64,000 bases of DNA, taken from assembly GCA_965204335.1 (NCBI GenBank), contig OZ241982.1, positions 2,183,462 to 2,247,461 on the forward strand, given 5' to 3'. This document shows positions 1-64,000 of the stretch, piece after piece (position 1 is the first letter of the stretch; every line of letters starts with the position of its first letter). Made by a program: the position numbers and the translations under genes. A model generated the notes under the pieces. The model was not told where the DNA came from. It saw only the letters and a program-made list of their open reading frames with translations, and searched no databases. The DNA comes from Dehalococcoidia bacterium. Lineage in GTDB: Bacteria; Chloroflexota; Dehalococcoidia; Bin125.

Positions 1-693
1 GGGCTCTCGCGGTGTTCGGCGACGATGCCCTTGAAGTACTCGTCGAACAGCTTGCCGGTGTTGAACACGACGCCGAGTTCGTCCTCGGTCAGGTTCGGCT
101 CGAGCACGCGCGCAAACTTGTCCGACCATTCCTTGAACTGCTGCCGGTCCTCGGTAGGGACGCCGATCATTTCGGCGATCACGACGGTCGGCAACAGCGC
201 GGCGAGATTGGCCATCAGGTCGAATTCGTTCTCACCCTCGACCTCGTCGAGCAGACCGTGCGCCGTCTCGCGGATGTGATCCTCCATCTTGGCGACCTGG
301 CGGGGCGTGAAGGCGCGGCTGACGAGCCCGCGCAGCCGGGTGTGATCGGGCGGATCGAGCGACAGCATCGACGGCTGGAGCTCGTTTTCGATCTGCTCAC
401 CGACGCCCCGGCGGTTGCGGGTCCCGACCGGTCCCCGCGCGTTGGAGAAGACCTTGTAGTTGCGCAACACGGCGTCGACATCGTCGTACTTGGACACCAC
501 CAGCGCACCGGTCAAGGGACTCGGATGGAACGGGTCGCGCTCCCTGAGCTCCTTGTACGTCGGGTAGGGATTGGCGATGAAGTTCGGGTCCAGCGGGTAC
601 CAGACGACTCCGGACTGAATTCTCTCCTGGGCCAGTCTGGCCTTGATGTAGACCGGGGCGATGACTGATCGGAGCGCGGTTGCGACTGACATG
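1..693 (-). CDS. cytochrome P450 (partial: N-terminal ~231 aa; the C-terminus lies beyond the window start)
   Basis: Minus-strand frame from ATG 693..691 (MSVATALRSVIAPVYIKARLAQERIQSGVVWYPLDPNF...) stays open to position 1; P450-like N-terminal region (DPPDHTRLRGLVSRAFTP, EMIGVP, FKEW); absent from the ORF track because it has no stop within the window. Confidence 0.7.
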
Positions 694-726
694 TTCCACT
701 CGATTCCTGTTGGTGTTGCGATCGGG

Positions 727-2052
727 TCAGTCGAGTGGATGATCCCAGTCGACCATGATCACGTCGCACTCTTCGCCGGCGTGGACTCGTTCCTGATCCT
801 CTGGACACACAGCGTACCCATGCGCCAGCGCCATGGACGTCAACACGCCGCTGCCCTGCGGGCCGGTCAGGCGGGCGTGCCAGCGTCCGTCCTCATCCCG
901 GTCGAGGATGGCCCGCGCATAGACGCGGCGCCAGTCGGTGTTGACGATGTCGTCATCGGCGATCGCCCGGATGATCGGTCGCGGCTGTGGTTGGCGACCC
1001 ATCATCTTGTAGATCGCCAGCCGGCCGAAGAGCTCGAAGGCGAGCAGCGACGACACCGGATTGCCCGGTAGCCCGATGTGCGGCACGCGACGACCGTTCG
1101 GGCCTGCAAACTCACCGAAGGCGAGCGGCTTGCCGGGCTTCATCTTGACGGTCCAGAAGTCGATTGCTCCCTCGCGGGCGAGGACTTCCTTGACGACGTC
1201 AAAGTCGCCGCGCGAGACGCCGGCCGAAGTGATCACGAGATCGCAGGTCTCCAACGCCTCGTTGATCTTCGCCGTTAAGGCGGGGATCGTGTCCCGGGCG
1301 ATGCCGAAGCGCTTCGCTACTCCGCCGTACTGGGTGACCAGCGCGCTCAAACCGTAGGAGTTGGAATCGTAGATCTTGCCTGGCGCGGGCGCTTCTCCCG
1401 GACTCAGCAGCTCGTCCCCGGTTGAGAGGATCGCCACCCGAGGTCGGCGAACGACTTCGACGTCGGCGACGCCGAGCGAGGCGAGGATCGCGACTTCCGG
1501 GCCGCGCAGCACGGTTCCCGCGTTCAGGACCTGTTGTCCATGGCGAACGTCTTCGCCGCGGCGCCGAATGTTGTTGCCCGGGCCGGCCGCCTTCAGAATC
1601 CCGACGTCTTCGATCGTCTCGTGCTCCTGGCCGGGCGCTCGCAGGCCGAACTCGTCGGTCTCTTCGAACGGCACGATCGTGTCCGCGCCGTCCGGCATCG
1701 GCGCGCCGGTCATGATCCGCACCGCTTCGCCCCGCCCGACGCTGTCGTCGTAGAGGTAGCCCGCAGCGAGCTCACCGATCACGCGCAGACGGACCGGCGT
1801 GGACTCCGTGGCGCCGTCGGTGCTTGCCGACTGCACGGCGTAACCGTCCATCGCCGTGTTGTCGTGCGGCGGAATGTCGAACGGCGCGGTGATGTCGGTC
1901 GCCAGCACCTGGCCGACGGCTGCGTCGATCGCCCGTGTTTCCGATGGAAGCTGCCGGCAAAACGACAGGATCCGTTCGGCCGCATCCTCGACCGGAAGCA
2001 TGTCGACCGGCGGCTCCGTCGACCGAGGCGCGGGCGTGTTCTGCGTGGTCAT
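727..2052 (-). CDS. moeA: molybdopterin molybdenumtransferase MoeA
   Basis: 441-aa ORF with MoeA/gephyrin-E hallmarks (NTAMDGYAV, GGVSVGDFD-like SAGVSRGDFD, C-terminal MoeA domain). Confidence 0.9.
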   Translation of the reverse strand: MTTQNTPAPRSTEPPVDMLPVEDAAERILSFCRQLPSETRAIDAAVGQVLATDITAPFDIPPHDNTAMDGYAVQSASTDGATESTPVRLRVIGELAAGYLYDDSVGRGEAVRIMTGAPMPDGADTIVPFEETDEFGLRAPGQEHETIEDVGILKAAGPGNNIRRRGEDVRHGQQVLNAGTVLRGPEVAILASLGVADVEVVRRPRVAILSTGDELLSPGEAPAPGKIYDSNSYGLSALVTQYGGVAKRFGIARDTIPALTAKINEALETCDLVITSAGVSRGDFDVVKEVLAREGAIDFWTVKMKPGKPLAFGEFAGPNGRRVPHIGLPGNPVSSLLAFELFGRLAIYKMMGRQPQPRPIIRAIADDDIVNTDWRRVYARAILDRDEDGRWHARLTGPQGSGVLTSMALAHGYAVCPEDQERVHAGEECDVIMVDWDHPLD

Positions 2053-2072
2053 CTTGAAGCCGCTGTTCCAGA

Positions 2073-2330
2073 TCAGACCTGGATGGTCAGACAGGTCGTT
2101 GTGCGCTTGACGCCGGCGACGGTCTGGATTGAATCGGTGATGCAGCTCCCGAGACGTTCCAGGTTTTCCGCTTCGACCAGACAGATGACGTCGAACGGAC
2201 CGGTGACCAGTTCGACCGTCTTGATTTCGCCCTCGCTGTGAGTGATCTCGCCGAGCGAGAGCGCCACTTGCTTGGCCGTGCCGACTTCAGTTTCGATCAG
2301 GATGTAACTCTTCACCGCCATGCCGATCAC
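2073..2330 (-). CDS. stand-alone Lrp/AsnC-type ligand-binding (RAM) domain protein
   Basis: 85-aa ORF with an AsnC C-terminal-domain-like sequence (ILIETEVG...VELVTGPFDVICLVEAENLERL). Confidence 0.55.
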   Translation of the reverse strand: MIGMAVKSYILIETEVGTAKQVALSLGEITHSEGEIKTVELVTGPFDVICLVEAENLERLGSCITDSIQTVAGVKRTTTCLTIQV

Positions 2331-2459
2331 TCCAGGATCCAGGATTGCGCACGCGACCGTGAGATTGGGACCAGTTTACTATCAGCGCCATGCGTCTCGG
2401 CGGGGTGGACGGGTACGATACGAGGCGTACGAGTCAGCTGTTGTTGATGGAATGACGCA

Positions 2460-3458
2460 GTGGTCGACCTTGAGGCGTTGGAAGCAGAGGCGCGGGCGTC
2501 GCTCGCCGAAGCGGGCGACGAAGCCAGCCTGGATGCCTGGCGGGTGGAATGGCTCGGTCGGCGCGGCCGGTTGACCACGGTCCTGCGCGGGGTCCGGGAT
2601 CTTCCGGCCGAGCAACGGCCGATCATCGGCGCCGGCGCCAATCGGCTCAAGGGCTTGCTCGAAGACGCCGTGACCGCGCGTCGGACGGAACTGCTCTCGG
2701 CCGCGGACGAGGGAACGGTGATCGATGTCACGTTGCCGGGGCGCAAGCCGCCGCTGGGCTCCCTGCATCCAATCACCCTGACCAGACGCATGATGGAACG
2801 CACCTTCCGCGACATGGGGTTCGATGTCGTCGAGGGGCCGGATGTTGAGCTGGAGGAGTACAACTTCGATCGGTTGCGGATCCCGGCCGGTCATCCCGCA
2901 CGCGACATGTGGGACACGATCTGGGTCGCCGACGACGTTTCAGGCGGTCCGCGACAACTGCTGCGCACGCACACGTCCCCGATGCAGATCCGCTACCTGG
3001 AACGCCGCCAGCCGCCGATCCGAGTGATCGTCCCCGGCACCTGCTACCGCTACGAAGCGACGGACGCCACGCACGAGTGGATGTTGACCCAGATCGAGGG
3101 ACTGGTGATCGATCGCGATCTCTCATTCGCGCACCTCAAGGGCACGCTCGAGGCGTTTGTCCGGCGCATGTTCGGCGCCGACATCGAGACGCGATTCCGT
3201 TGCGACTATTTCCCGTTCGTCGAGCCCGGCGCCGAGCTGGGAGTGCGCTGGCACGGTGACTGGTTGGAGGTCCTCGGATGCGGGATGGTCCATCCCGAGA
3301 TCATCGAGGATGCCGGCCTCGATCCAGAGCAGTACACGGGATTCGCCTTTGGCATGGGCGTCGAACGCGTTGCCATGCTGCGCTACGGCGTCCGCGACAT
3401 TCGCCACTTCTACCGAAACGACGTGCGCTTCCTGCGCCAGTTCGAGGGGCGCCGCTGA
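2460..3458 (+). CDS. pheS: phenylalanine--tRNA ligase alpha subunit
   Basis: GTG start; class II aaRS motifs; the TGA stop overlaps the ATG of pheT (ATGA-type coupling at 3456..3460). Confidence 0.95.
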   Translation: MVDLEALEAEARASLAEAGDEASLDAWRVEWLGRRGRLTTVLRGVRDLPAEQRPIIGAGANRLKGLLEDAVTARRTELLSAADEGTVIDVTLPGRKPPLGSLHPITLTRRMMERTFRDMGFDVVEGPDVELEEYNFDRLRIPAGHPARDMWDTIWVADDVSGGPRQLLRTHTSPMQIRYLERRQPPIRVIVPGTCYRYEATDATHEWMLTQIEGLVIDRDLSFAHLKGTLEAFVRRMFGADIETRFRCDYFPFVEPGAELGVRWHGDWLEVLGCGMVHPEIIEDAGLDPEQYTGFAFGMGVERVAMLRYGVRDIRHFYRNDVRFLRQFEGRR

Positions 3459-5869
3459 TGGACGTTCCGCTCAAGTGGCTGGCGCAGTACGTCGACTGGG
3501 ACATGTCGGTGGAGGAGCTGGCGCACCGTCTCAGCATGGCCGGAGCGGAAGTGGAGGCGATCAAGCGCAGCGGCGAAGCGTGGGAGCACGTCGTCGTCGG
3601 ACGCGTCGCCGCCGTCGACCGGCATCCCAACGCCGACCGACTGCGTCTGGCCACCGTGGATGTCGGCGCCCCGGAGCCGCTGCAGGTCGTCTGCGGCGCG
3701 CCCAACCTGGCTCAGGGCCAGACCATCGCCTTCGCGCAGGTCGGCGCGCATCTGATCGACCCGAACACGCGCGAACCGCGTCGATTGCGGAAGGGCAAGA
3801 TTCGCGGCGTGACATCGCTGGGTATGGTCTGCTCCGAGCGGGAACTGGGGCTGTCGGACGAGCACGAAGGGATCCTCGTGCTCGATACCGATGCCGCGCT
3901 GGGCACGCCGCTCGCCGATGTCCTGGGCGACGTAGTGCTCGACATCAAGCCGACGCCGAATCGCCCGGACCATTTCTCGATACTGGGCATCGCGCGCGAA
4001 GTCGCGGCGTTGACAGGCGGCGCCGCTCGCGAGCCATCGGACACTTACGCGGAATCGGGTATCTCTGCCGAGGCTCGGACCAGCGTCGAGATTGAAGACG
4101 CCGAAGGCTGCCCCCGGTACACCGCGATCGTGATCGACGGCGTATCTGTCGGGCCGTCGCCCGAATGGATGCAGGACGCGCTCGCCTCGGCCGGCATGCG
4201 GCCGATCAACAACATCGTCGACGTGACCAACTACGTCATGTTGGAGTGGGGACAGCCGCTGCACGCGTTTGACTACGAGATTCTCCACGACGGTCGGATC
4301 GTCGTGCGCCGAGCGCGACCCGGCGAGCTGATCGAGCTGCTCGACGGCTCGGAGCTGAAACTCGAACCGGACGATCTGGTCATAGCCGACGCGGATCGAG
4401 CCGTCGCGCTGGCGGGCATCATGGGCGGCGCCGATTCTGAGATATCGGATTCGACCACGACCGTGCTGCTGGAGACCGCGAACTTCCGGGAGTCGTCGAT
4501 TCGCCGCAGCCGGGCGCGGCATACGGAACACGGCACCGAGGCCAGCCGACGATTCGAGAAGTCGCTCAACCCCGAGTTGGCGGAACTCGCCGCGCGCCGA
4601 GCGGCGGCGCTGATCATCGAGACGGCCGGCGGAGAAGCATACGCCGGAATCGTCGATACCTACCCGGGCCGCGCGCATACTCCACAAGTGATCGTCACTC
4701 AGCGGCGGATCGAGCAGATCCTCTCGGTGCAGCCCAGCGTCGAAGAGGTGCGCGGCATCCTGTCGGCGCTGGGCATCTCGAACCGCTGGCTGCCGCCCGA
4801 CCGCTTCGCGGTCAGTTGCCCGCCCTGGCGCTCGGACATCACGGTGGCGGACGATGTCGTCGAGGAGATCGGCCGCATCCTCGGCTACGACAATCTCCCG
4901 TCGGAGCCGCTGCCCGGTGCGGTCCCCGACCCCGATGTCGACCACGAGCGCGACCTGGGCGAGCGCATCCGGGACGTCCTGACCGGTCTCGGCTTGCGCG
5001 AGATCATCACATACGTCACGGTCGGAGAGCCCGAGATGGCGGCAACGCAGTCCGAATCCGGCGCCGACCTGTCCTCCGTGCAGCTGCGAAATCCCATGAA
5101 TGCGGCGCGAGATCGCCTGCGCACCAGTCTGCGGCCGCGCGGCCTGGAGACGTTTGCGTCCAATCAGCACGAGGCACGAGGCGGCCTCGGAATCTACGAG
5201 GTCGGCAAGACATTCAAGCCTCTCCCCGGCCGCCAACCGGTCGAGGAGCGGATGGCTCTGGCGCTGATCGGCGGAGAGGCGCCGGCGTCCGTGCACGGCG
5301 ACACCGCGCGCCCGCTCGACTTTTACGACGGCAAGGGTGTGCTCGAGCAACTGGGCGCAGGACTCGATATCGAGTTTGGCCTCGAAGGCGGCGCGAATGA
5401 CGCCGTGCTGGTCAGCGGAGAGTCGGCCCGGATCGCCGTTCGCGGCCAGCCGGTCGGGGTGCTCGGAAAGCTGACGCCGAGCGTGGCGTCGCAATTCGGG
5501 ATCGAGGGCGACGTCTTCGCGCTGGAGCTGTCGATTGCCGCGCTCGCGCCGCTGATCCGGGAGTCTGACCCGGTCCCGTCGCCGTCGGTCTATCCGGCGG
5601 CCGTCGAAGATCTGGCGCTGATCGTGGACGGCGATACCGCCGCGGGCGCGCTTGCCTCCGCCATCGGGGGGAACAGACTGGTCGAGGCGGTCGAACTGTT
5701 CGATATCTACGAGGGCGATCAGATTCCCGCGGGGAAGAAGTCGCTGGCCTTCCGTATCTACTACCGCTCGCCCGATCGGACGCTGACCGATCGCGATGTG
5801 GAGAAGGCGCGGCGGGGAATCGTGCGACGCCTGGAGTCGCAATTCAAGGCGACGCTGCGAGACTCGTAG
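3458..5869 (+). CDS. pheT: phenylalanine--tRNA ligase beta subunit
   Basis: The ATG at 3458 (MDVPLKWLAQYVDW...) overlaps the pheS stop; the tRNA-binding, B3/B4, B5 and FDX-ACB domain order is recognisable; the upstream portion of track ORF 3278..5869 is a run-on. Confidence 0.95.
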   Translation: MDVPLKWLAQYVDWDMSVEELAHRLSMAGAEVEAIKRSGEAWEHVVVGRVAAVDRHPNADRLRLATVDVGAPEPLQVVCGAPNLAQGQTIAFAQVGAHLIDPNTREPRRLRKGKIRGVTSLGMVCSERELGLSDEHEGILVLDTDAALGTPLADVLGDVVLDIKPTPNRPDHFSILGIAREVAALTGGAAREPSDTYAESGISAEARTSVEIEDAEGCPRYTAIVIDGVSVGPSPEWMQDALASAGMRPINNIVDVTNYVMLEWGQPLHAFDYEILHDGRIVVRRARPGELIELLDGSELKLEPDDLVIADADRAVALAGIMGGADSEISDSTTTVLLETANFRESSIRRSRARHTEHGTEASRRFEKSLNPELAELAARRAAALIIETAGGEAYAGIVDTYPGRAHTPQVIVTQRRIEQILSVQPSVEEVRGILSALGISNRWLPPDRFAVSCPPWRSDITVADDVVEEIGRILGYDNLPSEPLPGAVPDPDVDHERDLGERIRDVLTGLGLREIITYVTVGEPEMAATQSESGADLSSVQLRNPMNAARDRLRTSLRPRGLETFASNQHEARGGLGIYEVGKTFKPLPGRQPVEERMALALIGGEAPASVHGDTARPLDFYDGKGVLEQLGAGLDIEFGLEGGANDAVLVSGESARIAVRGQPVGVLGKLTPSVASQFGIEGDVFALELSIAALAPLIRESDPVPSPSVYPAAVEDLALIVDGDTAAGALASAIGGNRLVEAVELFDIYEGDQIPAGKKSLAFRIYYRSPDRTLTDRDVEKARRGIVRRLESQFKATLRDS

Positions 5870-5943
5870 ACCTACACTGGGCGTAACCCGGCAGTCTCTC
5901 TGTTCCCTGCTTGTCGTACTCGAATTTTGGCCAACGTATGCTG

Positions 5944-5970
5944 TTGGCACTCTCTGGCGGAGAGTGCCAA
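5944..5970. terminator. perfect 11-bp inverted repeat (TTGGCACTCTC-N5-GAGAGTGCCAA) 75 nt downstream of pheT
   Basis: Read directly in the sequence; there is no U-tract afterwards, so it may be a protein-binding palindrome rather than an intrinsic terminator. Confidence 0.3.
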
Positions 5971-6009
5971 GATTGAAATCGAAGACGAATGACGCGGAAG
6001 GAACCGATC

Positions 6010-6525
6010 ATGACCTACGTGCATCCGAACCTGTCCGAACACTACGGGAGCGCCTTCGACCTCGGCGATCTGACCCACCGCCTCAACGACGCAACGGACC
6101 ATCTCGAGCTTGCCTCGACCCTCTACGACGCGACCGTGCTGCCGCCGATCGAGTTGCGCCGAGTCATGCGCGCCATGGCTCGACGCGAGGGTGCGGCGGC
6201 CTGGGAAGAGGCCCACGAACTCGTCGTCAGGCGACTGCGCGCATTCCTGCAGCTCAACATGGAGGACGCGCGCGTCGCCGCCCGAGCGTTTGCCGACGCG
6301 CACATCGATCTGCCGGCCGAGTGGCGTGAGCGCAACCGCGAGATCGAATTCGACGTGATCAAGAATGCGCTGCACCTGCGCGAGTTCCTGGCCCTCACGC
6401 ACGTCCTGCCCTGGCTGAAGGATGTCGACGCCGGCGACTGGCTGGCCGACCATCTGCCCGACGCGGACGGGTCCGACCTGGCATTCGACGTCAGCGAGAC
6501 TCCGGCGCTGTCGACCGGATCCTGA
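6010..6525 (+). CDS. hypothetical protein
   Basis: Coding-like composition; SD GGAAGGAA 6 nt upstream of ATG 6010 (MTYVHPNLSEHYG...); no recognisable domain. Confidence 0.5.
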   Translation: MTYVHPNLSEHYGSAFDLGDLTHRLNDATDHLELASTLYDATVLPPIELRRVMRAMARREGAAAWEEAHELVVRRLRAFLQLNMEDARVAARAFADAHIDLPAEWRERNREIEFDVIKNALHLREFLALTHVLPWLKDVDAGDWLADHLPDADGSDLAFDVSETPALSTGS

Positions 6526-6552
6526 CCGGCGCCGGCTCACAGACAACGAGAA

Positions 6553-6593
6553 GCCCGGCAGCCTCTCAGGGGCGCCGGGCTCTGTTGTGTTCG
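6553..6593. terminator. bidirectional rho-independent terminator between the hypothetical gene (+) and rplT (-)
   Basis: GCCCGGC-loop-GCCGGGC hairpin followed by TCTGTTGTGTT on the plus strand, with a T-rich tract on the minus strand as well. Confidence 0.6.
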
Positions 6594-6608
6594 CGCTACT
6601 CAGGACGG

Positions 6609-6959
6609 TCAGCCGGCGTTGGCCTGCTTAACGACGGCGCTGAACCCGTCGGGGTCGTGCAGCGCCATTTCGGCCAGGACCTTGCGGTCGATGTCGATGC
6701 CTGCCTGCTTGAGCGCGTGGATCAGGCGGCTGTAGGTCGTGCCGTTCAGTCGGGCGGCGGCGTTGATTCGCTGAATCCAGAGCCGGCGCATGTCTCCCTT
6801 GCGCTCCCGACGATGCGCATAGGCGTAGGACAGGGCGTGCAGCCGCGACTCGGAAGCTCGCCGGTACAGGCGGTGCCGCACACCGTGATGCCCCCTGGTC
6901 TGCTTGAGGACCTTCTTGTGTCGGCGGCGTTCTCGCGGGCCGCCCTTGACTCGTGGCAT
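6609..6959 (-). CDS. rplT: 50S ribosomal protein L20
   Basis: 116 aa; MPRVKGGPRERRRHKKVLKQTRG is a classic L20 N-terminus. Confidence 0.95.
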   Translation of the reverse strand: MPRVKGGPRERRRHKKVLKQTRGHHGVRHRLYRRASESRLHALSYAYAHRRERKGDMRRLWIQRINAAARLNGTTYSRLIHALKQAGIDIDRKVLAEMALHDPDGFSAVVKQANAG

Positions 6960-6998
6960 GACTCGGAATCCTGTTCTGCAGTGTTCAGCGGAGCGTCG

Positions 6999-7205
6999 CT
7001 AGGGCGATCCGTAGGGCAGTAGCCGCTTGACCCGCTTCTGGTCGCCGGAGCGCTTGACTTCGTGCATCCGGTTCTGTTCCCGCAGGGTGCGCTTGCTCTT
7101 CTTCTGCTTGTTGTGGCCGCGGTAGCCCTTCATTCGCAGCACCTTGCCGGTGCGGGTAATGCGGAATCGCTTGGCGGCGCCCTTGTGGGTCTTCATCTTC
7201 GGCAT
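6999..7205 (-). CDS. rpmI: 50S ribosomal protein L35
   Basis: 68 aa; [22 protein letters not shown]. Confidence 0.95.
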
Positions 7206-7367
7206 CGGTGACCGTCTCCCGCCCTGCCGCGCATCGTCGTCGACGCAGAGGTGCGTCTCCTCAGCTTAGGAGCAATTCGTGCACAGTCCAATCAGTCGAG
7301 ACACACAGCGATGCCGGGATCAGTGAGTCAACAACCGATCACCGTCGCTTCGGCGTGGACGCGCCGG

Positions 7368-7992
7368 CTAACTCGCCGCTTCGCTGGCCGCCTCAGCCTG
7401 TTGTTCGCGTTCCTCGGCCTCTGCCGCCGCCTTCGCCTCGGCGATCGCTTTGGCTTTCACCTTGTCCTCGGCCACGATGATGGACATGAACCGACCCTCA
7501 GTCGAGATCGGCTTTTCGATGATCGTCGGCACCTCGTTCTGCTCAAGCGTCTCGAGCATTTCGTGGATGCGTTCCTGCCCGATCTCTCGGTGCGTAATCT
7601 CGCGTCCACGGAAGGTGATCGAGATCTTGACCTTGTCGCCGTTGCGCAACAACCGGGCGGCGGTCCGACCCTTGGCCTCCATGTCGTGTTTGCCGATGTT
7701 CGGACGCATCTTGATCTGATGCAGGGCGGAGCCCTTCTGTCGCCGCCGGCCCTCGCGCTCCCGCTTCGACTGTTCGTACTTGAAGCGGCCGTAATCGAGC
7801 ATTTTGGCGACGGGCGGACGGGCGTTGGGCGCGACCTCGACGAGGTCCAGGCCCTGCGCGCGTGCGAGGTCCAGCGCCTGCACGGTCGGCATGATCCCGA
7901 GCTGTTCGCCTTCAGCGCCGATCACGCGCACTTCTCGGATGCGAATCGCTTCATTGACGCGCTGTTCTCTCTGTTCTCGTTGATCCTTGACT
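7368..7992 (-). CDS. infC: translation initiation factor IF-3
   Basis: IF-3 N- and C-domains (NEAIRIREVRVIGAEGEQLGI...VKISITFRGREITHREIG); conserved residues continue upstream of the GTG used by the ORF track, and the start is probably TTG 7992 or another non-canonical codon after SD AAGGAG 7995..8000. Confidence 0.85.
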
Positions 7993-8102
7993 GCCAGGGC
8001 AAAGCTCCTTCACTGCGAGCCGGTCTGCGGTTGGCTCTGTTGAGGCAGATGGTAGGTCCGCCGGCGCGCGGTTTCAAACAAGAGGGGTCCGATTTGGGAC
8101 CG

Positions 8103-8618
8103 TCACGCCGATTCCGTGTCGATCACCAGCATCGGATCGCCCTGATCGACCGCGTCGCCCGCCTCGACCGTCACCTGCGTAATCGTTCCCGCCGCCGGCG
8201 AGCGAATCTCGTTGTTCATCTTCATGGCCACGATCACGAGCAGCGGATCGCCCTCTTCGACCTGGTCCCCGGGCGCAACCAGGACTTCGGAGACCTGACC
8301 GGTCATCGGAGCGGTCAGCCGCACTTCCCCCTCGATCGCGGGACCGGAGTGACTGAGGACCCCCGCGCTGCGCTCGATCTCGGCCGAGTAGCGGTCCGGG
8401 CCGATGAACAGCTCGAGCGTCATGCCGTCGCGGCGGATCGCCAGCGGCGTGCTTTCGCCGTCGATCCAAAGTCGGAACAGCGTGCTGTCGTCGAGCGACT
8501 CCAACTCAAGCGAGTACTTCTCGCCCCCGAAATCGGCGAGATAGGTTCCGTTGCCGTCGTCGTCGATGGCAACTTCCTGCAGCCCGCCTTGCACGATTAG
8601 CCGGTAGTTCTTCGCCAT
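8103..8618 (-). CDS. accB: biotin carboxyl carrier protein of acetyl/acyl-CoA carboxylase
   Basis: C-terminal biotinyl domain with the AMKM biotinylation motif. Confidence 0.8.
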   Translation of the reverse strand: MAKNYRLIVQGGLQEVAIDDDGNGTYLADFGGEKYSLELESLDDSTLFRLWIDGESTPLAIRRDGMTLELFIGPDRYSAEIERSAGVLSHSGPAIEGEVRLTAPMTGQVSEVLVAPGDQVEEGDPLLVIVAMKMNNEIRSPAAGTITQVTVEAGDAVDQGDPMLVIDTESA

Positions 8619-10159
8619 CCCTGCTCCACGGGGAACCGTCGGCCGCGTGCCGACTGGGCCCAGGCCCGTCTGCGCGGCTGCGGTCCGTTGCGTTCCAGAT
8701 CGGCCCGCTCGCCCTGCGTGTGGAAGAACAGCGCCGCCGCCAGCGCGGCCTCCACCGCATGCGCCGGACGGTTGGCCGGATCGAGGATCTCGTTCTCTTC
8801 GACGTACAGCGTGTGAATCTCACCGTCGCGGAAGCAGGGATCGTCCATCAACGCCTGATGGAACGGAATCGACGTGCTCACCCCGATCACCAGGTATTCC
8901 CCCAACGCCCGCTTCATCCTTCGGATGCACTGATCTCGCGTTTCGCCCCAGGTGATCAGTTTGCCGATCAACGAGTCGTAATGCGGGCTGACTCCGACGC
9001 CACGGGCGAGCATGGAGTCCAGCCGTACGCCGGGGCCGTCGGCCTCGCGGAACCAGGCGATCGGTCCAACCGACGGTGAGAAGCCGTTGTACGGATCTTC
9101 CGCCGTAATCCGACACTCCATCGCCCAGCCCCGGATCGGACGTTCCGCCGCCGTGTAGCCAAGCGGGAATCCGCCGGCAATCCGGAGTTGATCCTGCACC
9201 AAATCGACGCCTCTGACCAGTTCGGTCACGGGATGCTCGACCTGGAGACGGGTGTTCATCTCCAGAAACGCGAAGTTGCGCCCGTCGGGAGCGTCCGGGT
9301 CGTCCCAGACCAGGAACTCGACCGTGCCGGTCGAGGTGTACGCGCAGGCTCGAGCGGCATTGGTCGCGGCCTCTTCCATGCGCGCGCGCAACTGGGGCGA
9401 CATTCCCGGCGCCGGCGACTCCTCGACCAGCTTCTGTCTGCGCCGCTGGGCGGAGCAGTCGCGTTCGCCCAGGCACACGATGTTGCCGCGCGTATCCGCC
9501 ACGACCTGGATTTCGATGTGCCGCGCCGGGCGCAGGAGTTTCTCAACAAACACCGCACCGTCGCCGAACGCCGTAATCGCCTCCTCCTGCGCCTGCTGCA
9601 CGGCTCGGTCGATCTCGTCCGGCGACTCGACCACTCGGATGCCGCGTCCACCACCGCCGGCGGCCGCCTTGATCACGACCGGATAGCCGATCTCATCCGC
9701 TATCTGACGCGCTTCCGAGGGGTCGATGAGCGGGTCGATCGCGCCGGGAATGATCGGCACACCGGCCTGTTTCATCGTCCGTCGCGACTCGATCTTGTCC
9801 CCCATCAGCTCGATGGCTTCGGGCGACGGGCCGACGAACACGATGCCGTGGTCGCGGCAAGCGCGGGCAAAGTTTGCATTCTCCGAGAGGAATCCATAGC
9901 CGGGGTGGATCGCGTCCGCGCCGGTTTCTTTGGCGGCGTTGATGATGGCATCGATTGACAAATAGCTTTCGGCCGGCGCAGGCGCGCCGATTCGAACCGA
10001 TTCATCCGCCATGCGAACGTGTCTCGCCCGCCGATCGGCGTCCGAGAACACCGCCACCGTCTCAATCCCCAGGTCGCGGGCGCCGCGAATCACGCGGACG
10101 GCGATCTCTCCGCGATTGGCGATCAGGAGCTTCTTGAAGGGGCGCTGGTAGTCAGTCAT
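8597..10159 (-). CDS. accC: biotin carboxylase (acetyl/acyl-CoA carboxylase subunit)
   Basis: ATP-grasp biotin carboxylase hallmarks (KLLIANRGEIAVRVIR, GYGFLSEN, EMNTRLQVEHPVTE); overlaps accB by 22 nt. Confidence 0.9.
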   Translation of the reverse strand: MTDYQRPFKKLLIANRGEIAVRVIRGARDLGIETVAVFSDADRRARHVRMADESVRIGAPAPAESYLSIDAIINAAKETGADAIHPGYGFLSENANFARACRDHGIVFVGPSPEAIELMGDKIESRRTMKQAGVPIIPGAIDPLIDPSEARQIADEIGYPVVIKAAAGGGGRGIRVVESPDEIDRAVQQAQEEAITAFGDGAVFVEKLLRPARHIEIQVVADTRGNIVCLGERDCSAQRRRQKLVEESPAPGMSPQLRARMEEAATNAARACAYTSTGTVEFLVWDDPDAPDGRNFAFLEMNTRLQVEHPVTELVRGVDLVQDQLRIAGGFPLGYTAAERPIRGWAMECRITAEDPYNGFSPSVGPIAWFREADGPGVRLDSMLARGVGVSPHYDSLIGKLITWGETRDQCIRRMKRALGEYLVIGVSTSIPFHQALMDDPCFRDGEIHTLYVEENEILDPANRPAHAVEAALAAALFFHTQGERADLERNGPQPRRRAWAQSARGRRFPVEQGWRRTTG

Positions 10160-10286
10160 CCGCTGCCTTCTCGGATTTCGAACCGAGTATCCGAAACGAC
10201 TCGACCCTGGCCGTGGTCGCCGCGCGTGTGGCCGTATGGATCATACCCGCCGGGATGCGAGGAGAGTATCCAGTTCACGACGCAGA

Positions 10287-12143
10287 TCAGGTGGGCTCGA
10301 TCGCCCGCGTGCGATACAGACGGCTCAGCATTTCGCGAATCTCGTCCAGCGGCATGGCTCCCAGGTCTTCACCGTTGCGAACCCGGACCGCCGCCGACTT
10401 CGCTTCCACTTCGCGGTCGCCAATGACGAGCATGTACGGGATCTTGCGCCGCTGACCGTTGCGAATCTTGGCCTGCATCCGCTCGTTGCCGTCGTCCACG
10501 TCGACTCGCAGGCCGGCTCGTCGCAGGTCGGAGGCGACCTCGTGCGCCCAGTCGAGATGCCGGTCGGCAATCGGAATGCAGCGCGCCTGCGTCGGAGCGA
10601 GCCAGAGCGGGAATGCTCCGGCGTAGTGTTCGATCAGGATGCCGAAGAAGCGCTCGAACGAGCCGTGAATCGCGCGGTGGATTACAACCGGCGTGCGCCG
10701 CTCGCCGTCGTCGGCGACGTACACGCAGCCAAGCCGGGCCGGCTGGATGAAGTCGAGCTGAATGGTCGAGAGCTGCCATTCGCGACCCATCACGTCGGAC
10801 ACGAAGAGGTCGGCCTTCGGCCCGTAGAAGGCGGCCTCGCCTTCCTGCTCCACATAATCGATGCCCGCCTGATCGAGAGCGCTGCGCAGCGCCGAGACCG
10901 CCGTTCGCCAGGCCTCGGGATCGTCGACGTACTTGCCGTCTTCGCCGGGCAGCGACAGCTCGTAGCGGAAGTTCGGCATGCCGTAGGTCCGGAACAGCGT
11001 CTGGACCAACTCGAGCACTCGTGCGACTTCCTCCGAGATCTGCTCGGGCGTGATGAAGATGTGGCAGTCGTCCTGGGTCAATGAACGCACCCGCGTCAAG
11101 CCGGACAACTGGCCCGATTTCTCGTACCGGTAGAGCGTCGTGTACTCGGCATAGCGAAGCGGCAACTCGCGATAGGAATGCAGCGAGTTGTTGTACAGCA
11201 TCATGTGGACCGGACAGTTCATCGGCTTGAGGAAGTATGCGTCGCCTTCGCTGCCGTCCTCAGCGTCGTCGGAGTGTTCATGCATCGCCGGGAACATGAC
11301 GTCGGAATAGTTTTCGAGATGGCCCGAGCGACGGAACAGTTCGCCCCTGGCGAGATGGCCGGTCCAGACCTCCCGGTAGCCGCGTTCGTCCTGTAGTTCG
11401 CGGATCAGGCGCTCCATCTCCTGCCGGATGACCGCTCCGTCGGGCAGCAGCAAGGGCACGCCGGCGCCCACGAGTTCCGAGAAGGCGAACAAATCGAGCT
11501 CGCGTCCCAGCCGGCGATGATCGCGGCGCTGCGCCTCCTCGATCCGCGCGAAGTGCGCGTCGAGCTCTTCCCTCGTCGAGAACAGCGCGCCGTAGACCCG
11601 TTGCAACTGAGGCCGATTCTCATCGCCGCGCCAGTACGCGCCGGCGACATTGGTCAATCGGAACGGTCCGATTTGCTTGGTTGACTCCACGTGCCCGCCG
11701 CGGCAGAGGTCCGTGAAATCGGCGTGGGTGCAGATCCCGAGTTGATCGGACTGCTCAGGATCAGCGGTGAACTGGTCGATCAGCTCCTGCTTGAAGGGCT
11801 GGTCCCGGAACCGCTGCCGCGCTTCATCGACCGGAATCTCTTCCCAGACGAACCTGTGGTTGCGGCGCATCTCCTTGCGCATCCGCTTCTGGATTTCGGA
11901 CAGATCTTCCGGGGTCAGCGCACGCGGCAGGTCGAAGTCGTAATAGAACCCGGTGTCGATCGGCGGCCCGATCCCAACCTTGCCGTCGGGGAACATCTGC
12001 AGGACGACCTGGGCCAGGACGTGCGCGGCCGAGTGCCGCATGCGGTGCAGCCACTCCGCTTCCTCGACCTCATCCCGTGAGGCGACGGCGGCGGCGTCGC
12101 CCCCGTCCAGCGAAAGCTCGGCGTCAAATGGGTCCTCTGCCAT
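10287..12143 (-). CDS. thrS: threonine--tRNA ligase
   Basis: 618 aa; class II core plus anticodon-binding domain (HRMRHSAAHVLAQ..., FYGPKADL, RAIHGSFERF). Confidence 0.95.
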   Translation of the reverse strand: MAEDPFDAELSLDGGDAAAVASRDEVEEAEWLHRMRHSAAHVLAQVVLQMFPDGKVGIGPPIDTGFYYDFDLPRALTPEDLSEIQKRMRKEMRRNHRFVWEEIPVDEARQRFRDQPFKQELIDQFTADPEQSDQLGICTHADFTDLCRGGHVESTKQIGPFRLTNVAGAYWRGDENRPQLQRVYGALFSTREELDAHFARIEEAQRRDHRRLGRELDLFAFSELVGAGVPLLLPDGAVIRQEMERLIRELQDERGYREVWTGHLARGELFRRSGHLENYSDVMFPAMHEHSDDAEDGSEGDAYFLKPMNCPVHMMLYNNSLHSYRELPLRYAEYTTLYRYEKSGQLSGLTRVRSLTQDDCHIFITPEQISEEVARVLELVQTLFRTYGMPNFRYELSLPGEDGKYVDDPEAWRTAVSALRSALDQAGIDYVEQEGEAAFYGPKADLFVSDVMGREWQLSTIQLDFIQPARLGCVYVADDGERRTPVVIHRAIHGSFERFFGILIEHYAGAFPLWLAPTQARCIPIADRHLDWAHEVASDLRRAGLRVDVDDGNERMQAKIRNGQRRKIPYMLVIGDREVEAKSAAVRVRNGEDLGAMPLDEIREMLSRLYRTRAIEPT

Positions 12144-12213
12144 CCGCCTGCCATCAGCGCTGATTCCGCGCCGATCACGAGGTGATCCGGCGCCGAGAAT
12201 CCTGTCGGGGGAG

Positions 12214-12290
12214 TGGTGGGCGATACTGGACTTGAACCAGTGACCTCTGCGATGTCAACGCAGCGCTCTAGCCAACTGAGCTAACCGCCC
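12214..12290 (-). tRNA. tRNA-Val (anticodon GAC)
   Basis: Reverse complement GGGCGGTTAGCTCAGTTGGCTAGAGCGCTGCGTTGACATCGCAGAGGTCACTGGTTCAAGTCCAGTATCGCCCACCA folds as a cloverleaf; anticodon loop TTGACAT; CCA is encoded; lies directly upstream of thrS on the same strand. Confidence 0.85.
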
Positions 12291-12335
12291 GCACCTGTGC
12301 GGTGTCGATTCATCGTATGCCTCGCCCGTCGGCTT

Positions 12336-12440
12336 GGTCAACGAACCGGGCGTCCGAGGCCGGCCCGCACCGTTCGATCGACAGCCACTACAATCAGTGT
12401 CAACTCGTTGACGTCCCGCCGCTCGTTGGCTAGCTTGCAG
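12336..12440. promoter_or_regulatory. candidate divergent promoters for the tRNA-Val/thrS (-) and tRNA-Lys/Leu (+) transcripts
   Basis: Plus strand: TTGACG 12407..12412, a 17-nt spacer, then TAGCTT; minus strand: TTGACC (complement of 12336..12341), a 17-nt spacer, then ATACGA about 18 nt before the tRNA-Val 5' end; the -10 matches are weak. Confidence 0.25.
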
Positions 12441-12598
12441 GCCAAGCCGAGATTGGGACGGCTACGAACAACCGAACAACGAGCGGGTTTGGGGAAGCAA
12501 CGTTGAGCCAGCCAGCCACCCGGCGTGGGAGTCGCGCAGTCGGTGTAAGATTGGGAGACGCCCCGGCGCAGCCGGCGCCGGTGGCGATCCACGCGCGG

Positions 12599-12674
<76 letters not shown>

Positions 12675-12760
12675 GCTATCCCAACGAAATGAGCAGTTTG
12701 TCAGCCCCTTCGCACCTCTCGCCTGAGCACGCCGGCTCGCCGGCTCGTCGCAGGCATGCA

Positions 12761-12845
12761 GGGGAAGTGTCGGAATTGGCAGACGAGCATGATTTAGGAT
12801 CATGTGCCGCAAGGCGTAGGAGTTCGAGTCTCCTCTTCCCCACCA
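12761..12845 (+). tRNA. tRNA-Leu (anticodon TAG)
   Basis: 85 nt with a long variable arm; GGGGAAG/CTTCCCC acceptor stem; anticodon stem CATGA/TCATG with loop TTTAGGA; AGGAG-TTCGAGT-CTCCT T-arm; encoded CCA. Confidence 0.85.
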
Positions 12846-12920
12846 ACGCTCGCCCGGCCGGGAATCGGTCGGTCGTGTTGCGAACTTTGGAGCCACAGGC
12901 GTCGCTAAAGGAGTGCTCTT

Positions 12921-13959
<1,039 letters not shown>

Positions 13960-13967
<8 letters not shown>

Positions 13968-15180
13968 GAACGAACAACCCGACGTCGTCGAGGAGGAGCA
14001 GCAGTCGCAAGATGAGGCTGCCGCCGGCACGATGACGCCCGAACAGATGCGCGCCGCTGCGGCCGCGTCCGTCGGTCAGGCTGCCGCGGCCGTCGCCGAC
14101 TACCAGGGCGGCGGACGTACCGAGCCGCACGACAACACATTGCTCGAGGTCTCCGACCTGAAGATGTACTTCCCGGTCACCGCCGGCCTGCTGCTCAAGC
14201 GCAAGGTCGCGGACATCAAGGCCGTGGACGGCATCTCCTTTGCCGTCCGCGAAGGCGAGACGCTCGGGCTTGTGGGCGAATCCGGCTGCGGCAAGTCCAC
14301 GACCGGCCGGGCGATCCTGCAGCTCTATCGGCCCACCGCCGGTCAGGTGTTCATGTCCGAGCCGCAGTACACCTCGCACATCGGCGCCGATGAAAACGGC
14401 GTTGAGGAGGCGACCACTCCCGCCCTTGGTGATGGCGGCCCGGTTGACCTCACGACGCTTGCCGGCCGAAACCTGCGCGCTTATCGGCGTCAGATGCAGA
14501 TGATCTTCCAGGACCCCTATGCGTCCTTGAATCCGCGCATGAGCGTTGGCAGCATCGTCTCCGAGCCGATGGTGATCCACGGCCTGCAGAGGGGTCGGCG
14601 CAAGGAGCGGGTACGAGAGCTACTCGAGACGGTCGGTCTCAACCCCTACTTCGCCAGCCGCTACCCGCACGAGTTCTCGGGCGGACAGCGCCAGCGCATC
14701 GGCATCGCCCGCGCCCTCGCGGTCGAGCCGGCGTTCATCGTCTGCGACGAACCCGTCTCGGCGCTTGACGTGTCGATTCAGGCGCAGATCATCAACCTGC
14801 TCGAGGACCTGCAGTCCGACTTCGGTCTGACCTACCTGTTCATCGCCCACGACCTCTCGGTGGTGCGCCACATCTCGCACCGCATCGCGGTGATGTACCT
14901 GGGCAAGATCGTCGAACTGGCGCAGTCGGACCGCCTCTACGAGAATCCGCTGCATCCGTACACGCAGGCGCTGATCTCCGCTGTTCCGATTCCCGACCCG
15001 GCGTTGGAGCGGCGACGTGAGCGCCTGATCCTGACCGGCGACGTGCCCAACCCAATCGCGCCGCCGCCGGGCTGCAACTTCCATACGCGCTGTCCGATCG
15101 CGATCGACATCTGCCGCGAGGAAGACCCCGAGTGGCGAGAGATCGTCGAGGACCACTTCGTCCGCTGTCATCGCGTCTAG
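13960..15180 (+). CDS. oligopeptide/dipeptide ABC transporter ATP-binding protein (OppF/DppF type) with a ~65-aa acidic/Ala-rich N-terminal extension
   Basis: [36 protein letters not shown]; its start overlaps the previous gene by 8 nt. Confidence 0.85.
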
Positions 15181-15208
15181 GCGCCGATCTCGGCATCAAC
15201 AACCAGAA

Positions 15209-15230
15209 CGGGGCCGTACGGCCCCGTTTT
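15209..15230 (+). terminator. rho-independent terminator after the ABC ATPase pair
   Basis: CGGGGCCG-TAC-GGCCCCG hairpin followed by TTTT. Confidence 0.7.
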
Positions 15231-15280
15231 GCGTATCCCTGACGCGGCGACCGGCCGGCCGACTGATACGATCTGGCGAG

Positions 15281-17131
15281 ATGGACCCTTCGCGCATCCG
15301 CAATTTCTGCATCGTCGCCCACATCGATCATGGCAAGTCGACGCTGTCCGACCGCCTGATGGAGGCGACCGCCACGGTCGATCGGCGAGACATGTCCGAT
15401 CAACTGCTCGATTCCATGGACCTGGAGCGGGAGAAGGGCATCACGATCAAGGCTCGTGCGGTGCGGATGGACTACGAGTCGCCGACCGGCGGCTCGCATC
15501 GACTGCATCTGATTGACACTCCCGGCCACGTTGATTTCTCCTACGAGGTGTCGCGCAGCCTCGCGGCCGCCGAAGGAGCCCTGCTGGTCGTCGACGCCGT
15601 CGAGGGCATCCAGGCGCAGACCCTGGCCAACGTCTATCTCGCGATGGAACAGGACCTGACCCTGATCCCCGTGATCAACAAGATCGACCTCGATGTCGCG
15701 CGGCCTGAGGCGATCACCTCCGAACTGGTCGACATCATCGGCTTCAGCCGCGACGAGATCCTGTACGTCTCGGCCAAGACCGGAGCCGGGATCGCCGAGT
15801 TGCTGGAAGCGATCGTCGAGCGGATTCCGGCTCCGGCCGGCGACTCAACCGACCCGCTCCGGGCGCTGATCTTCGACTCCGAGTACGACCCCTACAAGGG
15901 AGTCATCGCGCACGTGCGCGTGGTCGACGGCGACGCCAGGGGCCAGGCTCCGCTCAGGCTGTCCGCAACCAACCGTCGCTTCGAAGCGATGGAGGTCGGC
16001 AGCTTCTCTCCCGATCTGCGACGGCAGGAATCGCTGTCGGCGGGTGATGTCGGCTACGTCGCCACCGGGCTCAAGGATGTCGCCGACGTCCGCGTCGGCG
16101 ACACGATGACGATCGGCGGGCGCAACCAACCCGATCCACTGCCGGGATACCGCGAACCCAAGGCGATGGTCTTCGCCGGTCTCTATCCCGCCAACTCAGC
16201 CGACTACCAGGAACTCTCCGATGCCCTGGACAAGCTGAGACTGTCCGACAGCTCCATTCAGTACCAGCCCGAATCCTCGGCCGCCCTCGGCTTCGGCTAT
16301 CGAATGGGGTTCCTGGGCCTGTTGCACATGGAGATCGTGCAGGAACGGCTCGAGCGCGAGTACGGCCTGGAGCTGGTCTTCACGGCGCCGTCGGTCGAGT
16401 ACGAAGTCGAGGGCGTCGAAGGCCAGGTCAGGCTGATCGAGAATCCGTCCGATCTGCCGGCGCCCAATCACGTGGCTGAAATCCGCGAGCCGTGGGTGCG
16501 AATCTCGATCATCGCGCCGCACGAATACGTGGGTCCGGTCATGGAGACCGTCACCGCTCGACGCGGAGTCTTCGACCACATGGAGTATCTCCAACGGACG
16601 AGTCAGCCGAACGGCTCCGATGAACACGCTCCCGCGACCGGCGAGATTCGCGTGCTGCTCGAGTACGAGTTGCCGCTCTCCGAGATCCTGACCGACTTCT
16701 ACGACGAGCTGAAGTCGAGAACCAGGGGCTACGCGAGTCTCGATTACTCGCTGATCGGTTACCGACCGGCGAAGCTGGTCAAGCTCGACCTGTTGATCAA
16801 CGGCGAGCCGGTTGATGCGCTGTCGGCGATCGTGCATTCCGATGCCGCCGCGACGCAGGGACGCGAACTCGCCGACCGGCTTCGCCGGCTGATTCCGCGA
16901 CAACTGTTTGATGTGCCGATCCAGGCGGCGGTCGGGGGCCGGGTCGTCGCCCGCGAGACCGTGCGCGCCATGCGCAAGAACGTGACCGCCAAGTGTTACG
17001 GCGGAGACATCACGCGCAAGCGCAAACTGCTCGCGCGCCAGGCCGAGGGCAAGAAACGGCTCAAGCGCGTCGGCAACGTCGAGATTCCCCAGGAAGCGTT
17101 CCTGGCCGTGCTGCAACTGGGGAAGAACTAG
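15281..17131 (+). CDS. lepA: elongation factor 4 (LepA)
   Basis: IRNFCIVAHIDHGKSTLSDRL... GTPase motifs plus the LepA C-terminal domain. Confidence 0.95.
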   Translation: MDPSRIRNFCIVAHIDHGKSTLSDRLMEATATVDRRDMSDQLLDSMDLEREKGITIKARAVRMDYESPTGGSHRLHLIDTPGHVDFSYEVSRSLAAAEGALLVVDAVEGIQAQTLANVYLAMEQDLTLIPVINKIDLDVARPEAITSELVDIIGFSRDEILYVSAKTGAGIAELLEAIVERIPAPAGDSTDPLRALIFDSEYDPYKGVIAHVRVVDGDARGQAPLRLSATNRRFEAMEVGSFSPDLRRQESLSAGDVGYVATGLKDVADVRVGDTMTIGGRNQPDPLPGYREPKAMVFAGLYPANSADYQELSDALDKLRLSDSSIQYQPESSAALGFGYRMGFLGLLHMEIVQERLEREYGLELVFTAPSVEYEVEGVEGQVRLIENPSDLPAPNHVAEIREPWVRISIIAPHEYVGPVMETVTARRGVFDHMEYLQRTSQPNGSDEHAPATGEIRVLLEYELPLSEILTDFYDELKSRTRGYASLDYSLIGYRPAKLVKLDLLINGEPVDALSAIVHSDAAATQGRELADRLRRLIPRQLFDVPIQAAVGGRVVARETVRAMRKNVTAKCYGGDITRKRKLLARQAEGKKRLKRVGNVEIPQEAFLAVLQLGKN

Positions 17132-17137
17132 CGCGAA

Positions 17138-18568
17138 TCAGGACGCTTCGGCCGGTGCGGCCACGGCTCCGTTGCCGGCCGCGACGCTGGACGATTCCAC
17201 CTCTTCGTCTTCCTCCGGCTCTTCCTCCAGCGAGACCTCAAGCACTCCGGCCGTTTCTGCGATTGAGCGCCGGATCTCCTCCAGAATCTCAGGTTCTTCG
17301 ACGGCCTCGCCGGCGAACGTCACGAGTTCGTAGAGCGCCTCGACCGGAATCAGCGCATACCCGTAGGTCTCGCATGCCTCGACCAGCGCTTTCGGGAACG
17401 GCTCCCGACGAATCCGGGGGTCCGTCTGGCGATGGCCATTGGCGACGATGATTCCCTTGGGCCGGGCTCTGCGCCGCAGATAGTACTCCTCGACCCGTTG
17501 CTGCAGCGTCAGGTAGAGGCGGTCGCTGACCGCGTTGGCCGCCGAGACCAGCTCGAGCAACGCGGTCTCCGCGCCATCCCGGATTTCCGTGCTGCCCTCC
17601 GCGCCGGCGACCGAGTAGCCGAGCACGCGAAAGGCGTCATGCACGGTTTCCCGGAACGACGCGTTGTCGCTTTGCCAGAGCATCCCCTCAAAGCGAGTCG
17701 AATCGGCGACCAGGGTCTGCGCTTCCTTGACCCGGCGTTCTGACTGTTTTAGTTCCGCCTCAGCCTCCGCCAGTTCATCTCGCGCGGCCGAGGCTTCCGG
17801 ACTGTCATAGCGGCGCACCCAGACGGGAGCAGCGGCGAGATCAGGTTCCTCGACGAGTCGCTCGATCATCTCCAGCAGGGACGCGCTGAACGCCTTGCGC
17901 TGCGCGGTCGCCAGGTTGTCGGTCGGCGGCAACGCCACGATCCGACCGGGGCCGACGCGGAACTCCGCCGCCACGGCGGCACCGCCGATCGAGCGGCCGA
18001 CGACCTCGCCCTTGCTGGACGCCGGCAGGTCGAACATGGCGCGGTAGCGAATCCGGTTGGAGAGATCCGCCAGGAATCCGCTGGCGGGATGCCGGGGCGC
18101 AGTGACCTGCACGTCCTTGCCGTCGCCCGGACGCAGCGTCGGCCACGTGAACGGATCGCCGTCCGGGCTGGGAATCAGCGAGTAGCGGTTCAATCCGGGG
18201 AACGAAGCGACGCCGGGGTGCCGCACGTTCGGATAGACGAAGAGTACGAGGATGCCGCCGTTGTCGAGGAGTTGGCGAAACTCAAACTGTCGCAACTCGA
18301 GCAGTTCTGCCAGGCCGAAGTGAAACGCTCCCGACTCGCCCGCGCTGACGGCTCGACCGTCGGGCGCCCTGGCGTTGAGCGTGCTCGCCGCGATGCCCTC
18401 GATCTGCTCAGACACGGCCTGCATGTCGATAATGCACGCGTCGTAGTCGAACAGAGAGGGGGCGTTGGCAATGGAATGGTTGTCAACGTTGGGACTGGGC
18501 ACGGGACAGCCGAGAGAGATGATTCGCACTGGCTGCCCTTTCGAGAACCGGTCGGCCCGGCGGCCCAT
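17138..18568 (-). CDS. uncharacterised protein (~476 aa) with a central coiled-coil/acidic segment
   Basis: Long coding-like ORF; the likely start is ATG 18568 (MGRRADRFSKGQPVRIISLGCPV...), and upstream of it the ORF-track extension is low-complexity; no recognisable catalytic motifs; the C-terminus is acidic (EEEPEEDEEVE). Confidence 0.55.
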   Translation of the reverse strand: MGRRADRFSKGQPVRIISLGCPVPSPNVDNHSIANAPSLFDYDACIIDMQAVSEQIEGIAASTLNARAPDGRAVSAGESGAFHFGLAELLELRQFEFRQLLDNGGILVLFVYPNVRHPGVASFPGLNRYSLIPSPDGDPFTWPTLRPGDGKDVQVTAPRHPASGFLADLSNRIRYRAMFDLPASSKGEVVGRSIGGAAVAAEFRVGPGRIVALPPTDNLATAQRKAFSASLLEMIERLVEEPDLAAAPVWVRRYDSPEASAARDELAEAEAELKQSERRVKEAQTLVADSTRFEGMLWQSDNASFRETVHDAFRVLGYSVAGAEGSTEIRDGAETALLELVSAANAVSDRLYLTLQQRVEEYYLRRRARPKGIIVANGHRQTDPRIRREPFPKALVEACETYGYALIPVEALYELVTFAGEAVEEPEILEEIRRSIAETAGVLEVSLEEEPEEDEEVESSSVAAGNGAVAAPAEAS

Positions 18569-18948
18569 GATCCGGTCTGCTCCACTGAGTTTACTCTGAC
18601 AGGAGTTCGCCGCCGCTGGTGATAGAATTATGGTCGGTCGTGCTAGATGGGGAGCTAGCGGTGCCCTGTACCCGCAATCCGCTCTAGCGGGGTTGAACTC
18701 CTGAGTTGAGGGCGGCGACATGAGAACTACCGACGCCAAGCAGTGATGAAGTCTGGGTCCCGCGCGGCGGCCCGCCGTGAACCCCGTCAGGTCCGAGAGG
18801 AAGCAGCGGTAAGCGGTTGACAGGTCGGGTGACGCGGGAGTGCCTGGACGGAGCCGGCTAGCGGAGGCAAGCTCATGGTGGCGTTCGAAGCCAGGTGCAC
18901 GACCACACCTTCTTCCTCACGTCTCCCGTGCACCACTCGAGGCGCAAC

Positions 18949-19791
18949 ATGAGCGGACGCCGACGGCGAGCCCGCCTGGGTCAACACTTCCTCCGCGACG
19001 AGCGCGTGCTCGACCGAATCGTCGAAGCACTGCCCGAGCGGCCGGAGCCTCTGCTGGAGATCGGCGCGGGCGATGGCGTCCTGACCGAGCGCCTGGCGCA
19101 TCTGGGGCGCCCGCTGGCCGCCGTCGAGCTGGACGAGAGCATGGCCTTCCGCGCGAGGCGTCGGCTGACAACCGGCGCGTCCGACGCCCGAGCCGTCGTG
19201 ATCGAGCAGGACGTGCTCGAGGTCGATTCCGCTGAAGCGCTCGCCACAGTCGCGGCAAGACCGCCGTACGGCGTGGTCGGCAATCTCCCGTACGCGATCA
19301 CCGCGCCGATCTTCCGCAAGTTCCTTGAAGCGGAGTCTCAGCGTCCGGAATGGATGCTGGTGATGATCCAGCACGAAGTGGCCCAACGCGTCACCGCGCG
19401 CCCGGGCCGCCTCTCGCTGATGGGCGTCTCCGTCCAGTTCTACGCCGAGGCCGAGTTGCTGTTTCCCGTCGAGCGGGAGTCGTTCGATCCGCCGCCGCAG
19501 GTGCGCTCCGCCGTGGTGCTGCTGCGCCTGCGCGATGAGCCGGCGGTCCGCGTGCCGAGCGCCGAGCGGTTCTTCGAAGTCGTTCGGGGCGGATTTCGCA
19601 GCCCGAGGAAGCAGCTACATAACGCCCTCTCGCAGGGTGTCTGGTTGCCGCCGGGCGGCGCGATCGAATGGCTCGCGGCGTGCGAAATCGATCCCTCGCG
19701 CCGCCCGGGAACGCTGACGCTGGACGAGTGGGCGAAGCTCGCCTGGTGGCGTGAGGACCACCTCGCGACGTACGCCGAGCGGCGGCCATGA
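18949..19791 (+). CDS. rsmA: 16S rRNA (adenine1518/1519-N6)-dimethyltransferase
   Basis: LGQHFL...LLEIGAGDGVLTERL... KsgA motifs; the ATG at 18949 lies downstream of the track ORF start. Confidence 0.9.
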   Translation: MSGRRRRARLGQHFLRDERVLDRIVEALPERPEPLLEIGAGDGVLTERLAHLGRPLAAVELDESMAFRARRRLTTGASDARAVVIEQDVLEVDSAEALATVAARPPYGVVGNLPYAITAPIFRKFLEAESQRPEWMLVMIQHEVAQRVTARPGRLSLMGVSVQFYAEAELLFPVERESFDPPPQVRSAVVLLRLRDEPAVRVPSAERFFEVVRGGFRSPRKQLHNALSQGVWLPPGGAIEWLAACEIDPSRRPGTLTLDEWAKLAWWREDHLATYAERRP

Positions 19792-20729
19792 CCACCTGGA
19801 TCACCAAGGGGGCCGCCAAGCTCAACCTGACGCTCGAAGTCATCGGTAAACGCGAGGACGGCTTCCACGATCTGGCCTCGATCGCGGTCGCACTGGACCT
19901 GGCCGACGAGATTCGTTTCACGCCGACGCGGTCGGGCAGGACCATCTCCTACCGGTCGCAGAGCGGACGCGCGGTATCAATCGAGACCGACGACGACATC
20001 GTCGTTCGCGCCTGGGACGCGCTCGATCGCCATGTCGGGCTGCCATCCGGAGCCTCGATTGAGGTCGTGAAACGCATACCGGTCACCGGCGGTCTCGGCG
20101 GCGGATCGACGGATGCCGCGGCCGTGCTGCGACTCGCGCGCCGCGCCTGGGATTTGCCGTTGAGCGATGAAGAACTCTGTCGGATTGGAGTACAGGTCGG
20201 CTCCGACGTCCCGGCCTGCATCATCGGAGGAACCGTTCGCATGTCGGGTCGCGGAGAGGGCGTCGAAGCGCTCTCGATCCACGCGGCCGCGCTCGAAGGC
20301 TGGTCCGTGCTCTTGCACCGACCGGAGATCCCGGTCCCGGCCGCCAAGACCGCGACGATGTACCGCTCGTTGCGCTCGTCGGACTTTCGCAGTGGGCAGG
20401 CGACCGATGCACTGGCCGGCGCACTCGCCGCCGGCCGACCACCAACGCAGGACCACTGCGTCAACTCGTTCGACCGCTCTGCTCGCGAGGTGATGCAAGG
20501 ACTGACCAACGCCTGGCGCAAAATGGGCGCGGCGATAACGCGAGCGGCCGTCGAGGACGGCGACCAGCCGGTCGTCCCGCTGCTGGCCGGAGCGGGGCCG
20601 ACGCTCTTTGCGCTGCTGCCGACGGAAACGGCGACGCGAGCCGCGAACAGATTGCAGCGCTCCAATGGATTTAGCGTCGCGACCAGGCCCGTGAGCCGTT
20701 CTGAGGCGACCGAAATCTGGACGGTTTGA
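19788..20729 (+). CDS. ispE: 4-diphosphocytidyl-2-C-methyl-D-erythritol kinase
   Basis: GHMP kinase motif PVTGGLGGGSTDAAAVL; ATGA overlap with rsmA. Confidence 0.9.
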   Translation: MTTWITKGAAKLNLTLEVIGKREDGFHDLASIAVALDLADEIRFTPTRSGRTISYRSQSGRAVSIETDDDIVVRAWDALDRHVGLPSGASIEVVKRIPVTGGLGGGSTDAAAVLRLARRAWDLPLSDEELCRIGVQVGSDVPACIIGGTVRMSGRGEGVEALSIHAAALEGWSVLLHRPEIPVPAAKTATMYRSLRSSDFRSGQATDALAGALAAGRPPTQDHCVNSFDRSAREVMQGLTNAWRKMGAAITRAAVEDGDQPVVPLLAGAGPTLFALLPTETATRAANRLQRSNGFSVATRPVSRSEATEIWTV

Positions 20730-20731
20730 TC

Positions 20732-21151
20732 ATGGAAGCCGTGGCGGCCCTGTTCTCCGGATTCGTTGCCGGCGCGGCCGTCGGCGTGCTGGGACTGGGG
20801 ATCTTCGGGCCGCTGCTGGTCAACGTGCCGACGACGAACTGGCTGCGCCGACAGTTTCCCGATCCCTCGAACTGGGTCATGGTCAGCCTGGGCGCCGCCC
20901 TGGTGGCGCAGGCCGGTTGCGCCGTGCTCGGACTGCTGCTGGGCGTTGTCTTCCTCAATGTGGCCGACGGTGGATCGTTCGGACTGGGCAGTCCGTCTTG
21001 GCAGTTCACGGCGGGGGTGATCGCGTGTGTCGGGCTGCTCAATGTTGGCGCGATCGTCTGGCAGCGATGGCTCTGGCGTCGATTCACATTGAGCGCGTTA
21101 CTGGCCGTGGGCTGCTACGGATGGATGCTGCCTCACCTGGCCTCCTCGTAG
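20732..21151 (+). CDS. small integral membrane protein (4 predicted TM segments)
   Basis: Hydrophobic helices (AALFSGFVAGAAVGVLGLGIFG..., LGAALVAQAGCAVLGLLLGVVFL...); its start abuts the ispE stop. Confidence 0.5.
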   Translation: MEAVAALFSGFVAGAAVGVLGLGIFGPLLVNVPTTNWLRRQFPDPSNWVMVSLGAALVAQAGCAVLGLLLGVVFLNVADGGSFGLGSPSWQFTAGVIACVGLLNVGAIVWQRWLWRRFTLSALLAVGCYGWMLPHLASS

Positions 21152-21226
21152 CCGGTCGGGAGTTCCGGAGATCGGTGCGTATACTCAGTTGAGCAAACCC
21201 ACTTCGCCCTTGGACCTGGAGAACCT

Positions 21227-21958
21227 GTGGATCCTCAGTCGATGCCCGGCACGATTCTGGACGGGCACATTCACACCGTTCGCGGAGCCGCCGATTCTGC
21301 CCTGCAGCCGGATGAACTTCTCGAAGAGGCCAAGCGCATTGGCCTCACCGGAGTCAATCTGTCCGAACATGACCGGGTCTGGGAACGCTACGACTGGGGC
21401 AGGTACTCGGAAGAGTTGAACGAGGCGGGCATCTACCTGAATCCGGGCATGGAGGTCTCCACCGACCTTGGCCACATCGTCGTCTTCGGCATTGACCAGT
21501 ACTACGCGGGCATTCGATCAGCCGAGCGGCTGCGCGAAATCTGCGACGAGATCGGCGCATTCATGTCGGTGGCGCACCCGTTTCGCCACTTCTTCGACCC
21601 GGTCACCTTCCGCCGCAAGGGAGAAGAGCCCTTCTCGATGACCCCGGATGAGGCCGCCGAGAAGATGCACGTCTTCCAGGTCGTACACGGAATCGAGGTC
21701 GGCAACGGCGGCAACACCAGGCGCGAGAACCTGTTCGCGCTCGAAGTCGCGCGAATCTTGGGTAAACCGATGACCGGCGGCTCCGACGCCCACTCGACGT
21801 CCGGCATCGGGAGCTACGCGACGGTCTTCCCCGAGCGCCTGACCTGCCGCGAGCAGACGGTCCAGCTGCTGCACGACGGCGCAACGGTGTGCTACGAAGG
21901 TCTCAACACCGGCGAATTCCGCCCGTTCGGACGCTGTCCCGACGATGAAGCTCCCTGA
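21227..21958 (+). CDS. PHP-domain metal-dependent phosphoesterase
   Basis: HxH start (LDGHIHT), SEHD, MSVAHPF, GGSDAHS motifs of the PHP family. Confidence 0.8.
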   Translation: MDPQSMPGTILDGHIHTVRGAADSALQPDELLEEAKRIGLTGVNLSEHDRVWERYDWGRYSEELNEAGIYLNPGMEVSTDLGHIVVFGIDQYYAGIRSAERLREICDEIGAFMSVAHPFRHFFDPVTFRRKGEEPFSMTPDEAAEKMHVFQVVHGIEVGNGGNTRRENLFALEVARILGKPMTGGSDAHSTSGIGSYATVFPERLTCREQTVQLLHDGATVCYEGLNTGEFRPFGRCPDDEAP

Positions 21959-21987
21959 TCTCCGATCGAACGCAGCTGGTTCGAGGC

Positions 21988-24768
21988 GTGCCTGACCGGA
22001 TCTACGCCGCAATCGACCTGGAGATGACAGGTCTCAAGCCCGGCTTCGACGAGATCATCGAAGTTGGCGTCATCCGCTGTACACCGGACGAGGTGCTCGA
22101 CCGCTGGAGCACGCTGGTTCGCCCCCTGGAGATGCCACCACTGCGGGTGCAGCGCATGACCGGCATTACGCCGACGATGTTGGACGACGCTCCTGCCTGG
22201 TCGGAGATCGAGGAGCAGGTTCGAAATCTGCTCGACGGCGCGACCCTGATCGGTCACAACGTTCCGTTCGACGAGAAGTTCCTCGAGGCGGCCGGCATCG
22301 AGTTGCCCAGGCCCTCGATCGACACACTGCCGCTCGCGCAGATCGTCGATCCGGCGGCTCCGTCGCATCGACTGGGCGACCTCTGTAACCGCTACGACAT
22401 CCAACTCGACGCCGCTCACCGCGCCCTGGCCGACGCGGAAGCGGCCCGCCGGATCTACCTGGAACTGGGCAACCGCTTCAGGCGGCTTCCGACGATGGCG
22501 CGAGATGCGCTCGCGGAGCTTGGTGGCGCTGCCTCGGTGTTCTGGACGCCGGGCCGTGTCATCCGGGACTGGTCGCTCAGCGCTGCCGAACGAGGGCTGA
22601 CCCGACGTCCGTCGCAGCGCGAATCGACCAGGGCGCAGGGCCTGGCGCCGGTCGATCTGCCGCGCGGGTCGCTCGAGGAGCTCGTGCGCGCAGCGTTCGA
22701 TTCGGCTGTTGGTGACGACTTCGAACAGCGTGAGGAACAACTGGCGATGGCCCAGGATGTGGCCAACACGCTTCAGTACGGCGGCGCCCGGATCGTCGAG
22801 GCGGGCACCGGCACCGGCAAATCGCTCGCTTACCTGGTGCCGGCAGCGTTGTGGGCGCTCAAGACCGGCAACACGGTGATCGTCAGCACGCACACGATCA
22901 ACCTGCAGCAACAACTCGAAGGCAAGGATGTCGAGTTCGCCCGTCGGCTGATTGCAGGTGTTTCCTCCAAAGCCGCCGAGGCGCTGAAAGCGACCGTCGT
23001 CAAGGGCCGCGACAACTATCTGTGTCAGCAGGGCCTGGACCGCGAACTCGCGCGAGTCGCCGACTGGGAAGACCCCGTGCTGTTGGCTCGCGCCGCGGTG
23101 TGGAGGACCATGACCGAGCGCGGCGATCGCTCCGAACTGCGCATCCCGGCGCCCATGCTTTCTAGCTGGGACCGACTGTCCGCTCGCAACACCGGTTGCC
23201 TGTCCGATCGCACCTGCAGTTATGCCATGAACGGCACCTGCTTCCTGCTTCAGGTTCAGAGGCAGGCGGCGGCCTCGCACATTGTGATCGCCAATCACGC
23301 CCTGCTCATTCGCGCACTGACTAGCGGTGCGATCACGATGCCCGAAGCGCCTGTGGTGATCGTGGACGAATCGCACGCCCTGGAGGATGTCGCGACCGAC
23401 CAGCTCACCCTCCAGATGAGCGAATCCTGGATCAACGAACCGCTGCAGCGGGGAACCGAAGCTCCCGACTCGCTGATGCGGCGCGCGGCGCAAGTCGGCC
23501 TAGTCACCGAGTCGCAACGGCTCAAGCAGCAGTCCGCTCAGTCTGGAGACGCGATCAACCGCTTCTACGATCGGCTTGCGGCGTTCGCGTCCGAGCATGC
23601 GGAGGGCGGAAGAGGGAACGAGGACCGAGTCACCCTGAGCCCGGGTAGCCGCAACAGCCGAGCCTGGTCTGAACTCGAACTCCTCTGGGAAGACACGAAG
23701 GCGTCGTTGAGCGCCTACGGTGGCGCAATCGAAGCCATCGGGGACGCCAGCGCGGCACAGGCCAGAGAGTCGCAGGGCGACGAGGAGAAGGAGCTGGACT
23801 CCGTCAACCTGGAGTCCCGCAATCTGCTCGACGACTTCAACACGCGAACCGGGCAGCTGTCGCGGGCCGTGCTTGAACCGTCGGCGGCGGAAGTGGCATG
23901 GGTCGCTCGCGAGCATCGTAAGTCCGGCGAAGCCAGCATTCAGGCCGCGCCGCTGAACGTCTCGTCCCACCTTCAGCCGCTCTGGAACGACCTGCACGCG
24001 GCCGTGCTCACCGGCGCGACCTTGGCGACCAGCGCACAGGAAGAGTCCGCCTTCAACTACCTGCGCGAGCGGTTGGGCATCGCGGACGCCGCCGAGGCGC
24101 AGTACGGCTCGCCGTTTGACTATGAACGAAACTGCAGAATCTATCTCCCGACCGACGTGCTCGATGCCGACGACCACGAACACAACGAGTCGGTGGCCCG
24201 GGCGGTCCGGCTCCTCGCCGAGGCCGCCGGTGGTCGCACGATGGTCCTGTTCCGCTCCTACAGCGCCATGAACCAGGTTCACCGGCGGATCAAGGATGAT
24301 CTCGAGCAGGCCGGGCTCGTGTTGCTCCGGCAGGGTCGGGACGGCGCCGCCGCGACCATCGTCGAAGCGCTTCGCAACGATCCGAAGCTGGTCGTATTCG
24401 GCGTGGCCGCGCTCTGGACGGGCGTCGACATTCCCGGAGATGCGTTGTCCCTGCTGATCATGACCCGACTGCCGTTCGTACCGCCCAACGACCCGGTCCT
24501 CAAAGCCCGCGGCGAGCAGTACGACAACGAGTTCATGGAGTTCTCGCTGCCCGCCGCCGTGCTCCAGTTCCGGCAGGGCATCGGCCGGTTGATCCGGACA
24601 CAGTCCGACCGCGGGGCAGCGGTCATCCTGGACGGTCGAATCAGCACTCGGCGCTACGGCCGGCACTTCATCGACGCGCTTCCGCCCGCGCCCATCGTTC
24701 GCGAACCGATCAACCGAGTGGCGGAAGATCTCAGGCAGTTTCTCCCGGGGACCGGAGACCGTCCGTGA
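21988..24768 (+). CDS. dinG: ATP-dependent helicase DinG with an N-terminal DnaQ-like 3'-5' exonuclease domain
   Basis: Exonuclease motifs (AAIDLEMTGL, GHNVPFDEKFL, HRALADAEA) followed by the DEAD_2/Rad3 helicase region (VEAGTGTGKSLAYLVPA..., VIVDESHALED). Confidence 0.9.
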   Translation: MPDRIYAAIDLEMTGLKPGFDEIIEVGVIRCTPDEVLDRWSTLVRPLEMPPLRVQRMTGITPTMLDDAPAWSEIEEQVRNLLDGATLIGHNVPFDEKFLEAAGIELPRPSIDTLPLAQIVDPAAPSHRLGDLCNRYDIQLDAAHRALADAEAARRIYLELGNRFRRLPTMARDALAELGGAASVFWTPGRVIRDWSLSAAERGLTRRPSQRESTRAQGLAPVDLPRGSLEELVRAAFDSAVGDDFEQREEQLAMAQDVANTLQYGGARIVEAGTGTGKSLAYLVPAALWALKTGNTVIVSTHTINLQQQLEGKDVEFARRLIAGVSSKAAEALKATVVKGRDNYLCQQGLDRELARVADWEDPVLLARAAVWRTMTERGDRSELRIPAPMLSSWDRLSARNTGCLSDRTCSYAMNGTCFLLQVQRQAAASHIVIANHALLIRALTSGAITMPEAPVVIVDESHALEDVATDQLTLQMSESWINEPLQRGTEAPDSLMRRAAQVGLVTESQRLKQQSAQSGDAINRFYDRLAAFASEHAEGGRGNEDRVTLSPGSRNSRAWSELELLWEDTKASLSAYGGAIEAIGDASAAQARESQGDEEKELDSVNLESRNLLDDFNTRTGQLSRAVLEPSAAEVAWVAREHRKSGEASIQAAPLNVSSHLQPLWNDLHAAVLTGATLATSAQEESAFNYLRERLGIADAAEAQYGSPFDYERNCRIYLPTDVLDADDHEHNESVARAVRLLAEAAGGRTMVLFRSYSAMNQVHRRIKDDLEQAGLVLLRQGRDGAAATIVEALRNDPKLVVFGVAALWTGVDIPGDALSLLIMTRLPFVPPNDPVLKARGEQYDNEFMEFSLPAAVLQFRQGIGRLIRTQSDRGAAVILDGRISTRRYGRHFIDALPPAPIVREPINRVAEDLRQFLPGTGDRP

Positions 24769-25280
24769 ATTCGGAACCTGAGTGGCCGCAGGCGGTGCGA
24801 GGACCGCGGGCAACCATCGCCCGCTTCGGCGGCGAGCCGATCGAAGCAGACTGGTTCGCCGAGGCAGCCCAGGCGATCGCCGGTCGAGCCGCGCCCTGTC
24901 TGATCCAACGCCGCCTGGATGATGGCGACCAGGGCTGGTGGATTCTCGGCGACGATCAGACGGTCGGCGCCATGTGCGGGCGGATCATCAACCTGGCGGA
25001 CGGGTCCGAGGCTGTAGCCCTGGTCTGGACCTGGCTCGCGGTCGACGCTCGCTGGCGCGCCTTCGGCTACGGCGGCGCTGCCGTTCCCCTGCTCGAGCAG
25101 GCAGCCGAAACGGCCGGCGCGCAGATCGCCCTCGCGCCCCTGCCGCCCGACAATGGAGTCGCGCTCTACTTCTGGTTACGCTTGGGCTACACGCCGCTGC
25201 GCGATGTGGCCGTCGGACCCGACGATTGGCCCGCCGGCCTCTCGGGCGACGCGCTCTGGATGCAGCGCCGAATCGCCTAG
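24765..25280 (+). CDS. GNAT-family N-acetyltransferase (putative)
   Basis: GTG start overlapping the dinG stop; acetyl-CoA-binding-like RWRAFGYGGAAV ... YFWLRLGY. Confidence 0.55.
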   Translation: MNSEPEWPQAVRGPRATIARFGGEPIEADWFAEAAQAIAGRAAPCLIQRRLDDGDQGWWILGDDQTVGAMCGRIINLADGSEAVALVWTWLAVDARWRAFGYGGAAVPLLEQAAETAGAQIALAPLPPDNGVALYFWLRLGYTPLRDVAVGPDDWPAGLSGDALWMQRRIA

Positions 25281-25320
25281 CGAACGCGCAACACACCGTT
25301 GCTGAGACCCCGAGGAGTCC

Positions 25321-25743
25321 GTGATGACCCTGGTTCTTCCTGACGACGTTCGTGATCGCGTCAACGGCGCGCTCGACGAGGGCTTCCCGCTCTCGATGAT
25401 GGCGGTCAGCGCCGACTCGCTTCCGGTCGTCAGTTTCCGCGGCAGCACGCAAACCTTCGGCGACGACGCGCTCGCTATCTGGGTTCGAGGAAACGCCTCA
25501 TCCACGCTCGCGGCGATCGCTCAGAATCCAAATGTCGCGGTGATCTACACCAACATGCCCTCGCGGAGGTTCTTCATTTTCCGCGGTCAGGCAGCCGTGA
25601 CCAGCGATCCGGGCGAGCGCGACCAGATCTGGGAAGGCCAGCACGACCTGGAGAAGGCCCGTGACATGGAGCGAACCGGCACCGCCGTGGTTATTCGGCT
25701 CGATTCCGTGCAGGGCAGCGGAGTCAACCTCACCCGCGACTAG
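25321..25743 (+). CDS. pyridoxamine 5'-phosphate oxidase-like FMN-binding split-barrel protein
   Basis: 140 aa; PNPOx-like pattern (PLSMMAVSADSLPVVSFRG ... AVIYTNMPSRRFFIFRGQAAV). Confidence 0.6.
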   Translation: MMTLVLPDDVRDRVNGALDEGFPLSMMAVSADSLPVVSFRGSTQTFGDDALAIWVRGNASSTLAAIAQNPNVAVIYTNMPSRRFFIFRGQAAVTSDPGERDQIWEGQHDLEKARDMERTGTAVVIRLDSVQGSGVNLTRD

Positions 25744-26036
25744 CGGTCCTGGTCCCGCCGTCGTTGCAAGGAACGCCGGAACAGCCGCCCGCCGCCGAGA
25801 CCGGCCATCAGCACGCCGATCCAGAGGACAATCTGCTCCACGAGGCCGCCGAACCCCGAGAAGGCCCAACCGAGCCAGACGCCCAGACCCATTGCGGTCA
25901 CCACGCCGGCCGTCGGCAGCCACCAGCGTCGCCGCGACTCGACGCGTTCCGCTGTTGCGGAATCGGCAGTCGCCTGGGGTGGCGGTGCGGCGGCGGCTGA
26001 ACGGCGTCGACGTCGACGCGGGCGCTGGCGAGGCAT
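25740..26036 (-). CDS. small membrane protein (Arg-rich N-terminus, 2 TM helices)
   Basis: ATG 26036 (MPRQRPRRRRRRSAAAAPPP...WWLPTAGVVTAMGLGVWLGWAFSGFGGLVEQIVLWIGVLMAGLGGG) begins 2 nt after the stop of the upstream Zn-ribbon gene. Confidence 0.4.
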   Translation of the reverse strand: MPRQRPRRRRRRSAAAAPPPQATADSATAERVESRRRWWLPTAGVVTAMGLGVWLGWAFSGFGGLVEQIVLWIGVLMAGLGGGRLFRRSLQRRRDQDR

Positions 26037-26037
26037 C

Positions 26038-26382
26038 TCAACGCCGCCGCCGCGCGAGATCGCGAGCGGTCGCGCCCCCGCTCGCCCGGCGCGCTCGAGG
26101 TTTGGACGGTTCCGGCACCGAATCGGACGCCGTCGGCTCATCCGATCCGGGCGCCGGTTCGCCGGCCTGCTCGGCCAGGCAGATTCGACAGGCGAACTGC
26201 AGGGCCATCACTTCATCGTCGATCCACACGTCGCCGCAGTCGGGCCCGGTCGCCGTTGTGGTCAGGCGGAGATGAAAGTACTCGCCGCAGCGATAGCAAT
26301 CGGAGCGGGCGTCGGGCGCGGCCGGTTCGCCGCAGACGACGCAGGGCCAGGCGCCTTCGGAGACGGATACGTCGGTGGTCAT
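26038..26382 (-). CDS. zinc-ribbon protein (CxxC...CxxC...CxxC)
   Basis: MTTDVSVSEGAWPCVVCGEP...CYRCGEYFH...CGDVWIDDEVMALQFACRICLAEQ; its ATG overlaps the cca stop (ATGA at 26379..26382). Confidence 0.5.
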   Translation of the reverse strand: MTTDVSVSEGAWPCVVCGEPAAPDARSDCYRCGEYFHLRLTTTATGPDCGDVWIDDEVMALQFACRICLAEQAGEPAPGSDEPTASDSVPEPSKPRARRASGGATARDLARRRR

Positions 26383-27629
26383 CGCGACAATCGTATCCGC
26401 TGTCTCAATCGGGCAACAGCCGACCAATCGTCAGGGTCCAGCTCCCCATCCCAGACCATCGCCTCGATCGCTCTGATCGTCTCTCCCATCTGTGGTCCGG
26501 GCTGAAGCCCGAGCTCGATCAATTCGGACGGCGATACTGGCGAGCGAACTTCCGCGCGGCGAAGCAAGTACGCGGACACGGCTGTCCCGGACGCGCCGCT
26601 CCACAGTTGCGAGGCCGCTTCGAGCGCCGGATCAGGCAGGACCGTCAGCAGCGCCGCGACACGCGATGGGCGGCGGGTGGCGCCGAGACTCCGCCGTAGC
26701 TGCCTCAGCGAGACACCGGCAGCGAGGGCGGCACGCTCGGCTCTGCGCATTCCCACTGAGCGAGGCAGCCAGTCGGAGACGGCAGGATCCGCGTCCAGCA
26801 GTCCGATGGCGGCCCAGAACGACTCGGCAGTTCGGCAGACGCGCAGAGCAGCGGGCGGGACCGTCCATCGCATCTCGCGCGATTGCGGAATCTTCAACTG
26901 CCGCGCGATGCTCAGGGTCGAAGCCGCCTGGGGTTCCTCCAGGAGCAGACGCCAGGCGTCGCCGAAGCGCTCTGCAGTCAGCGCCCGCAGATGATGCCGA
27001 TCACGCCTCGCGTCACGAGCCGTCCTGCGTTCGATCGACGCGCCGATGCGAGCGGCATAGCGCGCGGCGCGAATCAGTCGAGTCGGGTCGTCCCGAAACG
27101 AGGCCGAGTGCAGCGTCCGGATTTGCCTGCGCTCCAGATCGTCGACGCCTCCGTGCGGATCGAGCAACGCGCCGGCCCGCTCGCCGGTCAACGCCAATGC
27201 CATCGCGTTAATCGAGAAATCGCGCCGCCCCAGGTCCACATCGATAGGCGCGGGCTGCACGGACGGCAAGGCGCCCGGCCTGCTGTATCCCTCGCTCCTG
27301 GTCTGCGCCAGATCGATGCGGGCGCCGTCGGCCAGCGTCGCGCTGGCGGTGCCGAATCGCTCGTGTCTGACCGGTCCTTCGTTCGCCGCCTCTGCCAGCA
27401 CCGCGAGCATTGGTCCCGGTGATCTTTCGATCGCCAGGTCAATGTCCAGCGTGGTCCCATCCTGGTTGTCCGACCCAAGCAGGACGTCCCGGATCAGCCC
27501 TCCCACGACGAAGAGCGCCGCATCGCGCTCTGATGCCAAATGACATAACGTATGAAGCAGCGACTCGGCGACCGGGGATCGCCGGCGTATCGCCAGGAAC
27601 ACGCGTTCCGTCAGATTGCGGGCATGCAC
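26379..27629 (-). CDS. cca: CCA-adding tRNA nucleotidyltransferase
   Basis: Pol-beta head motif LFVVGGLIRDVLLG...DIDL; probable GTG start near 27629, and the N-terminal ~58 aa of the track ORF are low-complexity run-on. Confidence 0.85.
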   Translation of the reverse strand: MHARNLTERVFLAIRRRSPVAESLLHTLCHLASERDAALFVVGGLIRDVLLGSDNQDGTTLDIDLAIERSPGPMLAVLAEAANEGPVRHERFGTASATLADGARIDLAQTRSEGYSRPGALPSVQPAPIDVDLGRRDFSINAMALALTGERAGALLDPHGGVDDLERRQIRTLHSASFRDDPTRLIRAARYAARIGASIERRTARDARRDRHHLRALTAERFGDAWRLLLEEPQAASTLSIARQLKIPQSREMRWTVPPAALRVCRTAESFWAAIGLLDADPAVSDWLPRSVGMRRAERAALAAGVSLRQLRRSLGATRRPSRVAALLTVLPDPALEAASQLWSGASGTAVSAYLLRRAEVRSPVSPSELIELGLQPGPQMGETIRAIEAMVWDGELDPDDWSAVARLRQRIRLSR

Positions 27630-27738
27630 CGTGTCGGAGATCGCTAAACCTCGTTCCCTTGGACCCACCGTACGCCCTGCGTCGCCGCGCGACGCTGCGG
27701 TCGCTGGGTATTGATCACTTGAGTAGACTGGAACGGTT

Positions 27739-28452
27739 ATGTGTGTCTCCTCGAGTGATCGCCTGGACGAACTGCAAGCGCGGCTCCAGTATTGGTTTGC
27801 CAACGACCGGCTGCTGCGGCAGGCGCTGATCCACCGTTCCTACCTGAACGAGGCCGGGGAAACCGACCTCGAGTCCAATGAACGACTCGAATTCCTCGGC
27901 GATGCCGTCCTGGGCGCCGTGGTCGCGAATCGGCTCTACTTGAGATTCCCCAACGCCGGAGAAGGCTGGCTGACCGTTGCCCGCTCGCGACTCGTGCGCA
28001 ACGAGACGCTCGGGCGGCTTGGTCGCGAGATTGGCCTGGGTGCATGCCTGCTCATGGGTGCGGGTATCTCCAATGACGGCGCGCGAGACAGGCTGAGCGT
28101 GTTGAGCCGTTCCCTGGAGGCGGTGTTCGGCGCGGTCTGGCTCGATGGTGGCGATGCGGCCGCAACCACGGTCATCCTGCGCCTGTTGGCGCCCAATCTT
28201 GAATCATTGGCTCTGGACGACGTGGAGCCGGACTCCAAGTCGCAACTGCAGCAACTCACCCAGGCCCAGGGCGGCGCCCAGCCCTCCTATGTGATCGTCG
28301 ACGAGACCGGGCCGCCGCACGACCGAACGTTTCGCGCCCTGGTCGAACTGGAGGGGCGCGCGTTGGCTGAGGGCGAGGGGCGCAGCAAACAGGCGGCTGA
28401 AATGGACGCCGCTCGCCACGCCCTGGCGACACTCGAGGAGCGGACCGTATGA
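27739..28452 (+). CDS. rnc: ribonuclease III
   Basis: RNase III signature ERLEFLGDAVLG plus a C-terminal dsRBD. Confidence 0.9.
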   Translation: MCVSSSDRLDELQARLQYWFANDRLLRQALIHRSYLNEAGETDLESNERLEFLGDAVLGAVVANRLYLRFPNAGEGWLTVARSRLVRNETLGRLGREIGLGACLLMGAGISNDGARDRLSVLSRSLEAVFGAVWLDGGDAAATTVILRLLAPNLESLALDDVEPDSKSQLQQLTQAQGGAQPSYVIVDETGPPHDRTFRALVELEGRALAEGEGRSKQAAEMDAARHALATLEERTV

Positions 28453-31400
28453 CACGACTCCGGGCGGTCGATCTGCATGGCTACAAGTCGTTTGCCGCCC
28501 GAACGTCGCTGCACTTCGACGAGCCGGTGACCGCGATCGTCGGCCCCAACGGCTCCGGCAAATCGAATGTCATGGATGCGCTGCGCTGGGCGATCGGCGC
28601 AGGTGCCGGCCGTGCGTTGCGAACCCGGCGGGCCGAAGACGTTGTCTTCTCGGGCGGCCGAGACCGGGCTGCCAGCGGCTTCGCCGAGGTACGCGTCGAG
28701 TTCGACAACGGCGACCGTTGGCTCGATCTCGACGCGGCCGAGGTCGAAATCGTCCGTCGCGTTCACCGCGATGGCCAGTCCGAGGTTCGAGTCAACGGGC
28801 GAGTCGCCCGACTGCGCGACGTCCAGGACCTGTTCCGCAACAGCGGCCTGGGGTCGGGCGGCTTCGCGCTGATGAGCCAGGGTCTCGTCGATGAAATGCT
28901 CCGCCTCCGGCCCCACGAGCGGCGCCAGGCGATCGAAGAGGTCGGCGGCGTCCGGCAGCATCGACATCAGATGGAAGAATCGCGCCGGCGTCGACTCCGT
29001 GCGCAGGAACATCTCGATCGCGCTCGCCTGCTCCGAGACGAGCTGGCGCCCAGACTGAGGAGCCTTGAACGGTCCGCCAGGCGAGCGCGCCGACTCGGTG
29101 AGTTGCAGCGCCAACTCGAGGAATCGCAGCAGCGGTACTTCGCCGCCGCGGCGGCCGAGTCGGAGCACGAACTGCTTGTCCGGCACGAGGCAGCCCAATC
29201 GGCGGAGGCAGCCAGATCGGACGCGGAACGTCGTCGGGACGAGGCCACCGACGCTCTGGCGGCCGTCGAGCGAGAGGCCGCGCTCGCGCGACGCACCGTA
29301 GACGAATCGGCAGCCAGGCTGAGCGCCGCAAGATCGCAACTGCGAACGCTCGAACACCAACAGGAACTCGACCAGCAGCAATGCTCGTGGCTCAGCCGCG
29401 AAGTTTCCGATCTCTCCGGCCGGATGCAGAGCGAGCGAAGCACGGTGTCTGATGGCAGTCTTGAGGCCGTGCAGGACTCCCTGGCGCGGGCCAATCGAGC
29501 GTTGGCGGAGGCCCGAAGCCGACGGGATCGGCTCGAGCGCGATCAGGCAAGCGCGTCCGCGCGCCATCGACGCGCGCAATCCGACGAGCGCAGTGCGCGC
29601 TCAGATGCCAGGCGGCTCGTTCGTCATTGGAAGGCCGTCAATGCGCAGTCTGACTTGACCGCCGGTGAGCTGGCGCAGGCAGAGCACGCCGCCCGCCGGT
29701 CGCAGGCGAGGCTGCAAGCATCCGAGCAAGAACTCGAGCGGTCGCAGCGAGAACTCTCGACCGCCCGCGAACAGTTCGAGGAGCAGCAACGGAAACGCTC
29801 GTCGATCAGTCGCCGGATTGAGCAGATCGTCTCGCAGATCGAGGCGTTGGAGCAGCGTCAGGCGCCCGCCGACACGCTGCGCAGGATCGTGCAGGAACAG
29901 ATCAAGGACGCCGCGTTGGCCGACGCCATCTTCGGCGAGCTGATGGACGCCTCGCTGCACGACAGCCTCGACGAGGCAATCGATGCGGCCCGCGCGGGCC
30001 TCGAGGCGGATGCGGGCCGAGTGTCGACGATCGAGGCGGGCCGGGCGACCGATCTGGTCAACTCCCTGATCGCCTCGGTCGAGTTCGTGGACCGGATCGA
30101 AGAGGCCAGGCAGGCAGCGGCCGAGGGTCGAACGGCGGTCACGCCGGCAGGCATCGTAGTACGTCCGGACGGCGTCGTGCAGGCGGGCGGTTCACAGCCC
30201 GGCGCCCGGCGAATGCGAGAGCAGTTGAGCGAACTCCGGACGGAGCAGCAACAGATTCGCCTCCTCCTCGAGCAGCTGCCGGACGAGCGCGAAGCCCGCG
30301 AGAAGCTCCGGGAGCTTGAAGCCTCGATAGTGGTCGCAACGGCCGAGGTCGATGCCCAACGTTCCTCGGCGTCCGAAGCGGTCGCATCGTTCGAGCTCGC
30401 CAGACGGCGGCGCTCATCGACGATCGCCGAGCTTCGCTCCGCGCGAGCCACCGCAGCGCAGGTGCGGTCGACGCTTGAACGGGCGCGAAGAGATGTCAAT
30501 CAAACTGCTCTGGCGTTGCGAGACGCCTCCTCGCAGAGGCCGATCGATGTCAGCGTTCTGGAGCAGGAACGCGATCGGCTGGCCGCTGAGTTGGCCGAGG
30601 CGCGGGCGCAACGCGCCGCCCATGAACGAACTCGGGCAGATCGAGCCCGACTGTCGTCCTTGCGGCGAGAGCTCGACGCGGTTGAATCGAACATCCGGGA
30701 ACGCGAGCCGGAGTTGGAACGCGCTGCGTCAATAGCATCCGATACCGACCAACTCGATGCCGCTCGACAGCATCTCGAGCTCCTCAGCGAACGTCGTACA
30801 CAGGCCGCCGCCGAACTTGAACGCCTGCAACAAGCTCGGCTGATTGCCGAGCGACGCGCGATCGAGGCGTCGGCGGATCTCCGAGAAGTCGAGTCCGCTC
30901 GCGCCCGCCTCGCAGCCGAGGCTGCCGCCGAAGGCATCGACCTCAACGCGCTGCATCGCGCCGCCCAGTCGGCGTTCGATCTCAACGGCGCAGGACATCA
31001 ATCCGGGAACGGATCCGCGAATGGGTCGAGCAACGGCATGGCTCACACCGGGCGCCGGGCGCAAACGGCGGTCGCTGTGGCTGCGCCGAGCGTCGCCGAG
31101 CTGCGGGACGCCGTCATGGAGGCGAGAGCCAAGCTCCAGCGCTTGGGGCCGGTCGATCCCGGCGCGGCGCACGAATTCGAAGCGGAGCAGGCCCGCTGGC
31201 AGGGCATTGAGACCCAGATAGCGGACCTCGAAGACACTGAGCTGTCGCTTCGCGAAGCGGAACGCGACCTCGAGCTACTGATTGAACGCCGCTTCCGCGA
31301 GGCCTGTCGTCGCGTCGACGAGGCGTTCCAGCAGTACTTCCAGCTCATGTTCCGAGGCGGCAAGGCGGAACTGGTGCTCACGGAGGACTCCGCCGGCTCC

Positions 31401-31790
31401 GAGGAGGACGCGGAAGCCGGCGAACAACGTCCCCGGCTCGGCGTCGACATCAAGGCCCAGCCGCCCGGCAAGCGCGTCTCGGCACTGGGCCTGCTCTCGG
31501 GCGGCGAGCGCGCCCTGACCGCAATCGCGCTGCTGTTCGCCTTGCTCGAAGTGCGTCCGGCGCCGTTCTGCATTCTCGATGAGGTCGACGCCGCACTCGA
31601 CGAGGCAAACGTCGAGCGTTTCGTTGCCGCGCTGCAGGAACGCGCCTCGAAGACGCAGTTTGTCGTCATCACGCACAACCGGCGCACGATTGAACAGGCG
31701 GACAGCATCTACGGCGTCACGATGGGGGCGGCCGGAGTCAGTCGCTTACTCAGCGTCCGCGTCGACGAAGTGCCCACTGCAGGCAGCTAA
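28449..31790 (+). CDS. smc: chromosome segregation protein SMC
   Basis: 1113 aa; N-terminal Walker A GPNGSGKSN, long coiled coils, C-terminal LSGGERALTAIALLFAL...DEVDAALD. Confidence 0.95.
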   Translation: MTRLRAVDLHGYKSFAARTSLHFDEPVTAIVGPNGSGKSNVMDALRWAIGAGAGRALRTRRAEDVVFSGGRDRAASGFAEVRVEFDNGDRWLDLDAAEVEIVRRVHRDGQSEVRVNGRVARLRDVQDLFRNSGLGSGGFALMSQGLVDEMLRLRPHERRQAIEEVGGVRQHRHQMEESRRRRLRAQEHLDRARLLRDELAPRLRSLERSARRARRLGELQRQLEESQQRYFAAAAAESEHELLVRHEAAQSAEAARSDAERRRDEATDALAAVEREAALARRTVDESAARLSAARSQLRTLEHQQELDQQQCSWLSREVSDLSGRMQSERSTVSDGSLEAVQDSLARANRALAEARSRRDRLERDQASASARHRRAQSDERSARSDARRLVRHWKAVNAQSDLTAGELAQAEHAARRSQARLQASEQELERSQRELSTAREQFEEQQRKRSSISRRIEQIVSQIEALEQRQAPADTLRRIVQEQIKDAALADAIFGELMDASLHDSLDEAIDAARAGLEADAGRVSTIEAGRATDLVNSLIASVEFVDRIEEARQAAAEGRTAVTPAGIVVRPDGVVQAGGSQPGARRMREQLSELRTEQQQIRLLLEQLPDEREAREKLRELEASIVVATAEVDAQRSSASEAVASFELARRRRSSTIAELRSARATAAQVRSTLERARRDVNQTALALRDASSQRPIDVSVLEQERDRLAAELAEARAQRAAHERTRADRARLSSLRRELDAVESNIREREPELERAASIASDTDQLDAARQHLELLSERRTQAAAELERLQQARLIAERRAIEASADLREVESARARLAAEAAAEGIDLNALHRAAQSAFDLNGAGHQSGNGSANGSSNGMAHTGRRAQTAVAVAAPSVAELRDAVMEARAKLQRLGPVDPGAAHEFEAEQARWQGIETQIADLEDTELSLREAERDLELLIERRFREACRRVDEAFQQYFQLMFRGGKAELVLTEDSAGSEEDAEAGEQRPRLGVDIKAQPPGKRVSALGLLSGGERALTAIALLFALLEVRPAPFCILDEVDAALDEANVERFVAALQERASKTQFVVITHNRRTIEQADSIYGVTMGAAGVSRLLSVRVDEVPTAGS

Positions 31791-31847
31791 CGGGATCAAC
31801 ATGACTCCATTACGTGCCGCGATCGCATCTGCCGTAACCTGCTAGCC

Positions 31848-32513
31848 ATGGATTTCGTACACGCCGTCTGGACGCCCGCCGGACCCGGGCCGCACCCCAC
31901 CCTGATCGCGCTGCACGGACACGGCGCGCATTGCCAGGATCTCGCTCCGCTGGCTCCCATGCTGGCCGAAGGCCAACTCCAGGTGATCTGCCCGCAGGCG
32001 GAGTTCCGCCTCGAGGGAGCGCCGTATTCCTATGCGCCGATGTTCACCTGGATGCGGCGCGGCCCCAACGATCGCCCGTTGGATGGAGAACTGGCGCGAG
32101 TCGCCGGCGCCCTGTCCGGATTCATTGACCTGGCGTGCGAGCGCTACAGCGTCGACCGCGAGCGCGTCGCCCTGCTCGGATTCTCCCAGGGCGGTTCGCT
32201 CGCGTATCGGCTGGCCCTGAGCGAGCCGCAGCGCTGGCGAGGCGCGGCAATGCTCTCCACCTGGCTGTCCGACGAGGCGGCCGACGATGTCCACCTTGAC
32301 GCGCCGGATCTACCCCTCCTGGTCCAGCACGGCACGAACGACCCGCTGGTCGAGATCGACCGCGGCCGCAACTCCCGTGACCGACTGCAGGCGATGCGGA
32401 TGAACCTGGACTATCGCGAGTACCCGATGCAGCATGAGATCGGCCAGCAGAGCCTGCACGACCTTTCCGCCTGGCTCGCCGAGCGATTGCTCAGCGATGG
32501 ATCGGGCAACTGA
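31848..32513 (+). CDS. alpha/beta hydrolase (phospholipase/carboxylesterase family)
   Basis: LLGFSQGGSLA nucleophile elbow; HGTNDPLV. Confidence 0.7.
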   Translation: MDFVHAVWTPAGPGPHPTLIALHGHGAHCQDLAPLAPMLAEGQLQVICPQAEFRLEGAPYSYAPMFTWMRRGPNDRPLDGELARVAGALSGFIDLACERYSVDRERVALLGFSQGGSLAYRLALSEPQRWRGAAMLSTWLSDEAADDVHLDAPDLPLLVQHGTNDPLVEIDRGRNSRDRLQAMRMNLDYREYPMQHEIGQQSLHDLSAWLAERLLSDGSGN

Positions 32514-33505
32514 TGGTCCGCCTCTTCCGACGCCTGCGGCGTGACACCGACTCAGAGCCGGACGAAGTCGAGGCGCAGGAAGTCCGCGACGAGTACCGCC
32601 GCAGCGTTGCCAACACCAGGCGCGGGCAGCTGGGCGCGCTCAAGCGTGTCTTCTCCCGCTCGCGCGTTGATGAGGACTTCTGGGAGGAGCTCGAGGAGAC
32701 GCTCATCCTCGGAGACGTCGGCGGCGCGACCTCGGCCCAGTGGGTCGAGGAACTGCGGGAGGAGTCCCGAGGACTCGACGCTTCCTCCGTCCGCGGACTC
32801 TTGCGTGACCGCATGATTGACGGGTTGGAGCGTCCACAGACCGATGGTGCGCTGTGGAGCGCGAAGAACGGCGTCGGTTCGCCGGCCGCGCCGCATGTCG
32901 TGCTGGTCGTCGGCGTCAACGGCGCCGGCAAGACCACGTCGATCGCCAAGCTCGCGCACGCCTACCAACAGGAGGGCAAGTCGGTCATCCTCGCCGCGGC
33001 CGATACCTTCCGCGCTGCCGCAATCGAGCAACTGCAGACCTGGGGCGAGCGGATCGATGCGCCGGTTGTTGCCCATCAGCCGGGCTCCGATCCCGGCGCC
33101 GTCGCCTATGACGCCATCGAGTCGGCGCTGGCCAGAGCGGCCGACATCGTGCTGATCGACACCGCCGGCCGCTTGCAGACCCAGCGAAATCTGATGGCCG
33201 AGTTGGGCAAGGTCCGACGCGTGGTCGAGTCGAGACACGCCGGCGCGCCGCACGAGGTGCTGCTCGTGATCGACGCAACGAGCGGACAGAACGGACTCAG
33301 CCAGGCGCGTCAGTTCTCGCAGGCCACCGGAGTGACCGCCGTCTGCCTGGCCAAGCTGGACGGCACCAGCAAGGGCGGCATCGTCTTCGCGATCGCGGAG
33401 GAACTCGGCATCCCCGTGCGCTTCGCCGGCACCGGCGAACGGCTCGGCGACATCGCGCCGTTCGATGCCCCGGCGTTCGTCGACGCACTGCTGTCCGACG
33501 ACTAG
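32513..33505 (+). CDS. ftsY: signal recognition particle receptor FtsY
   Basis: Acidic N-terminus followed by an NG domain ([39 protein letters not shown]); conserved rnc-smc-ftsY neighbourhood. Confidence 0.9.
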
Positions 33506-33531
33506 TCTCGACATAACTTGAGGAGGCGGAC

Positions 33532-34599
33532 GTGTTGAGCCAACTGCTGAGTATGGGCCCGCGTCGGCTGTTCGCGATCAGCCTGGTGCTCGGCGGCGCA
33601 CTGCTCGCCGTCCTGTTGATCGTCCTCTGGCAGCTTGGAATCTTCGACAGTCCCCCGCCGCCCGCCGCTCTCCAGTCGGCCGTTGAGTCGATCCGCGAGG
33701 AGCAGCAGCAAGAGGAGGCGGAGACATCCGCCGAAGACTCCCGGCAGCAGCAAACCGCCGATCAGGAGCAGACCGTGGCCGCGGACCAGGAGGAGCCCGG
33801 GCAGCCGCAAGCGGCCCAGAGGGAGGACCAACCGGAGCAACAGGACGAACAACAGCAATCTGCGGACGCCTACGGCTACGGGTCGCAGGAGCAGCAGGAC
33901 GAACAGTCGCAACCCGTCAACGAGCAGCCGGCTCAGCCGGAGTCTCAACAGCAGGCCCAACAACAGGTCCAACAACAGACCCAACAACAAGCAACGCAGG
34001 ATTCGGCCCAGGACTCACAACAACAGCAGCAGGTCATGACCCCTGAAGAGCCGACCCTGGAGGAGCTGGCCGGCACCTGGACGATCTCCGAACGCGGCGT
34101 CTCGTTCGTCGGCTACCGGATCGGCGAGGAACTGGCGAACATCGGAACGGCCACCGCGGTGGGCCGCACCAGCGACATCGTGGCAACGCTCGAATTCGAC
34201 GGCGTCATGATTACCTCGGTCACCATCGAAGCGGACCTGCGCACCCTGCGGAGCGACCAGGGGTTCCGCGACGGCGCCCTCCGCACCCGCGGCCTCGAAT
34301 CAGACACCTTCCCGTTCGCCACCTTCGTCCTGGTTGAGCCGATCCCGATCGATGCGCTTCCCGTCGGAGACGAAACGTTGAGCGTCACGGTCAGCGGCAC
34401 GCTCAATCTGCACGGCGTGACGAACCCGGTCAGCATCTCGCTGCAGGGCCAGTACGTGGATGGTCTCGTGGTGGTCGCCGGCTCAACCGAGATCGTGCTG
34501 ACCGACTATGACATCGAAGCGCCCACGGGATTCCGCGTGTTGTCGATCGACGAGGTCGGGATCATGGAGTTCGAGCTCGTCCTCGAACGGGCGCCGTAG
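33532..34599 (+). CDS. membrane-anchored YceI-like domain protein with a ~115-aa Gln/Glu-rich low-complexity linker
   Basis: N-terminal TM helix, a CAG/GAG-rich linker, and a C-terminal YceI-like beta-barrel (GTWTISERGVSFVGYRI ... LNLHGVTNPVSI). Confidence 0.7.
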   Translation: MLSQLLSMGPRRLFAISLVLGGALLAVLLIVLWQLGIFDSPPPPAALQSAVESIREEQQQEEAETSAEDSRQQQTADQEQTVAADQEEPGQPQAAQREDQPEQQDEQQQSADAYGYGSQEQQDEQSQPVNEQPAQPESQQQAQQQVQQQTQQQATQDSAQDSQQQQQVMTPEEPTLEELAGTWTISERGVSFVGYRIGEELANIGTATAVGRTSDIVATLEFDGVMITSVTIEADLRTLRSDQGFRDGALRTRGLESDTFPFATFVLVEPIPIDALPVGDETLSVTVSGTLNLHGVTNPVSISLQGQYVDGLVVVAGSTEIVLTDYDIEAPTGFRVLSIDEVGIMEFELVLERAP

Positions 34600-34673
34600 T
34601 CCGTCATTGGACCGACATCTGGTCGTTATGTGGGCTTCGAGGCCATTGCGCGAACATAACCTGCATAGTGCGA

Positions 34674-35000
34674 TCATGAAGCGCGATCGGCATCTGCCCG
34701 CAGTGAGGCCAGGTCGAACTTGAGATTCCCGAACGAGTCCTGCTCGACGTTGGCGATCTCACCCTCCGCATCCAGGTGGCCGATGATCTGGAAGAGGTCG
34801 AGTCGCCGCAGGTCCTCCCCCGAATGTTCCATCAGCATCGTGACCGAGATGCGTTCTCGCCGGCCCAGTCGCTGAGCTTCGTCCAGCAGCGCGCGGCGGA
34901 CCGTCGCGACATCGGCCATGGTGGCCTGTTCCGCTTGCGTTGCCTCACGCACTTCGTTCAGCGCGGAGAACCTTCGCTTCAACCCGTCAAACAGACCCAT
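34674..35000 (-). CDS. hypothetical protein
   Basis: 108-aa coding-like ORF (MGLFDGLKRRFSALNEV...); overlaps the upstream gene by 14 nt. Confidence 0.4.
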   Translation of the reverse strand: MGLFDGLKRRFSALNEVREATQAEQATMADVATVRRALLDEAQRLGRRERISVTMLMEHSGEDLRRLDLFQIIGHLDAEGEIANVEQDSFGNLKFDLASLRADADRAS

Positions 35001-35586
35001 GACCGTCCTCCTGGTCCTGTGTCCGGCCATCCGCCAGCGCCTGTGCGATGAGACTCATGCCGTCGGAATGTCCATCCGCAAGGTCGGCCATTCTCGCGTC
35101 AACGACTCCGGCCAGGCGCCACAACGTGGTCAGCAAGGTCGCCGCGGTCGACCAATCGTCGTCGGTTGCCGGCAGCTCGTCGAGCGGAGCGTAACCGTAG
35201 GCCAGGATCACCGCCCGGCGGCCGTCCATCGCATCGGACTCGGCGCCGAACTCTTCGATCACCGCTTCAAACTCGTAGTCGGCATGCTCCAATTCGTTCC
35301 TCGCCAGCCGGACGATCCCGTGAACGATCCGCGAGTCGACGTCGTACGGACGCTCGCTGGCGGCGGCGAACCCGCGCTCGAAGGCCGCTTCAAGGTTGCC
35401 CTCGAACACGGCGATCCACGCCCGCTGAACGTCGTTATGTCCTGTCGCGAGCGCTGCGCTTCTGCGAATGTCTCGGACCGCCGCGCCTGCCCGTAGCAAC
35501 GCTTCCGCGCTGGAGAGATACTCCGCGTCGCGCTCCGCGACGCCCCCGTCGGAGCGTCTCCAGGGCAGTCGATCCAGAAAGCTCAT
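34987..35586 (-). CDS. hypothetical protein
   Basis: ATG 35586 (MSFLDRLPWRRSDGG...), about 200 aa, helical composition; ORF-track upstream extension discounted. Confidence 0.45.
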   Translation of the reverse strand: MSFLDRLPWRRSDGGVAERDAEYLSSAEALLRAGAAVRDIRRSAALATGHNDVQRAWIAVFEGNLEAAFERGFAAASERPYDVDSRIVHGIVRLARNELEHADYEFEAVIEEFGAESDAMDGRRAVILAYGYAPLDELPATDDDWSTAATLLTTLWRLAGVVDARMADLADGHSDGMSLIAQALADGRTQDQEDGHGSV

Positions 35587-35620
35587 CGGTCGATCTCCAC
35601 CGAATTGATAGCGTAGTGGC

Positions 35621-36853
35621 GTGAGTGCAGACGCCCCGATCCGGCACATCATCCACGCCGACATGGACGCCTTCTTCGCGTCCGTCGAGCAGCGTGATCG
35701 TCCCGAATTGCGCGGCAAGCCGGTGCTCGTCGGCGGCTCTCCTCAGAGCCGAGGTGTGGTCGCCGCAGCATCGTATGAGTCTCGGGTGTACGGCTGCCGT
35801 TCGGCGATGCCGATGCGGACTGCGGTGCGTCTCTGTCCCCATGCAGAGATTGTGCGGCCCCGGTTTTCTCGCTACCGCGAGGTCTCCGCTCAGGTGATGT
35901 CGATCCTGCGAGATGTCTCGCCGCTGGTTGAGCCGCTGTCGGTCGACGAAGCGTTCGTCGATGTCACGCAACGAGTCGCAGACGGCGCCACTCCGGCGGA
36001 ACTGGGCCAGTGGATACGCGAGCGAGTCAAGCGCGAGACCGAACTCACCGTCTCCTGTGGCGTGGCGACCAGCAAATCGGTCGCCAAGATCGCGTCCGAC
36101 CGGCAGAAGCCCGACGGTTTGACCGTCGTCGCGCCGGGCGGCGAGGCCGCCTTCCTCGCCCCGCTCCCAATCTCCGACCTCTGGGGCGTCGGACCGAAGA
36201 CCTCCGATCGCCTTCGCGCGGCGGGCATCGAGACCGTCGGCGACCTCGCCGAGCGGCCGCTGGCCTGGCTGATCGATCGGTTCGGCTCGCGGGGCGAGTG
36301 GTTCTGGCAGCTCGCCAGAGGCATCGACGACCGCAGCGTCTCCCTTCAGCACGAATCGAAATCAATCTCCTCGGAGACCACGTTTGCCGAGGACATCGGC
36401 GACGAAGCCAGACTGCGGTCCATGGCATCCGATCAGGCGGGCAGCGTGGCCAGGCGCCTGGCGGAGCAGGGTTACCGCGCCCGCACCGTTCAGATCAAGC
36501 TTCGACTCTCCGACTTCACGACCTTCACCCGCCAGCGGACGCTCTCCAGCCCCACGACCGATCGCGAGACCATCGAGCAGACCGCGTTGGCCCTCCTTGG
36601 CGAGCAGCTCTCGCCCGCGCGGCGCTTTCGCCTGATCGGCGTTGGCGTGTCGGGACTCGAGCACCGACCGGTCGCGTCGCAGCTCTCGCTGTTCGACCGC
36701 TCGGGGCAGCCGGCGGCCGAGCCGCCCCAGTCGACAGCCCGGCGCGAGCGGCAACGCGCGGTCGACGATGCGGTGCGAGACCTGAATCAGAAGTTCGGCG
36801 GCGATATCGTGCACTTCGGTCCGGAATCGGGATCGACCAGGAGGACTCCATGA
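35621..36853 (+). CDS. dinB: DNA polymerase IV
   Basis: Y-family motifs IIHADMDAFFASVE, VGGSPQ, SVDEAFVDVT. Confidence 0.9.
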   Translation: MSADAPIRHIIHADMDAFFASVEQRDRPELRGKPVLVGGSPQSRGVVAAASYESRVYGCRSAMPMRTAVRLCPHAEIVRPRFSRYREVSAQVMSILRDVSPLVEPLSVDEAFVDVTQRVADGATPAELGQWIRERVKRETELTVSCGVATSKSVAKIASDRQKPDGLTVVAPGGEAAFLAPLPISDLWGVGPKTSDRLRAAGIETVGDLAERPLAWLIDRFGSRGEWFWQLARGIDDRSVSLQHESKSISSETTFAEDIGDEARLRSMASDQAGSVARRLAEQGYRARTVQIKLRLSDFTTFTRQRTLSSPTTDRETIEQTALALLGEQLSPARRFRLIGVGVSGLEHRPVASQLSLFDRSGQPAAEPPQSTARRERQRAVDDAVRDLNQKFGGDIVHFGPESGSTRRTP

Positions 36854-37536
36854 TGCACCCGCGCGACGCGGCGGTGGTTTCGTTCGACTGTTACGGCACA
36901 TTGATCGACTGGCATTCGGGAGCCAGGGCCGCTGTCGAGGCGATTCCGGAACTGTCCGGCGTGGATCGCGATGCGCTGATCGCCCGGCGGATCGAGGTCG
37001 AGCTGGAGGTCGAGCACGAATACTACCGACCGTACGACCAGGTGCTCGCGCTCTCCATCCAGCGCACCGCCGCCGACTTCGGCGTCCAACTGAACGACGA
37101 CACGGCTCGATCCTTCGCCGATTCGATCGGCGCCTGGCCCCCGTTCCAGGACGCCGGCGGTTTCCTCCGCCGACTGGCAACGGTCGGCACGCCGTTGGCC
37201 ATCCTGTCCAATGTCACCAGGCAGAGCCTCGGCGTCAGCGTGCGCAAACTTGGAGCGCGGTTCGACCAGCTTGTGACGGCGGAGGACGTGCGGAGCTACA
37301 AGCCCGACCACGATCACTGGCGAGCCCTCTACGACTCGCGCGGCATCTCCCCGGATCGGCAGCTGCATATCGCCGGATCGATCGCCCACGACATCCGGCC
37401 GGCCTCCCAACTCGGCGCAACGACCGTCTGGGTACGGCGCCATCACGAGCCGATCCCCGACGATGTCCAACCCGACCTGATCGTCCAGTCGCTCGCAGAA
37501 CTCGGCGACTACTGGCGACTCCACTACTCGCGGTAG
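36850..37536 (+). CDS. HAD-superfamily hydrolase (haloacid dehalogenase type II-like)
   Basis: Motif I VVSFDCYGTLIDW; the ATG at 36850 overlaps the dinB stop by 4 nt; upstream part of track ORF 36010..37536 is run-on. Confidence 0.8.
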   Translation: MMHPRDAAVVSFDCYGTLIDWHSGARAAVEAIPELSGVDRDALIARRIEVELEVEHEYYRPYDQVLALSIQRTAADFGVQLNDDTARSFADSIGAWPPFQDAGGFLRRLATVGTPLAILSNVTRQSLGVSVRKLGARFDQLVTAEDVRSYKPDHDHWRALYDSRGISPDRQLHIAGSIAHDIRPASQLGATTVWVRRHHEPIPDDVQPDLIVQSLAELGDYWRLHYSR

Positions 37537-37554
37537 CATCGACAGCGCAGGAGG

Positions 37555-37947
37555 TTGACCATGCAACTGACGCGGATGTACCAGGGCGACGACGGCACGT
37601 CCCATTTCGAGGACATTGAGATCGCGCTGAAGGAGTTCGACTTCGGAGCGTTCACGCGCAACCTTCGCCCCGATCACATGTCGTTCCGCATCTCCCAACC
37701 CGGTCTGGTCAACGACTGGCACAATGCCTCGGCCAAGACGATGATCATCGTGATTCAGGGTTCGGTGCAGACGGAGGTGTCGAGCGGCGACGTGCGCAGC
37801 TTCGGTCCCGGCGAGATCTGCTACGCCGAAGACGTCGAAGGCCCCGGTCATCTGACGACGGATCTGGAAGGTCCGCGCCTCAGTCTGATGGTCTTCCTGC
37901 CCGACGACTTCGACGTCCACCGCTGGGCGCGTTCATTCGACGAGTAA
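37555..37947 (+). CDS. small cupin-fold protein (paralog 1)
   Basis: 130 aa; beta-rich cupin-like sequence; paralogous to the next ORF (QLTRMYQGDDGTSHFEDIEIAL / QITRVYTGDDGESHFESIDIAL). Confidence 0.6.
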   Translation: MTMQLTRMYQGDDGTSHFEDIEIALKEFDFGAFTRNLRPDHMSFRISQPGLVNDWHNASAKTMIIVIQGSVQTEVSSGDVRSFGPGEICYAEDVEGPGHLTTDLEGPRLSLMVFLPDDFDVHRWARSFDE

Positions 37948-37969
37948 CTCAACGATCGGAGCGAAGGCC

Positions 37970-38344
37970 ATGCAAATCACCCGCGTCTACACCGGCGACG
38001 ACGGCGAGTCACACTTCGAGTCCATTGATATCGCCCTGACCGAGAGCCGCTACGGCAGCCTGTCCGACATGTTCGATGCCGAAGGCATTGTGTTCCGCAC
38101 CACGCCGGTCGGCGGCGAACTCGACTTTCACAACGCGCCCCGACGACAGTTCGTCGTCACCCTGAGCGGAACCGTCGAGATCGAGGTCGGGGACGGCTCC
38201 AAAGTGCAACTGCGCGGCGGCGACATCCTGCTCGCCGACGACGTCACCGGCCGCGGCCACATCACCCGGGATCTCGAAGGTCCCCGCCGCAGCCTCTTCA
38301 TTCCCCTGCCCGAAGACTTCGACGTAGACACCCTCCGCGCCTAG
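37970..38344 (+). CDS. small cupin-fold protein (paralog 2)
   Basis: 124 aa; tandem paralog of 37555..37947. Confidence 0.6.
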   Translation: MQITRVYTGDDGESHFESIDIALTESRYGSLSDMFDAEGIVFRTTPVGGELDFHNAPRRQFVVTLSGTVEIEVGDGSKVQLRGGDILLADDVTGRGHITRDLEGPRRSLFIPLPEDFDVDTLRA

Positions 38345-38375
38345 CACCATCTCCGATCCCCTCTTCCCCCGTTCC

Positions 38376-38422
38376 CTCTCCCCCCGCGCCAGCGGGGGGA
38401 GATGCCGCAGGCAGAGGGGGGG
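38376..38422 (+). repeat. GC-rich double-hairpin extragenic repeat, copy 1 (CTCCCCCCGC-GCCA-GCGGGGGGAG AT GCCGCAGGC AGAGGGGGG)
   Basis: A 10-bp perfect stem, then a TGCC/GGCA mini-hairpin, then a G-tract; lies 32 nt after the cupin stop in a convergent gap. Confidence 0.85.
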
Positions 38423-38453
38423 CCAGCACATCTGACCGCCCTTCCAGAGCCCC

Positions 38454-39032
38454 CTATCCCCCCACCTGCCCGCTCCAGCGCCAATAGTGATCGAACGCCG
38501 CGATCGTCAACGCGTGCGTGATCAGTTTGTCGTTGACCAGCCCGGGAATCTCCGAGAGCGGCACGGTCGAGACCTCGATCGCCTCGCTCGAGGTGCCCAC
38601 CACGTGATCGTCATCGACGACGCGCGTCACATCCTGCGCCAGGAACGACCAGCATCGATTCTCCTGCAGCGCGGGGTTCGGATGCACCCAGCCCAGTTCG
38701 ATGGCGTCCGGCGAGTGATATCCGGACTCTTCGAACATCTCCCGCATCGCCGCTTCCTTGGCCGACTCGCCCGGGTCGACGATTCCCCCGGGAATCTCGA
38801 GCGTCAATTCACGCGTGCCGTGGCGGAACTGGTTGACGAACACCACCTCGCGTTCGGGCGTGATCGGCATGATGTTGACCCAGTCCGGAAACTCGAAGAT
38901 GAAAAACCGATGGTCGCGGCCCGAAGTCGGGTGACGCGAGATGTCCCTGCGCAACTTGAAGAACCTGAAGTCCTCGATGATCTCCGAACTCAGCCGCCGC
39001 CAATCGTCAATCTTGCCGTCGAGGATGCTCAT
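38454..39032 (-). CDS. NUDIX hydrolase
   Basis: Nudix box GGIVDPGESAKEAAMREMFEESG. Confidence 0.85.
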   Translation of the reverse strand: MSILDGKIDDWRRLSSEIIEDFRFFKLRRDISRHPTSGRDHRFFIFEFPDWVNIMPITPEREVVFVNQFRHGTRELTLEIPGGIVDPGESAKEAAMREMFEESGYHSPDAIELGWVHPNPALQENRCWSFLAQDVTRVVDDDHVVGTSSEAIEVSTVPLSEIPGLVNDKLITHALTIAAFDHYWRWSGQVGG

Positions 39033-39952
39033 GTTGCTGTGTTGATCACCCGGGCATAGGTCTCGATCTTCAAGAGAGAGTCGAGCCCCGCGTCCTGGAA
39101 CTGCACCTCAAGGTTATCCAGCAACGTCGCCTTGTAGGCATCCACGTCAATACCCAGCGCCGCCACATCCCCTTTGATCCGGCGAAGGCCGAGCGCCACC
39201 GCACCGGCCAGCAGCAACTGGCTCTGCCAGATGTAGAACCGTCCCGTGTTGGGCAGCCGATCGATCAGTTGCGGCAGAATCGTGTGCAGGAAGTTGACGT
39301 GCCGCACCTCATCGCGCAGGATCAGGCGGAAAATCTGCTTGGCCAGGGGGTCGACATCGTCGAGCTCCAGCGCTTGCTGCAGGAACAGTGCGGCGAAATT
39401 CTCGCTGAACAGCGTTGACGTGAGCCAGTTCTCGACCCGGTAGAAGCCCCACGAGGCCATCCCGCCGAAGCGCTCGATCAGGAACGCTTCCGGCTTCGAG
39501 ATGAAGCCGTGGCCATTCACCTCGGTCAGATAGCGGTCCAGCACATACACGTGCCGCGCTTCGTCCTGGCACTGGGCGGCAAGGTAGAGGTTCAACGCCG
39601 GATCGCGGACCTGGTGGGTGGCCTGGCTCATCATCACCTGGATCGTGTCCAGGCCCATCACCTCGAGCCCGTGAAACACGTTCATCATCCGCAACCAGGG
39701 CCCGCGTTTCGACTCGGGTATGACCGAGCCCGCCGACCAGTCCACGTCGCGGTCCGCGTTCCAGAGACGATCGCTCTGCTGGCGGAAGAGCGTCCGGAAC
39801 GCGTCCGCCTGCTCCGCACTTCGATGAGGTCGGACGGCGTTTGGAGATCGCTTCATCTCGGCCGAGCCCCTTGCCTCCGCATATGCCCGATCATACCCAC
39901 CGCCCCTCGCCATCGTTCTCGTCATCGAACGCAGGCTGATCGTATACTGCAC
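39029..39952 (-). CDS. ferritin-like diiron-carboxylate protein (AurF/R2-like oxygenase family, putative)
   Basis: Two E...ExxH sites (QDEARHVYV; DEVRHVNFL); start codon uncertain. Confidence 0.55.
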   Translation of the reverse strand: MQYTISLRSMTRTMARGGGYDRAYAEARGSAEMKRSPNAVRPHRSAEQADAFRTLFRQQSDRLWNADRDVDWSAGSVIPESKRGPWLRMMNVFHGLEVMGLDTIQVMMSQATHQVRDPALNLYLAAQCQDEARHVYVLDRYLTEVNGHGFISKPEAFLIERFGGMASWGFYRVENWLTSTLFSENFAALFLQQALELDDVDPLAKQIFRLILRDEVRHVNFLHTILPQLIDRLPNTGRFYIWQSQLLLAGAVALGLRRIKGDVAALGIDVDAYKATLLDNLEVQFQDAGLDSLLKIETYARVINTAT

Positions 39953-39954
39953 GC

Positions 39955-40386
39955 ATGGCTGATGAGGGATTCGACCTGGAAGAGACGCTGCGCGCGCTGC
40001 GCGAGGCCGACGTGGTGGTCATTGGCTTCGGCTGGTTGCAGGAACGATTGCTGATCGATGGTCGCCGAAACGACTCCGAAGGACCCTACATCCGCGTCGT
40101 CGAGCCCGTCCGCTCGCCCCAGGATCGAATCCGCGAACTGAGAAAACTCCGACCCAGCTTCGACGACCCGGAGTCGTTCGTCTTCTTCCCCTGGGCCGGC
40201 CGCGTCGACTCATTCGTCGAGGCCGAGCTGTTTGAGCGCATCCTCGAGCGCTGCGCCGGTGATCCGACCGCTGAAGACGACGCGCGCGCCGCGCTCGGGC
40301 GTCTGTACGAGCTTGACCGCGAAGACATCAGGCAGGCGATCTCCGGCGGCGACAAGTACCACACCCTCTACGAGCGCACCTCCTGA
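39955..40386 (+). CDS. hypothetical protein
   Basis: 143-aa coding-like ORF divergent from the diiron gene. Confidence 0.45.
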   Translation: MADEGFDLEETLRALREADVVVIGFGWLQERLLIDGRRNDSEGPYIRVVEPVRSPQDRIRELRKLRPSFDDPESFVFFPWAGRVDSFVEAELFERILERCAGDPTAEDDARAALGRLYELDREDIRQAISGGDKYHTLYERTS

Positions 40387-40476
40387 CCCTCCGTTCGACC
40401 TCCGCGTCCTCCCGGCCCTCGTTATGTCACAATTGGCAAGTGTGTCCTGTTTGTCATAGGCTGCTCGCACCTATGT

Positions 40477-40722
40477 ATGCCCTTGGACAAGGCGGAAAAC
40501 GTGGCCGAGCGTAGAATCAAGGCTCGCAGCCAGGCTGCGACCGTCAACCAGCCGGTAGCCAGCTTGTCGGCTGAGCCCCAGGAATGCTCCCACTCCTGGG
40601 AGATCGACCGGCCCAAACAGCAGGTCTCGCACGGCCGCTGCTCCAAGTGCGGCGCAGAAAAAGACTTCCTCAACTACGGCGAAGAGCTGCGAATGCCGTT
40701 CGGCCGCCGCCGCCGTTCCTGA
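40477..40722 (+). CDS. small Cys/His-containing hypothetical protein
   Basis: 81 aa (CSHSW...HGRCSKCG); no SD; weak evidence. Confidence 0.3.
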   Translation: MPLDKAENVAERRIKARSQAATVNQPVASLSAEPQECSHSWEIDRPKQQVSHGRCSKCGAEKDFLNYGEELRMPFGRRRRS

Positions 40723-40746
40723 ACTTCTTCGCTCTCCCTACCAAAT

Positions 40747-40796
40747 TCTCTCCCCACGCCGTCCGGGGAGATGTCCCGTAGGGACAGAGGGGGGCG
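40747..40796 (+). repeat. GC-rich double-hairpin extragenic repeat, copy 2 (divergent variant)
   Basis: CTCTCCCCACGCCGTCCGGGGAG AT GTCCCGTAGGGAC AGAGGGGGG; hairpin 2 uses GTCCC/GGGAC instead of TGCC/GGCA, a compensatory change. Confidence 0.8.
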
Positions 40797-40800
40797 CCCC

Positions 40801-41826
40801 CTACGGCGCCGGCGCCGTCACTTCCACTCGCACCGCGATGATCCGCTCCCTGCCATAGAAGGCAATCTGCTCGAAAGCCGCCGGACTGAGCTGAAGATCC
40901 GTATTGGACGACTCGGACCCTCGAACGACCACCATCGCTACTGACCCCACCACCTGGTCCTGCTCTTCGTCGCTCAGCACCGTGGCGCCGGGCAGCCGCG
41001 TCAATCTCAACGTCGTGCCCACCGGCCAACGCGACGTGAACACGGTGGCCGGCTCGCTGGGATCGTAGTCCGCGCCGTCGGCGAGCGAGCGTGGAATTCC
41101 GGCCGGTACCGGCTCCGCCGTCGCCCGCTCGGCCACGATTTCCGCGCCTCCGACCTGCGCAGGGGTGACCTGTTGGTCCGAAACCGTCGGCTCGATCGAT
41201 GAGATGGCCACGGTGCTCGGCTGAGCCTGAGTTGCGTCCTCTGCCGGAGTCGCGGATTCCGTGGAGTCTGCCCCGTCCGGGGCTGCGCCGTCGCCTTCGG
41301 ATTGCTGTTGTTCCTCGGCAGCCACTGCGGTTGACTGTTCGGCAGCGCTCGAATCCTCGGCCTGAGCTTCTCCGGCGGCAGGGGTTGGCGCGGAGCCCTC
41401 ACCCGACCCATCATCCTCGACCGCCTCCACGGTCTCTTCAACGTCGGCCGCCGGCGCATCGTCCTCTTCGATCAACAGGGTGACGCCGAAGTACACCCCA
41501 ACCCCGATGCCCCCCACGATCGCAAGCGTCAGCAACGCGCCGATCGTCCGCCGGAATCTGGGGCCCAACGGGGGCCGCTCGTTCGGCAGGCGCAGGCGCT
41601 GGTTGCTGTATTGCCTGAATTCGTTGGCGCCTCGAACCCGGATCTGCGGACTGGAGAAGTCGCGGGCTCCACGCGGCTCCATTGAGTGACGACTCATACA
41701 GGCAGAGTATGACATCACCCGGAGTCCGCGGTAACGGCGAATCGCCGTCCGGCCGGGTCGCGCCGACAGGTCGGTAGGATGGAGACATGGCCGACAACAT
41801 GGCGACCAGGCACATTCGCTGCCCAA
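40801..41826 (-). CDS. membrane-anchored RlpA-like (double-psi beta-barrel) protein with an acidic low-complexity linker
   Basis: Single TM (TIGALLTLAIVGGIGVGVYFGVTLLI), an Asp/Glu/Ala/Ser-rich linker, and a C-terminal RlpA/expansin-like pattern (FTSRWPVGTTLRLTRL...VVVRGSESSNTDLQLSPAAFEQIA); start codon uncertain. Confidence 0.5.
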   Translation of the reverse strand: MGSECAWSPCCRPCLHPTDLSARPGRTAIRRYRGLRVMSYSACMSRHSMEPRGARDFSSPQIRVRGANEFRQYSNQRLRLPNERPPLGPRFRRTIGALLTLAIVGGIGVGVYFGVTLLIEEDDAPAADVEETVEAVEDDGSGEGSAPTPAAGEAQAEDSSAAEQSTAVAAEEQQQSEGDGAAPDGADSTESATPAEDATQAQPSTVAISSIEPTVSDQQVTPAQVGGAEIVAERATAEPVPAGIPRSLADGADYDPSEPATVFTSRWPVGTTLRLTRLPGATVLSDEEQDQVVGSVAMVVVRGSESSNTDLQLSPAAFEQIAFYGRERIIAVRVEVTAPAP

Positions 41827-42161
41827 ACTGTTCCCGGAAGCTGGACGTCGGGATTCCCCCCGAGACCGGGCGTACGCGCAGAGTCGTCACACGCTGCGCC
41901 GACTGCAATCACGACCTGGTCGTCTCGCGCGGACAGAAGGAAGACGAGCCGCTGCGGATCAGGGCTTGCATGCGCTGGGACGTGACCTGTCCGTACTGCA
42001 AGCAACCGACGGTCGCGCGAGTCCCGCCCAAGGGCGTGCTCCGGCGCAAGGAAACGGCTCCCTGCCGACACTGTCGCAAACCGCTCATCGTCGAGCGCCG
42101 CGAAGAGGGTCAACTTGTCCTCCGCGCCCACCGGGGCATCCTCGAAGGAACGCTGCTATAG
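41787..42161 (+). CDS. double zinc-ribbon protein (4 CxxC pairs)
   Basis: CPNC...CADC...CPYC...CRHC. Confidence 0.55.
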   Translation: MADNMATRHIRCPNCSRKLDVGIPPETGRTRRVVTRCADCNHDLVVSRGQKEDEPLRIRACMRWDVTCPYCKQPTVARVPPKGVLRRKETAPCRHCRKPLIVERREEGQLVLRAHRGILEGTLL

Positions 42162-42334
42162 GACGCGCGCCGCAGCCGTTTATCCGCAATTGATGTAACC
42201 GCTGCTACGGAAGCGGGTCTGCTGGTCATCATCGCGCCGACGGCTAGTGACCAACCCGCCTCCCCCGACTAAAGTGCAGGAATACCAATTCCCGGCCCCG
42301 GTCTCCGCCTGAGGGCCTCAGAAAGAGCGGGAAA

Positions 42335-43492
42335 ATGAGCGACTACGACCAGCGCGCCATCGAGATGCATCGTGAATGGGGCGGCAAGGTCGACTACGCG
42401 TCGAAGGTCACCGTCGAAAACCACGACGACCTGTCTGTTGTCTACACACCCGGCGTCGCGGCCCCCTGTCTCGAGATTGCGCGCGACCCCGCGCTCGCCC
42501 GGGTGATGACCGGCGTTGGCAATCTGGTCGCGGTGATCACCGACGGCTCCGCCGTGCTCGGACTTGGCGATATCGGTCCGCAGGCTGCACTGCCGGTGAT
42601 GGAAGGCAAGTGCGTCCTCTTCCGCAACTTCGCCGGCGTCGACGCGATTCCCATCGCGCTGGCCGTCCGCGAGGTCGACGACATCGTCGCCTCGATCGAG
42701 GCGATCGCCCCCTCGCTGGGCGGGATCAACCTGGAGGACATCTCCGCGCCGCGCTGCTTCGAAATCGAGCAACGCTTGCACGACTCGCTCGATATCCCGG
42801 TCATGCACGACGATCAGCACGGCACGGCCGTGGTGGCGCTCGCCGGTGTGATCAACGCACTGCGCCTCACCAATCGCGACTTCAAGGACATTCGCACGGT
42901 CATCCTCGGAGCCGGCGCCAGCGGCATCGCCTGCGGCGCCATTCTGCGCGAGATGGGCTGCGAGGACATCGCACTGATCGACTCCAAGGGCCTGCTGACC
43001 ACCGACCGCGAAGACCTCAACCCCTGGAAACGCGTCGCGGCCCAGTGGTGCGAGCATCGCAACAATCCCGACGGCAGCATTCCGCAGACCTCACAGGTGA
43101 TGCGCGGCACCGACCTCTTCCTCGGCCTCGCCGGTCCGGGACTCGTGACCGTCTCCGACGTCGCCTCCATGAACGACGACTCGATGGTTTTCGCCATGGC
43201 CAATCCCACCCCGGAAATCATGCCCGATGAGGCAGCCGAAGCGGGCGCCGCCATCGTGGCGACCGGCCGCTCGGATTTCCCGAATCAGATCAACAACGCG
43301 CTCGGGTTCCCGGGCATGTTCCGCGGTCTGCTCGATGGCGGCATCCCCAAGATCGAGGATGAGCACAAGATTGCCGCGGCCCAGGCCATCGCCGACTTCG
43401 TCGAAGAGCCGACGCCCGACCGCATCGTGCCGAGCATCTTCGAGGAAGGCCTCGCCTACAAGGTCGCCGACGCCGTCCAGGCCGCCGGCTAG
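42335..43492 (+). CDS. NAD(P)-dependent malic enzyme (small bacterial/archaeal type)
   Basis: 385 aa; malic enzyme motifs VVYTPGVA, VITDGSAVLGLGDIG, GAGASGIA. Confidence 0.9.
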   Translation: MSDYDQRAIEMHREWGGKVDYASKVTVENHDDLSVVYTPGVAAPCLEIARDPALARVMTGVGNLVAVITDGSAVLGLGDIGPQAALPVMEGKCVLFRNFAGVDAIPIALAVREVDDIVASIEAIAPSLGGINLEDISAPRCFEIEQRLHDSLDIPVMHDDQHGTAVVALAGVINALRLTNRDFKDIRTVILGAGASGIACGAILREMGCEDIALIDSKGLLTTDREDLNPWKRVAAQWCEHRNNPDGSIPQTSQVMRGTDLFLGLAGPGLVTVSDVASMNDDSMVFAMANPTPEIMPDEAAEAGAAIVATGRSDFPNQINNALGFPGMFRGLLDGGIPKIEDEHKIAAAQAIADFVEEPTPDRIVPSIFEEGLAYKVADAVQAAG

Positions 43493-43506
43493 CTCCCCGA
43501 TTCTCC

Positions 43507-43551
43507 CTCTCCCCCCGCTTTGCGGGGGGAGATGCCGAAGGCAGAGGGGGG
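43507..43551 (+). repeat. GC-rich double-hairpin extragenic repeat, copy 3
   Basis: CTCTCCCCCCGC-TTT-GCGGGGGGAG AT GCCGAAGGC AGAGGGGGG, 15 nt after the malic-enzyme stop. Confidence 0.85.
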
Positions 43552-43615
43552 CTTCCACCACAGGACGGAAGCTGTCCTACGCTCAAGCCTGCTCCGGGAG
43601 AGAGCCAATCTTCCT

Positions 43616-43636
43616 CCCTCTCCCTTAGGGAGAGGG
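43616..43636. terminator. 9-bp perfect hairpin (CCCTCTCCC-TTA-GGGAGAGGG) in a convergent gap
   Basis: Read directly; an additional AGGAC...GTCCT hairpin lies at 43562..43579; no U-tract. Confidence 0.35.
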
Positions 43637-43652
43637 CTGGGGTGAGGGTCGC

Positions 43653-44567
43653 TCAAGCAGACGGCTTGGGATGCCCGTACACATCCAACGCCTGCGCCAG
43701 GGCCGCCCTCGCGCCCAGCAGCGGCGCATACCCCAGCGTCACGCGCGCCCTGGAGTCGTCAATCAAATGGGGCCGACCCGTCACTGAGGTGTACGCGTCG
43801 ACGTCCTCCGGCTCCGGCAACACCCATCCGGACAGACGCATCGCGTCCAGCCCGCGGGCGAAGAGGTACGGGGCATTCCAGAACCGCGCCTCCACGCCTC
43901 GCAGCTGGCACGCCTCCAGCGCAAGTTCCCGCCAGGTCGTATGCGCCGACGCGACGTGAAACACCTGGTCGACCGACTCCTCCGTCTGGCTCAGCATCGC
44001 CCACACGGCGCGTCCCAGGTCGGCGGCTGCGAGAATCGATACCGGCGCCTCGCCGCCCGCGACCAACGCCGCGCGTGGGCGAGAGATGAAGTGTCGAATC
44101 ACGTTCATCACGGTGCCGCCGCCGTCACTGATCAGCGGCGCCGGTCTCAGGATCGCGAGCGGAACGCGTCTGCGGTACGTGCGCGCCACGCGCTCGGCCG
44201 CAACCCGGCTCTGGAGCGCCGGACCAATCGGCCGGGGGACCCAGCTCTCGGTCACGGGCCACGGAGGAAGCCGCCGACCGTAGGTCTCGGTCGTCGAGAC
44301 GAAGACCACCTGCTCCAGTGTCTGCTGACGGCATGCGTCAAGCAGGGACGTCGTGGCGTGGACATTGGCCTCCGTGTAGGCAGAACCAGAGTGCCCCCGA
44401 TCGGTCAATGACGACGCGTGAACGACGTGAGTCGCCTCGGCGACCACCCCTTGCAGCCCATCTTCTGCGTCGATGTCGAGCATGATCAAATCGAGATCAT
44501 GCCGCTGCAACTCGCTCGCAATCGCCGAGCCGACCGGTTGATCGTATCCGGTCAGTGCGACTCGCAT
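43653..44567 (-). CDS. NAD-dependent epimerase/dehydratase family protein
   Basis: Rossmann N-terminus MRVALTGY...; SDR-extended fold features. Confidence 0.75.
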   Translation of the reverse strand: MRVALTGYDQPVGSAIASELQRHDLDLIMLDIDAEDGLQGVVAEATHVVHASSLTDRGHSGSAYTEANVHATTSLLDACRQQTLEQVVFVSTTETYGRRLPPWPVTESWVPRPIGPALQSRVAAERVARTYRRRVPLAILRPAPLISDGGGTVMNVIRHFISRPRAALVAGGEAPVSILAAADLGRAVWAMLSQTEESVDQVFHVASAHTTWRELALEACQLRGVEARFWNAPYLFARGLDAMRLSGWVLPEPEDVDAYTSVTGRPHLIDDSRARVTLGYAPLLGARAALAQALDVYGHPKPSA

Positions 44568-44658
44568 GGTTGACATAGCCCGATTCCTTGGTCGGAACAG
44601 CCGCTGCTAGCATCGCCGTTGCACAAAGAGCGTACGTCCTGGGATCAGGGGGAGTCGG

Positions 44659-45441
44659 ATGCCCACGCTGCAACGACCGAACTGCGACATCTTCTACGAA
44701 GAGGCCGGAAGCGGACCCGCAATCATCTTCGCGCACGGAGCCGGCGGCAATCACCTCTCCTGGTGGCAACAGGTCCCGGTCTTTGCCCGCTCCTACCGTT
44801 GTGTCGCGTTCGATCACAGAGGCTGGGGCCGCAGCATTCCCAGCGGAGGTCCGGGACGCGCCGCCTTCGTCGACGATCTGCTCGCCTTGATGAACGAGCT
44901 GCGCATCGATCGCGCCGCTCTGGTCGCGCAATCAATGGGCGGCTGGACTTGCCTCGGAGCCGCGATCCAGGCGCCCGAGCGTGTCTCGGCATTGGTCATG
45001 GCCGACACGATGGGTGGACTGATGACCGAGGAGATCCGCGGCCTGTGGGAAGAGACGCGGCGCCTCGTCGAAGCCCAGGGACTCGGCTCGCTCGCCTATG
45101 ACCAGAGCCTCAGGGAGCGCGATCCCGCGCTCGCATTCCTCTACGACGAAATCATGGCGATGAACCCGCCGCGCGACCCCAATCTGATCGACTCGATGAA
45201 CGAACTCGCCCCCGATCCCGACGCAGTCGCCAATCTCTCGATGCCGGTGCTCTGGGTGGTCGGCGGCAACGATCCGCTGACCTCGCCGGCAATCATCCGC
45301 GCCGCCCACGCGCACGTGCCTGGCTCGCAGTACTACGAGATTCCGGCCACCGGACACAGCGTGTACTTCGAGCGGGCTGAAGAGTTCAACGGCCAGCTGA
45401 ACCGCTTTCTGATCGACGCCGGCTGGGGCGCCGGCGTCTAG
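44659..45441 (+). CDS. alpha/beta hydrolase
   Basis: IIFAHGAGGNHLSWW ... AQSMGGW nucleophile elbow. Confidence 0.85.
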   Translation: MPTLQRPNCDIFYEEAGSGPAIIFAHGAGGNHLSWWQQVPVFARSYRCVAFDHRGWGRSIPSGGPGRAAFVDDLLALMNELRIDRAALVAQSMGGWTCLGAAIQAPERVSALVMADTMGGLMTEEIRGLWEETRRLVEAQGLGSLAYDQSLRERDPALAFLYDEIMAMNPPRDPNLIDSMNELAPDPDAVANLSMPVLWVVGGNDPLTSPAIIRAAHAHVPGSQYYEIPATGHSVYFERAEEFNGQLNRFLIDAGWGAGV

Positions 45442-46826
45442 CCGAACGGCGACCAGGTCAGGCTCAGCGCCTGCTCCAGCGCCTGCTGCTCGTACTGCAA
45501 CGACGGGTCCCAGAGCATGAAACCGACACCGCCGGCCGCGGCGGTCGCCGCGATCTGCGCGTGAACCTGCTGGGAGTAGTACGGCAATCCTCGCGCCTGG
45601 TAGTCGTGGAAGTCCTGCAGCCACGGGCGGACCAGCGCCGAGCCCGGCTCCTCAATCAGGTTCACCGTCGCCTCGACGTTCTGGTGCACGACGGGACCCG
45701 GATGCTCGGGCGGATAGGCGTACCCAAACGAACCGGAGGTCCAGCCGCTCGGGTAGACCATCGGCGAGATGTAATCGAGGTATGGCGCCAGTCCTTCGAT
45801 TGACTGACCGATCCCCTGATCGTTACCGGCCGTCGAGACGACGCCGAACGTATCGAACGACACTGCCAGTCCGGCCAGGTGCAGCGCTTCGCTCGCCTCC
45901 CTGGCAAAGCCGGTGATCGCGGCCACGCGATCGGCCTCCGTATTTTCGAATCGTTCCCGCAGTCCGTTCTCATAGGGCAGGCGGACGTAGTCGTACTGGA
46001 TCTCTTCGACGTAGCCGGCTGCGGCGAGTCCGATATCGATGTTGTATCGGCGCGCGTCAGGCGAGTAGGCGGACGACCAGGACGACCCCATGCCGTCGAT
46101 GAACAGGCCACCGCCGAGACTGTGCAGTGCGTTGTCGGGGAACCATCTGGGATACGTCCCATCGAGGAACGTCACCACCCGGCCGATTCGATAGACCCCT
46201 TTGTTCTCAAGCTCTTCGAGGAACTCGGCGACAGACTCGCCATCGCGGACTGCATTGATCTGCTCGGTTGTCGGAGTCGACGCGATTGAAAACACCTGAC
46301 CCGACTCGTCTTTCAGGTCGACCACCACGGCGTTGATCAGGTTCCGGTCGACCAGGCCATGCGCCCAACGCTGCACGGCCGGCTTGCTGACCTCGCTAAA
46401 GGGGATGTAGATCGCGCGCACGACGAGGCTGCGCAAGACGATCACCGTCCGGTCGTAGTAGATCGGCCGCCTCACCGTGTCGTAGCCGGGCTGCACGATC
46501 GATAGCGAGCCGGTTCGCTGTTCCGCGGAAAACTCAAACCGGCCGCTCGTGTCGGTCCGCACCAGCGCGCTGCCGGTGGAGACACGCGCCTCCGACGCGG
46601 GACGCAGTCGTCCACGGTCCCAGACGTAGACCCGGCCGCTGAGGTTCTTGGAGAAAGCCGCCGAGGTGATGGCGGTCGATTCGTCGGTGCTGATCTCTTC
46701 CTCGCCCGGTTCTTCGGCGTTGACGACGTGAAACGCCGAACCGGCCGCAACGATGGTCAGGATGACCCCGATGACGAGGAGGAATCTGAGAAGTCGGGCT
46801 GTCCGCAGTCCATCTTGAGAAAACAC
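45438..46826 (-). CDS. signal-anchored putative glycoside-hydrolase-like TIM-barrel protein (DUF4015/GHL-type)
   Basis: N-terminal TM/signal sequence plus a large extracytoplasmic domain; assignment from weak family resemblance only. Confidence 0.5.
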   Translation of the reverse strand: MFSQDGLRTARLLRFLLVIGVILTIVAAGSAFHVVNAEEPGEEEISTDESTAITSAAFSKNLSGRVYVWDRGRLRPASEARVSTGSALVRTDTSGRFEFSAEQRTGSLSIVQPGYDTVRRPIYYDRTVIVLRSLVVRAIYIPFSEVSKPAVQRWAHGLVDRNLINAVVVDLKDESGQVFSIASTPTTEQINAVRDGESVAEFLEELENKGVYRIGRVVTFLDGTYPRWFPDNALHSLGGGLFIDGMGSSWSSAYSPDARRYNIDIGLAAAGYVEEIQYDYVRLPYENGLRERFENTEADRVAAITGFAREASEALHLAGLAVSFDTFGVVSTAGNDQGIGQSIEGLAPYLDYISPMVYPSGWTSGSFGYAYPPEHPGPVVHQNVEATVNLIEEPGSALVRPWLQDFHDYQARGLPYYSQQVHAQIAATAAAGGVGFMLWDPSLQYEQQALEQALSLTWSPFG

Positions 46827-46899
46827 CCTGTGTGCCTAACCTCAACAGATCGCACCCATTCCGCCATCAACATTGTACACATAACCATTTGACCATTTT

Positions 46900-46937
46900 T
46901 TTCACACTCTCCACAGAAGGTGCACGTTTCTGTGAAA
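46900..46937. promoter_or_regulatory. AT-rich promoter island with a 7-bp inverted repeat TTTCACA-N24-TGTGAAA upstream of the minus-strand gene 45438..46826
   Basis: Locally low GC (46860..46950) in an otherwise GC-rich window; perfect inverted-repeat half-sites. Confidence 0.35.
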
Positions 46938-46963
46938 TTCGCGGATAGCTGCGACTTCAGGCG

Positions 46964-47320
46964 CTAGGGCGCCTCACCTCTTCGCTCCTCGACCGCAATC
47001 TTGAGATTGCGCAGCCCCTGATCCGCAGCGGCCTCGATCGGCCGGATTCCGCGCCCAAAGAGGAACACATTGCTGAGCCGCCAGCGCCAGCCGAGCGGCC
47101 GGATTCGATCGCTGATGACGCAACCATCGCCGCGCCGCTCGATCTGATAGGCGTGCTGAACTCGAAATCCGATGCCCATCTTGACCTCGATCAGCAGCTC
47201 CCGCCCGCTCGATTCCGACAGCACCGTCGCCTGTCCCTCGTCCACGCCCAGTTGGGCTTCGGCTCGCAACAGCTCCCAGACGCGATGTGGCGAAGCGAAG
47301 ATTTCGACCGGTTCAAGCAT
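46964..47320 (-). CDS. SRPBCC (START/polyketide-cyclase-like) family protein
   Basis: 118 aa; weak fold-level resemblance. Confidence 0.5.
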   Translation of the reverse strand: MLEPVEIFASPHRVWELLRAEAQLGVDEGQATVLSESSGRELLIEVKMGIGFRVQHAYQIERRGDGCVISDRIRPLGWRWRLSNVFLFGRGIRPIEAAADQGLRNLKIAVEERRGEAP

Positions 47321-47930
47321 CGTCGGACAACTCTTCGATCAGCGCTCGCACCTGTCCGAGATCGGCACAGTGAAGCACCGATTCCGGATAGTCCAGGTTT
47401 CGATTCCGAGGCCACTCCACCAGGACGCTCCTGACTCCGCTTCTGGCCAACAGCGCGACGGTGGCGGCGTCATCGTCGATGTGCAGCGTCGCGCCTTCTG
47501 TTCTCAGGTACGCCTCCTTGTATCGAGCCGTGTTCAGCGCCGAAGCGTTCATCACCAGCTCGTCGATCAGCTCTGCAAAGCCGTGCTCAGTCAGCCACGC
47601 CTCGGTTTGTCGTCGACCGCGCTCATGTCGCCCCGTCAGCACGATCACGCGTCCCCGCTCGGACGCAGAGCGCACCGCGTCCAGCGCGTCGGGACGCGGT
47701 GGACGGAGCAGGTAGCGCACCTGGTACCAGGTCGCGGTGAGCAACCGACCGAGCGTGGTGCGTTCGCCTGTTGGAGGTTGGTCGATCTCCGCTGCCGGCT
47801 GCAGGGACACATTGCGATTGATTGCCGGATTCCAACCGAACGGCGGCTCGGCCAACACGCCGTCGAGATCGAACGACCACTGCGCCGACATCGGTTCCTT
47901 CAACGAGCGCTGATCGTCACGCCCAACCAT
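47313..47930 (-). CDS. HAD-superfamily hydrolase
   Basis: Motif I WSFDLDGVL; overlaps both neighbours, so operonic. Confidence 0.6.
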   Translation of the reverse strand: MVGRDDQRSLKEPMSAQWSFDLDGVLAEPPFGWNPAINRNVSLQPAAEIDQPPTGERTTLGRLLTATWYQVRYLLRPPRPDALDAVRSASERGRVIVLTGRHERGRRQTEAWLTEHGFAELIDELVMNASALNTARYKEAYLRTEGATLHIDDDAATVALLARSGVRSVLVEWPRNRNLDYPESVLHCADLGQVRALIEELSDDA

Positions 47931-48894
47931 GGTCGACGTACCAGGCCATCGTTTCCCGCATGCCGTCTTCGAGCGTCGTCACCGGCGACCAGCCGGTATC
48001 CCGTCTCAACGAAGACGCGTCGCAAATCCAGGCGTTCTGTCGCATTTCGACCACGCGCGTCCGGTCGAGAATCGGCTCGGATCGTGTCAGGGCCGCCCAG
48101 GCCTCGGAGCAGCGCGCGAATCCATGGAACACAGCCGGCGCAATCGTCGGGATCCAGAGTCGCTGACCTGCGACCGCTTCCAGCGTTCCCAGTAACTCGT
48201 TCCAGGTGAACGGTCCGTCCTCGCTTCGGATGTGGTACCTGACCACTTCACGCGGCTCCGCCCGCAGGATGGCGCCCACGGCGTCGGCCAGGTCGGGTCC
48301 GTAGATCGTGTCGACGAGATTTGAGCCGTCGCCCAGGCGCGCCGAAATCCGGCGTCGCGCCAGCCAGAAGAAGGCTTGCAGTCCGGTGTCCCCGGGCCCG
48401 TAGATCATCGGCGGTCGCAGGATCGTGATGCTCATCCGACCGGTCTGCTCGAGCAGTTCAGCTTCGCCGGCGGCTTTCGAGCGCCCGTAGGCCGACACGG
48501 GATGGAGCGCTGTGTCCGGCGATTCCGGTTTGCGGTCGGGCGCCGGTCCTTGTGCGGCGATCGACGAGATCTGGACGAAGCGCTCAACGCCGGCCGCCGC
48601 CGCCGCCTCGGCCAGATTGGCGGTACCCTCCTGATTCGTTCGCATGAAGTTCCGCTGCCGCACTGCGCGCAGCACCGCTGCGGCATGGACAACGACGTCG
48701 ACGCCGTCGCAGGCCGACGCCAGGGTTTGCGGTTCCCGCAGGTCGCCGATGATCGGCTCGTAGTCCACGCCGTCGACAAACGACGTGTCGCTCGTCGTCC
48801 TCACCAACAGTCGCAAATCGTGTCCCTGGGCGACCAGCGCGTGCGCCAGGTGTCCGCCTACGAATCCGCTGCCGCCGGTGAGGAGGATTCGCAT
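47917..48894 (-). CDS. NAD-dependent epimerase/dehydratase family oxidoreductase
   Basis: MRILLTGGSGFVGGHL Rossmann motif. Confidence 0.85.
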   Translation of the reverse strand: MRILLTGGSGFVGGHLAHALVAQGHDLRLLVRTTSDTSFVDGVDYEPIIGDLREPQTLASACDGVDVVVHAAAVLRAVRQRNFMRTNQEGTANLAEAAAAAGVERFVQISSIAAQGPAPDRKPESPDTALHPVSAYGRSKAAGEAELLEQTGRMSITILRPPMIYGPGDTGLQAFFWLARRRISARLGDGSNLVDTIYGPDLADAVGAILRAEPREVVRYHIRSEDGPFTWNELLGTLEAVAGQRLWIPTIAPAVFHGFARCSEAWAALTRSEPILDRTRVVEMRQNAWICDASSLRRDTGWSPVTTLEDGMRETMAWYVDHGWA

Positions 48895-48900
48895 GGCTGC

Positions 48901-50187
48901 CTAATCAATCACGCCGTGGCGCCGTCCGGCCTCGGCGAATACCTGCAGCGCGCGCTCAAGCTGTTCGTCCGTGTGCGTCGCGATATACGAGGTGCGCAGG
49001 ATCGCCTGTCCGCGGGGAACCGCCGGCGCGATCACCGCATTGGTGTAGACGCCGTTGTTCAGCAGATCTCGCCAGAACGCGGCCGTGCGCACCTCATCGC
49101 CGACCCGAATCGGAATGATCGGCGTGGCCGAGTTGGCGACGTCGAACCCCAACGCTGCAAGCTCGCGGCGCATCCGCGCGCCGATCTCCTGCACCCGCTT
49201 GACTCGCCAGTGCTCTTCGTCGATCAGTCGCAGCGCGGCGAGCGCGGCGGCGGCAGACGCCGGCGGCAACGCGGCAGTGAAGAGCATCGGTCGCGAGAAG
49301 TGGCGAATGTACTCGATCACCATCCGCGGTCCGGCGCAGAATCCACCGACCGAGGCGAGCGTCTTGCTGAACGTCCCGATGGTCAGGTCATCCGGTTCCT
49401 CGAGCCCGAAGTGCGAGCGTGTGCCGCGACCTCTGGGTCCGACCGTGCCGATCGCGTGGGCGTCGTCGACCAGCATCCGCGTGTTGTGCTTGCGGCAGAC
49501 TTCGCGCAGTTCGGGCAGCGGCGCCAGGTCGCCGCCCATCGAATAGGCGCCGTCGATCAGGACGAGCCGCGGTTGGGCGGGTTCGAGATTGGACAGCACC
49601 CGGTCAAGGTGCTTTGGATCGTTGTGTTGGAATCGCGTGTATTTGCCCAGCGCCAGTCCGGCGGCGTCGTAGATCGAAGCGTGGACGTCGCGGTCCAGGA
49701 CAGACACTCCGTGCCGGTCGACCAGGGCGGACACGGCGCCGAGATTCGCCAGGTACCCGGTCGAGAACACGATCGCGGTTTCGGCGTCGAGGAAGTCGGC
49801 CAGCGCCTCTTCGAGTTCCAGGTGGATCGGGCTGGTGCCGTTGAGCAGGCGCGAGCCGGTCATCGACGGCCCGTACCGCTCGAGCGCCTCGTGTGCCGCC
49901 TTGAGCACAGCGGGATGGCGTGTCAGGCCCAGGTAGTTGTTGGAGCCCAGCATGACGACGCGCTTGCCGTCGACGACGGCTTCGGGGCCCTCGTTCAACT
50001 CGATGGGCTGGAAGAACGGGTACAGCCCGGCCGCCCGAGCCTGGTCGGCGAGTTGGAAGTGGGAAACTCGCTCGAAAATGTCCGCCGACCCAACCTCGCG
50101 TTGGTGTCCGTCCATTTCCTCCATGCGCAGGCCGGCGGCCTCCGCTAACTCACTCAGCGACGGCGTATCCGACTGCGTCTGCGTCAT
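48901..50187 (-). CDS. PLP-dependent alpha-oxoamine synthase, serine-palmitoyltransferase-like (SPT/BioF/KBL family)
   Basis: GSNNYLGL, GSRLLNGT, IVFSTGYLANLG, DVHASIYDA, GTFSKTLASVGGF (PLP lysine); closer to SPT/ALAS-type than to KBL motifs; likely start ATG 50187. Confidence 0.8.
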   Translation of the reverse strand: MTQTQSDTPSLSELAEAAGLRMEEMDGHQREVGSADIFERVSHFQLADQARAAGLYPFFQPIELNEGPEAVVDGKRVVMLGSNNYLGLTRHPAVLKAAHEALERYGPSMTGSRLLNGTSPIHLELEEALADFLDAETAIVFSTGYLANLGAVSALVDRHGVSVLDRDVHASIYDAAGLALGKYTRFQHNDPKHLDRVLSNLEPAQPRLVLIDGAYSMGGDLAPLPELREVCRKHNTRMLVDDAHAIGTVGPRGRGTRSHFGLEEPDDLTIGTFSKTLASVGGFCAGPRMVIEYIRHFSRPMLFTAALPPASAAAALAALRLIDEEHWRVKRVQEIGARMRRELAALGFDVANSATPIIPIRVGDEVRTAAFWRDLLNNGVYTNAVIAPAVPRGQAILRTSYIATHTDEQLERALQVFAEAGRRHGVID

Positions 50188-50354
50188 CGAGTGACACTCC
50201 CCCTCGCGCCGACGCTCCACCCGGTAGCGAAGCGAGGCGTGCCGCACCTTTCCAGCGAGTGTACGCGACCTGCGCCGACGCTCTCGTATCCGAGTGAATC
50301 GAACTTGGGCTAGAGTGGGCGTGTCGGTGCTTCGGCGGCGAGGCGACGACCACC

Positions 50355-51194
50355 ATGCGACTCGATATCAAGCCCGCGGCGGTGTCCGCTGCCGCCGCCG
50401 TGTTACTCCTCCTGATCCTCGATCTCACCTGGCCCGGACACGGCATCTGGCTGCTGGTGCTCGGCATCGTGCTGGCATTGACCGCGGCCGGAATGTGGTA
50501 CCGGGATCGAATTGCGCCCGAGGGCGGGCCACATTCGCAGCTACCCCGTTCGCCGCTCGCCGATGTCGGCGCCTATGGACTGAGCGGCGCGCGGGTGCCC
50601 GTGCTCCAGCAGCAGCGCAGGGGCGTTCCGCTCGCAGGAGTCGTTGCGCCGGTCGCTGCCCTGGCGATCCTGCTGTTCATCGGCGGCGCCATCGGTTCGA
50701 GCGAGCCTCCGACCCCGCAGACGGTCGCCGCAGTTCAGCAGGATGTCGCAGCCATTGATCGCAGCGGCGACAGCGAACCGACGACGCCGCAGGTCCAGCC
50801 GCCGACGGCGCATCAGACCCAACAGGCGCAGACATCGACCACGGTGACCGCCGTGACCTCCACCAGGACAGCGGTCACGCCCGAGGATTCCGCCGATACC
50901 GCGGCGCAGTCGTCCAAGCCGATCAAACCGATCGTCGTGAACGCTCCGCAGCCGGCGTCGGCGGCGGATGAAACGGCGGAGGCGGAGGAGCTCGATCCCA
51001 GAGCGCTGACCGCGATCGAGTACACCGTCGAAGAGGGCGACACGCTCTACGACATTGCGGCGCGCTACGACTCGACCGTGGAAGCGATCATGGATCTGAA
51101 CAAGCTCGACGCCTACAGCTTCATTCACCCCGGCGACGTGCTGCTCATTCCCCAGGTCGAGGATGAGGGCGAAGGCACGGCTGAAGAGTCCTAG
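50355..51194 (+). CDS. membrane protein with a C-terminal LysM domain
   Basis: Two N-terminal TM helices; LysM ([29 protein letters not shown]...GDVLLIP). Confidence 0.7.
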
Positions 51195-51209
51195 CCGAAC
51201 CCCAGGCGA

Positions 51210-52100
51210 TCAGGCGTGTAGCTCGACCGTCGTAAGTTGCGCGGCGCGGGCCTGCTCGTCGGCGTGGTAAGAGCTGCGGACCATCGGGCCGGACTCGACA
51301 TGGCGGAATCCGAGCGCGAGCGCTTCCTCGCGGATGTCGTCGAACTCCTGCGGCGTCACATAGCGGGCGACCGGCAGGTGCTTGGGGGACGGGCGGAGGT
51401 ACTGACCCACCGTGAGCAAGTCGACGTGTGAGCGGCGCAGATCGTGCAGCAGTTCGGAGACTTCGTTCCGCTCTTCGCCGAGCCCGAGCATGAAACCGGT
51501 CTTGGTCGGGAGTCTCGGACTCCATTCCGAGGCGCGCCTCAGCAACTCCAGCGAGCGGTCGTAGCGAGCCTGGAACCGGACCCGGGGATAGAGCCGCTCG
51601 ACGGTCTCGACATTGTGGTTGAGCACCGTCGGCCGGGCCGACAGGACCGTCTCCAACGCCTGCCAGTTGCCGACGAAATCGGGGATCAGCACTTCGACCG
51701 CCGTCTCGGGCCGCCGCCGCCGGATCAGCTCGATGCAGGAGGCGAAGATCTGCGCCCCGCCATCGGCGGCATCGTCGCGGTTGACCGACGTGATTACGAC
51801 GTAGGAGAGATTGAGCCGTTCGACCGCCTCCGCCAGGCGCCGAGGCTCGGTCCAGTCGATGGGCGCCGGCTTTCCCGAGGTGACGGCGCAGAACCCGCAG
51901 GCGCGCGTGCAGGTGTCGCCGAGGATCATGAACGTTGCCGTGCCTCGATTGAAGCACTCGCCGATGTTCGGACAGCGCGCCTCCTGGCAGACGGTGTTCA
52001 GCGTCTCATCGCGCAGGAGTCGGACCACTTCGGTGTACCGCGGCCCGCCGGGGAACTGCGCCCGAATCCAGGACGGCTTGCGTTCTCGCGTCGTTGTCAT
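51210..52100 (-). CDS. lipA: lipoyl synthase
   Basis: Radical-SAM and auxiliary cluster motifs (CEEARCPNIGEC; CTRACGFCAV). Confidence 0.9.
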   Translation of the reverse strand: MTTTRERKPSWIRAQFPGGPRYTEVVRLLRDETLNTVCQEARCPNIGECFNRGTATFMILGDTCTRACGFCAVTSGKPAPIDWTEPRRLAEAVERLNLSYVVITSVNRDDAADGGAQIFASCIELIRRRRPETAVEVLIPDFVGNWQALETVLSARPTVLNHNVETVERLYPRVRFQARYDRSLELLRRASEWSPRLPTKTGFMLGLGEERNEVSELLHDLRRSHVDLLTVGQYLRPSPKHLPVARYVTPQEFDDIREEALALGFRHVESGPMVRSSYHADEQARAAQLTTVELHA

Positions 52101-52807
52101 GTCCGGCCAACCCGACCATCGGTCGGCGACAACTTCAGGTCGAACACGGCGGCGAAGGCTCGCTCCAACGCCGGCATGCACTCCGCGACTGTGAAGTCGC
52201 GTCCGGTCTCGGCCGACAGCGACGTTGCCACGCCGCCCTCGACGCCGCAGGCGCGAATGCCGTCGAACCAGGCCAGGTCGATGTCGCAGTTCAAGGCCAG
52301 TCCGTGCCGGGAAACGCCCGACTGGACGCGAACGCCGATACTCGCCAGTTTCCGATTGTCAATCCACACGCCCGGCCGTCCGCGAACGCGGTCCGCCTGG
52401 ACGCCGAAACCGGCAGCCGTGTCAATCGCAACCTGCTCGAGACCTCGCACGTACCGGGCGATGCCGATGCCGCGTTCGCGGAGCCTGAGGATCGGCCAGA
52501 CCACCAGTTGTCCGGGACCGTGAAACGTCACGTCGCCGCCGCGGTCGGTGTCGACGATCGGCGCCTCGAGCGGGGCGAGCACGTGTTCGCGGCCGCCCCG
52601 ACGTCCCTGGGTGTACACGGGTGCGTGCTCCAGCACGGCCACAATCTCCGGCCGGCTGCCCAGGGCCACCGATTCCGCGCGATCCGCCTGCCAGGCCAGG
52701 GCGGAGCCGTACTCGACCAGGCCCAGACGGGCGATCTGAACGATTCTCGAGCGTTCAATCCCGGGTGCTTCGCGGTCCAGAACGGCCCCATGCCGGCGTC
52801 GAGACAT
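52097..52807 (-). CDS. lipB: lipoyl(octanoyl) transferase
   Basis: LipB/BPL fold (RGGDVTFHGPGQLVVWPIL); 4-nt overlap with lipA; N-terminal start codon uncertain. Confidence 0.85.
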   Translation of the reverse strand: MSRRRHGAVLDREAPGIERSRIVQIARLGLVEYGSALAWQADRAESVALGSRPEIVAVLEHAPVYTQGRRGGREHVLAPLEAPIVDTDRGGDVTFHGPGQLVVWPILRLRERGIGIARYVRGLEQVAIDTAAGFGVQADRVRGRPGVWIDNRKLASIGVRVQSGVSRHGLALNCDIDLAWFDGIRACGVEGGVATSLSAETGRDFTVAECMPALERAFAAVFDLKLSPTDGRVGRT

Positions 52808-52901
52808 AGCGTTCCCCGGTCGGTTTCCGTTTGTTTAAGTCTATCGAGCAGCACCGTCCGCGGCGGGTCGGTCGCGTTCCGTTGACTAGACTGAAAACAC
52901 G

Positions 52902-55598
52902 ATGACCACCTCCGAGTCCCCCTGGCAATCGACGTTGGCACGCGCGTCAGACGCCGCCGGAGCGGACGACTGGCTGGAAACGAACGACTGGATCGACTCC
53001 TTGCGGGATGTCGCGAGGCGTCGTGGACCCGAGCGAGTGTCGCGCCTGCTGCAGACGCTGCAAATCGAGGCGCAGCGCTCCGGCATCCGGTTGCCCGTCA
53101 CCTCGCAGACGCCCTACGTCAACACGATCCCAATCGAGAAGCAGCCGCCCTATCCGGGCGATCTCAACATCGAGCGGCGGATCAAGTCGATCATTCGCTG
53201 GAACGCGATGGCGATGGTCGTCGAGGCGAATCAGATCAATCACGGGATCGGAGGGCATATCTCGACCTACGCCTCGGCCGCCACGCTCTACGAGGTCGGA
53301 TTCAACCACTTCTTCCGCGGCCAGGACCATGCCTCAGGCGGAGACCTGGTGTACTTCCAGGGCCATTCTGCGCCCGGCATCTATGCGCGCGGTTATGTCG
53401 AACGCCGGCTCTCTCCCGATCGGCTGCACAAGTTCCGCCAGGAGCTGTCCGGCGGGCTGCCGTCCTACCCGCACCCGTGGCTGATGGATGACTACTGGCA
53501 GTTCCCCACGGTCTCCATGGGGCTCGGACCGATCCAGGCGATCTACCAGGCTCGCTTCATTCGTTACCTCGAAAACCGCGATCTGCTTCCCGCGACCGAC
53601 CGGAAAGTCTGGTGTTTCCTCGGCGACGGCGAGACCGACGAGCCGGAATCGCTCGGTTCAATCGCGCTCGCCTCTCGCGAGGAACTGGACAACCTGATCT
53701 TCGTCGTCAACTGCAACCTGCAACGGCTTGACGGTCCGGTGCGCGGCAATGGACAGATCATCCAGGAGCTCGAAGCCGTGTTCCGTGGGGTCGGCTGGAA
53801 CGTGATCAAGGTCATCTGGGGCTCCGAGTGGGACCAACTGCTGGCACGCGACGAGCACGGCTTGCTCGTGCAACGCATGGGCGAGGTCGTCGACGGCGAG
53901 TACCAGAAGTACACGGTCGCCGGCGGCAGCTACATCCGCCAACACTTCTGGGGCGTCGACCCTCGGCTGCTGCGCATGGTCGACGACATCTCCGACGACG
54001 AGCTCTGGCGCATGAGACTGGGCGGGCACGACCCGCTCAAGGTCCATGCGGCCTACAACGCCGCCGTCAACCATCGCGGCGCGCCGACCGTGATCCTGGC
54101 CCGCACGATCAAGGGCTACGGGCTGGGCGAAGCCGGCGAAGGCCGTAACATCACCCACCAGCAGAAGGAACTCAACGAGCGAGAGCTGATGCAGTTCCGC
54201 GACCGATTTGCGATCCCCCTGTCGGACGCCGAGGTCGTGGGAGCGCCGCTCTATCGACCGGCGAGCGAGAGCCGCGAGGCCAACTACATCGCCGAGCGCA
54301 AGGCGACGCTCGGCGGCCACGTCCCGGAGCGCCGAGCGCCCAGGTCGAACCTGACTGCACCGCCCGACGAGACGTTTTCGGAGTTCCACGAGGGAACCGG
54401 CGAGCGTGAAGCGTCCACCACCATGGGATTCGTGCGGATGCTGAGTCGCCTGATGCGCGATCGCGAACTCGGCCAGCACATCGTCCCGATCGTGCCGGAT
54501 GAGTCGCGCACGTTCGGCATGGAAGGCATGTTTCGCGAGTTCGGCATCTACGCCTCGACCGGCCAGCTCTACGAGCCGGTCGATTCCGACCGCCTGCTCT
54601 TCTACAAGGAGTCCCGCGACGGCCAGATCCTCGAAGAAGGCATCACCGAGGCCGGAGCGATGTGTTCGTTCATGGCCGGCGGCACGGCGTATTCGTCGCT
54701 TAAGGTGCCGATGGTTCCGTTCTTCATCTTCTACTCGATGTTCGGATTGCAACGCTTCGGCGACCTCGCCTTTGCCGCCGGAGACGCACACACGCGCGGC
54801 TTCCTGATCGGCGCGACGGCCGGTCGCACCACGCTGCACGGCGAAGGCCTGCAGCACCAGGACGGGCACAGCCACGTGCTCGCTTCGACGATCCCGAACC
54901 TGGTCGCCTATGACCCGGCCTACGCCTACGAGATCGCCGTGATCGTGCAGGACGGCATTCGCCGCATGCACGATGAAGACGAGAGCATCTTCTACTACAT
55001 CACGGTCGAGAACGAGTCGTATGTGCAGCCGCCCATGCCCGAGTCCGAGATCGTTCGCGAGGGCATCCTCCGCGGCATCTACCCGCTGGTGCCCTGCGAA
55101 GCTCCGCAAATCCGGTTGTTCGGCAGCGGACCGATCCTCAACGAGGTTCGACGAGCGCAGCAAATCCTCCGCGACGATTTCGATGTCCGCGCAGACGTCT
55201 GGTCGGTGACCTCGTACACCGAGCTCAGACGCGAAGCGCTGCAGACCGATCGCTGGAATCGGCTGCACCCGTTCGAGGAGCGGCGCACCTCATGGCTGGA
55301 GTCCTCGCTCGACGGCTGCGACGCGCCAATCGTCGCCGCAACCGACTACACCTCCTCATTGCCCGACCTGGTGGCTCGCTGGCTGCCCGGTCCGTTGACG
55401 GCACTGGGCACCGACGGTTTCGGCCGGTCCGATACCAGGGAAGCGCTGCGCGACTTCTTCGAGGTTGACGCCAATCACGTCGTGTGGTCCGCTTTGAGCG
55501 CGCTCAGCCGCCGCGACGAGATCGACGGCGACCTGCTGCTCAAGGCGCGCGACACGCTCGGCATCGACCCAACCCGTCCCGACCCGATGCTGCGTTAG
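52902..55598 (+). CDS. aceE: pyruvate dehydrogenase E1 component (homodimeric type)
   Basis: 898 aa; AceE-type N-terminus and ThDP-binding region (GHISTYASAATLYEVGFNHFF...GDGETDEPES). Confidence 0.95.
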   Translation: MTTSESPWQSTLARASDAAGADDWLETNDWIDSLRDVARRRGPERVSRLLQTLQIEAQRSGIRLPVTSQTPYVNTIPIEKQPPYPGDLNIERRIKSIIRWNAMAMVVEANQINHGIGGHISTYASAATLYEVGFNHFFRGQDHASGGDLVYFQGHSAPGIYARGYVERRLSPDRLHKFRQELSGGLPSYPHPWLMDDYWQFPTVSMGLGPIQAIYQARFIRYLENRDLLPATDRKVWCFLGDGETDEPESLGSIALASREELDNLIFVVNCNLQRLDGPVRGNGQIIQELEAVFRGVGWNVIKVIWGSEWDQLLARDEHGLLVQRMGEVVDGEYQKYTVAGGSYIRQHFWGVDPRLLRMVDDISDDELWRMRLGGHDPLKVHAAYNAAVNHRGAPTVILARTIKGYGLGEAGEGRNITHQQKELNERELMQFRDRFAIPLSDAEVVGAPLYRPASESREANYIAERKATLGGHVPERRAPRSNLTAPPDETFSEFHEGTGEREASTTMGFVRMLSRLMRDRELGQHIVPIVPDESRTFGMEGMFREFGIYASTGQLYEPVDSDRLLFYKESRDGQILEEGITEAGAMCSFMAGGTAYSSLKVPMVPFFIFYSMFGLQRFGDLAFAAGDAHTRGFLIGATAGRTTLHGEGLQHQDGHSHVLASTIPNLVAYDPAYAYEIAVIVQDGIRRMHDEDESIFYYITVENESYVQPPMPESEIVREGILRGIYPLVPCEAPQIRLFGSGPILNEVRRAQQILRDDFDVRADVWSVTSYTELRREALQTDRWNRLHPFEERRTSWLESSLDGCDAPIVAATDYTSSLPDLVARWLPGPLTALGTDGFGRSDTREALRDFFEVDANHVVWSALSALSRRDEIDGDLLLKARDTLGIDPTRPDPMLR

Positions 55599-55607
55599 GG
55601 AATCAGC

Positions 55608-56993
55608 ATGACGACCACCGCATCCGGCGCCGGCGCTGTTCTGCTCCCCGACCTGGGCGAGGACATCGAAGAAGCCGATGTGCTCCAGATCTACGTGAGC
55701 GTCGGCGACGAGATCGTCCTGGAACAGCCGATCGTCGAGATCGAGACGGAAAAGGCCACGCTCGACCTGCCGTCGCCGACGGCCGGCGTCGTCACCGAGA
55801 TTCATGTGCGCGCAGGAGACACGATCCGGCCCGGCGATCCGGTCCTCAGCGTCGACTCCGGCACATCCCCTCCCCCGCCTGCCCGGTCCCCTTCGCCTCC
55901 CGTTGAGGCAGCGCCCGAGGAGCCGGTCGTCAATTCGTCTTCGCCGCCGGTCGAGACGGCAGCCCCGGTTGAGCCCGAGCCGGCGCCAACTCCTGAACCG
56001 AAAGTCGATCGCGATCATCCCGCGCCGATCCTGCGCGTCCCGCCGGCCGCTCCGGCGCCGCTGGTGGAAGGCGACCTCGAATCTCGCCCGGTGTTTGCGT
56101 CGCCCTCGGTGCGGCGACTCGCGCGGGAGATCGGCGTCGACATCCGCACGGTCCGGGGCAGTGGCCCGGGCGGCAGGATTGACCAGGGAGACATCAAGCG
56201 TCACGCACGGGAGACGCCGTCGCAAACGCCCGATTCAGGGCATTCCGAGCGCTCTCCGGGTCCGTTGCCCGACTTCTCCGAGTTCGGCGCGGTCGACCGG
56301 ATCCCCATGAGCCGTTTGCGCCGCACGATCAAACGCAACATGACCGTCTCCTGGCACGAAGTGCCGCACGTCACGCTCTTCCACACGGCCGACGTCACCG
56401 AGTTGGAGCAGGTCCGCCGCGACTACCGTGATCGCGCCGAGGAGGCCGGCGGCCGCCTGACGATCACGGCGATCCTGCTCAAGATCACGGCCGCCGCGCT
56501 CCTCGCGCACCCGCACGTCAATAGCTCGATCGACGCAGAGAACGACGAACTCGTGCTCAAGAAGTACGTCAACGTCGGCGTCGCGGTTGATACCCCCCGC
56601 GGACTGGTCGTCCCCGTAATCCGCGATGTCGACAAGAAGAACATCATTGAGATATCGGTCGAGTTGACCGATATCTCGGAGCGCGCTCGCTCCGGCGAAC
56701 TGGGGCTCCAGGACTTCCGTGGGAGCAGCTTCACCGTGACCAATCTCGGCGGCATGGGAACCGGTCACTTCACGCCGATCATTCATCACCCGAACACCGC
56801 CATTCTTGGGATCGGCCGAGCGGAGAAGCGGCCCGAATGGTCCGACGTGCTCGACGGCTGGGAGCCGCGCAGCATCCTGCCGATGTCGTTCACCTTCGAC
56901 CACCGCGTCATGGACGGCGCGGACGGAGCCCGGTTCATGACCTGGATCGCCGATGTGATCCGCCAGCCGCTCGTGCTGGCGCTCGGGGGTTAG
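55608..56993 (+). CDS. dihydrolipoamide acetyltransferase (2-oxo acid dehydrogenase E2)
   Basis: Lipoyl domain (IETEKATLDLPSP), Pro/Ala linkers, PSBD, and a catalytic domain with DHRVMDG. Confidence 0.9.
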   Translation: MTTTASGAGAVLLPDLGEDIEEADVLQIYVSVGDEIVLEQPIVEIETEKATLDLPSPTAGVVTEIHVRAGDTIRPGDPVLSVDSGTSPPPPARSPSPPVEAAPEEPVVNSSSPPVETAAPVEPEPAPTPEPKVDRDHPAPILRVPPAAPAPLVEGDLESRPVFASPSVRRLAREIGVDIRTVRGSGPGGRIDQGDIKRHARETPSQTPDSGHSERSPGPLPDFSEFGAVDRIPMSRLRRTIKRNMTVSWHEVPHVTLFHTADVTELEQVRRDYRDRAEEAGGRLTITAILLKITAAALLAHPHVNSSIDAENDELVLKKYVNVGVAVDTPRGLVVPVIRDVDKKNIIEISVELTDISERARSGELGLQDFRGSSFTVTNLGGMGTGHFTPIIHHPNTAILGIGRAEKRPEWSDVLDGWEPRSILPMSFTFDHRVMDGADGARFMTWIADVIRQPLVLALGG

Positions 56994-56996
56994 CCC

Positions 56997-58430
56997 GTGG
57001 TCTCCGCCGGCGCAGCCGCCAACGGCGACTTCCATCTCGTCGTGCTCGGCGCCGGACCGGGCGGCTATCCCGCCGCCTTCCACGCCGCCGAACGCGGACT
57101 CGATGTCACCTTGATCGATACCCGTCCACAGCCCGGAGGCATCTGCCTCTATGAGGGCTGCATTCCCTCAAAGGCGCTGCTGCACGTGGCCAAGCTGTTG
57201 CGTGAGGCTCGCCACGCCTCGGAGTGGGGCATCAACTTCGCCGAGCCGACCATCGACGTTGACGCCTTGCGCGAATGGAAGGACGGCGTCGTCCGCAAGA
57301 TGACCAACGGACTGGGCCTGCTCCGGCGTCAACACAACGTGCGCTATCAGCAGGGCTTCGGGCGCATCCGCGATGCCAACCAGCTCAATGTCGAGTCCAA
57401 CGGCGAGGTCATACCGGTCGACTTCGACGCTCTGATCGTCGCGACGGGATCAACGCCGGTCGTGCCCCGCTCACTGCAGATCGAGTCCGAACGCGTCATG
57501 GACTCAACCGACGCGTTGAATCTCACCGACGTGCCCGGCTCCCTGCTGGTGATCGGCGGCGGATACATCGGCCTCGAGCTGGGAACCGTGTACGCCGAGC
57601 TCGGGTCGGAAGTGACCGTGGTCGAGGCATTGCCGCAGATTCTCACCGGCGTTGAGCGCGACCTGGTGCGTGTGCTGGAGCGAAGCCTGCGCACTCGGCT
57701 CAAGGACACCCGGGTCGACACCTCGGTGGTCTCGCTCACGGAAGTCGAGGACGGCGTTGAAGCGGTCATCGCCGACAAGGAGGGCGTCGAGAGCACCGAG
57801 CGCTTCGACCGCGTCCTGATCGCGACCGGCCGCCGGCCCAACAGCGCCGGCCTCGGCCTGCATCGCACGCAGGCGCATGTCGATTCGCACGGATTCATCG
57901 TCACCGATCAACAACGTCGGACCGCAGAATCATCAATCTTTGCGATCGGCGATGTCGCCGGCGAACCGATGTTGGCGCACAAGGCGACGGCCGAGGCGTC
58001 GGTGGCGGTAGAGGCGATCATCGGCGAACCGTCGGCGTTCCGCCCGCTCGCCGTCCCGGCGGTAATCTTCACCGATCCGGAGATCGCCTGGTGCGGGCTC
58101 ACCCAGGCCGAGGCCACAGGATTGGATATCGAAGCGACGACCGTCAGCTTTCCCTGGGCCGCGTTGGGCCGAGCTTCAGCCTCGGGCCGCAACGACGGCC
58201 TGACCCGCCTGGTGATTGAGCGCGGATCCGAGCGTGTGCTGGGCATGCAGGTCGTCGGACCGGGCGCCGGCGAGCTGATCGGCGAGGGCGTGCTGGCCGT
58301 CGAGCTGGGCGCGCGCGCGGCGGACCTGGCCGAGTCGATCCACGCCCATCCCACCCTCAACGAGTCGATCATGGAGGCCGCCCAGGTCTTCTTCGGCCGC
58401 AGCCCTCACTACCTCACCCGGCGTCGTTGA
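56997..58430 (+). CDS. lpdA: dihydrolipoyl dehydrogenase (E3)
   Basis: GAGPGGY...GGICLYEGCIPSK redox-active disulfide; HAHPTLNE. Confidence 0.9.
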   Translation: MVSAGAAANGDFHLVVLGAGPGGYPAAFHAAERGLDVTLIDTRPQPGGICLYEGCIPSKALLHVAKLLREARHASEWGINFAEPTIDVDALREWKDGVVRKMTNGLGLLRRQHNVRYQQGFGRIRDANQLNVESNGEVIPVDFDALIVATGSTPVVPRSLQIESERVMDSTDALNLTDVPGSLLVIGGGYIGLELGTVYAELGSEVTVVEALPQILTGVERDLVRVLERSLRTRLKDTRVDTSVVSLTEVEDGVEAVIADKEGVESTERFDRVLIATGRRPNSAGLGLHRTQAHVDSHGFIVTDQQRRTAESSIFAIGDVAGEPMLAHKATAEASVAVEAIIGEPSAFRPLAVPAVIFTDPEIAWCGLTQAEATGLDIEATTVSFPWAALGRASASGRNDGLTRLVIERGSERVLGMQVVGPGAGELIGEGVLAVELGARAADLAESIHAHPTLNESIMEAAQVFFGRSPHYLTRRR

Positions 58431-58440
58431 GGCTGCCGCG

Positions 58441-59319
58441 ATGCTGATTGAGCTGGGCGGGCAGACGCTCGACGCCACCGACCGCTGCCATGTCATGGGC
58501 ATCCTCAACGTCGCCACCGACTCCCCGGTGGCCGATTCCATTGTCGCCGTCGGTGACGCGCCTCGGCGGGCAGCCGAGTTGCGGGACGCCGGCGCGTCGA
58601 TCATCGACGTTGGCGCTCAATCGACTCGTACCGGCGCGGCGGAGATCTCGCCGGACGAGGAAATTGCGCGTGTCGCGCCGGTGGTTGAATCACTGATCGC
58701 GGAGGGACATCTGATCTCCGTCGACACCTGGACCGCTTCGGTCGCCCGGGCCGCCGTCGCGGCCGGCGCACATCTGATCAACGACATCACCGGCGCCGAC
58801 CCGGACACGGTGCAGGTCGCCGTCGAGACCAACACGCCGATCGCCGTAATGCACATGCGCGGTCGCCCGCAGCGCCACCGCGAGGCGACCCACCAATACG
58901 ATGATGTCAGCCTCGAGGTGCGCGACTATCTCGGCAGCCGGGCACGCCAGATCAAGGCCGCCGGCGCGCCGGAGGTCTGGCTCGATCCCGGCTTCCAGTT
59001 CGGACGTGGACTCGAAGACAATCTGCGCCTGCTCCTGGATTTGCCCAACCTCGCCAGGCTCGGACATCCGGTCCTGATCTCGGCGTCGCGCAAGGGATTC
59101 CTGGCCGAGATGCTGGGTCACGGAGAGCTGCGCTCCCACGATGCCCAGGACAAACCGGGCATGCTGGAGGCGACGGTCGCCTTCAACGCGCTGGCGGCCT
59201 GGATGGGCGCGCACGTCGTCCGCGTCCACGACGTTCAGGAGGTTGCCTGGGCGCTCAACGTCTCGGCAGCCGCACGAGCAGTACGCCGAGCCCAGGGCGC
59301 GGTAGACTCGATCCGATGA
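58441..59319 (+). CDS. folP: dihydropteroate synthase
   Basis: VMGILNVATDSP ... DVGAQSTRTG ... pterin-binding barrel. Confidence 0.85.
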   Translation: MLIELGGQTLDATDRCHVMGILNVATDSPVADSIVAVGDAPRRAAELRDAGASIIDVGAQSTRTGAAEISPDEEIARVAPVVESLIAEGHLISVDTWTASVARAAVAAGAHLINDITGADPDTVQVAVETNTPIAVMHMRGRPQRHREATHQYDDVSLEVRDYLGSRARQIKAAGAPEVWLDPGFQFGRGLEDNLRLLLDLPNLARLGHPVLISASRKGFLAEMLGHGELRSHDAQDKPGMLEATVAFNALAAWMGAHVVRVHDVQEVAWALNVSAAARAVRRAQGAVDSIR

Positions 59320-59343
59320 TCCTGCGCACAAGGAGGTGACGCC

Positions 59344-59544
59344 ATGCCGGTCTATACCTATCACTGCGAAGAGTGCAGCGAGAGTTTCGAGAAAATCCGC
59401 CCGATGTCGCGCGCCTCGGAACCCCACCCCTGTCCGAGCTGCGAGGCGGAGGCGGAGCGAGTGGTCTCCGGCATCTTCGAGAACAACTCGACCAAGAACC
59501 GCTCCGCCAACTTCCCCAAGCGCAAGCGCTACACCAACTGGTAA
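59344..59544 (+). CDS. FmdB-family zinc-ribbon protein
   Basis: MPVYTYHCEECSESFE...CPSCEAEAERVVS. Confidence 0.75.
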   Translation: MPVYTYHCEECSESFEKIRPMSRASEPHPCPSCEAEAERVVSGIFENNSTKNRSANFPKRKRYTNW

Positions 59545-59582
59545 CCGTCAAGCAGCAGACGCGCCACTGTCCGGAGAGCCGC

Positions 59583-60698
59583 ATGAGCCAGCGCCCGCCC
59601 GACCCGATTCCGTTCCCACGCGACCGAATCCAACGCGGAGATCGGCGGAGTGCGCCGCCGCCTCCGCAGCAGCAACAACAGCCATCGGGGCCGGTCATCT
59701 ATTCGGCCTCGGGCCAACCGATGCGCCGAGTCCAGCAGCAACCGGCGGCGCCTCCGCCGACGGAGCCCGTGCCGCTTCGACGACCGCCGCCTCCGGCGCA
59801 ACCCGCCGAATCAACGGACGCGTCCGAGCCTCAGGAGCCGCAGGGACTGCACGGCCACGTCGCCGCCGTGATCGACTCGACCGACGCGACCTTTACTCGG
59901 GATGTGATCGAACGCTCGCACGAGTTGCCGGTCATCGTCGACTGTTGGGCGCCGTGGTGCGGACCCTGCCGCATTCTGGGACCAATCCTCGAGAAGCTCG
60001 CCTACGAGCGCGACGGACAGGTGCAACTCGTCAAGGTCAATACGGACGAGAATCCGCAGGTCGCCCAGGCGCTCCAGGTTGAAGGCATTCCGGCCGTCTT
60101 CGCATTCGTCGGCGGACAGCTCGTGAACAAGTTCGTCGGGGCCATCCCGGAGGAACAGGTTCGATCGTTCTACGACTCGCTTGTTCCCTCGGAGGCCGAC
60201 ATCAAGGCGGCCGAGGGCTACCGGATGATGCAGGAGAACCAGATCCCCATCGCCCGACTCCACTTTGAGTCGGCGTTGGAGGAGGACCCCAACCACGAAC
60301 CGGCCGGTGTTGGGCTCGCCGCGATCCTGGTGCGCATGGGAGAGAACGACCGCGCGAAGGAGCTGGCCGGCCGATGGCCCAACCATCCGATGAGCAAGAG
60401 CGTGCTGACCTCGATGGAGCTCACGGCTGCGCTCGAGGGCTACGAGGCCGACGAGATTCGCCGCGCCGCCGGCGCGCATCCCGACGACGCCATGGCGAGA
60501 TATCGCCACGGGTGTCTGCTGGCGGTCGAGAGCCAGTGGATGGAAGCGCTCGACGAAATGCTGGAGTCGGTCAGAATCGACAAAACCGCCGGCGACGAAG
60601 CAGCCCGCAAGACCTTACTCGGCATCTTCGGAATGCTCGGAGACGACCAGCCCGTCGTGGTCGAATATCGCAAGCGCCTCGGCCGCCTGCTCTTCTGA
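59583..60698 (+). CDS. thioredoxin-domain protein with a C-terminal TPR-like region (YbbN/CnoX-like)
   Basis: WCGPC active site followed by a helical repeat domain; preceded by a Pro/Gln-rich region; ATG 59583, and the upstream part of track ORF 59373.. is run-on. Confidence 0.8.
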   Translation: MSQRPPDPIPFPRDRIQRGDRRSAPPPPQQQQQPSGPVIYSASGQPMRRVQQQPAAPPPTEPVPLRRPPPPAQPAESTDASEPQEPQGLHGHVAAVIDSTDATFTRDVIERSHELPVIVDCWAPWCGPCRILGPILEKLAYERDGQVQLVKVNTDENPQVAQALQVEGIPAVFAFVGGQLVNKFVGAIPEEQVRSFYDSLVPSEADIKAAEGYRMMQENQIPIARLHFESALEEDPNHEPAGVGLAAILVRMGENDRAKELAGRWPNHPMSKSVLTSMELTAALEGYEADEIRRAAGAHPDDAMARYRHGCLLAVESQWMEALDEMLESVRIDKTAGDEAARKTLLGIFGMLGDDQPVVVEYRKRLGRLLF

Positions 60699-60702
60699 TC
60701 CG

Positions 60703-60747
60703 CTCTCCCCCCGCGCAGCGGGGGGAGATGCCGCAGGCAGAGGGGGG
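60703..60747 (+). repeat. GC-rich double-hairpin extragenic repeat, copy 4
   Basis: CTCTCCCCCCGC-GCA-GCGGGGGGAG AT GCCGCAGGC AGAGGGGGG, 5 nt after the stop of the thioredoxin-TPR gene. Confidence 0.85.
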
Positions 60748-60825
60748 CGCTCCCGATGCGCAGTGACGCTGATACCGAAGGATGCAGGCCTTCCGATGGC
60801 CTCGGCACGTTCGTAGGCCCCGGCC

Positions 60826-61158
60826 CTACGCCTCGTCCTCTTCCGATCCCCGCGTGTACCACTCGCGAGTCCGCCACCAGGGCATCGGGGTTTCGTCGTC
60901 GATCGGCTTGGCCCGGTTACGAATCGCCCAGATGAACACCACCAGCGTCGCGCCGACGAAGCAGAAGGGGATGAAGAGCGAGGTCGCGAGCGTTTCGTCG
61001 GAGACGTGAATCGATTCCTCTTCGTCTCCGCCCGCTTCGGCGATCTGCAAGGGCTCATGGTCAACGGCGTGCTCGGCTGCCGCCGCCGCACCCAGCGTCA
61101 GCGCACTCAACCCGGCGACCACCGCCAGGACGAGCAGGAATCGTCGAAGCTGCGCCAT
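60826..61158 (-). CDS. small secreted/membrane protein (signal peptide plus C-terminal TM)
   Basis: ATG 61158 preceded by GAGGGG at a suitable spacing; MAQLRRFLLVLAVVAGLSALTLGAAAAAEHAVDHEP...FIPFCFVGATLVVFIWAIRN; lies in an otherwise intergenic stretch and is divergent from 61261; the remainder of track ORF 60826..62163 is antisense run-on. Confidence 0.4.
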   Translation of the reverse strand: MAQLRRFLLVLAVVAGLSALTLGAAAAAEHAVDHEPLQIAEAGGDEEESIHVSDETLATSLFIPFCFVGATLVVFIWAIRNRAKPIDDETPMPWWRTREWYTRGSEEDEA

Positions 61159-61260
61159 TGGATCACACCCCTCAACCGTTCCGACTATCGTAACTCGCCC
61201 TAGTGTCGCGCCAACCGCTGGCATGGTCAATCTCGGCCGGGCCAACGCTAGACTACGGAC

Positions 61261-62940
61261 ATGCACCCACCGACCAAATTCTCCCTGCTTGACGCCGAAG
61301 GGCGGGAACAGCAGTTCCCGCCGGACGGACCCGTGCTGCTGGCGCTCGTCAAGGAGGACTGCGACACCTGCAACCTGACCCTCCCTCTGCTCGAAGCCGT
61401 CCATCGAGACACCGCAGAAGGACTGGACGTCTGGGTCGCCGTCCAGAAGACGGACGACATCCCCGTCCTCAAGCAACGTCACGACCTGACGATGCCCTTG
61501 CTCGACGACGACGCGCTCGATCTCTCCTACGAGACCGACATCGACACGGTTCCGACGCTCTTCCTCTACGACGCGGAGCAGAACTGCACACTGCAAACCT
61601 TCGGCTTCGACAAGCACGAGTGGCGCGAGATCGCGGGCGAGTCGATGACCCTGGCCGGGCGTCCCGGCGTCGAGACCTCGATTGACTGGGAGTCGCTGCC
61701 CGAGCAGCGGCCCGGCTGCGGCGCCCGCAACTACGAGCCGGGCGTCTACGAGCGCCTGCAGGCGCTCAAGAGCGGGGATCTGCTCTCGCGACTGGTCGAC
61801 CTCGCCTCGAGCGACGACATCCACGAGTTCATGTACGACCAGGGCTACACCGACGGCTTCCCGGTCGTGCCGCCGACTCGCGAGCGCGTCTGGAAGATGC
61901 TCCAGGGCACGACCCGGGATCCGCAGGAAGAAGTGGCGATCGTGCCGCCCAACCTGGCGCCGATCACCGTCGAGAAGGTCGCGATCAACGCCGTCATGGC
62001 AGGCGCGAAACCCGAGTATCTGCCCGCGATCATCGCCCTCGTCGAGACCGCCTGCACCGAGACCTTCAACATCCACGGCGTCCTCGCAACCACGATGGGC
62101 GCGACGCCGGTTGGCATCTTCAACGGACCGATCCGCGACCGGATCGGCATGAACTACCTCCACGGAGCGCTCGGCTCAGGCAATCGAGCCAACGCGGCAA
62201 TCGGGCGAGCCCTCCGGCTCTGCGCCCGCAACGTCGGCGGCAGCTTGCCCGGCGGCACCGACCGCGCCACGCAGGGCGGCCCGCATCGATTGACCATGAA
62301 CTTCGCCGAGAACGAGGACGCCAGCCCCTGGGAGTCCCTCGCCGTCGAGTACGGCTTCGAGCCGACCGACGACGTCGCCACGCTGATGGCGATGTCCGGC
62401 GGACCGGCCACGATCGCCGACGAACGCTCCCGCGACGGCAGAGGCATGGCCGGCACGCTGGCGATGTCCATGAGCTGCATGCAGGATCCCAAGTCACCCA
62501 TGGTCGACACCCTGGTCGTACTCTCGCCCGATCACGCCGGCATCTTCGGCCGCTCCGGCTGGTCCAAAGACGATGTGCGCGAGTGCATCATGGAGGAGAC
62601 GGCCATCCCGCTGAAGTACCGTCTCCGCTCGGACGACGCCGGCTGCGGTCTGCCACCGTCCGTCGTGGAGCGGTTCGGCGGCGAAGCCGCGCTCGACCTG
62701 CCGGTGCCCAAGTTCCGCGATAAGTCCAACATCATCCTCGTCGTCGCCGGCTCCCCCGCCGCCAAGTTCTCCACCATCCTCGGCGGCTGGGCCGGGGGAG
62801 TCTATTCCACGCCGACCAGCGCCAGGATCGGATCAGGCGGCGCAGAGGAGATCCGCGGCGCCCGAGACGCCGACATGGACAAGCGCGACTCCGGCGGTCG
62901 CGATCTCGGTGCGTTCGAGCCAAACGTCCGCCGGACTTGA
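61261..62940 (+). CDS. uncharacterised protein: N-terminal thioredoxin-fold (TlpA/redoxin-like, CDTC) domain fused to a ~400-aa conserved domain of unknown function
   Basis: 559 aa; LLALVKEDCDTCNLTLPLLE thioredoxin-fold CxxC; the C-terminal domain (HEFMYDQGYTDGFPVVPPTRERV...LAPITVEKVAINAVMAGAKPEY) is paralogous to the ORF starting at 63697. Confidence 0.7.
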   Translation: MHPPTKFSLLDAEGREQQFPPDGPVLLALVKEDCDTCNLTLPLLEAVHRDTAEGLDVWVAVQKTDDIPVLKQRHDLTMPLLDDDALDLSYETDIDTVPTLFLYDAEQNCTLQTFGFDKHEWREIAGESMTLAGRPGVETSIDWESLPEQRPGCGARNYEPGVYERLQALKSGDLLSRLVDLASSDDIHEFMYDQGYTDGFPVVPPTRERVWKMLQGTTRDPQEEVAIVPPNLAPITVEKVAINAVMAGAKPEYLPAIIALVETACTETFNIHGVLATTMGATPVGIFNGPIRDRIGMNYLHGALGSGNRANAAIGRALRLCARNVGGSLPGGTDRATQGGPHRLTMNFAENEDASPWESLAVEYGFEPTDDVATLMAMSGGPATIADERSRDGRGMAGTLAMSMSCMQDPKSPMVDTLVVLSPDHAGIFGRSGWSKDDVRECIMEETAIPLKYRLRSDDAGCGLPPSVVERFGGEAALDLPVPKFRDKSNIILVVAGSPAAKFSTILGGWAGGVYSTPTSARIGSGGAEEIRGARDADMDKRDSGGRDLGAFEPNVRRT

Positions 62941-63028
62941 GTCGGGATCAGGGGATGTGGAAGAGTAGACTGCGTTAGACACACGGCGCGCCGCAACCCT
63001 GCAGACGGCGCGTTGATGGAGAGGTCCA

Positions 63029-63559
63029 ATGGTTACCCAGATCCTTGACCCAACCGACGAACGAGTGCCGATCAAGCGGCAGCTCACGCCGCGCCCCGAG
63101 GCGCTGCATGGGACGATCGCCCTGCTCGACATCTCCAAGCCGCGCGGCGACGTCTTCCTCGACCGACTCGAGGAGCTCCTGCATGAGCGCGCGCCGGGAG
63201 TCGAAACCAGGCGATTCATGAAGCCGACCGTCGCCAAGCCGGCACCGCAACCGATCAAAGATGCGATCCTGGAGGAGTGCGACTTCGTCATCGAAGCGCT
63301 CGCTGATTGAGGATCCTGCACGACGTGCAGTGTGCACGACACCGTTTTCTTCGAACTGCAGGGCAAGCCCAGCGTCTTCGTCGCCACCTCTGAGTTCATC
63401 AAGGCCGCCAGCCACCAGGCCGAACGCCTCGGACTCGAAGAGGTGCGCCGAGTCTTCATCCCGCATCCGATGCAGGACCGCACGGACGCCGAGATGCACG
63501 AACACGCCGAACGCTTCGTCGACGAAATCCTCGACACCTTGATGGCCCCCGTCGAGTAG
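63029..63559 (+). CDS. candidate selenoprotein with a U-G-S-C motif (in-frame TGA 63308..63310 read as Sec); the ORF track splits it into 63029..63310 and 63332..63559
   Basis: Both fragments share one frame with a single TGA between them; readthrough gives ...DFVIEALAD-U-GSCTTCSVHDTVFFELQGKPSVF...; SD GGAGAGG before ATG 63029 and none before GTG 63332; stem-loop immediately 3' of the TGA. Confidence 0.6.
63311..63345 (+). promoter_or_regulatory. SECIS-like stem-loop immediately downstream of the in-frame UGA
   Basis: CUGCAC-GAC-GUGCAG (63316..63330), with alternative GUGCA-GUG-UGCAC pairing extending to 63337; starts 5 nt after the UGA. Confidence 0.45.
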
Positions 63560-63570
63560 TCCACCGGTCC

Positions 63571-63601
63571 CCTCACCCTCGCACTTGATGCAGGGGTGAG
63601 G
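63571..63601 (+). terminator. hairpin CCTCACCC-N15-GGGTGAGG after the selenoprotein-candidate stop
   Basis: 8-bp GC-rich stem 12 nt after the stop; no clear U-tract. Confidence 0.35.
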
Positions 63602-63620
63602 CCCTCCGGTCCCACTTCCC

Positions 63621-63665
63621 CCCTCCCCCCGCTCCGCGGGGGGAGATGCCGAAGGCAGAGGGGGG
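63621..63665 (+). repeat. GC-rich double-hairpin extragenic repeat, copy 5
   Basis: CTCCCCCCGC-TCC-GCGGGGGGAG AT GCCGAAGGC AGAGGGGGG. Confidence 0.85.
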
Positions 63666-63696
63666 CTCCCCCTCCACCGAACAGCCACCTAAGGCG

Positions 63697-64000
63697 CCAC
63701 CGTGCCCGCCGAATCCGACACCTTCACGCGAATCATCGAAATCGCCGAACACGACGACGTCTACGAGTTCATGTTCGCGCAGGGCATTACCGACGGCCTG
63801 CCCGTCGTCCCGCCGACCCGCGAGCGAGTCGACCGCATGCTCGCCTTCGCTCCGGACCACTGGAGCGAATCACAGAAGATCGTCGCCACGCTCCCGCCCA
63901 ACCTGGCGCCGATGACGGTCGAGAAGGCCGCCATCAACGCCGTCATGGCCGGCTGCAAGCCCGAATACTTCCCAACCGTGCTGGCCTCGGTCGAGGCCGC
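63697..64000 (+). CDS. paralog of the 61261..62940 C-terminal domain (partial, runs off the window end); appears to lack the thioredoxin-fold N-domain
   Basis: A GTG near 63697 (VPAESDTFTRIIEIAEHDDVYEFMFAQGITDGLPVVPPTRERVDRML...LAPMTVEKAAINAVMAGCKPEY) aligns by eye with residues ~200-290 of the 61261 protein. Confidence 0.6.

Follow-up and report, generated by a model that had tools for sequence, protein, structure and literature searches.

The five short hairpin repeats that lie between genes in this stretch of Dehalococcoidia DNA raise the question of what kind of element they represent, and whether their conserved structure belongs to RNA or to DNA. The initial annotation of the 64,000-nt stretch analysed here (the window) had described five copies, all on the plus strand. 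We recovered the same five copies on that strand by sequence inspection and pattern searches and refined their extents. Dinucleotide-preserving shuffles gave an expectation of zero pattern matches, and a search of the entire window with a covariance model, run without filters, returned only the five full copies at 40–46 bits. The next-best matches scored below 14 bits and corresponded mainly to the palindromic hairpin on the opposite strand.

Copy 1 (38377–38421, plus strand, as are all copies below) consists of the arm U1 (TCTCCCCCC, 38377–38385), loop 1 (38386–38393), the arm U2 (GGGGGGAGA, 38394–38402), a single T (38403), a mini-hairpin GCC-GCA-GGC (38404–38412) and the tail U3 (AGAGGGGGG, 38413–38421). 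Copy 2 (40749–40794) is a divergent type B, in which U1 (TCTCCCC, 40749–40755) and U2 (GGGGAGA, 40765–40771) enclose a 9-nt loop and are followed by T 40772, the mini-hairpin GTCCC-GTA-GGGAC (40773–40785) and U3 (AGAGGGGGG, 40786–40794). Copy 3 (43508–43551) comprises U1 (43508–43516), U2 (43524–43532), T 43533, the mini-hairpin GCC-GAA-GGC (43534–43542) and U3 (43543–43551). The same order is found in copy 4 (60704–60747; U1 60704–60712, U2 60720–60728, T 60729, GCC-GCA-GGC 60730–60738, U3 60739–60747) and in copy 5 (63622–63665), where U1 (CCTCCCCCC, 63622–63630) carries one mismatch at the stem base and is followed by U2 (63638–63646), T 63647, GCC-GAA-GGC (63648–63656) and U3 (63657–63665).

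The feature that decides how these repeats are to be read was absent from the initial annotation: read backwards, the purine arm GGGGGGAGA of hairpin 1 gives the 3′ tail AGAGGGGGG, its mirror image. All five copies thus present a pyrimidine arm, a purine arm and a mirrored purine arm in this order on one strand. It is the order of a class II purine-motif intrastrand triplex of the BoxC/PIT/TMECO kind, for which the PIT and ITxF definition of potential triplex elements places a pyrimidine-rich domain 5′, a purine-rich domain next and the reverse-Hoogsteen domain 3′ (PMC4666352). The mirror comprises 9/9 triads in copies 1, 3 and 4 and also reads 9/9 in copy 5; copy 2, with a 7-nt duplex arm and a 9-nt tail, has 7/7 triads and two unpaired G. 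With the code G.G-C plus A/T.A-T and at most one mismatch, the mirror is thus present in the window copies. Pairing of the 5′ flank with the tail in a closing stem was also considered and rejected, since CCCCTCT occurs upstream of copy 1 only and is not common to the other copies.

We re-determined the stems that this architecture rests on. Hairpin 1 had been annotated with 10 bp in four copies and 6 bp in copy 2; we find 11 bp in copies 1, 3 and 4, where for copy 1 the GC/GC ends of loop 1 lengthen the stem to this value, 10 bp in copy 5 and 7 bp in copy 2. A class II element is defined by stems of at least 6–8 nt, and those of the window span 9–11 bp in copies 1 and 3–5 and 7 bp in copy 2. 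The compensatory change noticed earlier in hairpin 2 is real and general across 37 aligned copies: one pair is C-G in 22 and U-A in 15, with none broken, and a second is A-U in 6, C-G in 6 and G-C in 4. The observed covariation score was equalled in 0 of 500 shuffles, and both hairpins covary. Predicted DNA folding energies for four copies range from −16 to −18 kcal/mol with z-scores of −2.3 to −3.9, calculated in ViennaRNA, whose model does not include base triples. The earlier description of the repeats as a family that is interspersed, extragenic and changed in ways that preserve structure is supported.

Covariation also bears on the idea that the repeats are sequence-specific sites for a protein that binds duplex DNA and needs no fold. 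Conservation of the three 9-nt arms is indeed very strong, even between phyla, as would suit such a site. The compensatory changes in both stems, a loop 2 that can be exchanged between 2–3 nt and hairpins with 3- to 7-bp stems, and sister families that have different sequences and follow the same mirror logic all speak against it, and we consider it very improbable.

Loop 2, which connects the purine arm to the mirrored tail, provides a second line of evidence on the nature of the fold. Its length is bimodal at hairpin-1-anchored sites in GC-rich metagenome contigs, at either 2–3 nt or 10–14 nt; it measures 10 nt in type A and 14 nt in type B and is itself a hairpin in both. Loop 2 hairpins have stems of 3–7 bp, with loop 2 overall at 10–19 nt, and kin with identical arms and a loop 2 of only 2–3 nt exist. 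The hairpin loop reads C-GNA-G in 64 of 67 Chloroflexota-type copies, whereas an alignment of 93 mixed copies, mostly from Rhizobiales (alignment A1), contains C-GGCA-G in 48 and C-GNA-G in 35. Both are mini-hairpin motifs of DNA, GCGNAGC and GCGNNAGC, described by Hirao and co-workers (PMC13037366): in Chloroflexota a C-G pair closes hairpin 2 around a GNA triloop, in alignment A1 around either a GGCA tetraloop or a GNA triloop, and the sequence CCGAAGG is the very mini-hairpin found in the ssiA priming signal of plasmids (PMC13037366). Unlike the known mini-hairpins, those of the repeats are embedded in a larger fold, as the turn between purine arm and third strand. Such mini-hairpins are far more stable as DNA, with a melting temperature of 76.5 °C for the DNA fragments GCGAAAGC/GCGAAGC compared to 39 °C for r(GCGAAAGC) (PMC13037366). 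Two sequence-level arguments favour a DNA over an RNA fold: (i) the purine-motif code with T.A-T and T/CG and (ii) the C-GNA-G loops.

The closest known systems are the BoxC/PIT/TMECO elements that E. coli and further Proteobacteria carry, intrastrand triplex repeats with the class II purine motif (Hoyne et al. 2000, cited in Holder et al. 2015, PMC4666352). Both share (i) the succession of pyrimidine arm, loop, purine arm, loop and mirrored purine arm, (ii) 9-nt arms that are G/C-rich with few A, (iii) a strictly intergenic location in many near-identical copies whose loops vary more than their stems, and (iv) inverted pairs that join different subtypes, which in E. coli is always the case, and differences in presence between close strains. 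The window even contains a true TMECO-consensus copy, a sixth element from a different family at 43616–43648 on the plus strand (CCCTCTCCC-tta-GGGAGAGGG-ctg-GGGTGAGGG) that matches the published BoxC/TMECO consensus (PMC4666352) and has a short loop 2 and one T.A-T triad. It is the only element to fit CCCTCNCCC N3-6 GGGNGAGGG N3 GGGNGAGGG, unlike the five copies. The window family differs in its arms (TCTCCCCCC / GGGGGGAGA / AGAGGGGGG versus CCCTCNCCC / GGGNGAGGG / GGGNGAGGG), in its loop 2, which is a T followed by a covarying mini-hairpin of 9–13 nt (10–14 nt in total) instead of 3 nt, and in its hosts, namely Chloroflexota, Rhizobiales and, as single copies, Myxococcota, Firmicutes and Spirochaetota. 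The triplex was measured for TMECO, and the window family is best read as a hairpin-looped variant of the known BoxC/PIT-type intrastrand triplex repeats. Published definitions call for short loops, and its loop 2 is longer than the 1–6 nt of ITxF and lies at or beyond the limit of the 0–10 nt of Hoyne et al. An ITxF search would miss the family because loop 2 exceeds the allowed 1–6 nt, and published searches (ITxF with loops up to 6 nt, Hoyne et al. up to 10 nt) in general miss variants with a structured mini-hairpin loop.

A G-quadruplex, or a switch between G-quadruplex and hairpin, could in principle arise from the G runs in purine arm and tail. Two G6 runs are spaced by 17–21 nt, and for the BoxC motif of E. 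coli a switch between G4, hairpin and duplex has been proposed in a preprint. With only two long G tracts, the canonical arrangement of four tracts of at least G3 with loops of 1–7 nt is lacking, and the mirror-like co-variation at the AGA/TGA/GGA positions is not required for a G-quadruplex. The 18 imino signals in the NMR spectrum of TMECO are consistent with a triplex and not with a G-quadruplex (PMC4666352), and we assign this possibility only a marginal chance.

We examined whether the mirrored tail extends beyond the window. At GC-rich metagenome sites anchored on hairpin 1 only, a tail with at most one mismatch within 25 nt was present in 27 of 32 cases, compared to 675 of 14200 shuffles (4.8%). 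Third arms were mirrored in 88 instances and direct in 27, corresponding to 45 and 23 distinct types, in a count that leaves out pattern-selected copies. Divergent Chloroflexota copies retain the mirror as GGGGGAGG / GGAGGGGG and GGGGGAAGC / TGAAGGGGG; it is likewise retained in GGGGGAGC / TGAGGGGG, where a T faces a C-G inversion, the usual natural choice in antiparallel triplexes. Sister families follow identical mirror logic with other sequences, and many of them contain T.A-T triads, which by rule only the purine motif permits (PMC4666352). Independent mirror-preserving changes within the family of the window element are few, from about four subfamilies, and the mirror is broken in several degenerate copies.

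We consider it fairly probable, on these grounds, that the copies are short interspersed intergenic DNA repeats whose shape is that of a G-rich single-strand fold of the class II intrastrand triplex type with a structured loop 2. In such a fold, the pyrimidine arm TCTCCCCCC would pair with the purine arm GGGGGGAGA in a hairpin of 9–11 bp, the C-GNA-G DNA mini-hairpin would provide a tight turn, and AGAGGGGGG would return as third strand in the major groove, antiparallel to the purine arm, with G.G-C and A.A-T triads. The fold may form transiently on DNA that becomes single-stranded during replication, repair or transfer. For TMECO, of the same class, the triplex was proven by CD and NMR, and DMS footprinting in vivo showed no stable triplex, with duplex formation in competition (PMC4666352). 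At the level of the host, one would expect polymerases to be hindered and the DNA to be unstable locally, both of which are reported for TMECO. Among the forms of non-B DNA in bacteria, intrastrand triplex repeats have received little study and have no established function; the present family extends the range of the class to Chloroflexota and Rhizobiales.

The genomic context of the copies, derived from crude frame-specific GC3-based gene calls, bears on a possible role in RNA. The stop codon of a cupin-like plus-strand gene precedes copy 1 by 32 nt, and that of a NUDIX gene on the minus strand follows it after 33 nt. Copy 2 sits between convergent genes, with the stop of the minus-strand gene 40801–41826 at a distance of 7 nt, and copy 3 lies 15 nt past the malic-enzyme stop in a gap of 160 nt. 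Copy 4 begins 5 nt past the stop of a thioredoxin-TPR gene on the plus strand, with the next well-supported gene (61261–62940) also on the plus strand, and copy 5 lies about 37 nt upstream of a plus-strand ORF that extends beyond the window end. Convergent gaps therefore hold three of the five copies (1–3) and not four as first annotated, copies 4 and 5 being placed between co-directional plus-strand genes. The claimed distance of 5–62 nt past a plus-strand stop holds for 5–32 nt; the 62 nt of copy 5 depends on a doubtful ORF of 75 amino acids. GC skew is negative at 36–64 kb and was judged too weak to assign the replication strand.

Taken within the window, this arrangement could suggest an RNA element of 3′-UTRs, with hairpins at mRNA ends acting as a terminator that lacks a U tract or as a barrier to 3′ exonucleases, similar to E. 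coli REP. All five copies are in sense orientation behind a plus-strand stop, and their hairpins are very stable with covarying stems. The single orientation proved to be a local accident. We analysed the context of 67 copies on related contigs and found 16 sense and 13 antisense copies in co-directional gaps and six copies in divergent (promoter) gaps; well-supported antisense solo copies are located at L049:4865, L072:5131 and L031:1179. Family-wide, there is no orientation bias relative to genes, and a fixed sense orientation or terminator-like role was dropped after this analysis. The RNA model further leaves the mirrored tail without a role, RNA reportedly does not form triplexes of the purine motif (PMC4666352), and C-GNA-G loops are much weaker in RNA (PMC13037366). 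A terminator scan returned nothing at the copies, where a G run and not a T tract follows the hairpins, in line with the initial view that they are not classical terminators, and PIT elements had no terminator activity in E. coli (PMC4666352). We therefore regard the 3′-UTR reading as unlikely, and labels such as terminator or 3′-UTR motif as unsuited to these elements. That the repeats are not a CRISPR array also stands.

Comparison with close relatives adds a kinetic aspect to this argument. We located syntenic relatives via malic-enzyme homologues, and copies 1–3 are all absent from relatives in which the malic enzyme is 97% identical (the 97%-identical assemblies include ERZ18545484 and ERZ23495064), which again disfavours an RNA function in the 3′-UTR. 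The copy 1 site is empty in L170 and holds a BoxC-type motif in L171; copy 2 is absent from the orthologous gap in both. Copy 3 shares its gap with the sixth element, and this gap is missing in close relatives: because the convergent genes overlap by 4 nt at this site in L164–L167, L170 and L171, the whole 160 nt are absent there. L171, in turn, has a copy of its own at a site vacant in the window. No clean alignment of filled with empty sites was obtained, and neither insertion boundaries nor a target-site duplication, which with terminal inverted repeats around a unit of under 300 bp would mark a MITE, were seen in them. The pattern is best read as gain and loss of short intergenic elements between near-identical genomes, and such fast turnover at 97% protein identity offers a natural system to study how the element spreads. 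Because copies turn over quickly and yet every copy keeps the fold, selection may act mainly on the propagation or persistence of the element itself and not on a service to neighbouring genes.

Fast turnover would also suit a REP or REPIN mobilised by a RAYT (Y1/HUH) transposase, with the hairpins as ssDNA substrate and the mirrored tail in a guide-like role. Like REP/BIME and REPINs of Enterobacteria and Pseudomonas, the repeats are short, GC-rich, strain-polymorphic extragenic palindromes that often follow stop codons and occur in convergent gaps; the present family is depleted in divergent ones. Inverted pairs are frequent in both, here 41–46 bp apart in Chloroflexota and about 100–125 bp in Rhizobiales, and in Dialister two copies are contained in a palindromic unit of 270 bp that has terminal inverted repeats of 14 bp. 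A REP or REPIN would carry a conserved 5′ tetranucleotide head with an imperfect palindrome, come in identical inverted pairs and have a cognate RAYT gene with copies on its flanks. A conserved GTAG-like head is absent here, and the pairs are nearly always heterotypic (A+B, as in E. coli) and not identical inverted copies. No transposase, and hence no RAYT gene, was seen among the scanned neighbours of the inspected copies, and no connection of TMECO with mobile elements emerged in the study of Holder et al. (PMC4666352). REPs also lack the third, mirrored arm and the spread across phyla. We consider mobilisation by a RAYT improbable; it is compatible with the triplex fold and not an alternative to it. 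The label of a REP/BIME-like element of this lineage, as initially preferred, is too narrow and names the wrong family, given the class II triplex architecture and the occurrence in Rhizobiales and other phyla.

The element is not confined to the window and occurs well beyond it: we found it in Chloroflexota metagenome-assembled genomes, with complete Dehalococcoidia chromosomes such as OZ242948, OZ253504 and OZ247431 among the carriers, as singletons in Myxococcota, Firmicutes and Spirochaetota, and abundantly on chromosomes and plasmids of Rhizobiales (Sinorhizobium, Rhizobium, Mesorhizobium and others). BLAST of a window copy against plasmids and phages gave no match, a result that is uninformative for so short and low-complexity a query. 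Rfam yielded zero hits at the window copies at the gathering score and only noise up to E = 10, and nothing relevant at the Rhizobiales, Firmicutes and Spirochaete loci. A literature search with the literal arm sequences of the family returned only unrelated eukaryotic and viral matches. Because sister families reach the same fold with other sequences, the near-identity of a 45-nt sequence in five taxa exceeds structural need, and for this reason we also considered a horizontally spreading element whose ssDNA fold would be the substrate of a widespread enzyme, for example a structure-specific HUH-type nuclease or a primase acting as on ssi signals. This proposal is speculative and, in our estimate, rather unlikely; if true, a DNA triple helix would be what a natural pathway of mobilisation or priming recognises. 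The Rhizobiales version, with BLAST matches in 157 plasmid records, resembles the Rhizobium-specific intergenic mosaic elements (RIME) and the Sm-repeats of Sinorhizobium as an abundant intergenic palindromic repeat of chromosomes and plasmids, and as a lead only, RIME1, RIME2 or the Sm-repeats are candidate matches for it.

The element is built of three 9-nt arms rather than of two hairpins and a tail, a mirror arrangement that the initial annotation had overlooked. The pyrimidine arm U1 (TCTCCCCCC) is paired with the purine arm U2 (GGGGGGAGA), and a third arm, U3 (AGAGGGGGG), located 3′ of a T and the mini-hairpin, mirrors U2 instead of complementing it. A homopurine arm that is Watson–Crick-paired and has its own mirror behind it is the hallmark of an antiparallel purine-motif triple helix (G·G–C, A·A–T). 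Judged by sequence, the design is that of a class II intrastrand triplex; the rival fold, a G-quadruplex, is unlikely. Elements of this class were named BoxC, then PIT elements (Hoyne et al. 2000) and then TMECO (Holder et al. 2015, PMC4666352). CD and NMR show that the isolated TMECO strand folds into a very stable triplex; the motif occurs exclusively between genes, has neither orientation bias nor promoter or terminator activity, and its presence differs among E. coli strains (PMC4666352).

We scanned the window with a purpose-written architecture scanner (arm threshold 9 nt), which recovered copies 1 (38377–38421), 3 (43508–43551), 4 (60704–60747) and 5 (63622–63665) on the + strand and none on the − strand; copy 2 (40749–40794, +) falls below the threshold. 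One additional match, CCCTCTCCC-tta-GGGAGAGGG-ctg-GGGTGAGGG at 43616–43648 (+), fits the TMECO consensus exactly. This sixth element shares the convergent gap of copy 3, 64 nt 3′ of it; close relatives lack the entire gap. Reading of the sites and a search for the shared core, for which no match is expected in shuffled sequence, upheld all five + strand copies of the initial annotation. A covariance model built from related copies and run unfiltered across the whole window scored copies 1–5 at 40–46 bits, the remaining matches staying below 14 bits and consisting mainly of the palindromic hairpin on the opposite strand. The predicted DNA fold of four copies comprises an 11-bp or 10-bp hairpin and a 4-bp mini-hairpin (−16 to −18 kcal/mol; z-scores −2.3 to −3.9), and that of copy 2 a 7-bp first and a 6-bp second stem. 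By frame-specific GC3 gene calls and Pfam, only copies 1 (3′ of a cupin-like gene), 2 and 3 (3′ of the malic-enzyme gene) occupy convergent gaps, rather than four of the five as first proposed; copies 4 (3′ of a thioredoxin-TPR gene) and 5 lie between + genes. No Rfam match was obtained for the copies in the window, Rhizobiales and other loci searched.

Several further features of the window were recorded. Directly upstream of copy 5, a C-run/G-run hairpin (CCCCTCACCC...GGGGTGAGG, 63577–63610, +) resembles the first two arms of a BoxC-type motif, without a mirrored third arm downstream. The 60-nt flanks of the copies are strongly C-rich on the + strand (upstream C 131 versus G 67, downstream C 136 versus G 68; regions 38300–38500, 40680–40880, 43440–43640, 60640–60840 and 63560–63760), and the GC skew is negative from 36 kb on. 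The window also carries a large-type bacterial SRP RNA (18638–18902, +; 169 bits; genome 65% GC) and tRNA genes at 12217–12290 (−), 12599–12671 (+) and 12761–12842 (+). The large SRP RNA, together with the taxonomy of the element's carriers and the Chloroflexi-named malic-enzyme homologues, points to a probable Chloroflexota origin.

The mirror rule was assessed in three ways. (i) The covariance model has no term linking U2 and U3, and the divergent Chloroflexota copies that it found retain the mirror: GGGGGAGG with GGAGGGGG, GGGGGAAGC with TGAAGGGGG and, in three copies, GGGGGAGC with TGAGGGGG, in which T faces a C–G inversion, the natural choice in antiparallel triplexes. The mirror is broken in a few degenerate copies. 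(ii) In ~1 Mb of fetched DNA, cleared of every copy fitting the selection pattern, a purine 3′ hairpin arm preceded a mirrored arm 88 times (45 distinct types) and a direct copy 27 times (23 types). Many sister families are among the mirrored ones, for example GGGGAGAAG/GATGAGGGG and GGGGAGAGG/GGTGAGGGG with T opposite A, a triad permitted in the purine motif only (PMC4666352). (iii) In an unbiased metagenome scan specifying hairpin 1 alone, a mirrored arm (≤1 mismatch, within 25 nt) was present at 27 of 32 sites in GC-rich contigs, compared with 4.8% for shuffled flanks. Loop 2, between U2 and U3, measured 2–3 nt at 7 of the GC-rich sites and 10–14 nt at 17, two classes that mark the mini-hairpin as an optional structured second loop of a single design. 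Earlier searches were limited to loops of 1–6 nt (ITxF, PMC4666352) or 0–10 nt (Hoyne et al., as cited in PMC4666352), whereas loop 2 of the present family, at 10–14 nt, lies at or past these limits; our literature search found no description of the hairpin-looped family. AT-rich metagenome contigs (L122, L128, L130, L132, L160, L163) contain a lone hairpin 1, TCTCCCCCCGC...GCGGGGGGAGA, without a mirrored tail, which may be an unrelated terminator-like hairpin.

The compensatory stem changes described initially are borne out by covariation in 37 structure-aligned copies. In hairpin 2, one pair is C–G in 22 and U–A in 15 of the 37, with none broken; another alternates between A–U (6), C–G (6) and G–C (4), and a pair in hairpin 1 between U–A (30), G–C (5) and C–G (1). 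The covariation score exceeded 500 of 500 shuffles and every slid control. Hairpin 2 has a C-GNA-G loop in 64 of 67 Chloroflexota-type copies; a mixed alignment of 93 copies, mostly Rhizobiales, contains 48 with C-GGCA-G and 35 with C-GNA-G. These loops match the mini-hairpin DNA motifs GCGNAGC and GCGNNAGC, whose stability as DNA is exceptional (Tm 76.5 °C), against a melting temperature of just 39 °C for r(GCGAAAGC), the RNA form (PMC13037366). Mini-hairpin DNA binds SSB poorly and is present in single-strand priming signals (PMC13037366; also PMC3201870), CCGAAGG being the ssiA mini-hairpin (PMC13037366). RNA is reported not to form purine-motif triplexes (PMC4666352). The DNA-type loops and the reported lack of such triplexes in RNA thus provide two independent sequence arguments that the fold under selection is single-stranded DNA.

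We set 67 hairpin-loop copies from the window, Chloroflexota loci and GC-rich metagenome contigs against GC3-based gene calls. All lie between called genes, 20 in convergent and 6 in divergent gaps, and 16 sense and 13 antisense in co-directional gaps (12 versus 9 for unpaired copies). Clear antisense solo copies directly follow the 3′ ends of well-supported genes in loci L049, L072 and L031. The single orientation noted initially is therefore true of the window and does not extend to the family, and the near-even split together with the antisense solos identifies it as a small-sample effect. Inverted pairs number eleven and involve 21 copies; nine are tail-to-tail, with spacings of 40–46 bp in eight tail-to-tail pairs and of 18 and 28 bp in L031 and L126. 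Ten of the eleven combine a GCCGNAGGC copy with a GTCAC-NGA-GTGAC or GTCCC-GTA-GGGAC copy, a parallel to E. coli, where inverted TMECO pairs are always type A plus type B (PMC4666352). Tail-to-tail pairs of short (GCCGNAGGC) and long mini-hairpins occur in L022, L031, L048, L126, L127, L129, L140, L149 and L152, mostly with a constant 40–46 bp spacer, an arrangement that suggests a composite unit.

Turnover was followed at orthologous sites in relatives, fetched via a graded series of malic-enzyme homologues (those named Chloroflexi at ~71% identity). In assemblies with a 97% and 93% identical enzyme, gene order is conserved; a 4-nt overlap joins the malic-enzyme and epimerase genes, and the 160-nt gap holding copy 3 and the BoxC-type element is wholly absent. 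The site of copy 1 is an empty 17-nt gap in L170; in L171 (5990–6060) it is occupied by a BoxC-type motif, CCCTCTC-gccga-GGGAGAGGG-tta-GGGTGAGGG, so that different triplex-type repeats fill the same gene-end gap across strains. The site of copy 2 is empty in both. The covariance model found no copy in L167, L169 or L170, and one in L171 (9767–9820), in a gap that is copy-free in the window. At the three sites that allow a test, the nearest relatives thus lack the window copy in every case. More than the 45-nt core separates filled from empty sites, and their comparison revealed no target duplication. In an 89%-identity relative (L168, 3660–4200), the malic-enzyme/epimerase gap spans 540 nt and is taken up by a different repeat (cctgcgcaggaatgacgg...) in several copies and by a hairpin, CCTCCCCCC-tggga-GGGGGGAGG.

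An RNA 3′-UTR element or terminator, the former being the alternative initially raised, is weakened by the absence of orientation bias across the 67 copies, the empty orthologous sites in close relatives, the DNA-type loops and the missing T tract, which also agrees with the first judgement that these are not classical intrinsic terminators; it further leaves the mirror unexplained. The results support an interspersed repeat with fast turnover, in which a compact fold of single-stranded DNA is the conserved feature; this fold would consist of hairpin, mini-hairpin turn and third strand. Any one copy is expendable yet all keep the fold, and on the simplest reading it would help the element itself to be copied or to persist. 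Such a fold would not conflict with RAYT-type mobilisation, which is unsupported. At the host level, the fold may hinder replication or repair locally, an effect also proposed for TMECO (PMC4666352).

The element is not confined to the window. In a scan of one genome per species, at least 120 loci match the core pattern, in three groups; among the matches listed, 11 are Chloroflexota or Dehalococcoidia MAGs with the same element as the window, ~100 are Rhizobiales (Mesorhizobium, Rhizobium, Agrobacterium, Brucella, Aminobacter and others), and singletons come from a Myxococcales, an Oscillibacter, a Dialister and a Spirochaetota MAG, the latter two as GC-rich islands within AT-rich spacers. 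The Rhizobiales form is ATCTCCCCCC-TTGWG-GGGGGAGAT-G[stem-GGCA-stem]C-AGAGGGGGG, with frequent inverted pairs. Across 742 kb of loci from outside the Chloroflexota, the covariance model picked up 235 copies, nearly all in Rhizobiales, and on plasmids the Rhizobiales version occurs at 860 places in 157 records, including conjugative ones, always outside annotated genes. Across phyla the sequence is more nearly identical than the fold by itself requires, a hint of horizontal spread or of a common factor that recognises the element. The Dialister copy (L076, 3600–3880, −) lies in a ~270 bp palindromic unit in an AT-rich spacer with 14-bp terminal inverted repeats (ATACCAATGATAGG), which holds one canonical copy and an opposite-strand copy, TCTCCCCC-tcc-GGGGGAGA-atcaaa-AGAGGGGG, whose arms measure 8 nt and whose loop 2 is 6 nt long and unstructured; the arrangement is MITE-like. 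In the Spirochaetota MAG (L086, 5748–5800, −), the element ends 3 nt ahead of the ATG of a DUF1499 gene encoding a lipoprotein-like signal peptide, so that its G-rich tail would double as the ribosome-binding region.

Follow-up and report, generated by a model that had tools for sequence, protein, structure and literature searches.

UGSC selenoproteins were described by the selenoproteome surveys of the Sargasso Sea and of GOS (PMC2398784) and appear in a 2026 review (PMC13188914). The family is abundant in aquatic metagenomes, occurs overwhelmingly with Sec rather than Cys and is functionally uncharacterised (PMC2398784, PMC13188914); the GOS survey counted 255 Sec against 21 Cys forms (PMC2398784). 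Fusion of UGSC to a domain called 'Unknown_1' is already on record, and a Trx-like fold was suggested for the family in 2008 (PMC2398784). A U-x-x-C motif is also found in the selenoproteins GrdB, GrdF and PrdB, the B subunits of glycine, sarcosine and proline reductase (PMC2398784, Table 2). For the SECIS hairpin, the bSECIS model describes a loop of 3-9 nt with G in loop positions 1-2, a stem of 4-16 bp, a UGA-to-loop distance of 16-37 nt and an energy of -7.5 kcal/mol or lower (PMC13188914).

The window analysed here, i. e. the whole stretch of 64,000 nucleotides, contains a gene that resembles this family and is interrupted by an in-frame TGA. Its elements are:

63029..63559, + strand: predicted UGSC-family selenoprotein gene, 176 codons including the Sec-UGA, with start codon ATG 63029 and final stop TAG 63557..63559
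63018..63024, + strand: Shine-Dalgarno-like GGAGAGG, 4 nt 5' of the start codon, as read from the sequence
63308..63310, + strand: in-frame TGA, the putative selenocysteine codon, residue 94, in a U-G-S-C (U-x-x-C) motif

The ORFs 63029..63310 and 63332..63559 share one reading frame, the sole interruption of which is the TGA at 63308..63310. The initial annotation had described them as two same-frame ORFs split by this codon, and all elements of that description are present in the sequence. Reading through the TGA yields a product of 176 aa, ...EECDFVIEALAD-U-GSCTTCSVHD..., and the U-x-x-C claimed for such a read-through protein is found in it as D-U-G-S-C. The start at ATG 63029 is consistent with the N-termini of the homologs (M..ILDPTDER). 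A Shine-Dalgarno sequence had been noted before this codon alone, and indeed the sequence contains no such run 5' of GTG 63332. In public MAG annotation, complete Dehalococcoidia chromosomes included, the gene is routinely entered as two hypothetical ORFs of ~96 aa and 75 aa, both tagged PF24696.

With U replaced by C, the read-through product scored 153.6 bits against the NCBIfam model NF041046 'UGSC family (seleno)protein' (cut-off 125; model positions 4-146 of 147) and 151.6 bits against the Pfam model PF24696 'UGSC' (cut-off 25; model positions 1-171 of 172). The family name given in the initial annotation was thus correct. The two halves taken separately reached 53.5 and 78.9 bits against NF041046, each below the cut-off of 125. 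The full-model score, the U/C-G-S-C motif at the homologous site and the single domain of ~175 aa place the gene in the UGSC family. Besides this family match, the database comparison of the read-through translation, a check proposed at the outset, returned Cys homologs that span the site.

The homologous codon was TGA in all 81 copies from 80 related loci, which are 52-99% identical to the window gene over its full length and span at least five phyla (Chloroflexota, Alpha-/Gamma-/'Delta'-proteobacteria, Binatia, Acidobacteriota, Actinomycetota). Farther away, Cys was aligned with the TGA (D-C-G-S-C) in 85 of 95 full-length representatives, a count that refers to representatives spanning the site, 55 further ones being half-length pieces that end or start there. 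Homologs P0002 and P0005 carry Cys (CGSC) in a full-length protein, and the 'W' at this site in homolog P0001 is a TGA in the DNA that the gene caller had translated as W. Two of the points on which the initial annotation had made its proposal depend were thereby decided in its favour: homologs do not end at the TGA as a rule, the Cys forms running through both halves, and in these forms Cys is aligned with the putative Sec. Within the window's own clade, dN/dS was 0-0.15 in both gene halves. Since it was 0-0.15 after the TGA as well as before it (dS after the TGA 0.1-0.5), the post-TGA half is translated. The UGA is thus kept in frame by the orthologs and is flanked on either side by conserved coding sequence, as expected of a selenoprotein gene. 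Judged from these sequence comparisons, the in-frame TGA most likely encodes selenocysteine, and we consider it highly probable that the locus carries one 176-residue UGSC selenoprotein gene in which Sec is inserted at the UGA by way of a hairpin in the coding sequence and whose product works with the partner domain X described below.

Were the TGA a genuine stop, the locus would encode two small proteins, one of 93 aa from the N-terminal half and one of 75 aa starting at GTG 63332. Both ORFs do exist, and public gene callers give them as ORFs of ~96 and 75 aa that both belong to PF24696. Against this stand the Cys forms and the [UGSC]-[X] fusions, which are single polypeptides across the site; the missing Shine-Dalgarno sequence before 63332; and the fate of GTG 63332 itself, which is not kept as a start but is TTG, ATG or, in loci L069 and L073, the non-start codon ACG. 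In addition, the seven codons from the TGA to the GTG encode the invariant family motif G-S-C-T-T-C-S, either half alone stays below the NF041046 cut-off, and the AF2 model of P0002 is one compact domain with sheet strands from both halves. A genuine stop is therefore extremely improbable.

Nearly as improbable is a second reading, in which the UGA is read through without Sec, either by a near-cognate Trp or Cys in a lineage lacking Sec machinery or in a recent pseudogene. It could draw on the absence of Sec machinery genes from the window and on the gene caller that rendered a homolog's TGA as W. Indeed, none of selA, selB, selD and tRNA-Sec was found within the 64 kb, and the ~30 larger window genes scanned for Sec machinery were all housekeeping genes. 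Two long tRNAs called by ARAGORN were rejected as tRNA-Sec: a 'tRNA-Arg' at 33390..33481, which had no Rfam support and lies inside an FtsY-like coding sequence, and a 'tRNA-Ser' at 37069..37159, likewise without Rfam support. Yet the window uses TGA as a regular stop, and more often than any other: it ends 28 of 51 complete gene calls, and reassignment of TGA is rejected for this reason. A window-wide screen for coding signal running through a TGA returned the codon at 63308..63310 and one antisense artefact; no further selenoprotein gene was found by it in the 64 kb. The presence of TGA in 81 of 81 copies, never replaced by TGG or TGY among close relatives, argues for selection on the UGA itself, and the downstream dN/dS of 0-0.15 excludes a pseudogene. 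A frozen GU-loop hairpin at SECIS distance would moreover serve no simple leaky read-through. Finally, Sulfitobacter sp. M05 (L056) has Sec machinery adjoining this module, in the order selA, selB, tRNA-Sec and then redoxin-X and UGSC(TGA), with scores of 589.6 bits for selA, 278.2 bits for selB and 70 bits for tRNA-Sec (Rfam). When used as queries against the locus flanks, SelA and SelB of this strain matched only the strain itself, and an approximate E. coli SelD query gave no tblastn match in the flanks.

Reading of the UGA as Sec, which we prefer, calls attention to the RNA that follows it. Three helices have to be considered there:

63316..63330, + strand: hairpin H1, CUGCAC-GAC-GUGCAG, beginning 5 nt past the TGA, the primary candidate of the initial annotation
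63322..63340, + strand: hairpin H2, the best-supported SECIS candidate, with the core 63324..63329 / 63333..63338 (CGUGCA/UGCACG)
63313..63340, + strand: alternative long hairpin H3, in which the S-C-T codons are paired with the V-H-D codons and which excludes H2

The two hairpins that had been proposed after the TGA are both found, at 63316..63330 and 63324..63338, and they fared differently. H1 was rejected as the SECIS: its closing pair is broken in 33 of 61 homologs, it shows no compensatory change and does not exceed shuffled alignments, and its UGA-to-loop distance of 11 nt lies below the 16-37 nt of the bSECIS model. Its mean ensemble pair probability was 0.10. Thus the primary candidate fails on spacing and covariation, whereas the 'alternative' fold GUGCA-GUG-UGCAC is the conserved one, so that a structure after the UGA, with compensatory changes, is indeed kept among orthologs.

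In H2, the core was paired in all 366 cells across the homologs. The apical loop GUG is formed by 63330..63332, and a flanking pair, G63322-C63340, lies beyond an A.A mismatch. Compensatory changes occur at pairs 24-36 and 28-32, and pair 21-39 switches between GC and AU; the counts for the outer pair are 38 GC and 8 AU. The covariation score was reached by none of 500 shuffles, a result that comprises few independent events and in which coding constraint is confounded with RNA constraint. Cleaner evidence for H2 is the footprint at synonymous sites. Codons +5 to +9 after the TGA are frozen, with effective codon numbers of 1.07, 1.00, 1.00, 1.00 and 1.34, against a mean of 2.49 and a minimum of 1.38 among 28 codons for conserved residues in other parts of the gene, all of which the freeze exceeds. 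The codons of Ser+2, Cys+3 and Thr+4 vary freely at synonymous sites. H2 was also the consensus chosen independently by RNAalifold. Its geometry agrees with the bSECIS model (a GUG loop at a distance of 19 nt from the UGA, on a stem of 6 bp to which a flanking pair is added). Its energy in the window lay between -7.4 kcal/mol for the fold of 19 nt and -7.0 kcal/mol when the outer pair was counted, compared with the threshold of -7.5; that of H3 was -7.8. Single-sequence folds were not significant against shuffles (z = +0.58 for 63300..63365 and z = -0.17 for 63308..63346), and therefore a hairpin in the window sequence alone proves nothing; the comparison of homologs, with TGA in 81 of 81 copies and the frozen codons +5 to +9, goes far past what chance would give. 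A search of 63250..63420 against Rfam at a permissive threshold gave noise and no family matching the hairpin. The H2 helix is lost in a true Cys form (L082), the hairpin is still intact in another Cys form (L081), and in L072 the loop of a second, divergent copy is UUU and contains no G. On the alignment evidence, the SECIS is most likely H2, CGUGCA-GUG-UGCACG at 63324..63338.

It is possible, if rather unlikely, that SelB binds H3 instead of H2, or that both helices serve in turn, H3 as the resting fold and H2 forming after a ribosome at the UGA has melted the 5' arm of H3. In H3, 63323 is bulged out, C63324 pairs with G63330 and the loop reads GUGCA, starting with GU as that of H2 does. The bulge together with the GU loop recalls the SECIS of E. 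coli fdhF. Of the three helices, H3 has the greatest stability in 44 of 61 homologs (mean -9.8 compared with -6.7 kcal/mol for H2) and dominates the ensemble in 29 of 61. In L069 and L073 both partners of its neighbouring pairs 19-32 and 20-31 are exchanged, via Thr->Val and Val->Thr. This thermodynamic preference for H3 and its own compensatory changes speak against a firm assignment of SelB binding to H2. However, its cells are paired in only 85.5%, pairs 15-36 and 12-39 being each unpaired in 34 of 61 homologs, and in the gammaproteobacterial clade pair 20-31 is broken in the middle of the stem, which leaves H3 with just -0.3 to -4.3 kcal/mol. Its 5' arm (codons +2 to +4) shows baseline synonymous variation, its UGA-to-loop distance of 14 nt is under the 16-37 nt of the bSECIS model, and RNAalifold favours H2 over it. 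With the UGA in the A site, moreover, the 5' arm, 3-4 nt past the UGA, would be inside the ribosomal mRNA channel.

The fold of the protein was approached through the Cys homolog P0002, which is 51% identical to the window protein. Its AF2 model had a pLDDT of 91.1 and a pTM of 0.85 and consists of one compact domain whose beta-sheet takes strands from both gene halves; the C/U site starts the helix that follows beta-3. The predicted UGSC fold is one of five beta-alpha units, flavodoxin/Rossmann-like and not thioredoxin-like, and the beta-alpha-beta-alpha-beta-beta-alpha core of the thioredoxin fold is not seen in the model.

Two neighbours of the UGSC gene in the window bring in the partner domain X:

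61261..62940, + strand: conserved upstream partner gene, 559 aa, with an N-terminal TlpA/ResA-like redoxin (C34-x-x-C37) followed by the ~370-aa domain X
63702..64000, + strand: 5' part of an X-only paralog that runs beyond the end of the window, with D1/D2 repeats in common with the upstream gene

The D1/D2 repeat of the paralog from 63702 is 77-78% identical to the upstream gene at the nucleotide level. In the near-identical locus L001 the X-only paralog is 367 aa long and a second one of 363 aa is next to it (ORFs 6642..7745 and 7752..8843); with the X of the upstream gene they share 50% identity, and with one another 61%. An X gene lies immediately upstream of UGSC in 51 of 71 loci, downstream in 21 of 75 and on either side in 60 of 80, and in most loci it is a [redoxin]-[X] gene that adjoins UGSC. 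Among 14 long representatives, ten are fusions of the type [Cys-UGSC]-[X]. The gene order in the window, UGSC and then an X-only paralog, mirrors the natural [UGSC]-[X] fusions. More than 7000 proteins carry X (partner search alone), and sequence and fold searches of the PDB with UGSC and X gave no specific relative. As X is found next door, as paralogs and fused to Cys-UGSC, we infer that UGSC serves an X-type enzyme as its dedicated redox module. What X does chemically and which way electrons would flow are pure conjecture.

Taken together, the following course of events can be proposed. The ribosome would pass the UGA at 63308..63310 without stopping, as the hairpin within the coding sequence, most likely the one at 63324..63338, recruits SelB with Sec-tRNA(Sec) and Sec is inserted. 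The product would be a cytoplasmic selenoprotein of 176 residues, with Sec at the N-terminus of a helix and in a U-x-x-C dyad of a five-stranded flavodoxin/Rossmann-like alpha/beta domain, as is typical of redox centres in which a selenol and a thiol cycle via a selenenylsulfide. Its partner would be the ~370-residue X, either fused to the TlpA-like CxxC redoxin (61261..62940) or as X-only protein (63702..). The actual insertion of Se, the choice of the SelB-binding helix and the redox role are what we infer here.

Somewhat more doubtful than not, yet worth stating, is a wider interpretation in which UGSC and X form a widespread, uncharacterised, selenium-dependent redox enzyme system. X, which has no solved or modelled relative, would be the catalytic part and would receive redox equivalents from a TlpA-like CxxC domain fused to it or from a (seleno)UGSC domain, present in the same protein or supplied by a neighbouring gene; for the clade of the window, this would mean a single Sec-UGSC shared by three X paralogs. 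If this were true, knowing the substrate of X would reveal what one of the most abundant selenoprotein families of aquatic habitats does. Experimental handles are offered by the [redoxin]-[X] neighbour, the [UGSC]-[X] fusions and a cultured isolate of Sulfitobacter that has selA-selB-tRNA-Sec right next to the module.

For annotation, the analysis means that a mis-called UGSC gene can be mended mechanically by joining the ORFs across the TGA. To the known family it adds a probable SECIS of 15-19 nt, delimited by its covariation and by the footprint at synonymous sites, the occurrence of X as a conserved neighbour besides its role as fusion partner, and a predicted fold that is not that of thioredoxin. 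These by-products leave the kind of finding unchanged.

Compared with the bSECIS model, H2 is alike in being a stem-loop within the coding sequence after the UGA, with a small loop starting with GU, an upper stem of 6-7 bp and a spacing of 19 nt. It differs by its very short triloop and by an energy just above the -7.5 threshold, and unlike a standard bSECIS it sits in a triple GUGCAC/UGCA palindrome that permits two competing helices. With the SECIS of E. coli fdhF it has no sequence similarity. The classical members of the TlpA/ResA/DsbE/CcmG group are periplasmic or membrane-anchored, whereas the partner protein, as far as can be read from its sequence, has no evident signal peptide or anchor and additionally carries the ~370-aa C-terminal X, which has no known relative. 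GrdB, GrdF and PrdB have the U-x-x-C motif type in common with UGSC, but they are ~430 aa long as opposed to 176 aa and have a different gene context. UGSC residues 81-175 matched the last ~90 residues of GrdB and GrdF (NCBIfam) below threshold, with E-values of 0.03 and 0.018 and 13.2-13.7 bits compared with cut-offs of 602-800, and Pfam PF07355 gave no match to the UGSC read-through product at E<=1; homology of UGSC to the GrdB/PrdB family (PF07355; TIGR01917) is not established. The Trx-like fold suggested in 2008 (PMC2398784) is unsupported by the AF2 model of P0002. With the UGSC family itself the window gene has in common the U-G-S-C motif, the length of ~175 aa and the predominance of Sec over Cys in its close clade, and the gene differs from it in nothing: it is an ordinary member of an already-described selenoprotein family, known since 2005–2008.

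The candidate selenoprotein gene is laid out as follows:

63018..63024, + strand: Shine-Dalgarno sequence GGAGAGG, preceding the ATG
63029, + strand: ATG start of the UGSC gene, read from the sequence
63029..63310, + strand: first ORF of the mechanical list, 93 aa
63308..63310, + strand: in-frame TGA, which ends the first ORF and after which the same frame goes on
63332..63559, + strand: second ORF of the mechanical list, GTG start, 75 aa
63557..63559, + strand: final stop TAG, closing the read-through frame

The read-through product has 176 residues and contains ...EALAD-U-GSCTTCSVHD.... The initial annotation had described the ATG, the Shine-Dalgarno sequence, the TGA, the common frame and the product length exactly. 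When U was exchanged for C, it matched NCBIfam NF041046 'UGSC family (seleno)protein' with 153.6 bits (curated cut-off 125 bits; model positions 4-146 of 147) and Pfam PF24696 'UGSC' with 151.6 bits (positions 1-171 of 172). Each half alone reached only 53.5 and 78.9 bits with the NCBIfam model; the match needs both halves of the gene. Because both models match the full read-through product, the family name given in the initial annotation was right, and the gene truly belongs to the UGSC selenoprotein family.

A scan for homologous loci, limited to one genome per species, yielded 80 loci. The closest were Dehalococcoidia/Chloroflexota MAGs with 95-99% protein identity, and thus the window belongs to this lineage. 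The others, with identities down to 52%, came from Tepidiformaceae, Anaerolineae, Binatia, 'Delta'- and Gammaproteobacteria, a cultured Sulfitobacter, Acidobacteriota and Actinomycetota. The aligned codon was TGA in all 81 copies, and the alignment continued past it. With a Cys-form homolog as the query, 1.84 billion cluster representatives were searched exhaustively, and 1404 relatives were found. Among the best 150 of these, 95 spanned the site, 85 of them with Cys in D-C-G-S-C and two with 'W'; 55 more were half-length pieces that ended at the site or started just after it, the typical mark of Sec forms that have been split. The DNA behind one 'W' protein (P0001, at locus L083) reads TGA; the JGI gene call for P0001 (L083 187-708) renders this homologous TGA as Trp.

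In the window's own clade, dN/dS 3' of the TGA was 0-0.15 (dS 0.1-0.5), as low as 5' of it. Therefore this lineage does translate the downstream half, and a pseudogene is ruled out. Genome-wide reassignment of TGA is likewise ruled out, since 28 of the window's 51 complete gene calls end in TGA; 63308..63310 is the sole place there where a strong coding signal crosses a TGA. The possibility that 63029..63310 and 63332..63559 encode separate proteins is contradicted by the GTG at 63332, which has no Shine-Dalgarno sequence, by the homologous 'start' codon, which varies (TTG, ATG or the non-start ACG), and by the predicted structure, which is one domain drawing on both halves.

This structure was predicted with AlphaFold2 for P0002, a naturally occurring Cys homolog that shares 51% identity with the window protein (pLDDT 91.1, pTM 0.85). 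Five beta-alpha units follow one another in the model; C/U lies at the N-terminal end of the helix that comes after strand 3, and the dyad's second Cys is one turn further on. Such a placement of U-x-x-C would imply thiol/selenol oxidoreductase chemistry. A survey in 2008 proposed a 'likely Trx-like fold' for UGSC (PMC2398784); because of its five beta-alpha units, the predicted model does not support this. Weak sub-threshold matches to the C-terminal part of both GrdB and GrdF (E 0.03 and 0.018) may be a lead.

Neither tRNA-Sec nor selA, selB or selD was found in the 64-kb window. Two ARAGORN calls, a 92-nt 'tRNA-Arg(tcg)' (33390-33481, within the 3'-terminal part of an FtsY-like CDS) and a 91-nt 'tRNA-Ser(cga)' (37069-37159), got no support from the Rfam tRNA model; both calls are probably spurious, and neither represents tRNA-Sec. 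In the cultured isolate Sulfitobacter sp. M05 (NZ_JABEDH010000001.1; locus L056, 645-6510), selA (TIGR00474, 589.6 bits versus 267.9), selB (TIGR00475, 278.2 bits versus 242.25), tRNA-Sec (Rfam RF01852, 70 bits versus 47), a redoxin-X gene (see below) and a TGA-containing UGSC gene follow each other in this order on the same strand, the first three directly upstream of the last two. This order is strong evidence for an association of the UGSC family with the Sec machinery; for the window's genome it is indirect evidence only. In this isolate, UGSC may be among the main clients of the Sec machinery, which would make it a convenient experimental system.

Folds of the single window sequence were no better than those of shuffles (z = +0.58 and z = -0.17), hence any claim of an RNA element must rest on comparison with other sequences. 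Downstream of the UGA, a self-complementary core (UGCA/GUGCAC) occurs three times, arising from the codons for S-C-T, T-C-S and V-H-D. Thus three mutually exclusive helices are possible:

63316..63330: H1, copy 1 with copy 2, CUGCAC-GAC-GUGCAG, the primary hairpin of the initial annotation
63324..63338: H2, copy 2 with copy 3, (C)GUGCA-GUG-UGCAC(G), its alternative hairpin
63313..63340: H3, copy 1 with copy 3, which emerged on folding homologs

The first two are present as had been described. Each helix was tested on an alignment of 61 distinct 54-nt sequences and compared with the consensus bacterial SECIS (loop of 3-9 nt, stem of 4-16 bp, G in the first two loop positions, UGA-to-loop distance of 16-37 nt, energy of -7.5 kcal/mol or lower; PMC13188914). 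H1 was not above shuffles (mean ensemble pair probability 0.10), and it was rejected as the SECIS: its closing pair is lost in 33/61, no change is compensatory, and its spacing of 11 nt is too short. The alternative hairpin H2, in contrast, is conserved. Its core cells are paired in 366/366, compensatory changes occur at 24-36 (G-C to A-U in L028) and 28-32 (A-U to G-C in L069/L073), and the flanking pair 21-39 is GC in 38, AU in 8, GU in one and unpaired in 14 sequences. RNAalifold, unaided, picks H2. Its loop (GUG), stem and 19-nt spacing all fit the consensus; its energy of -7.0 to -7.4 kcal/mol is borderline.

The cleanest discriminator between the three was the synonymous-site freedom, given as effective codon numbers per position in 81 distinct genes. 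Codons +5..+9 (ACG TGC AGT GTG CAC) had values of 1.07, 1.00, 1.00, 1.00 and 1.34, below every one of the 28 codons for conserved residues in the rest of the gene (mean 2.49, minimum 1.38), whereas codons +1..+4 were at baseline (3.38, 3.57, 1.77, 2.59). Ser and Cys provide internal controls: Ser +2 takes six codons and Ser +7 is AGT in 79/79; Cys +3 is TGC in 60 and TGT in 21, and Cys +6 is TGC in 81/81. Thus the arms and loop of H2 are frozen, and the 5' arm shared by H3 and H1 is not.

We therefore consider H2 (63324..63338, extended 63322..63340) the probable SECIS, if with some reserve. That H3 takes this role, or that H3 and then H2 are used in sequence, seems rather unlikely: H3 is the most stable of the three helices in 44/61 homologs, pairs in 85.5% of cells and has two adjacent compensatory pairs in L069/L073, yet besides its synonymously free 5' arm it is broken mid-stem in the gammaproteobacterial clade, pair 15-36 is open in 34/61, and its 14-nt spacing is marginal. 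In bacterial Sec decoding, with the UGA in the A site, the ribosome would be expected to cover the 5' arm of H3, which begins 3-4 nt downstream; held there, it would leave copy 3 free, and H2 could form about 11-13 nt downstream.

The Cys forms, being two sequences, are a weak control for H2 as the SECIS. In L082 (TGC) the helix and the GU loop are gone. In L081 (947-1486, encoding P0002; TGT) the SECIS-like hairpin is fully intact, which suggests that Sec was converted to Cys recently or that the single low-coverage contig contains a sequencing error. In a Vicinamibacteria MAG (L072), two UGSC genes with the TGA (at 6268 and 12053) are separated by about 5.8 kb; the second, 32% identical to the window protein, has an 8-bp H2-type stem with an apical loop UUU without G.

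The genes and elements around the UGSC gene include:

17138-18739, - strand: 533-aa ORF, no NCBIfam match, overlapping the SRP RNA by about 100 nt
18638-18902, + strand: large SRP RNA (Rfam RF01854, 169 bits)
38392-38421, 43522-43551, 60718-60747 and 63636-63665, all + strand: four exact copies of a repeat core (0 expected in shuffles)
60699-60754 and 63617-63672, + strand: full 56-nt copies of the repeat
51210-52181: lipoyl synthase
52902-60698: pyruvate dehydrogenase operon (aceE, E2 acetyltransferase, lipoamide dehydrogenase), folP and a thioredoxin-TPR fusion, directly 5' of redoxin-X/UGSC
61261-62940, + strand: redoxin-X, 559 aa, a TlpA/ResA-like redoxin fused to a domain X of about 370 aa
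63702-64000, + strand: first X-only paralog, running off the window end

The true start of the 533-aa ORF is probably further downstream. The dispersed intergenic repeat (core GCGGGGGGAGATGCCG[C/A]AGGCAGAGGGGGG, with the palindrome CTCCCCCCGC..GCGGGGGGAG 5' of it) looks REP/MITE-like; the closest relatives (L001-L007) have it at syntenic sites too, distant loci do not, and one copy separates the UGSC stop from the gene that follows. The gene content of 51210-60698 makes this a dithiol/disulfide-rich neighbourhood.

The redoxin-X family has more than 7000 matches, and the sources label it by the redoxin domain alone; no relatives of X were found in Pfam, NCBIfam or PDB. Of the 71 judgeable loci, 51 have an X gene directly upstream of UGSC; directly downstream the count is 21/75, and for either side 60/80. 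Tepidiformaceae loci lack it. Downstream of UGSC, the window's clade has two X-only paralogs, so that the gene is surrounded by three X paralogs, one redoxin-fused and two X-only (in the near-identical locus L001, all three lie within 4240-8843). Natural fusions of an N-terminal Cys-form UGSC to X make up 10 of the 14 long UGSC-containing representatives (e. g. P0318), and the order UGSC then X in the window may be the split form of these. The most economical reading is that UGSC would serve the X-type enzymes as a redox module of their own, which could either replace the fused redoxin domain or complement it.

The initial interpretation is thus supported with one correction, namely that the 'alternative' hairpin is the conserved one. 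The gene is of a known kind: NCBIfam has a curated equivalog model for the UGSC family, and public databases already contain near-identical sequences, wrongly annotated as two ORFs. The partnership with X and the clean SECIS footprint make the function of the family, entered as 'uncharacterized' in a 2026 review (PMC13188914), more approachable experimentally. In the GOS data UGSC was among the most abundant families (255 Sec versus 21 Cys forms), and the same 2008 survey mentions an 'Unknown_1' domain fused to UGSC (PMC2398784), which is probably X.
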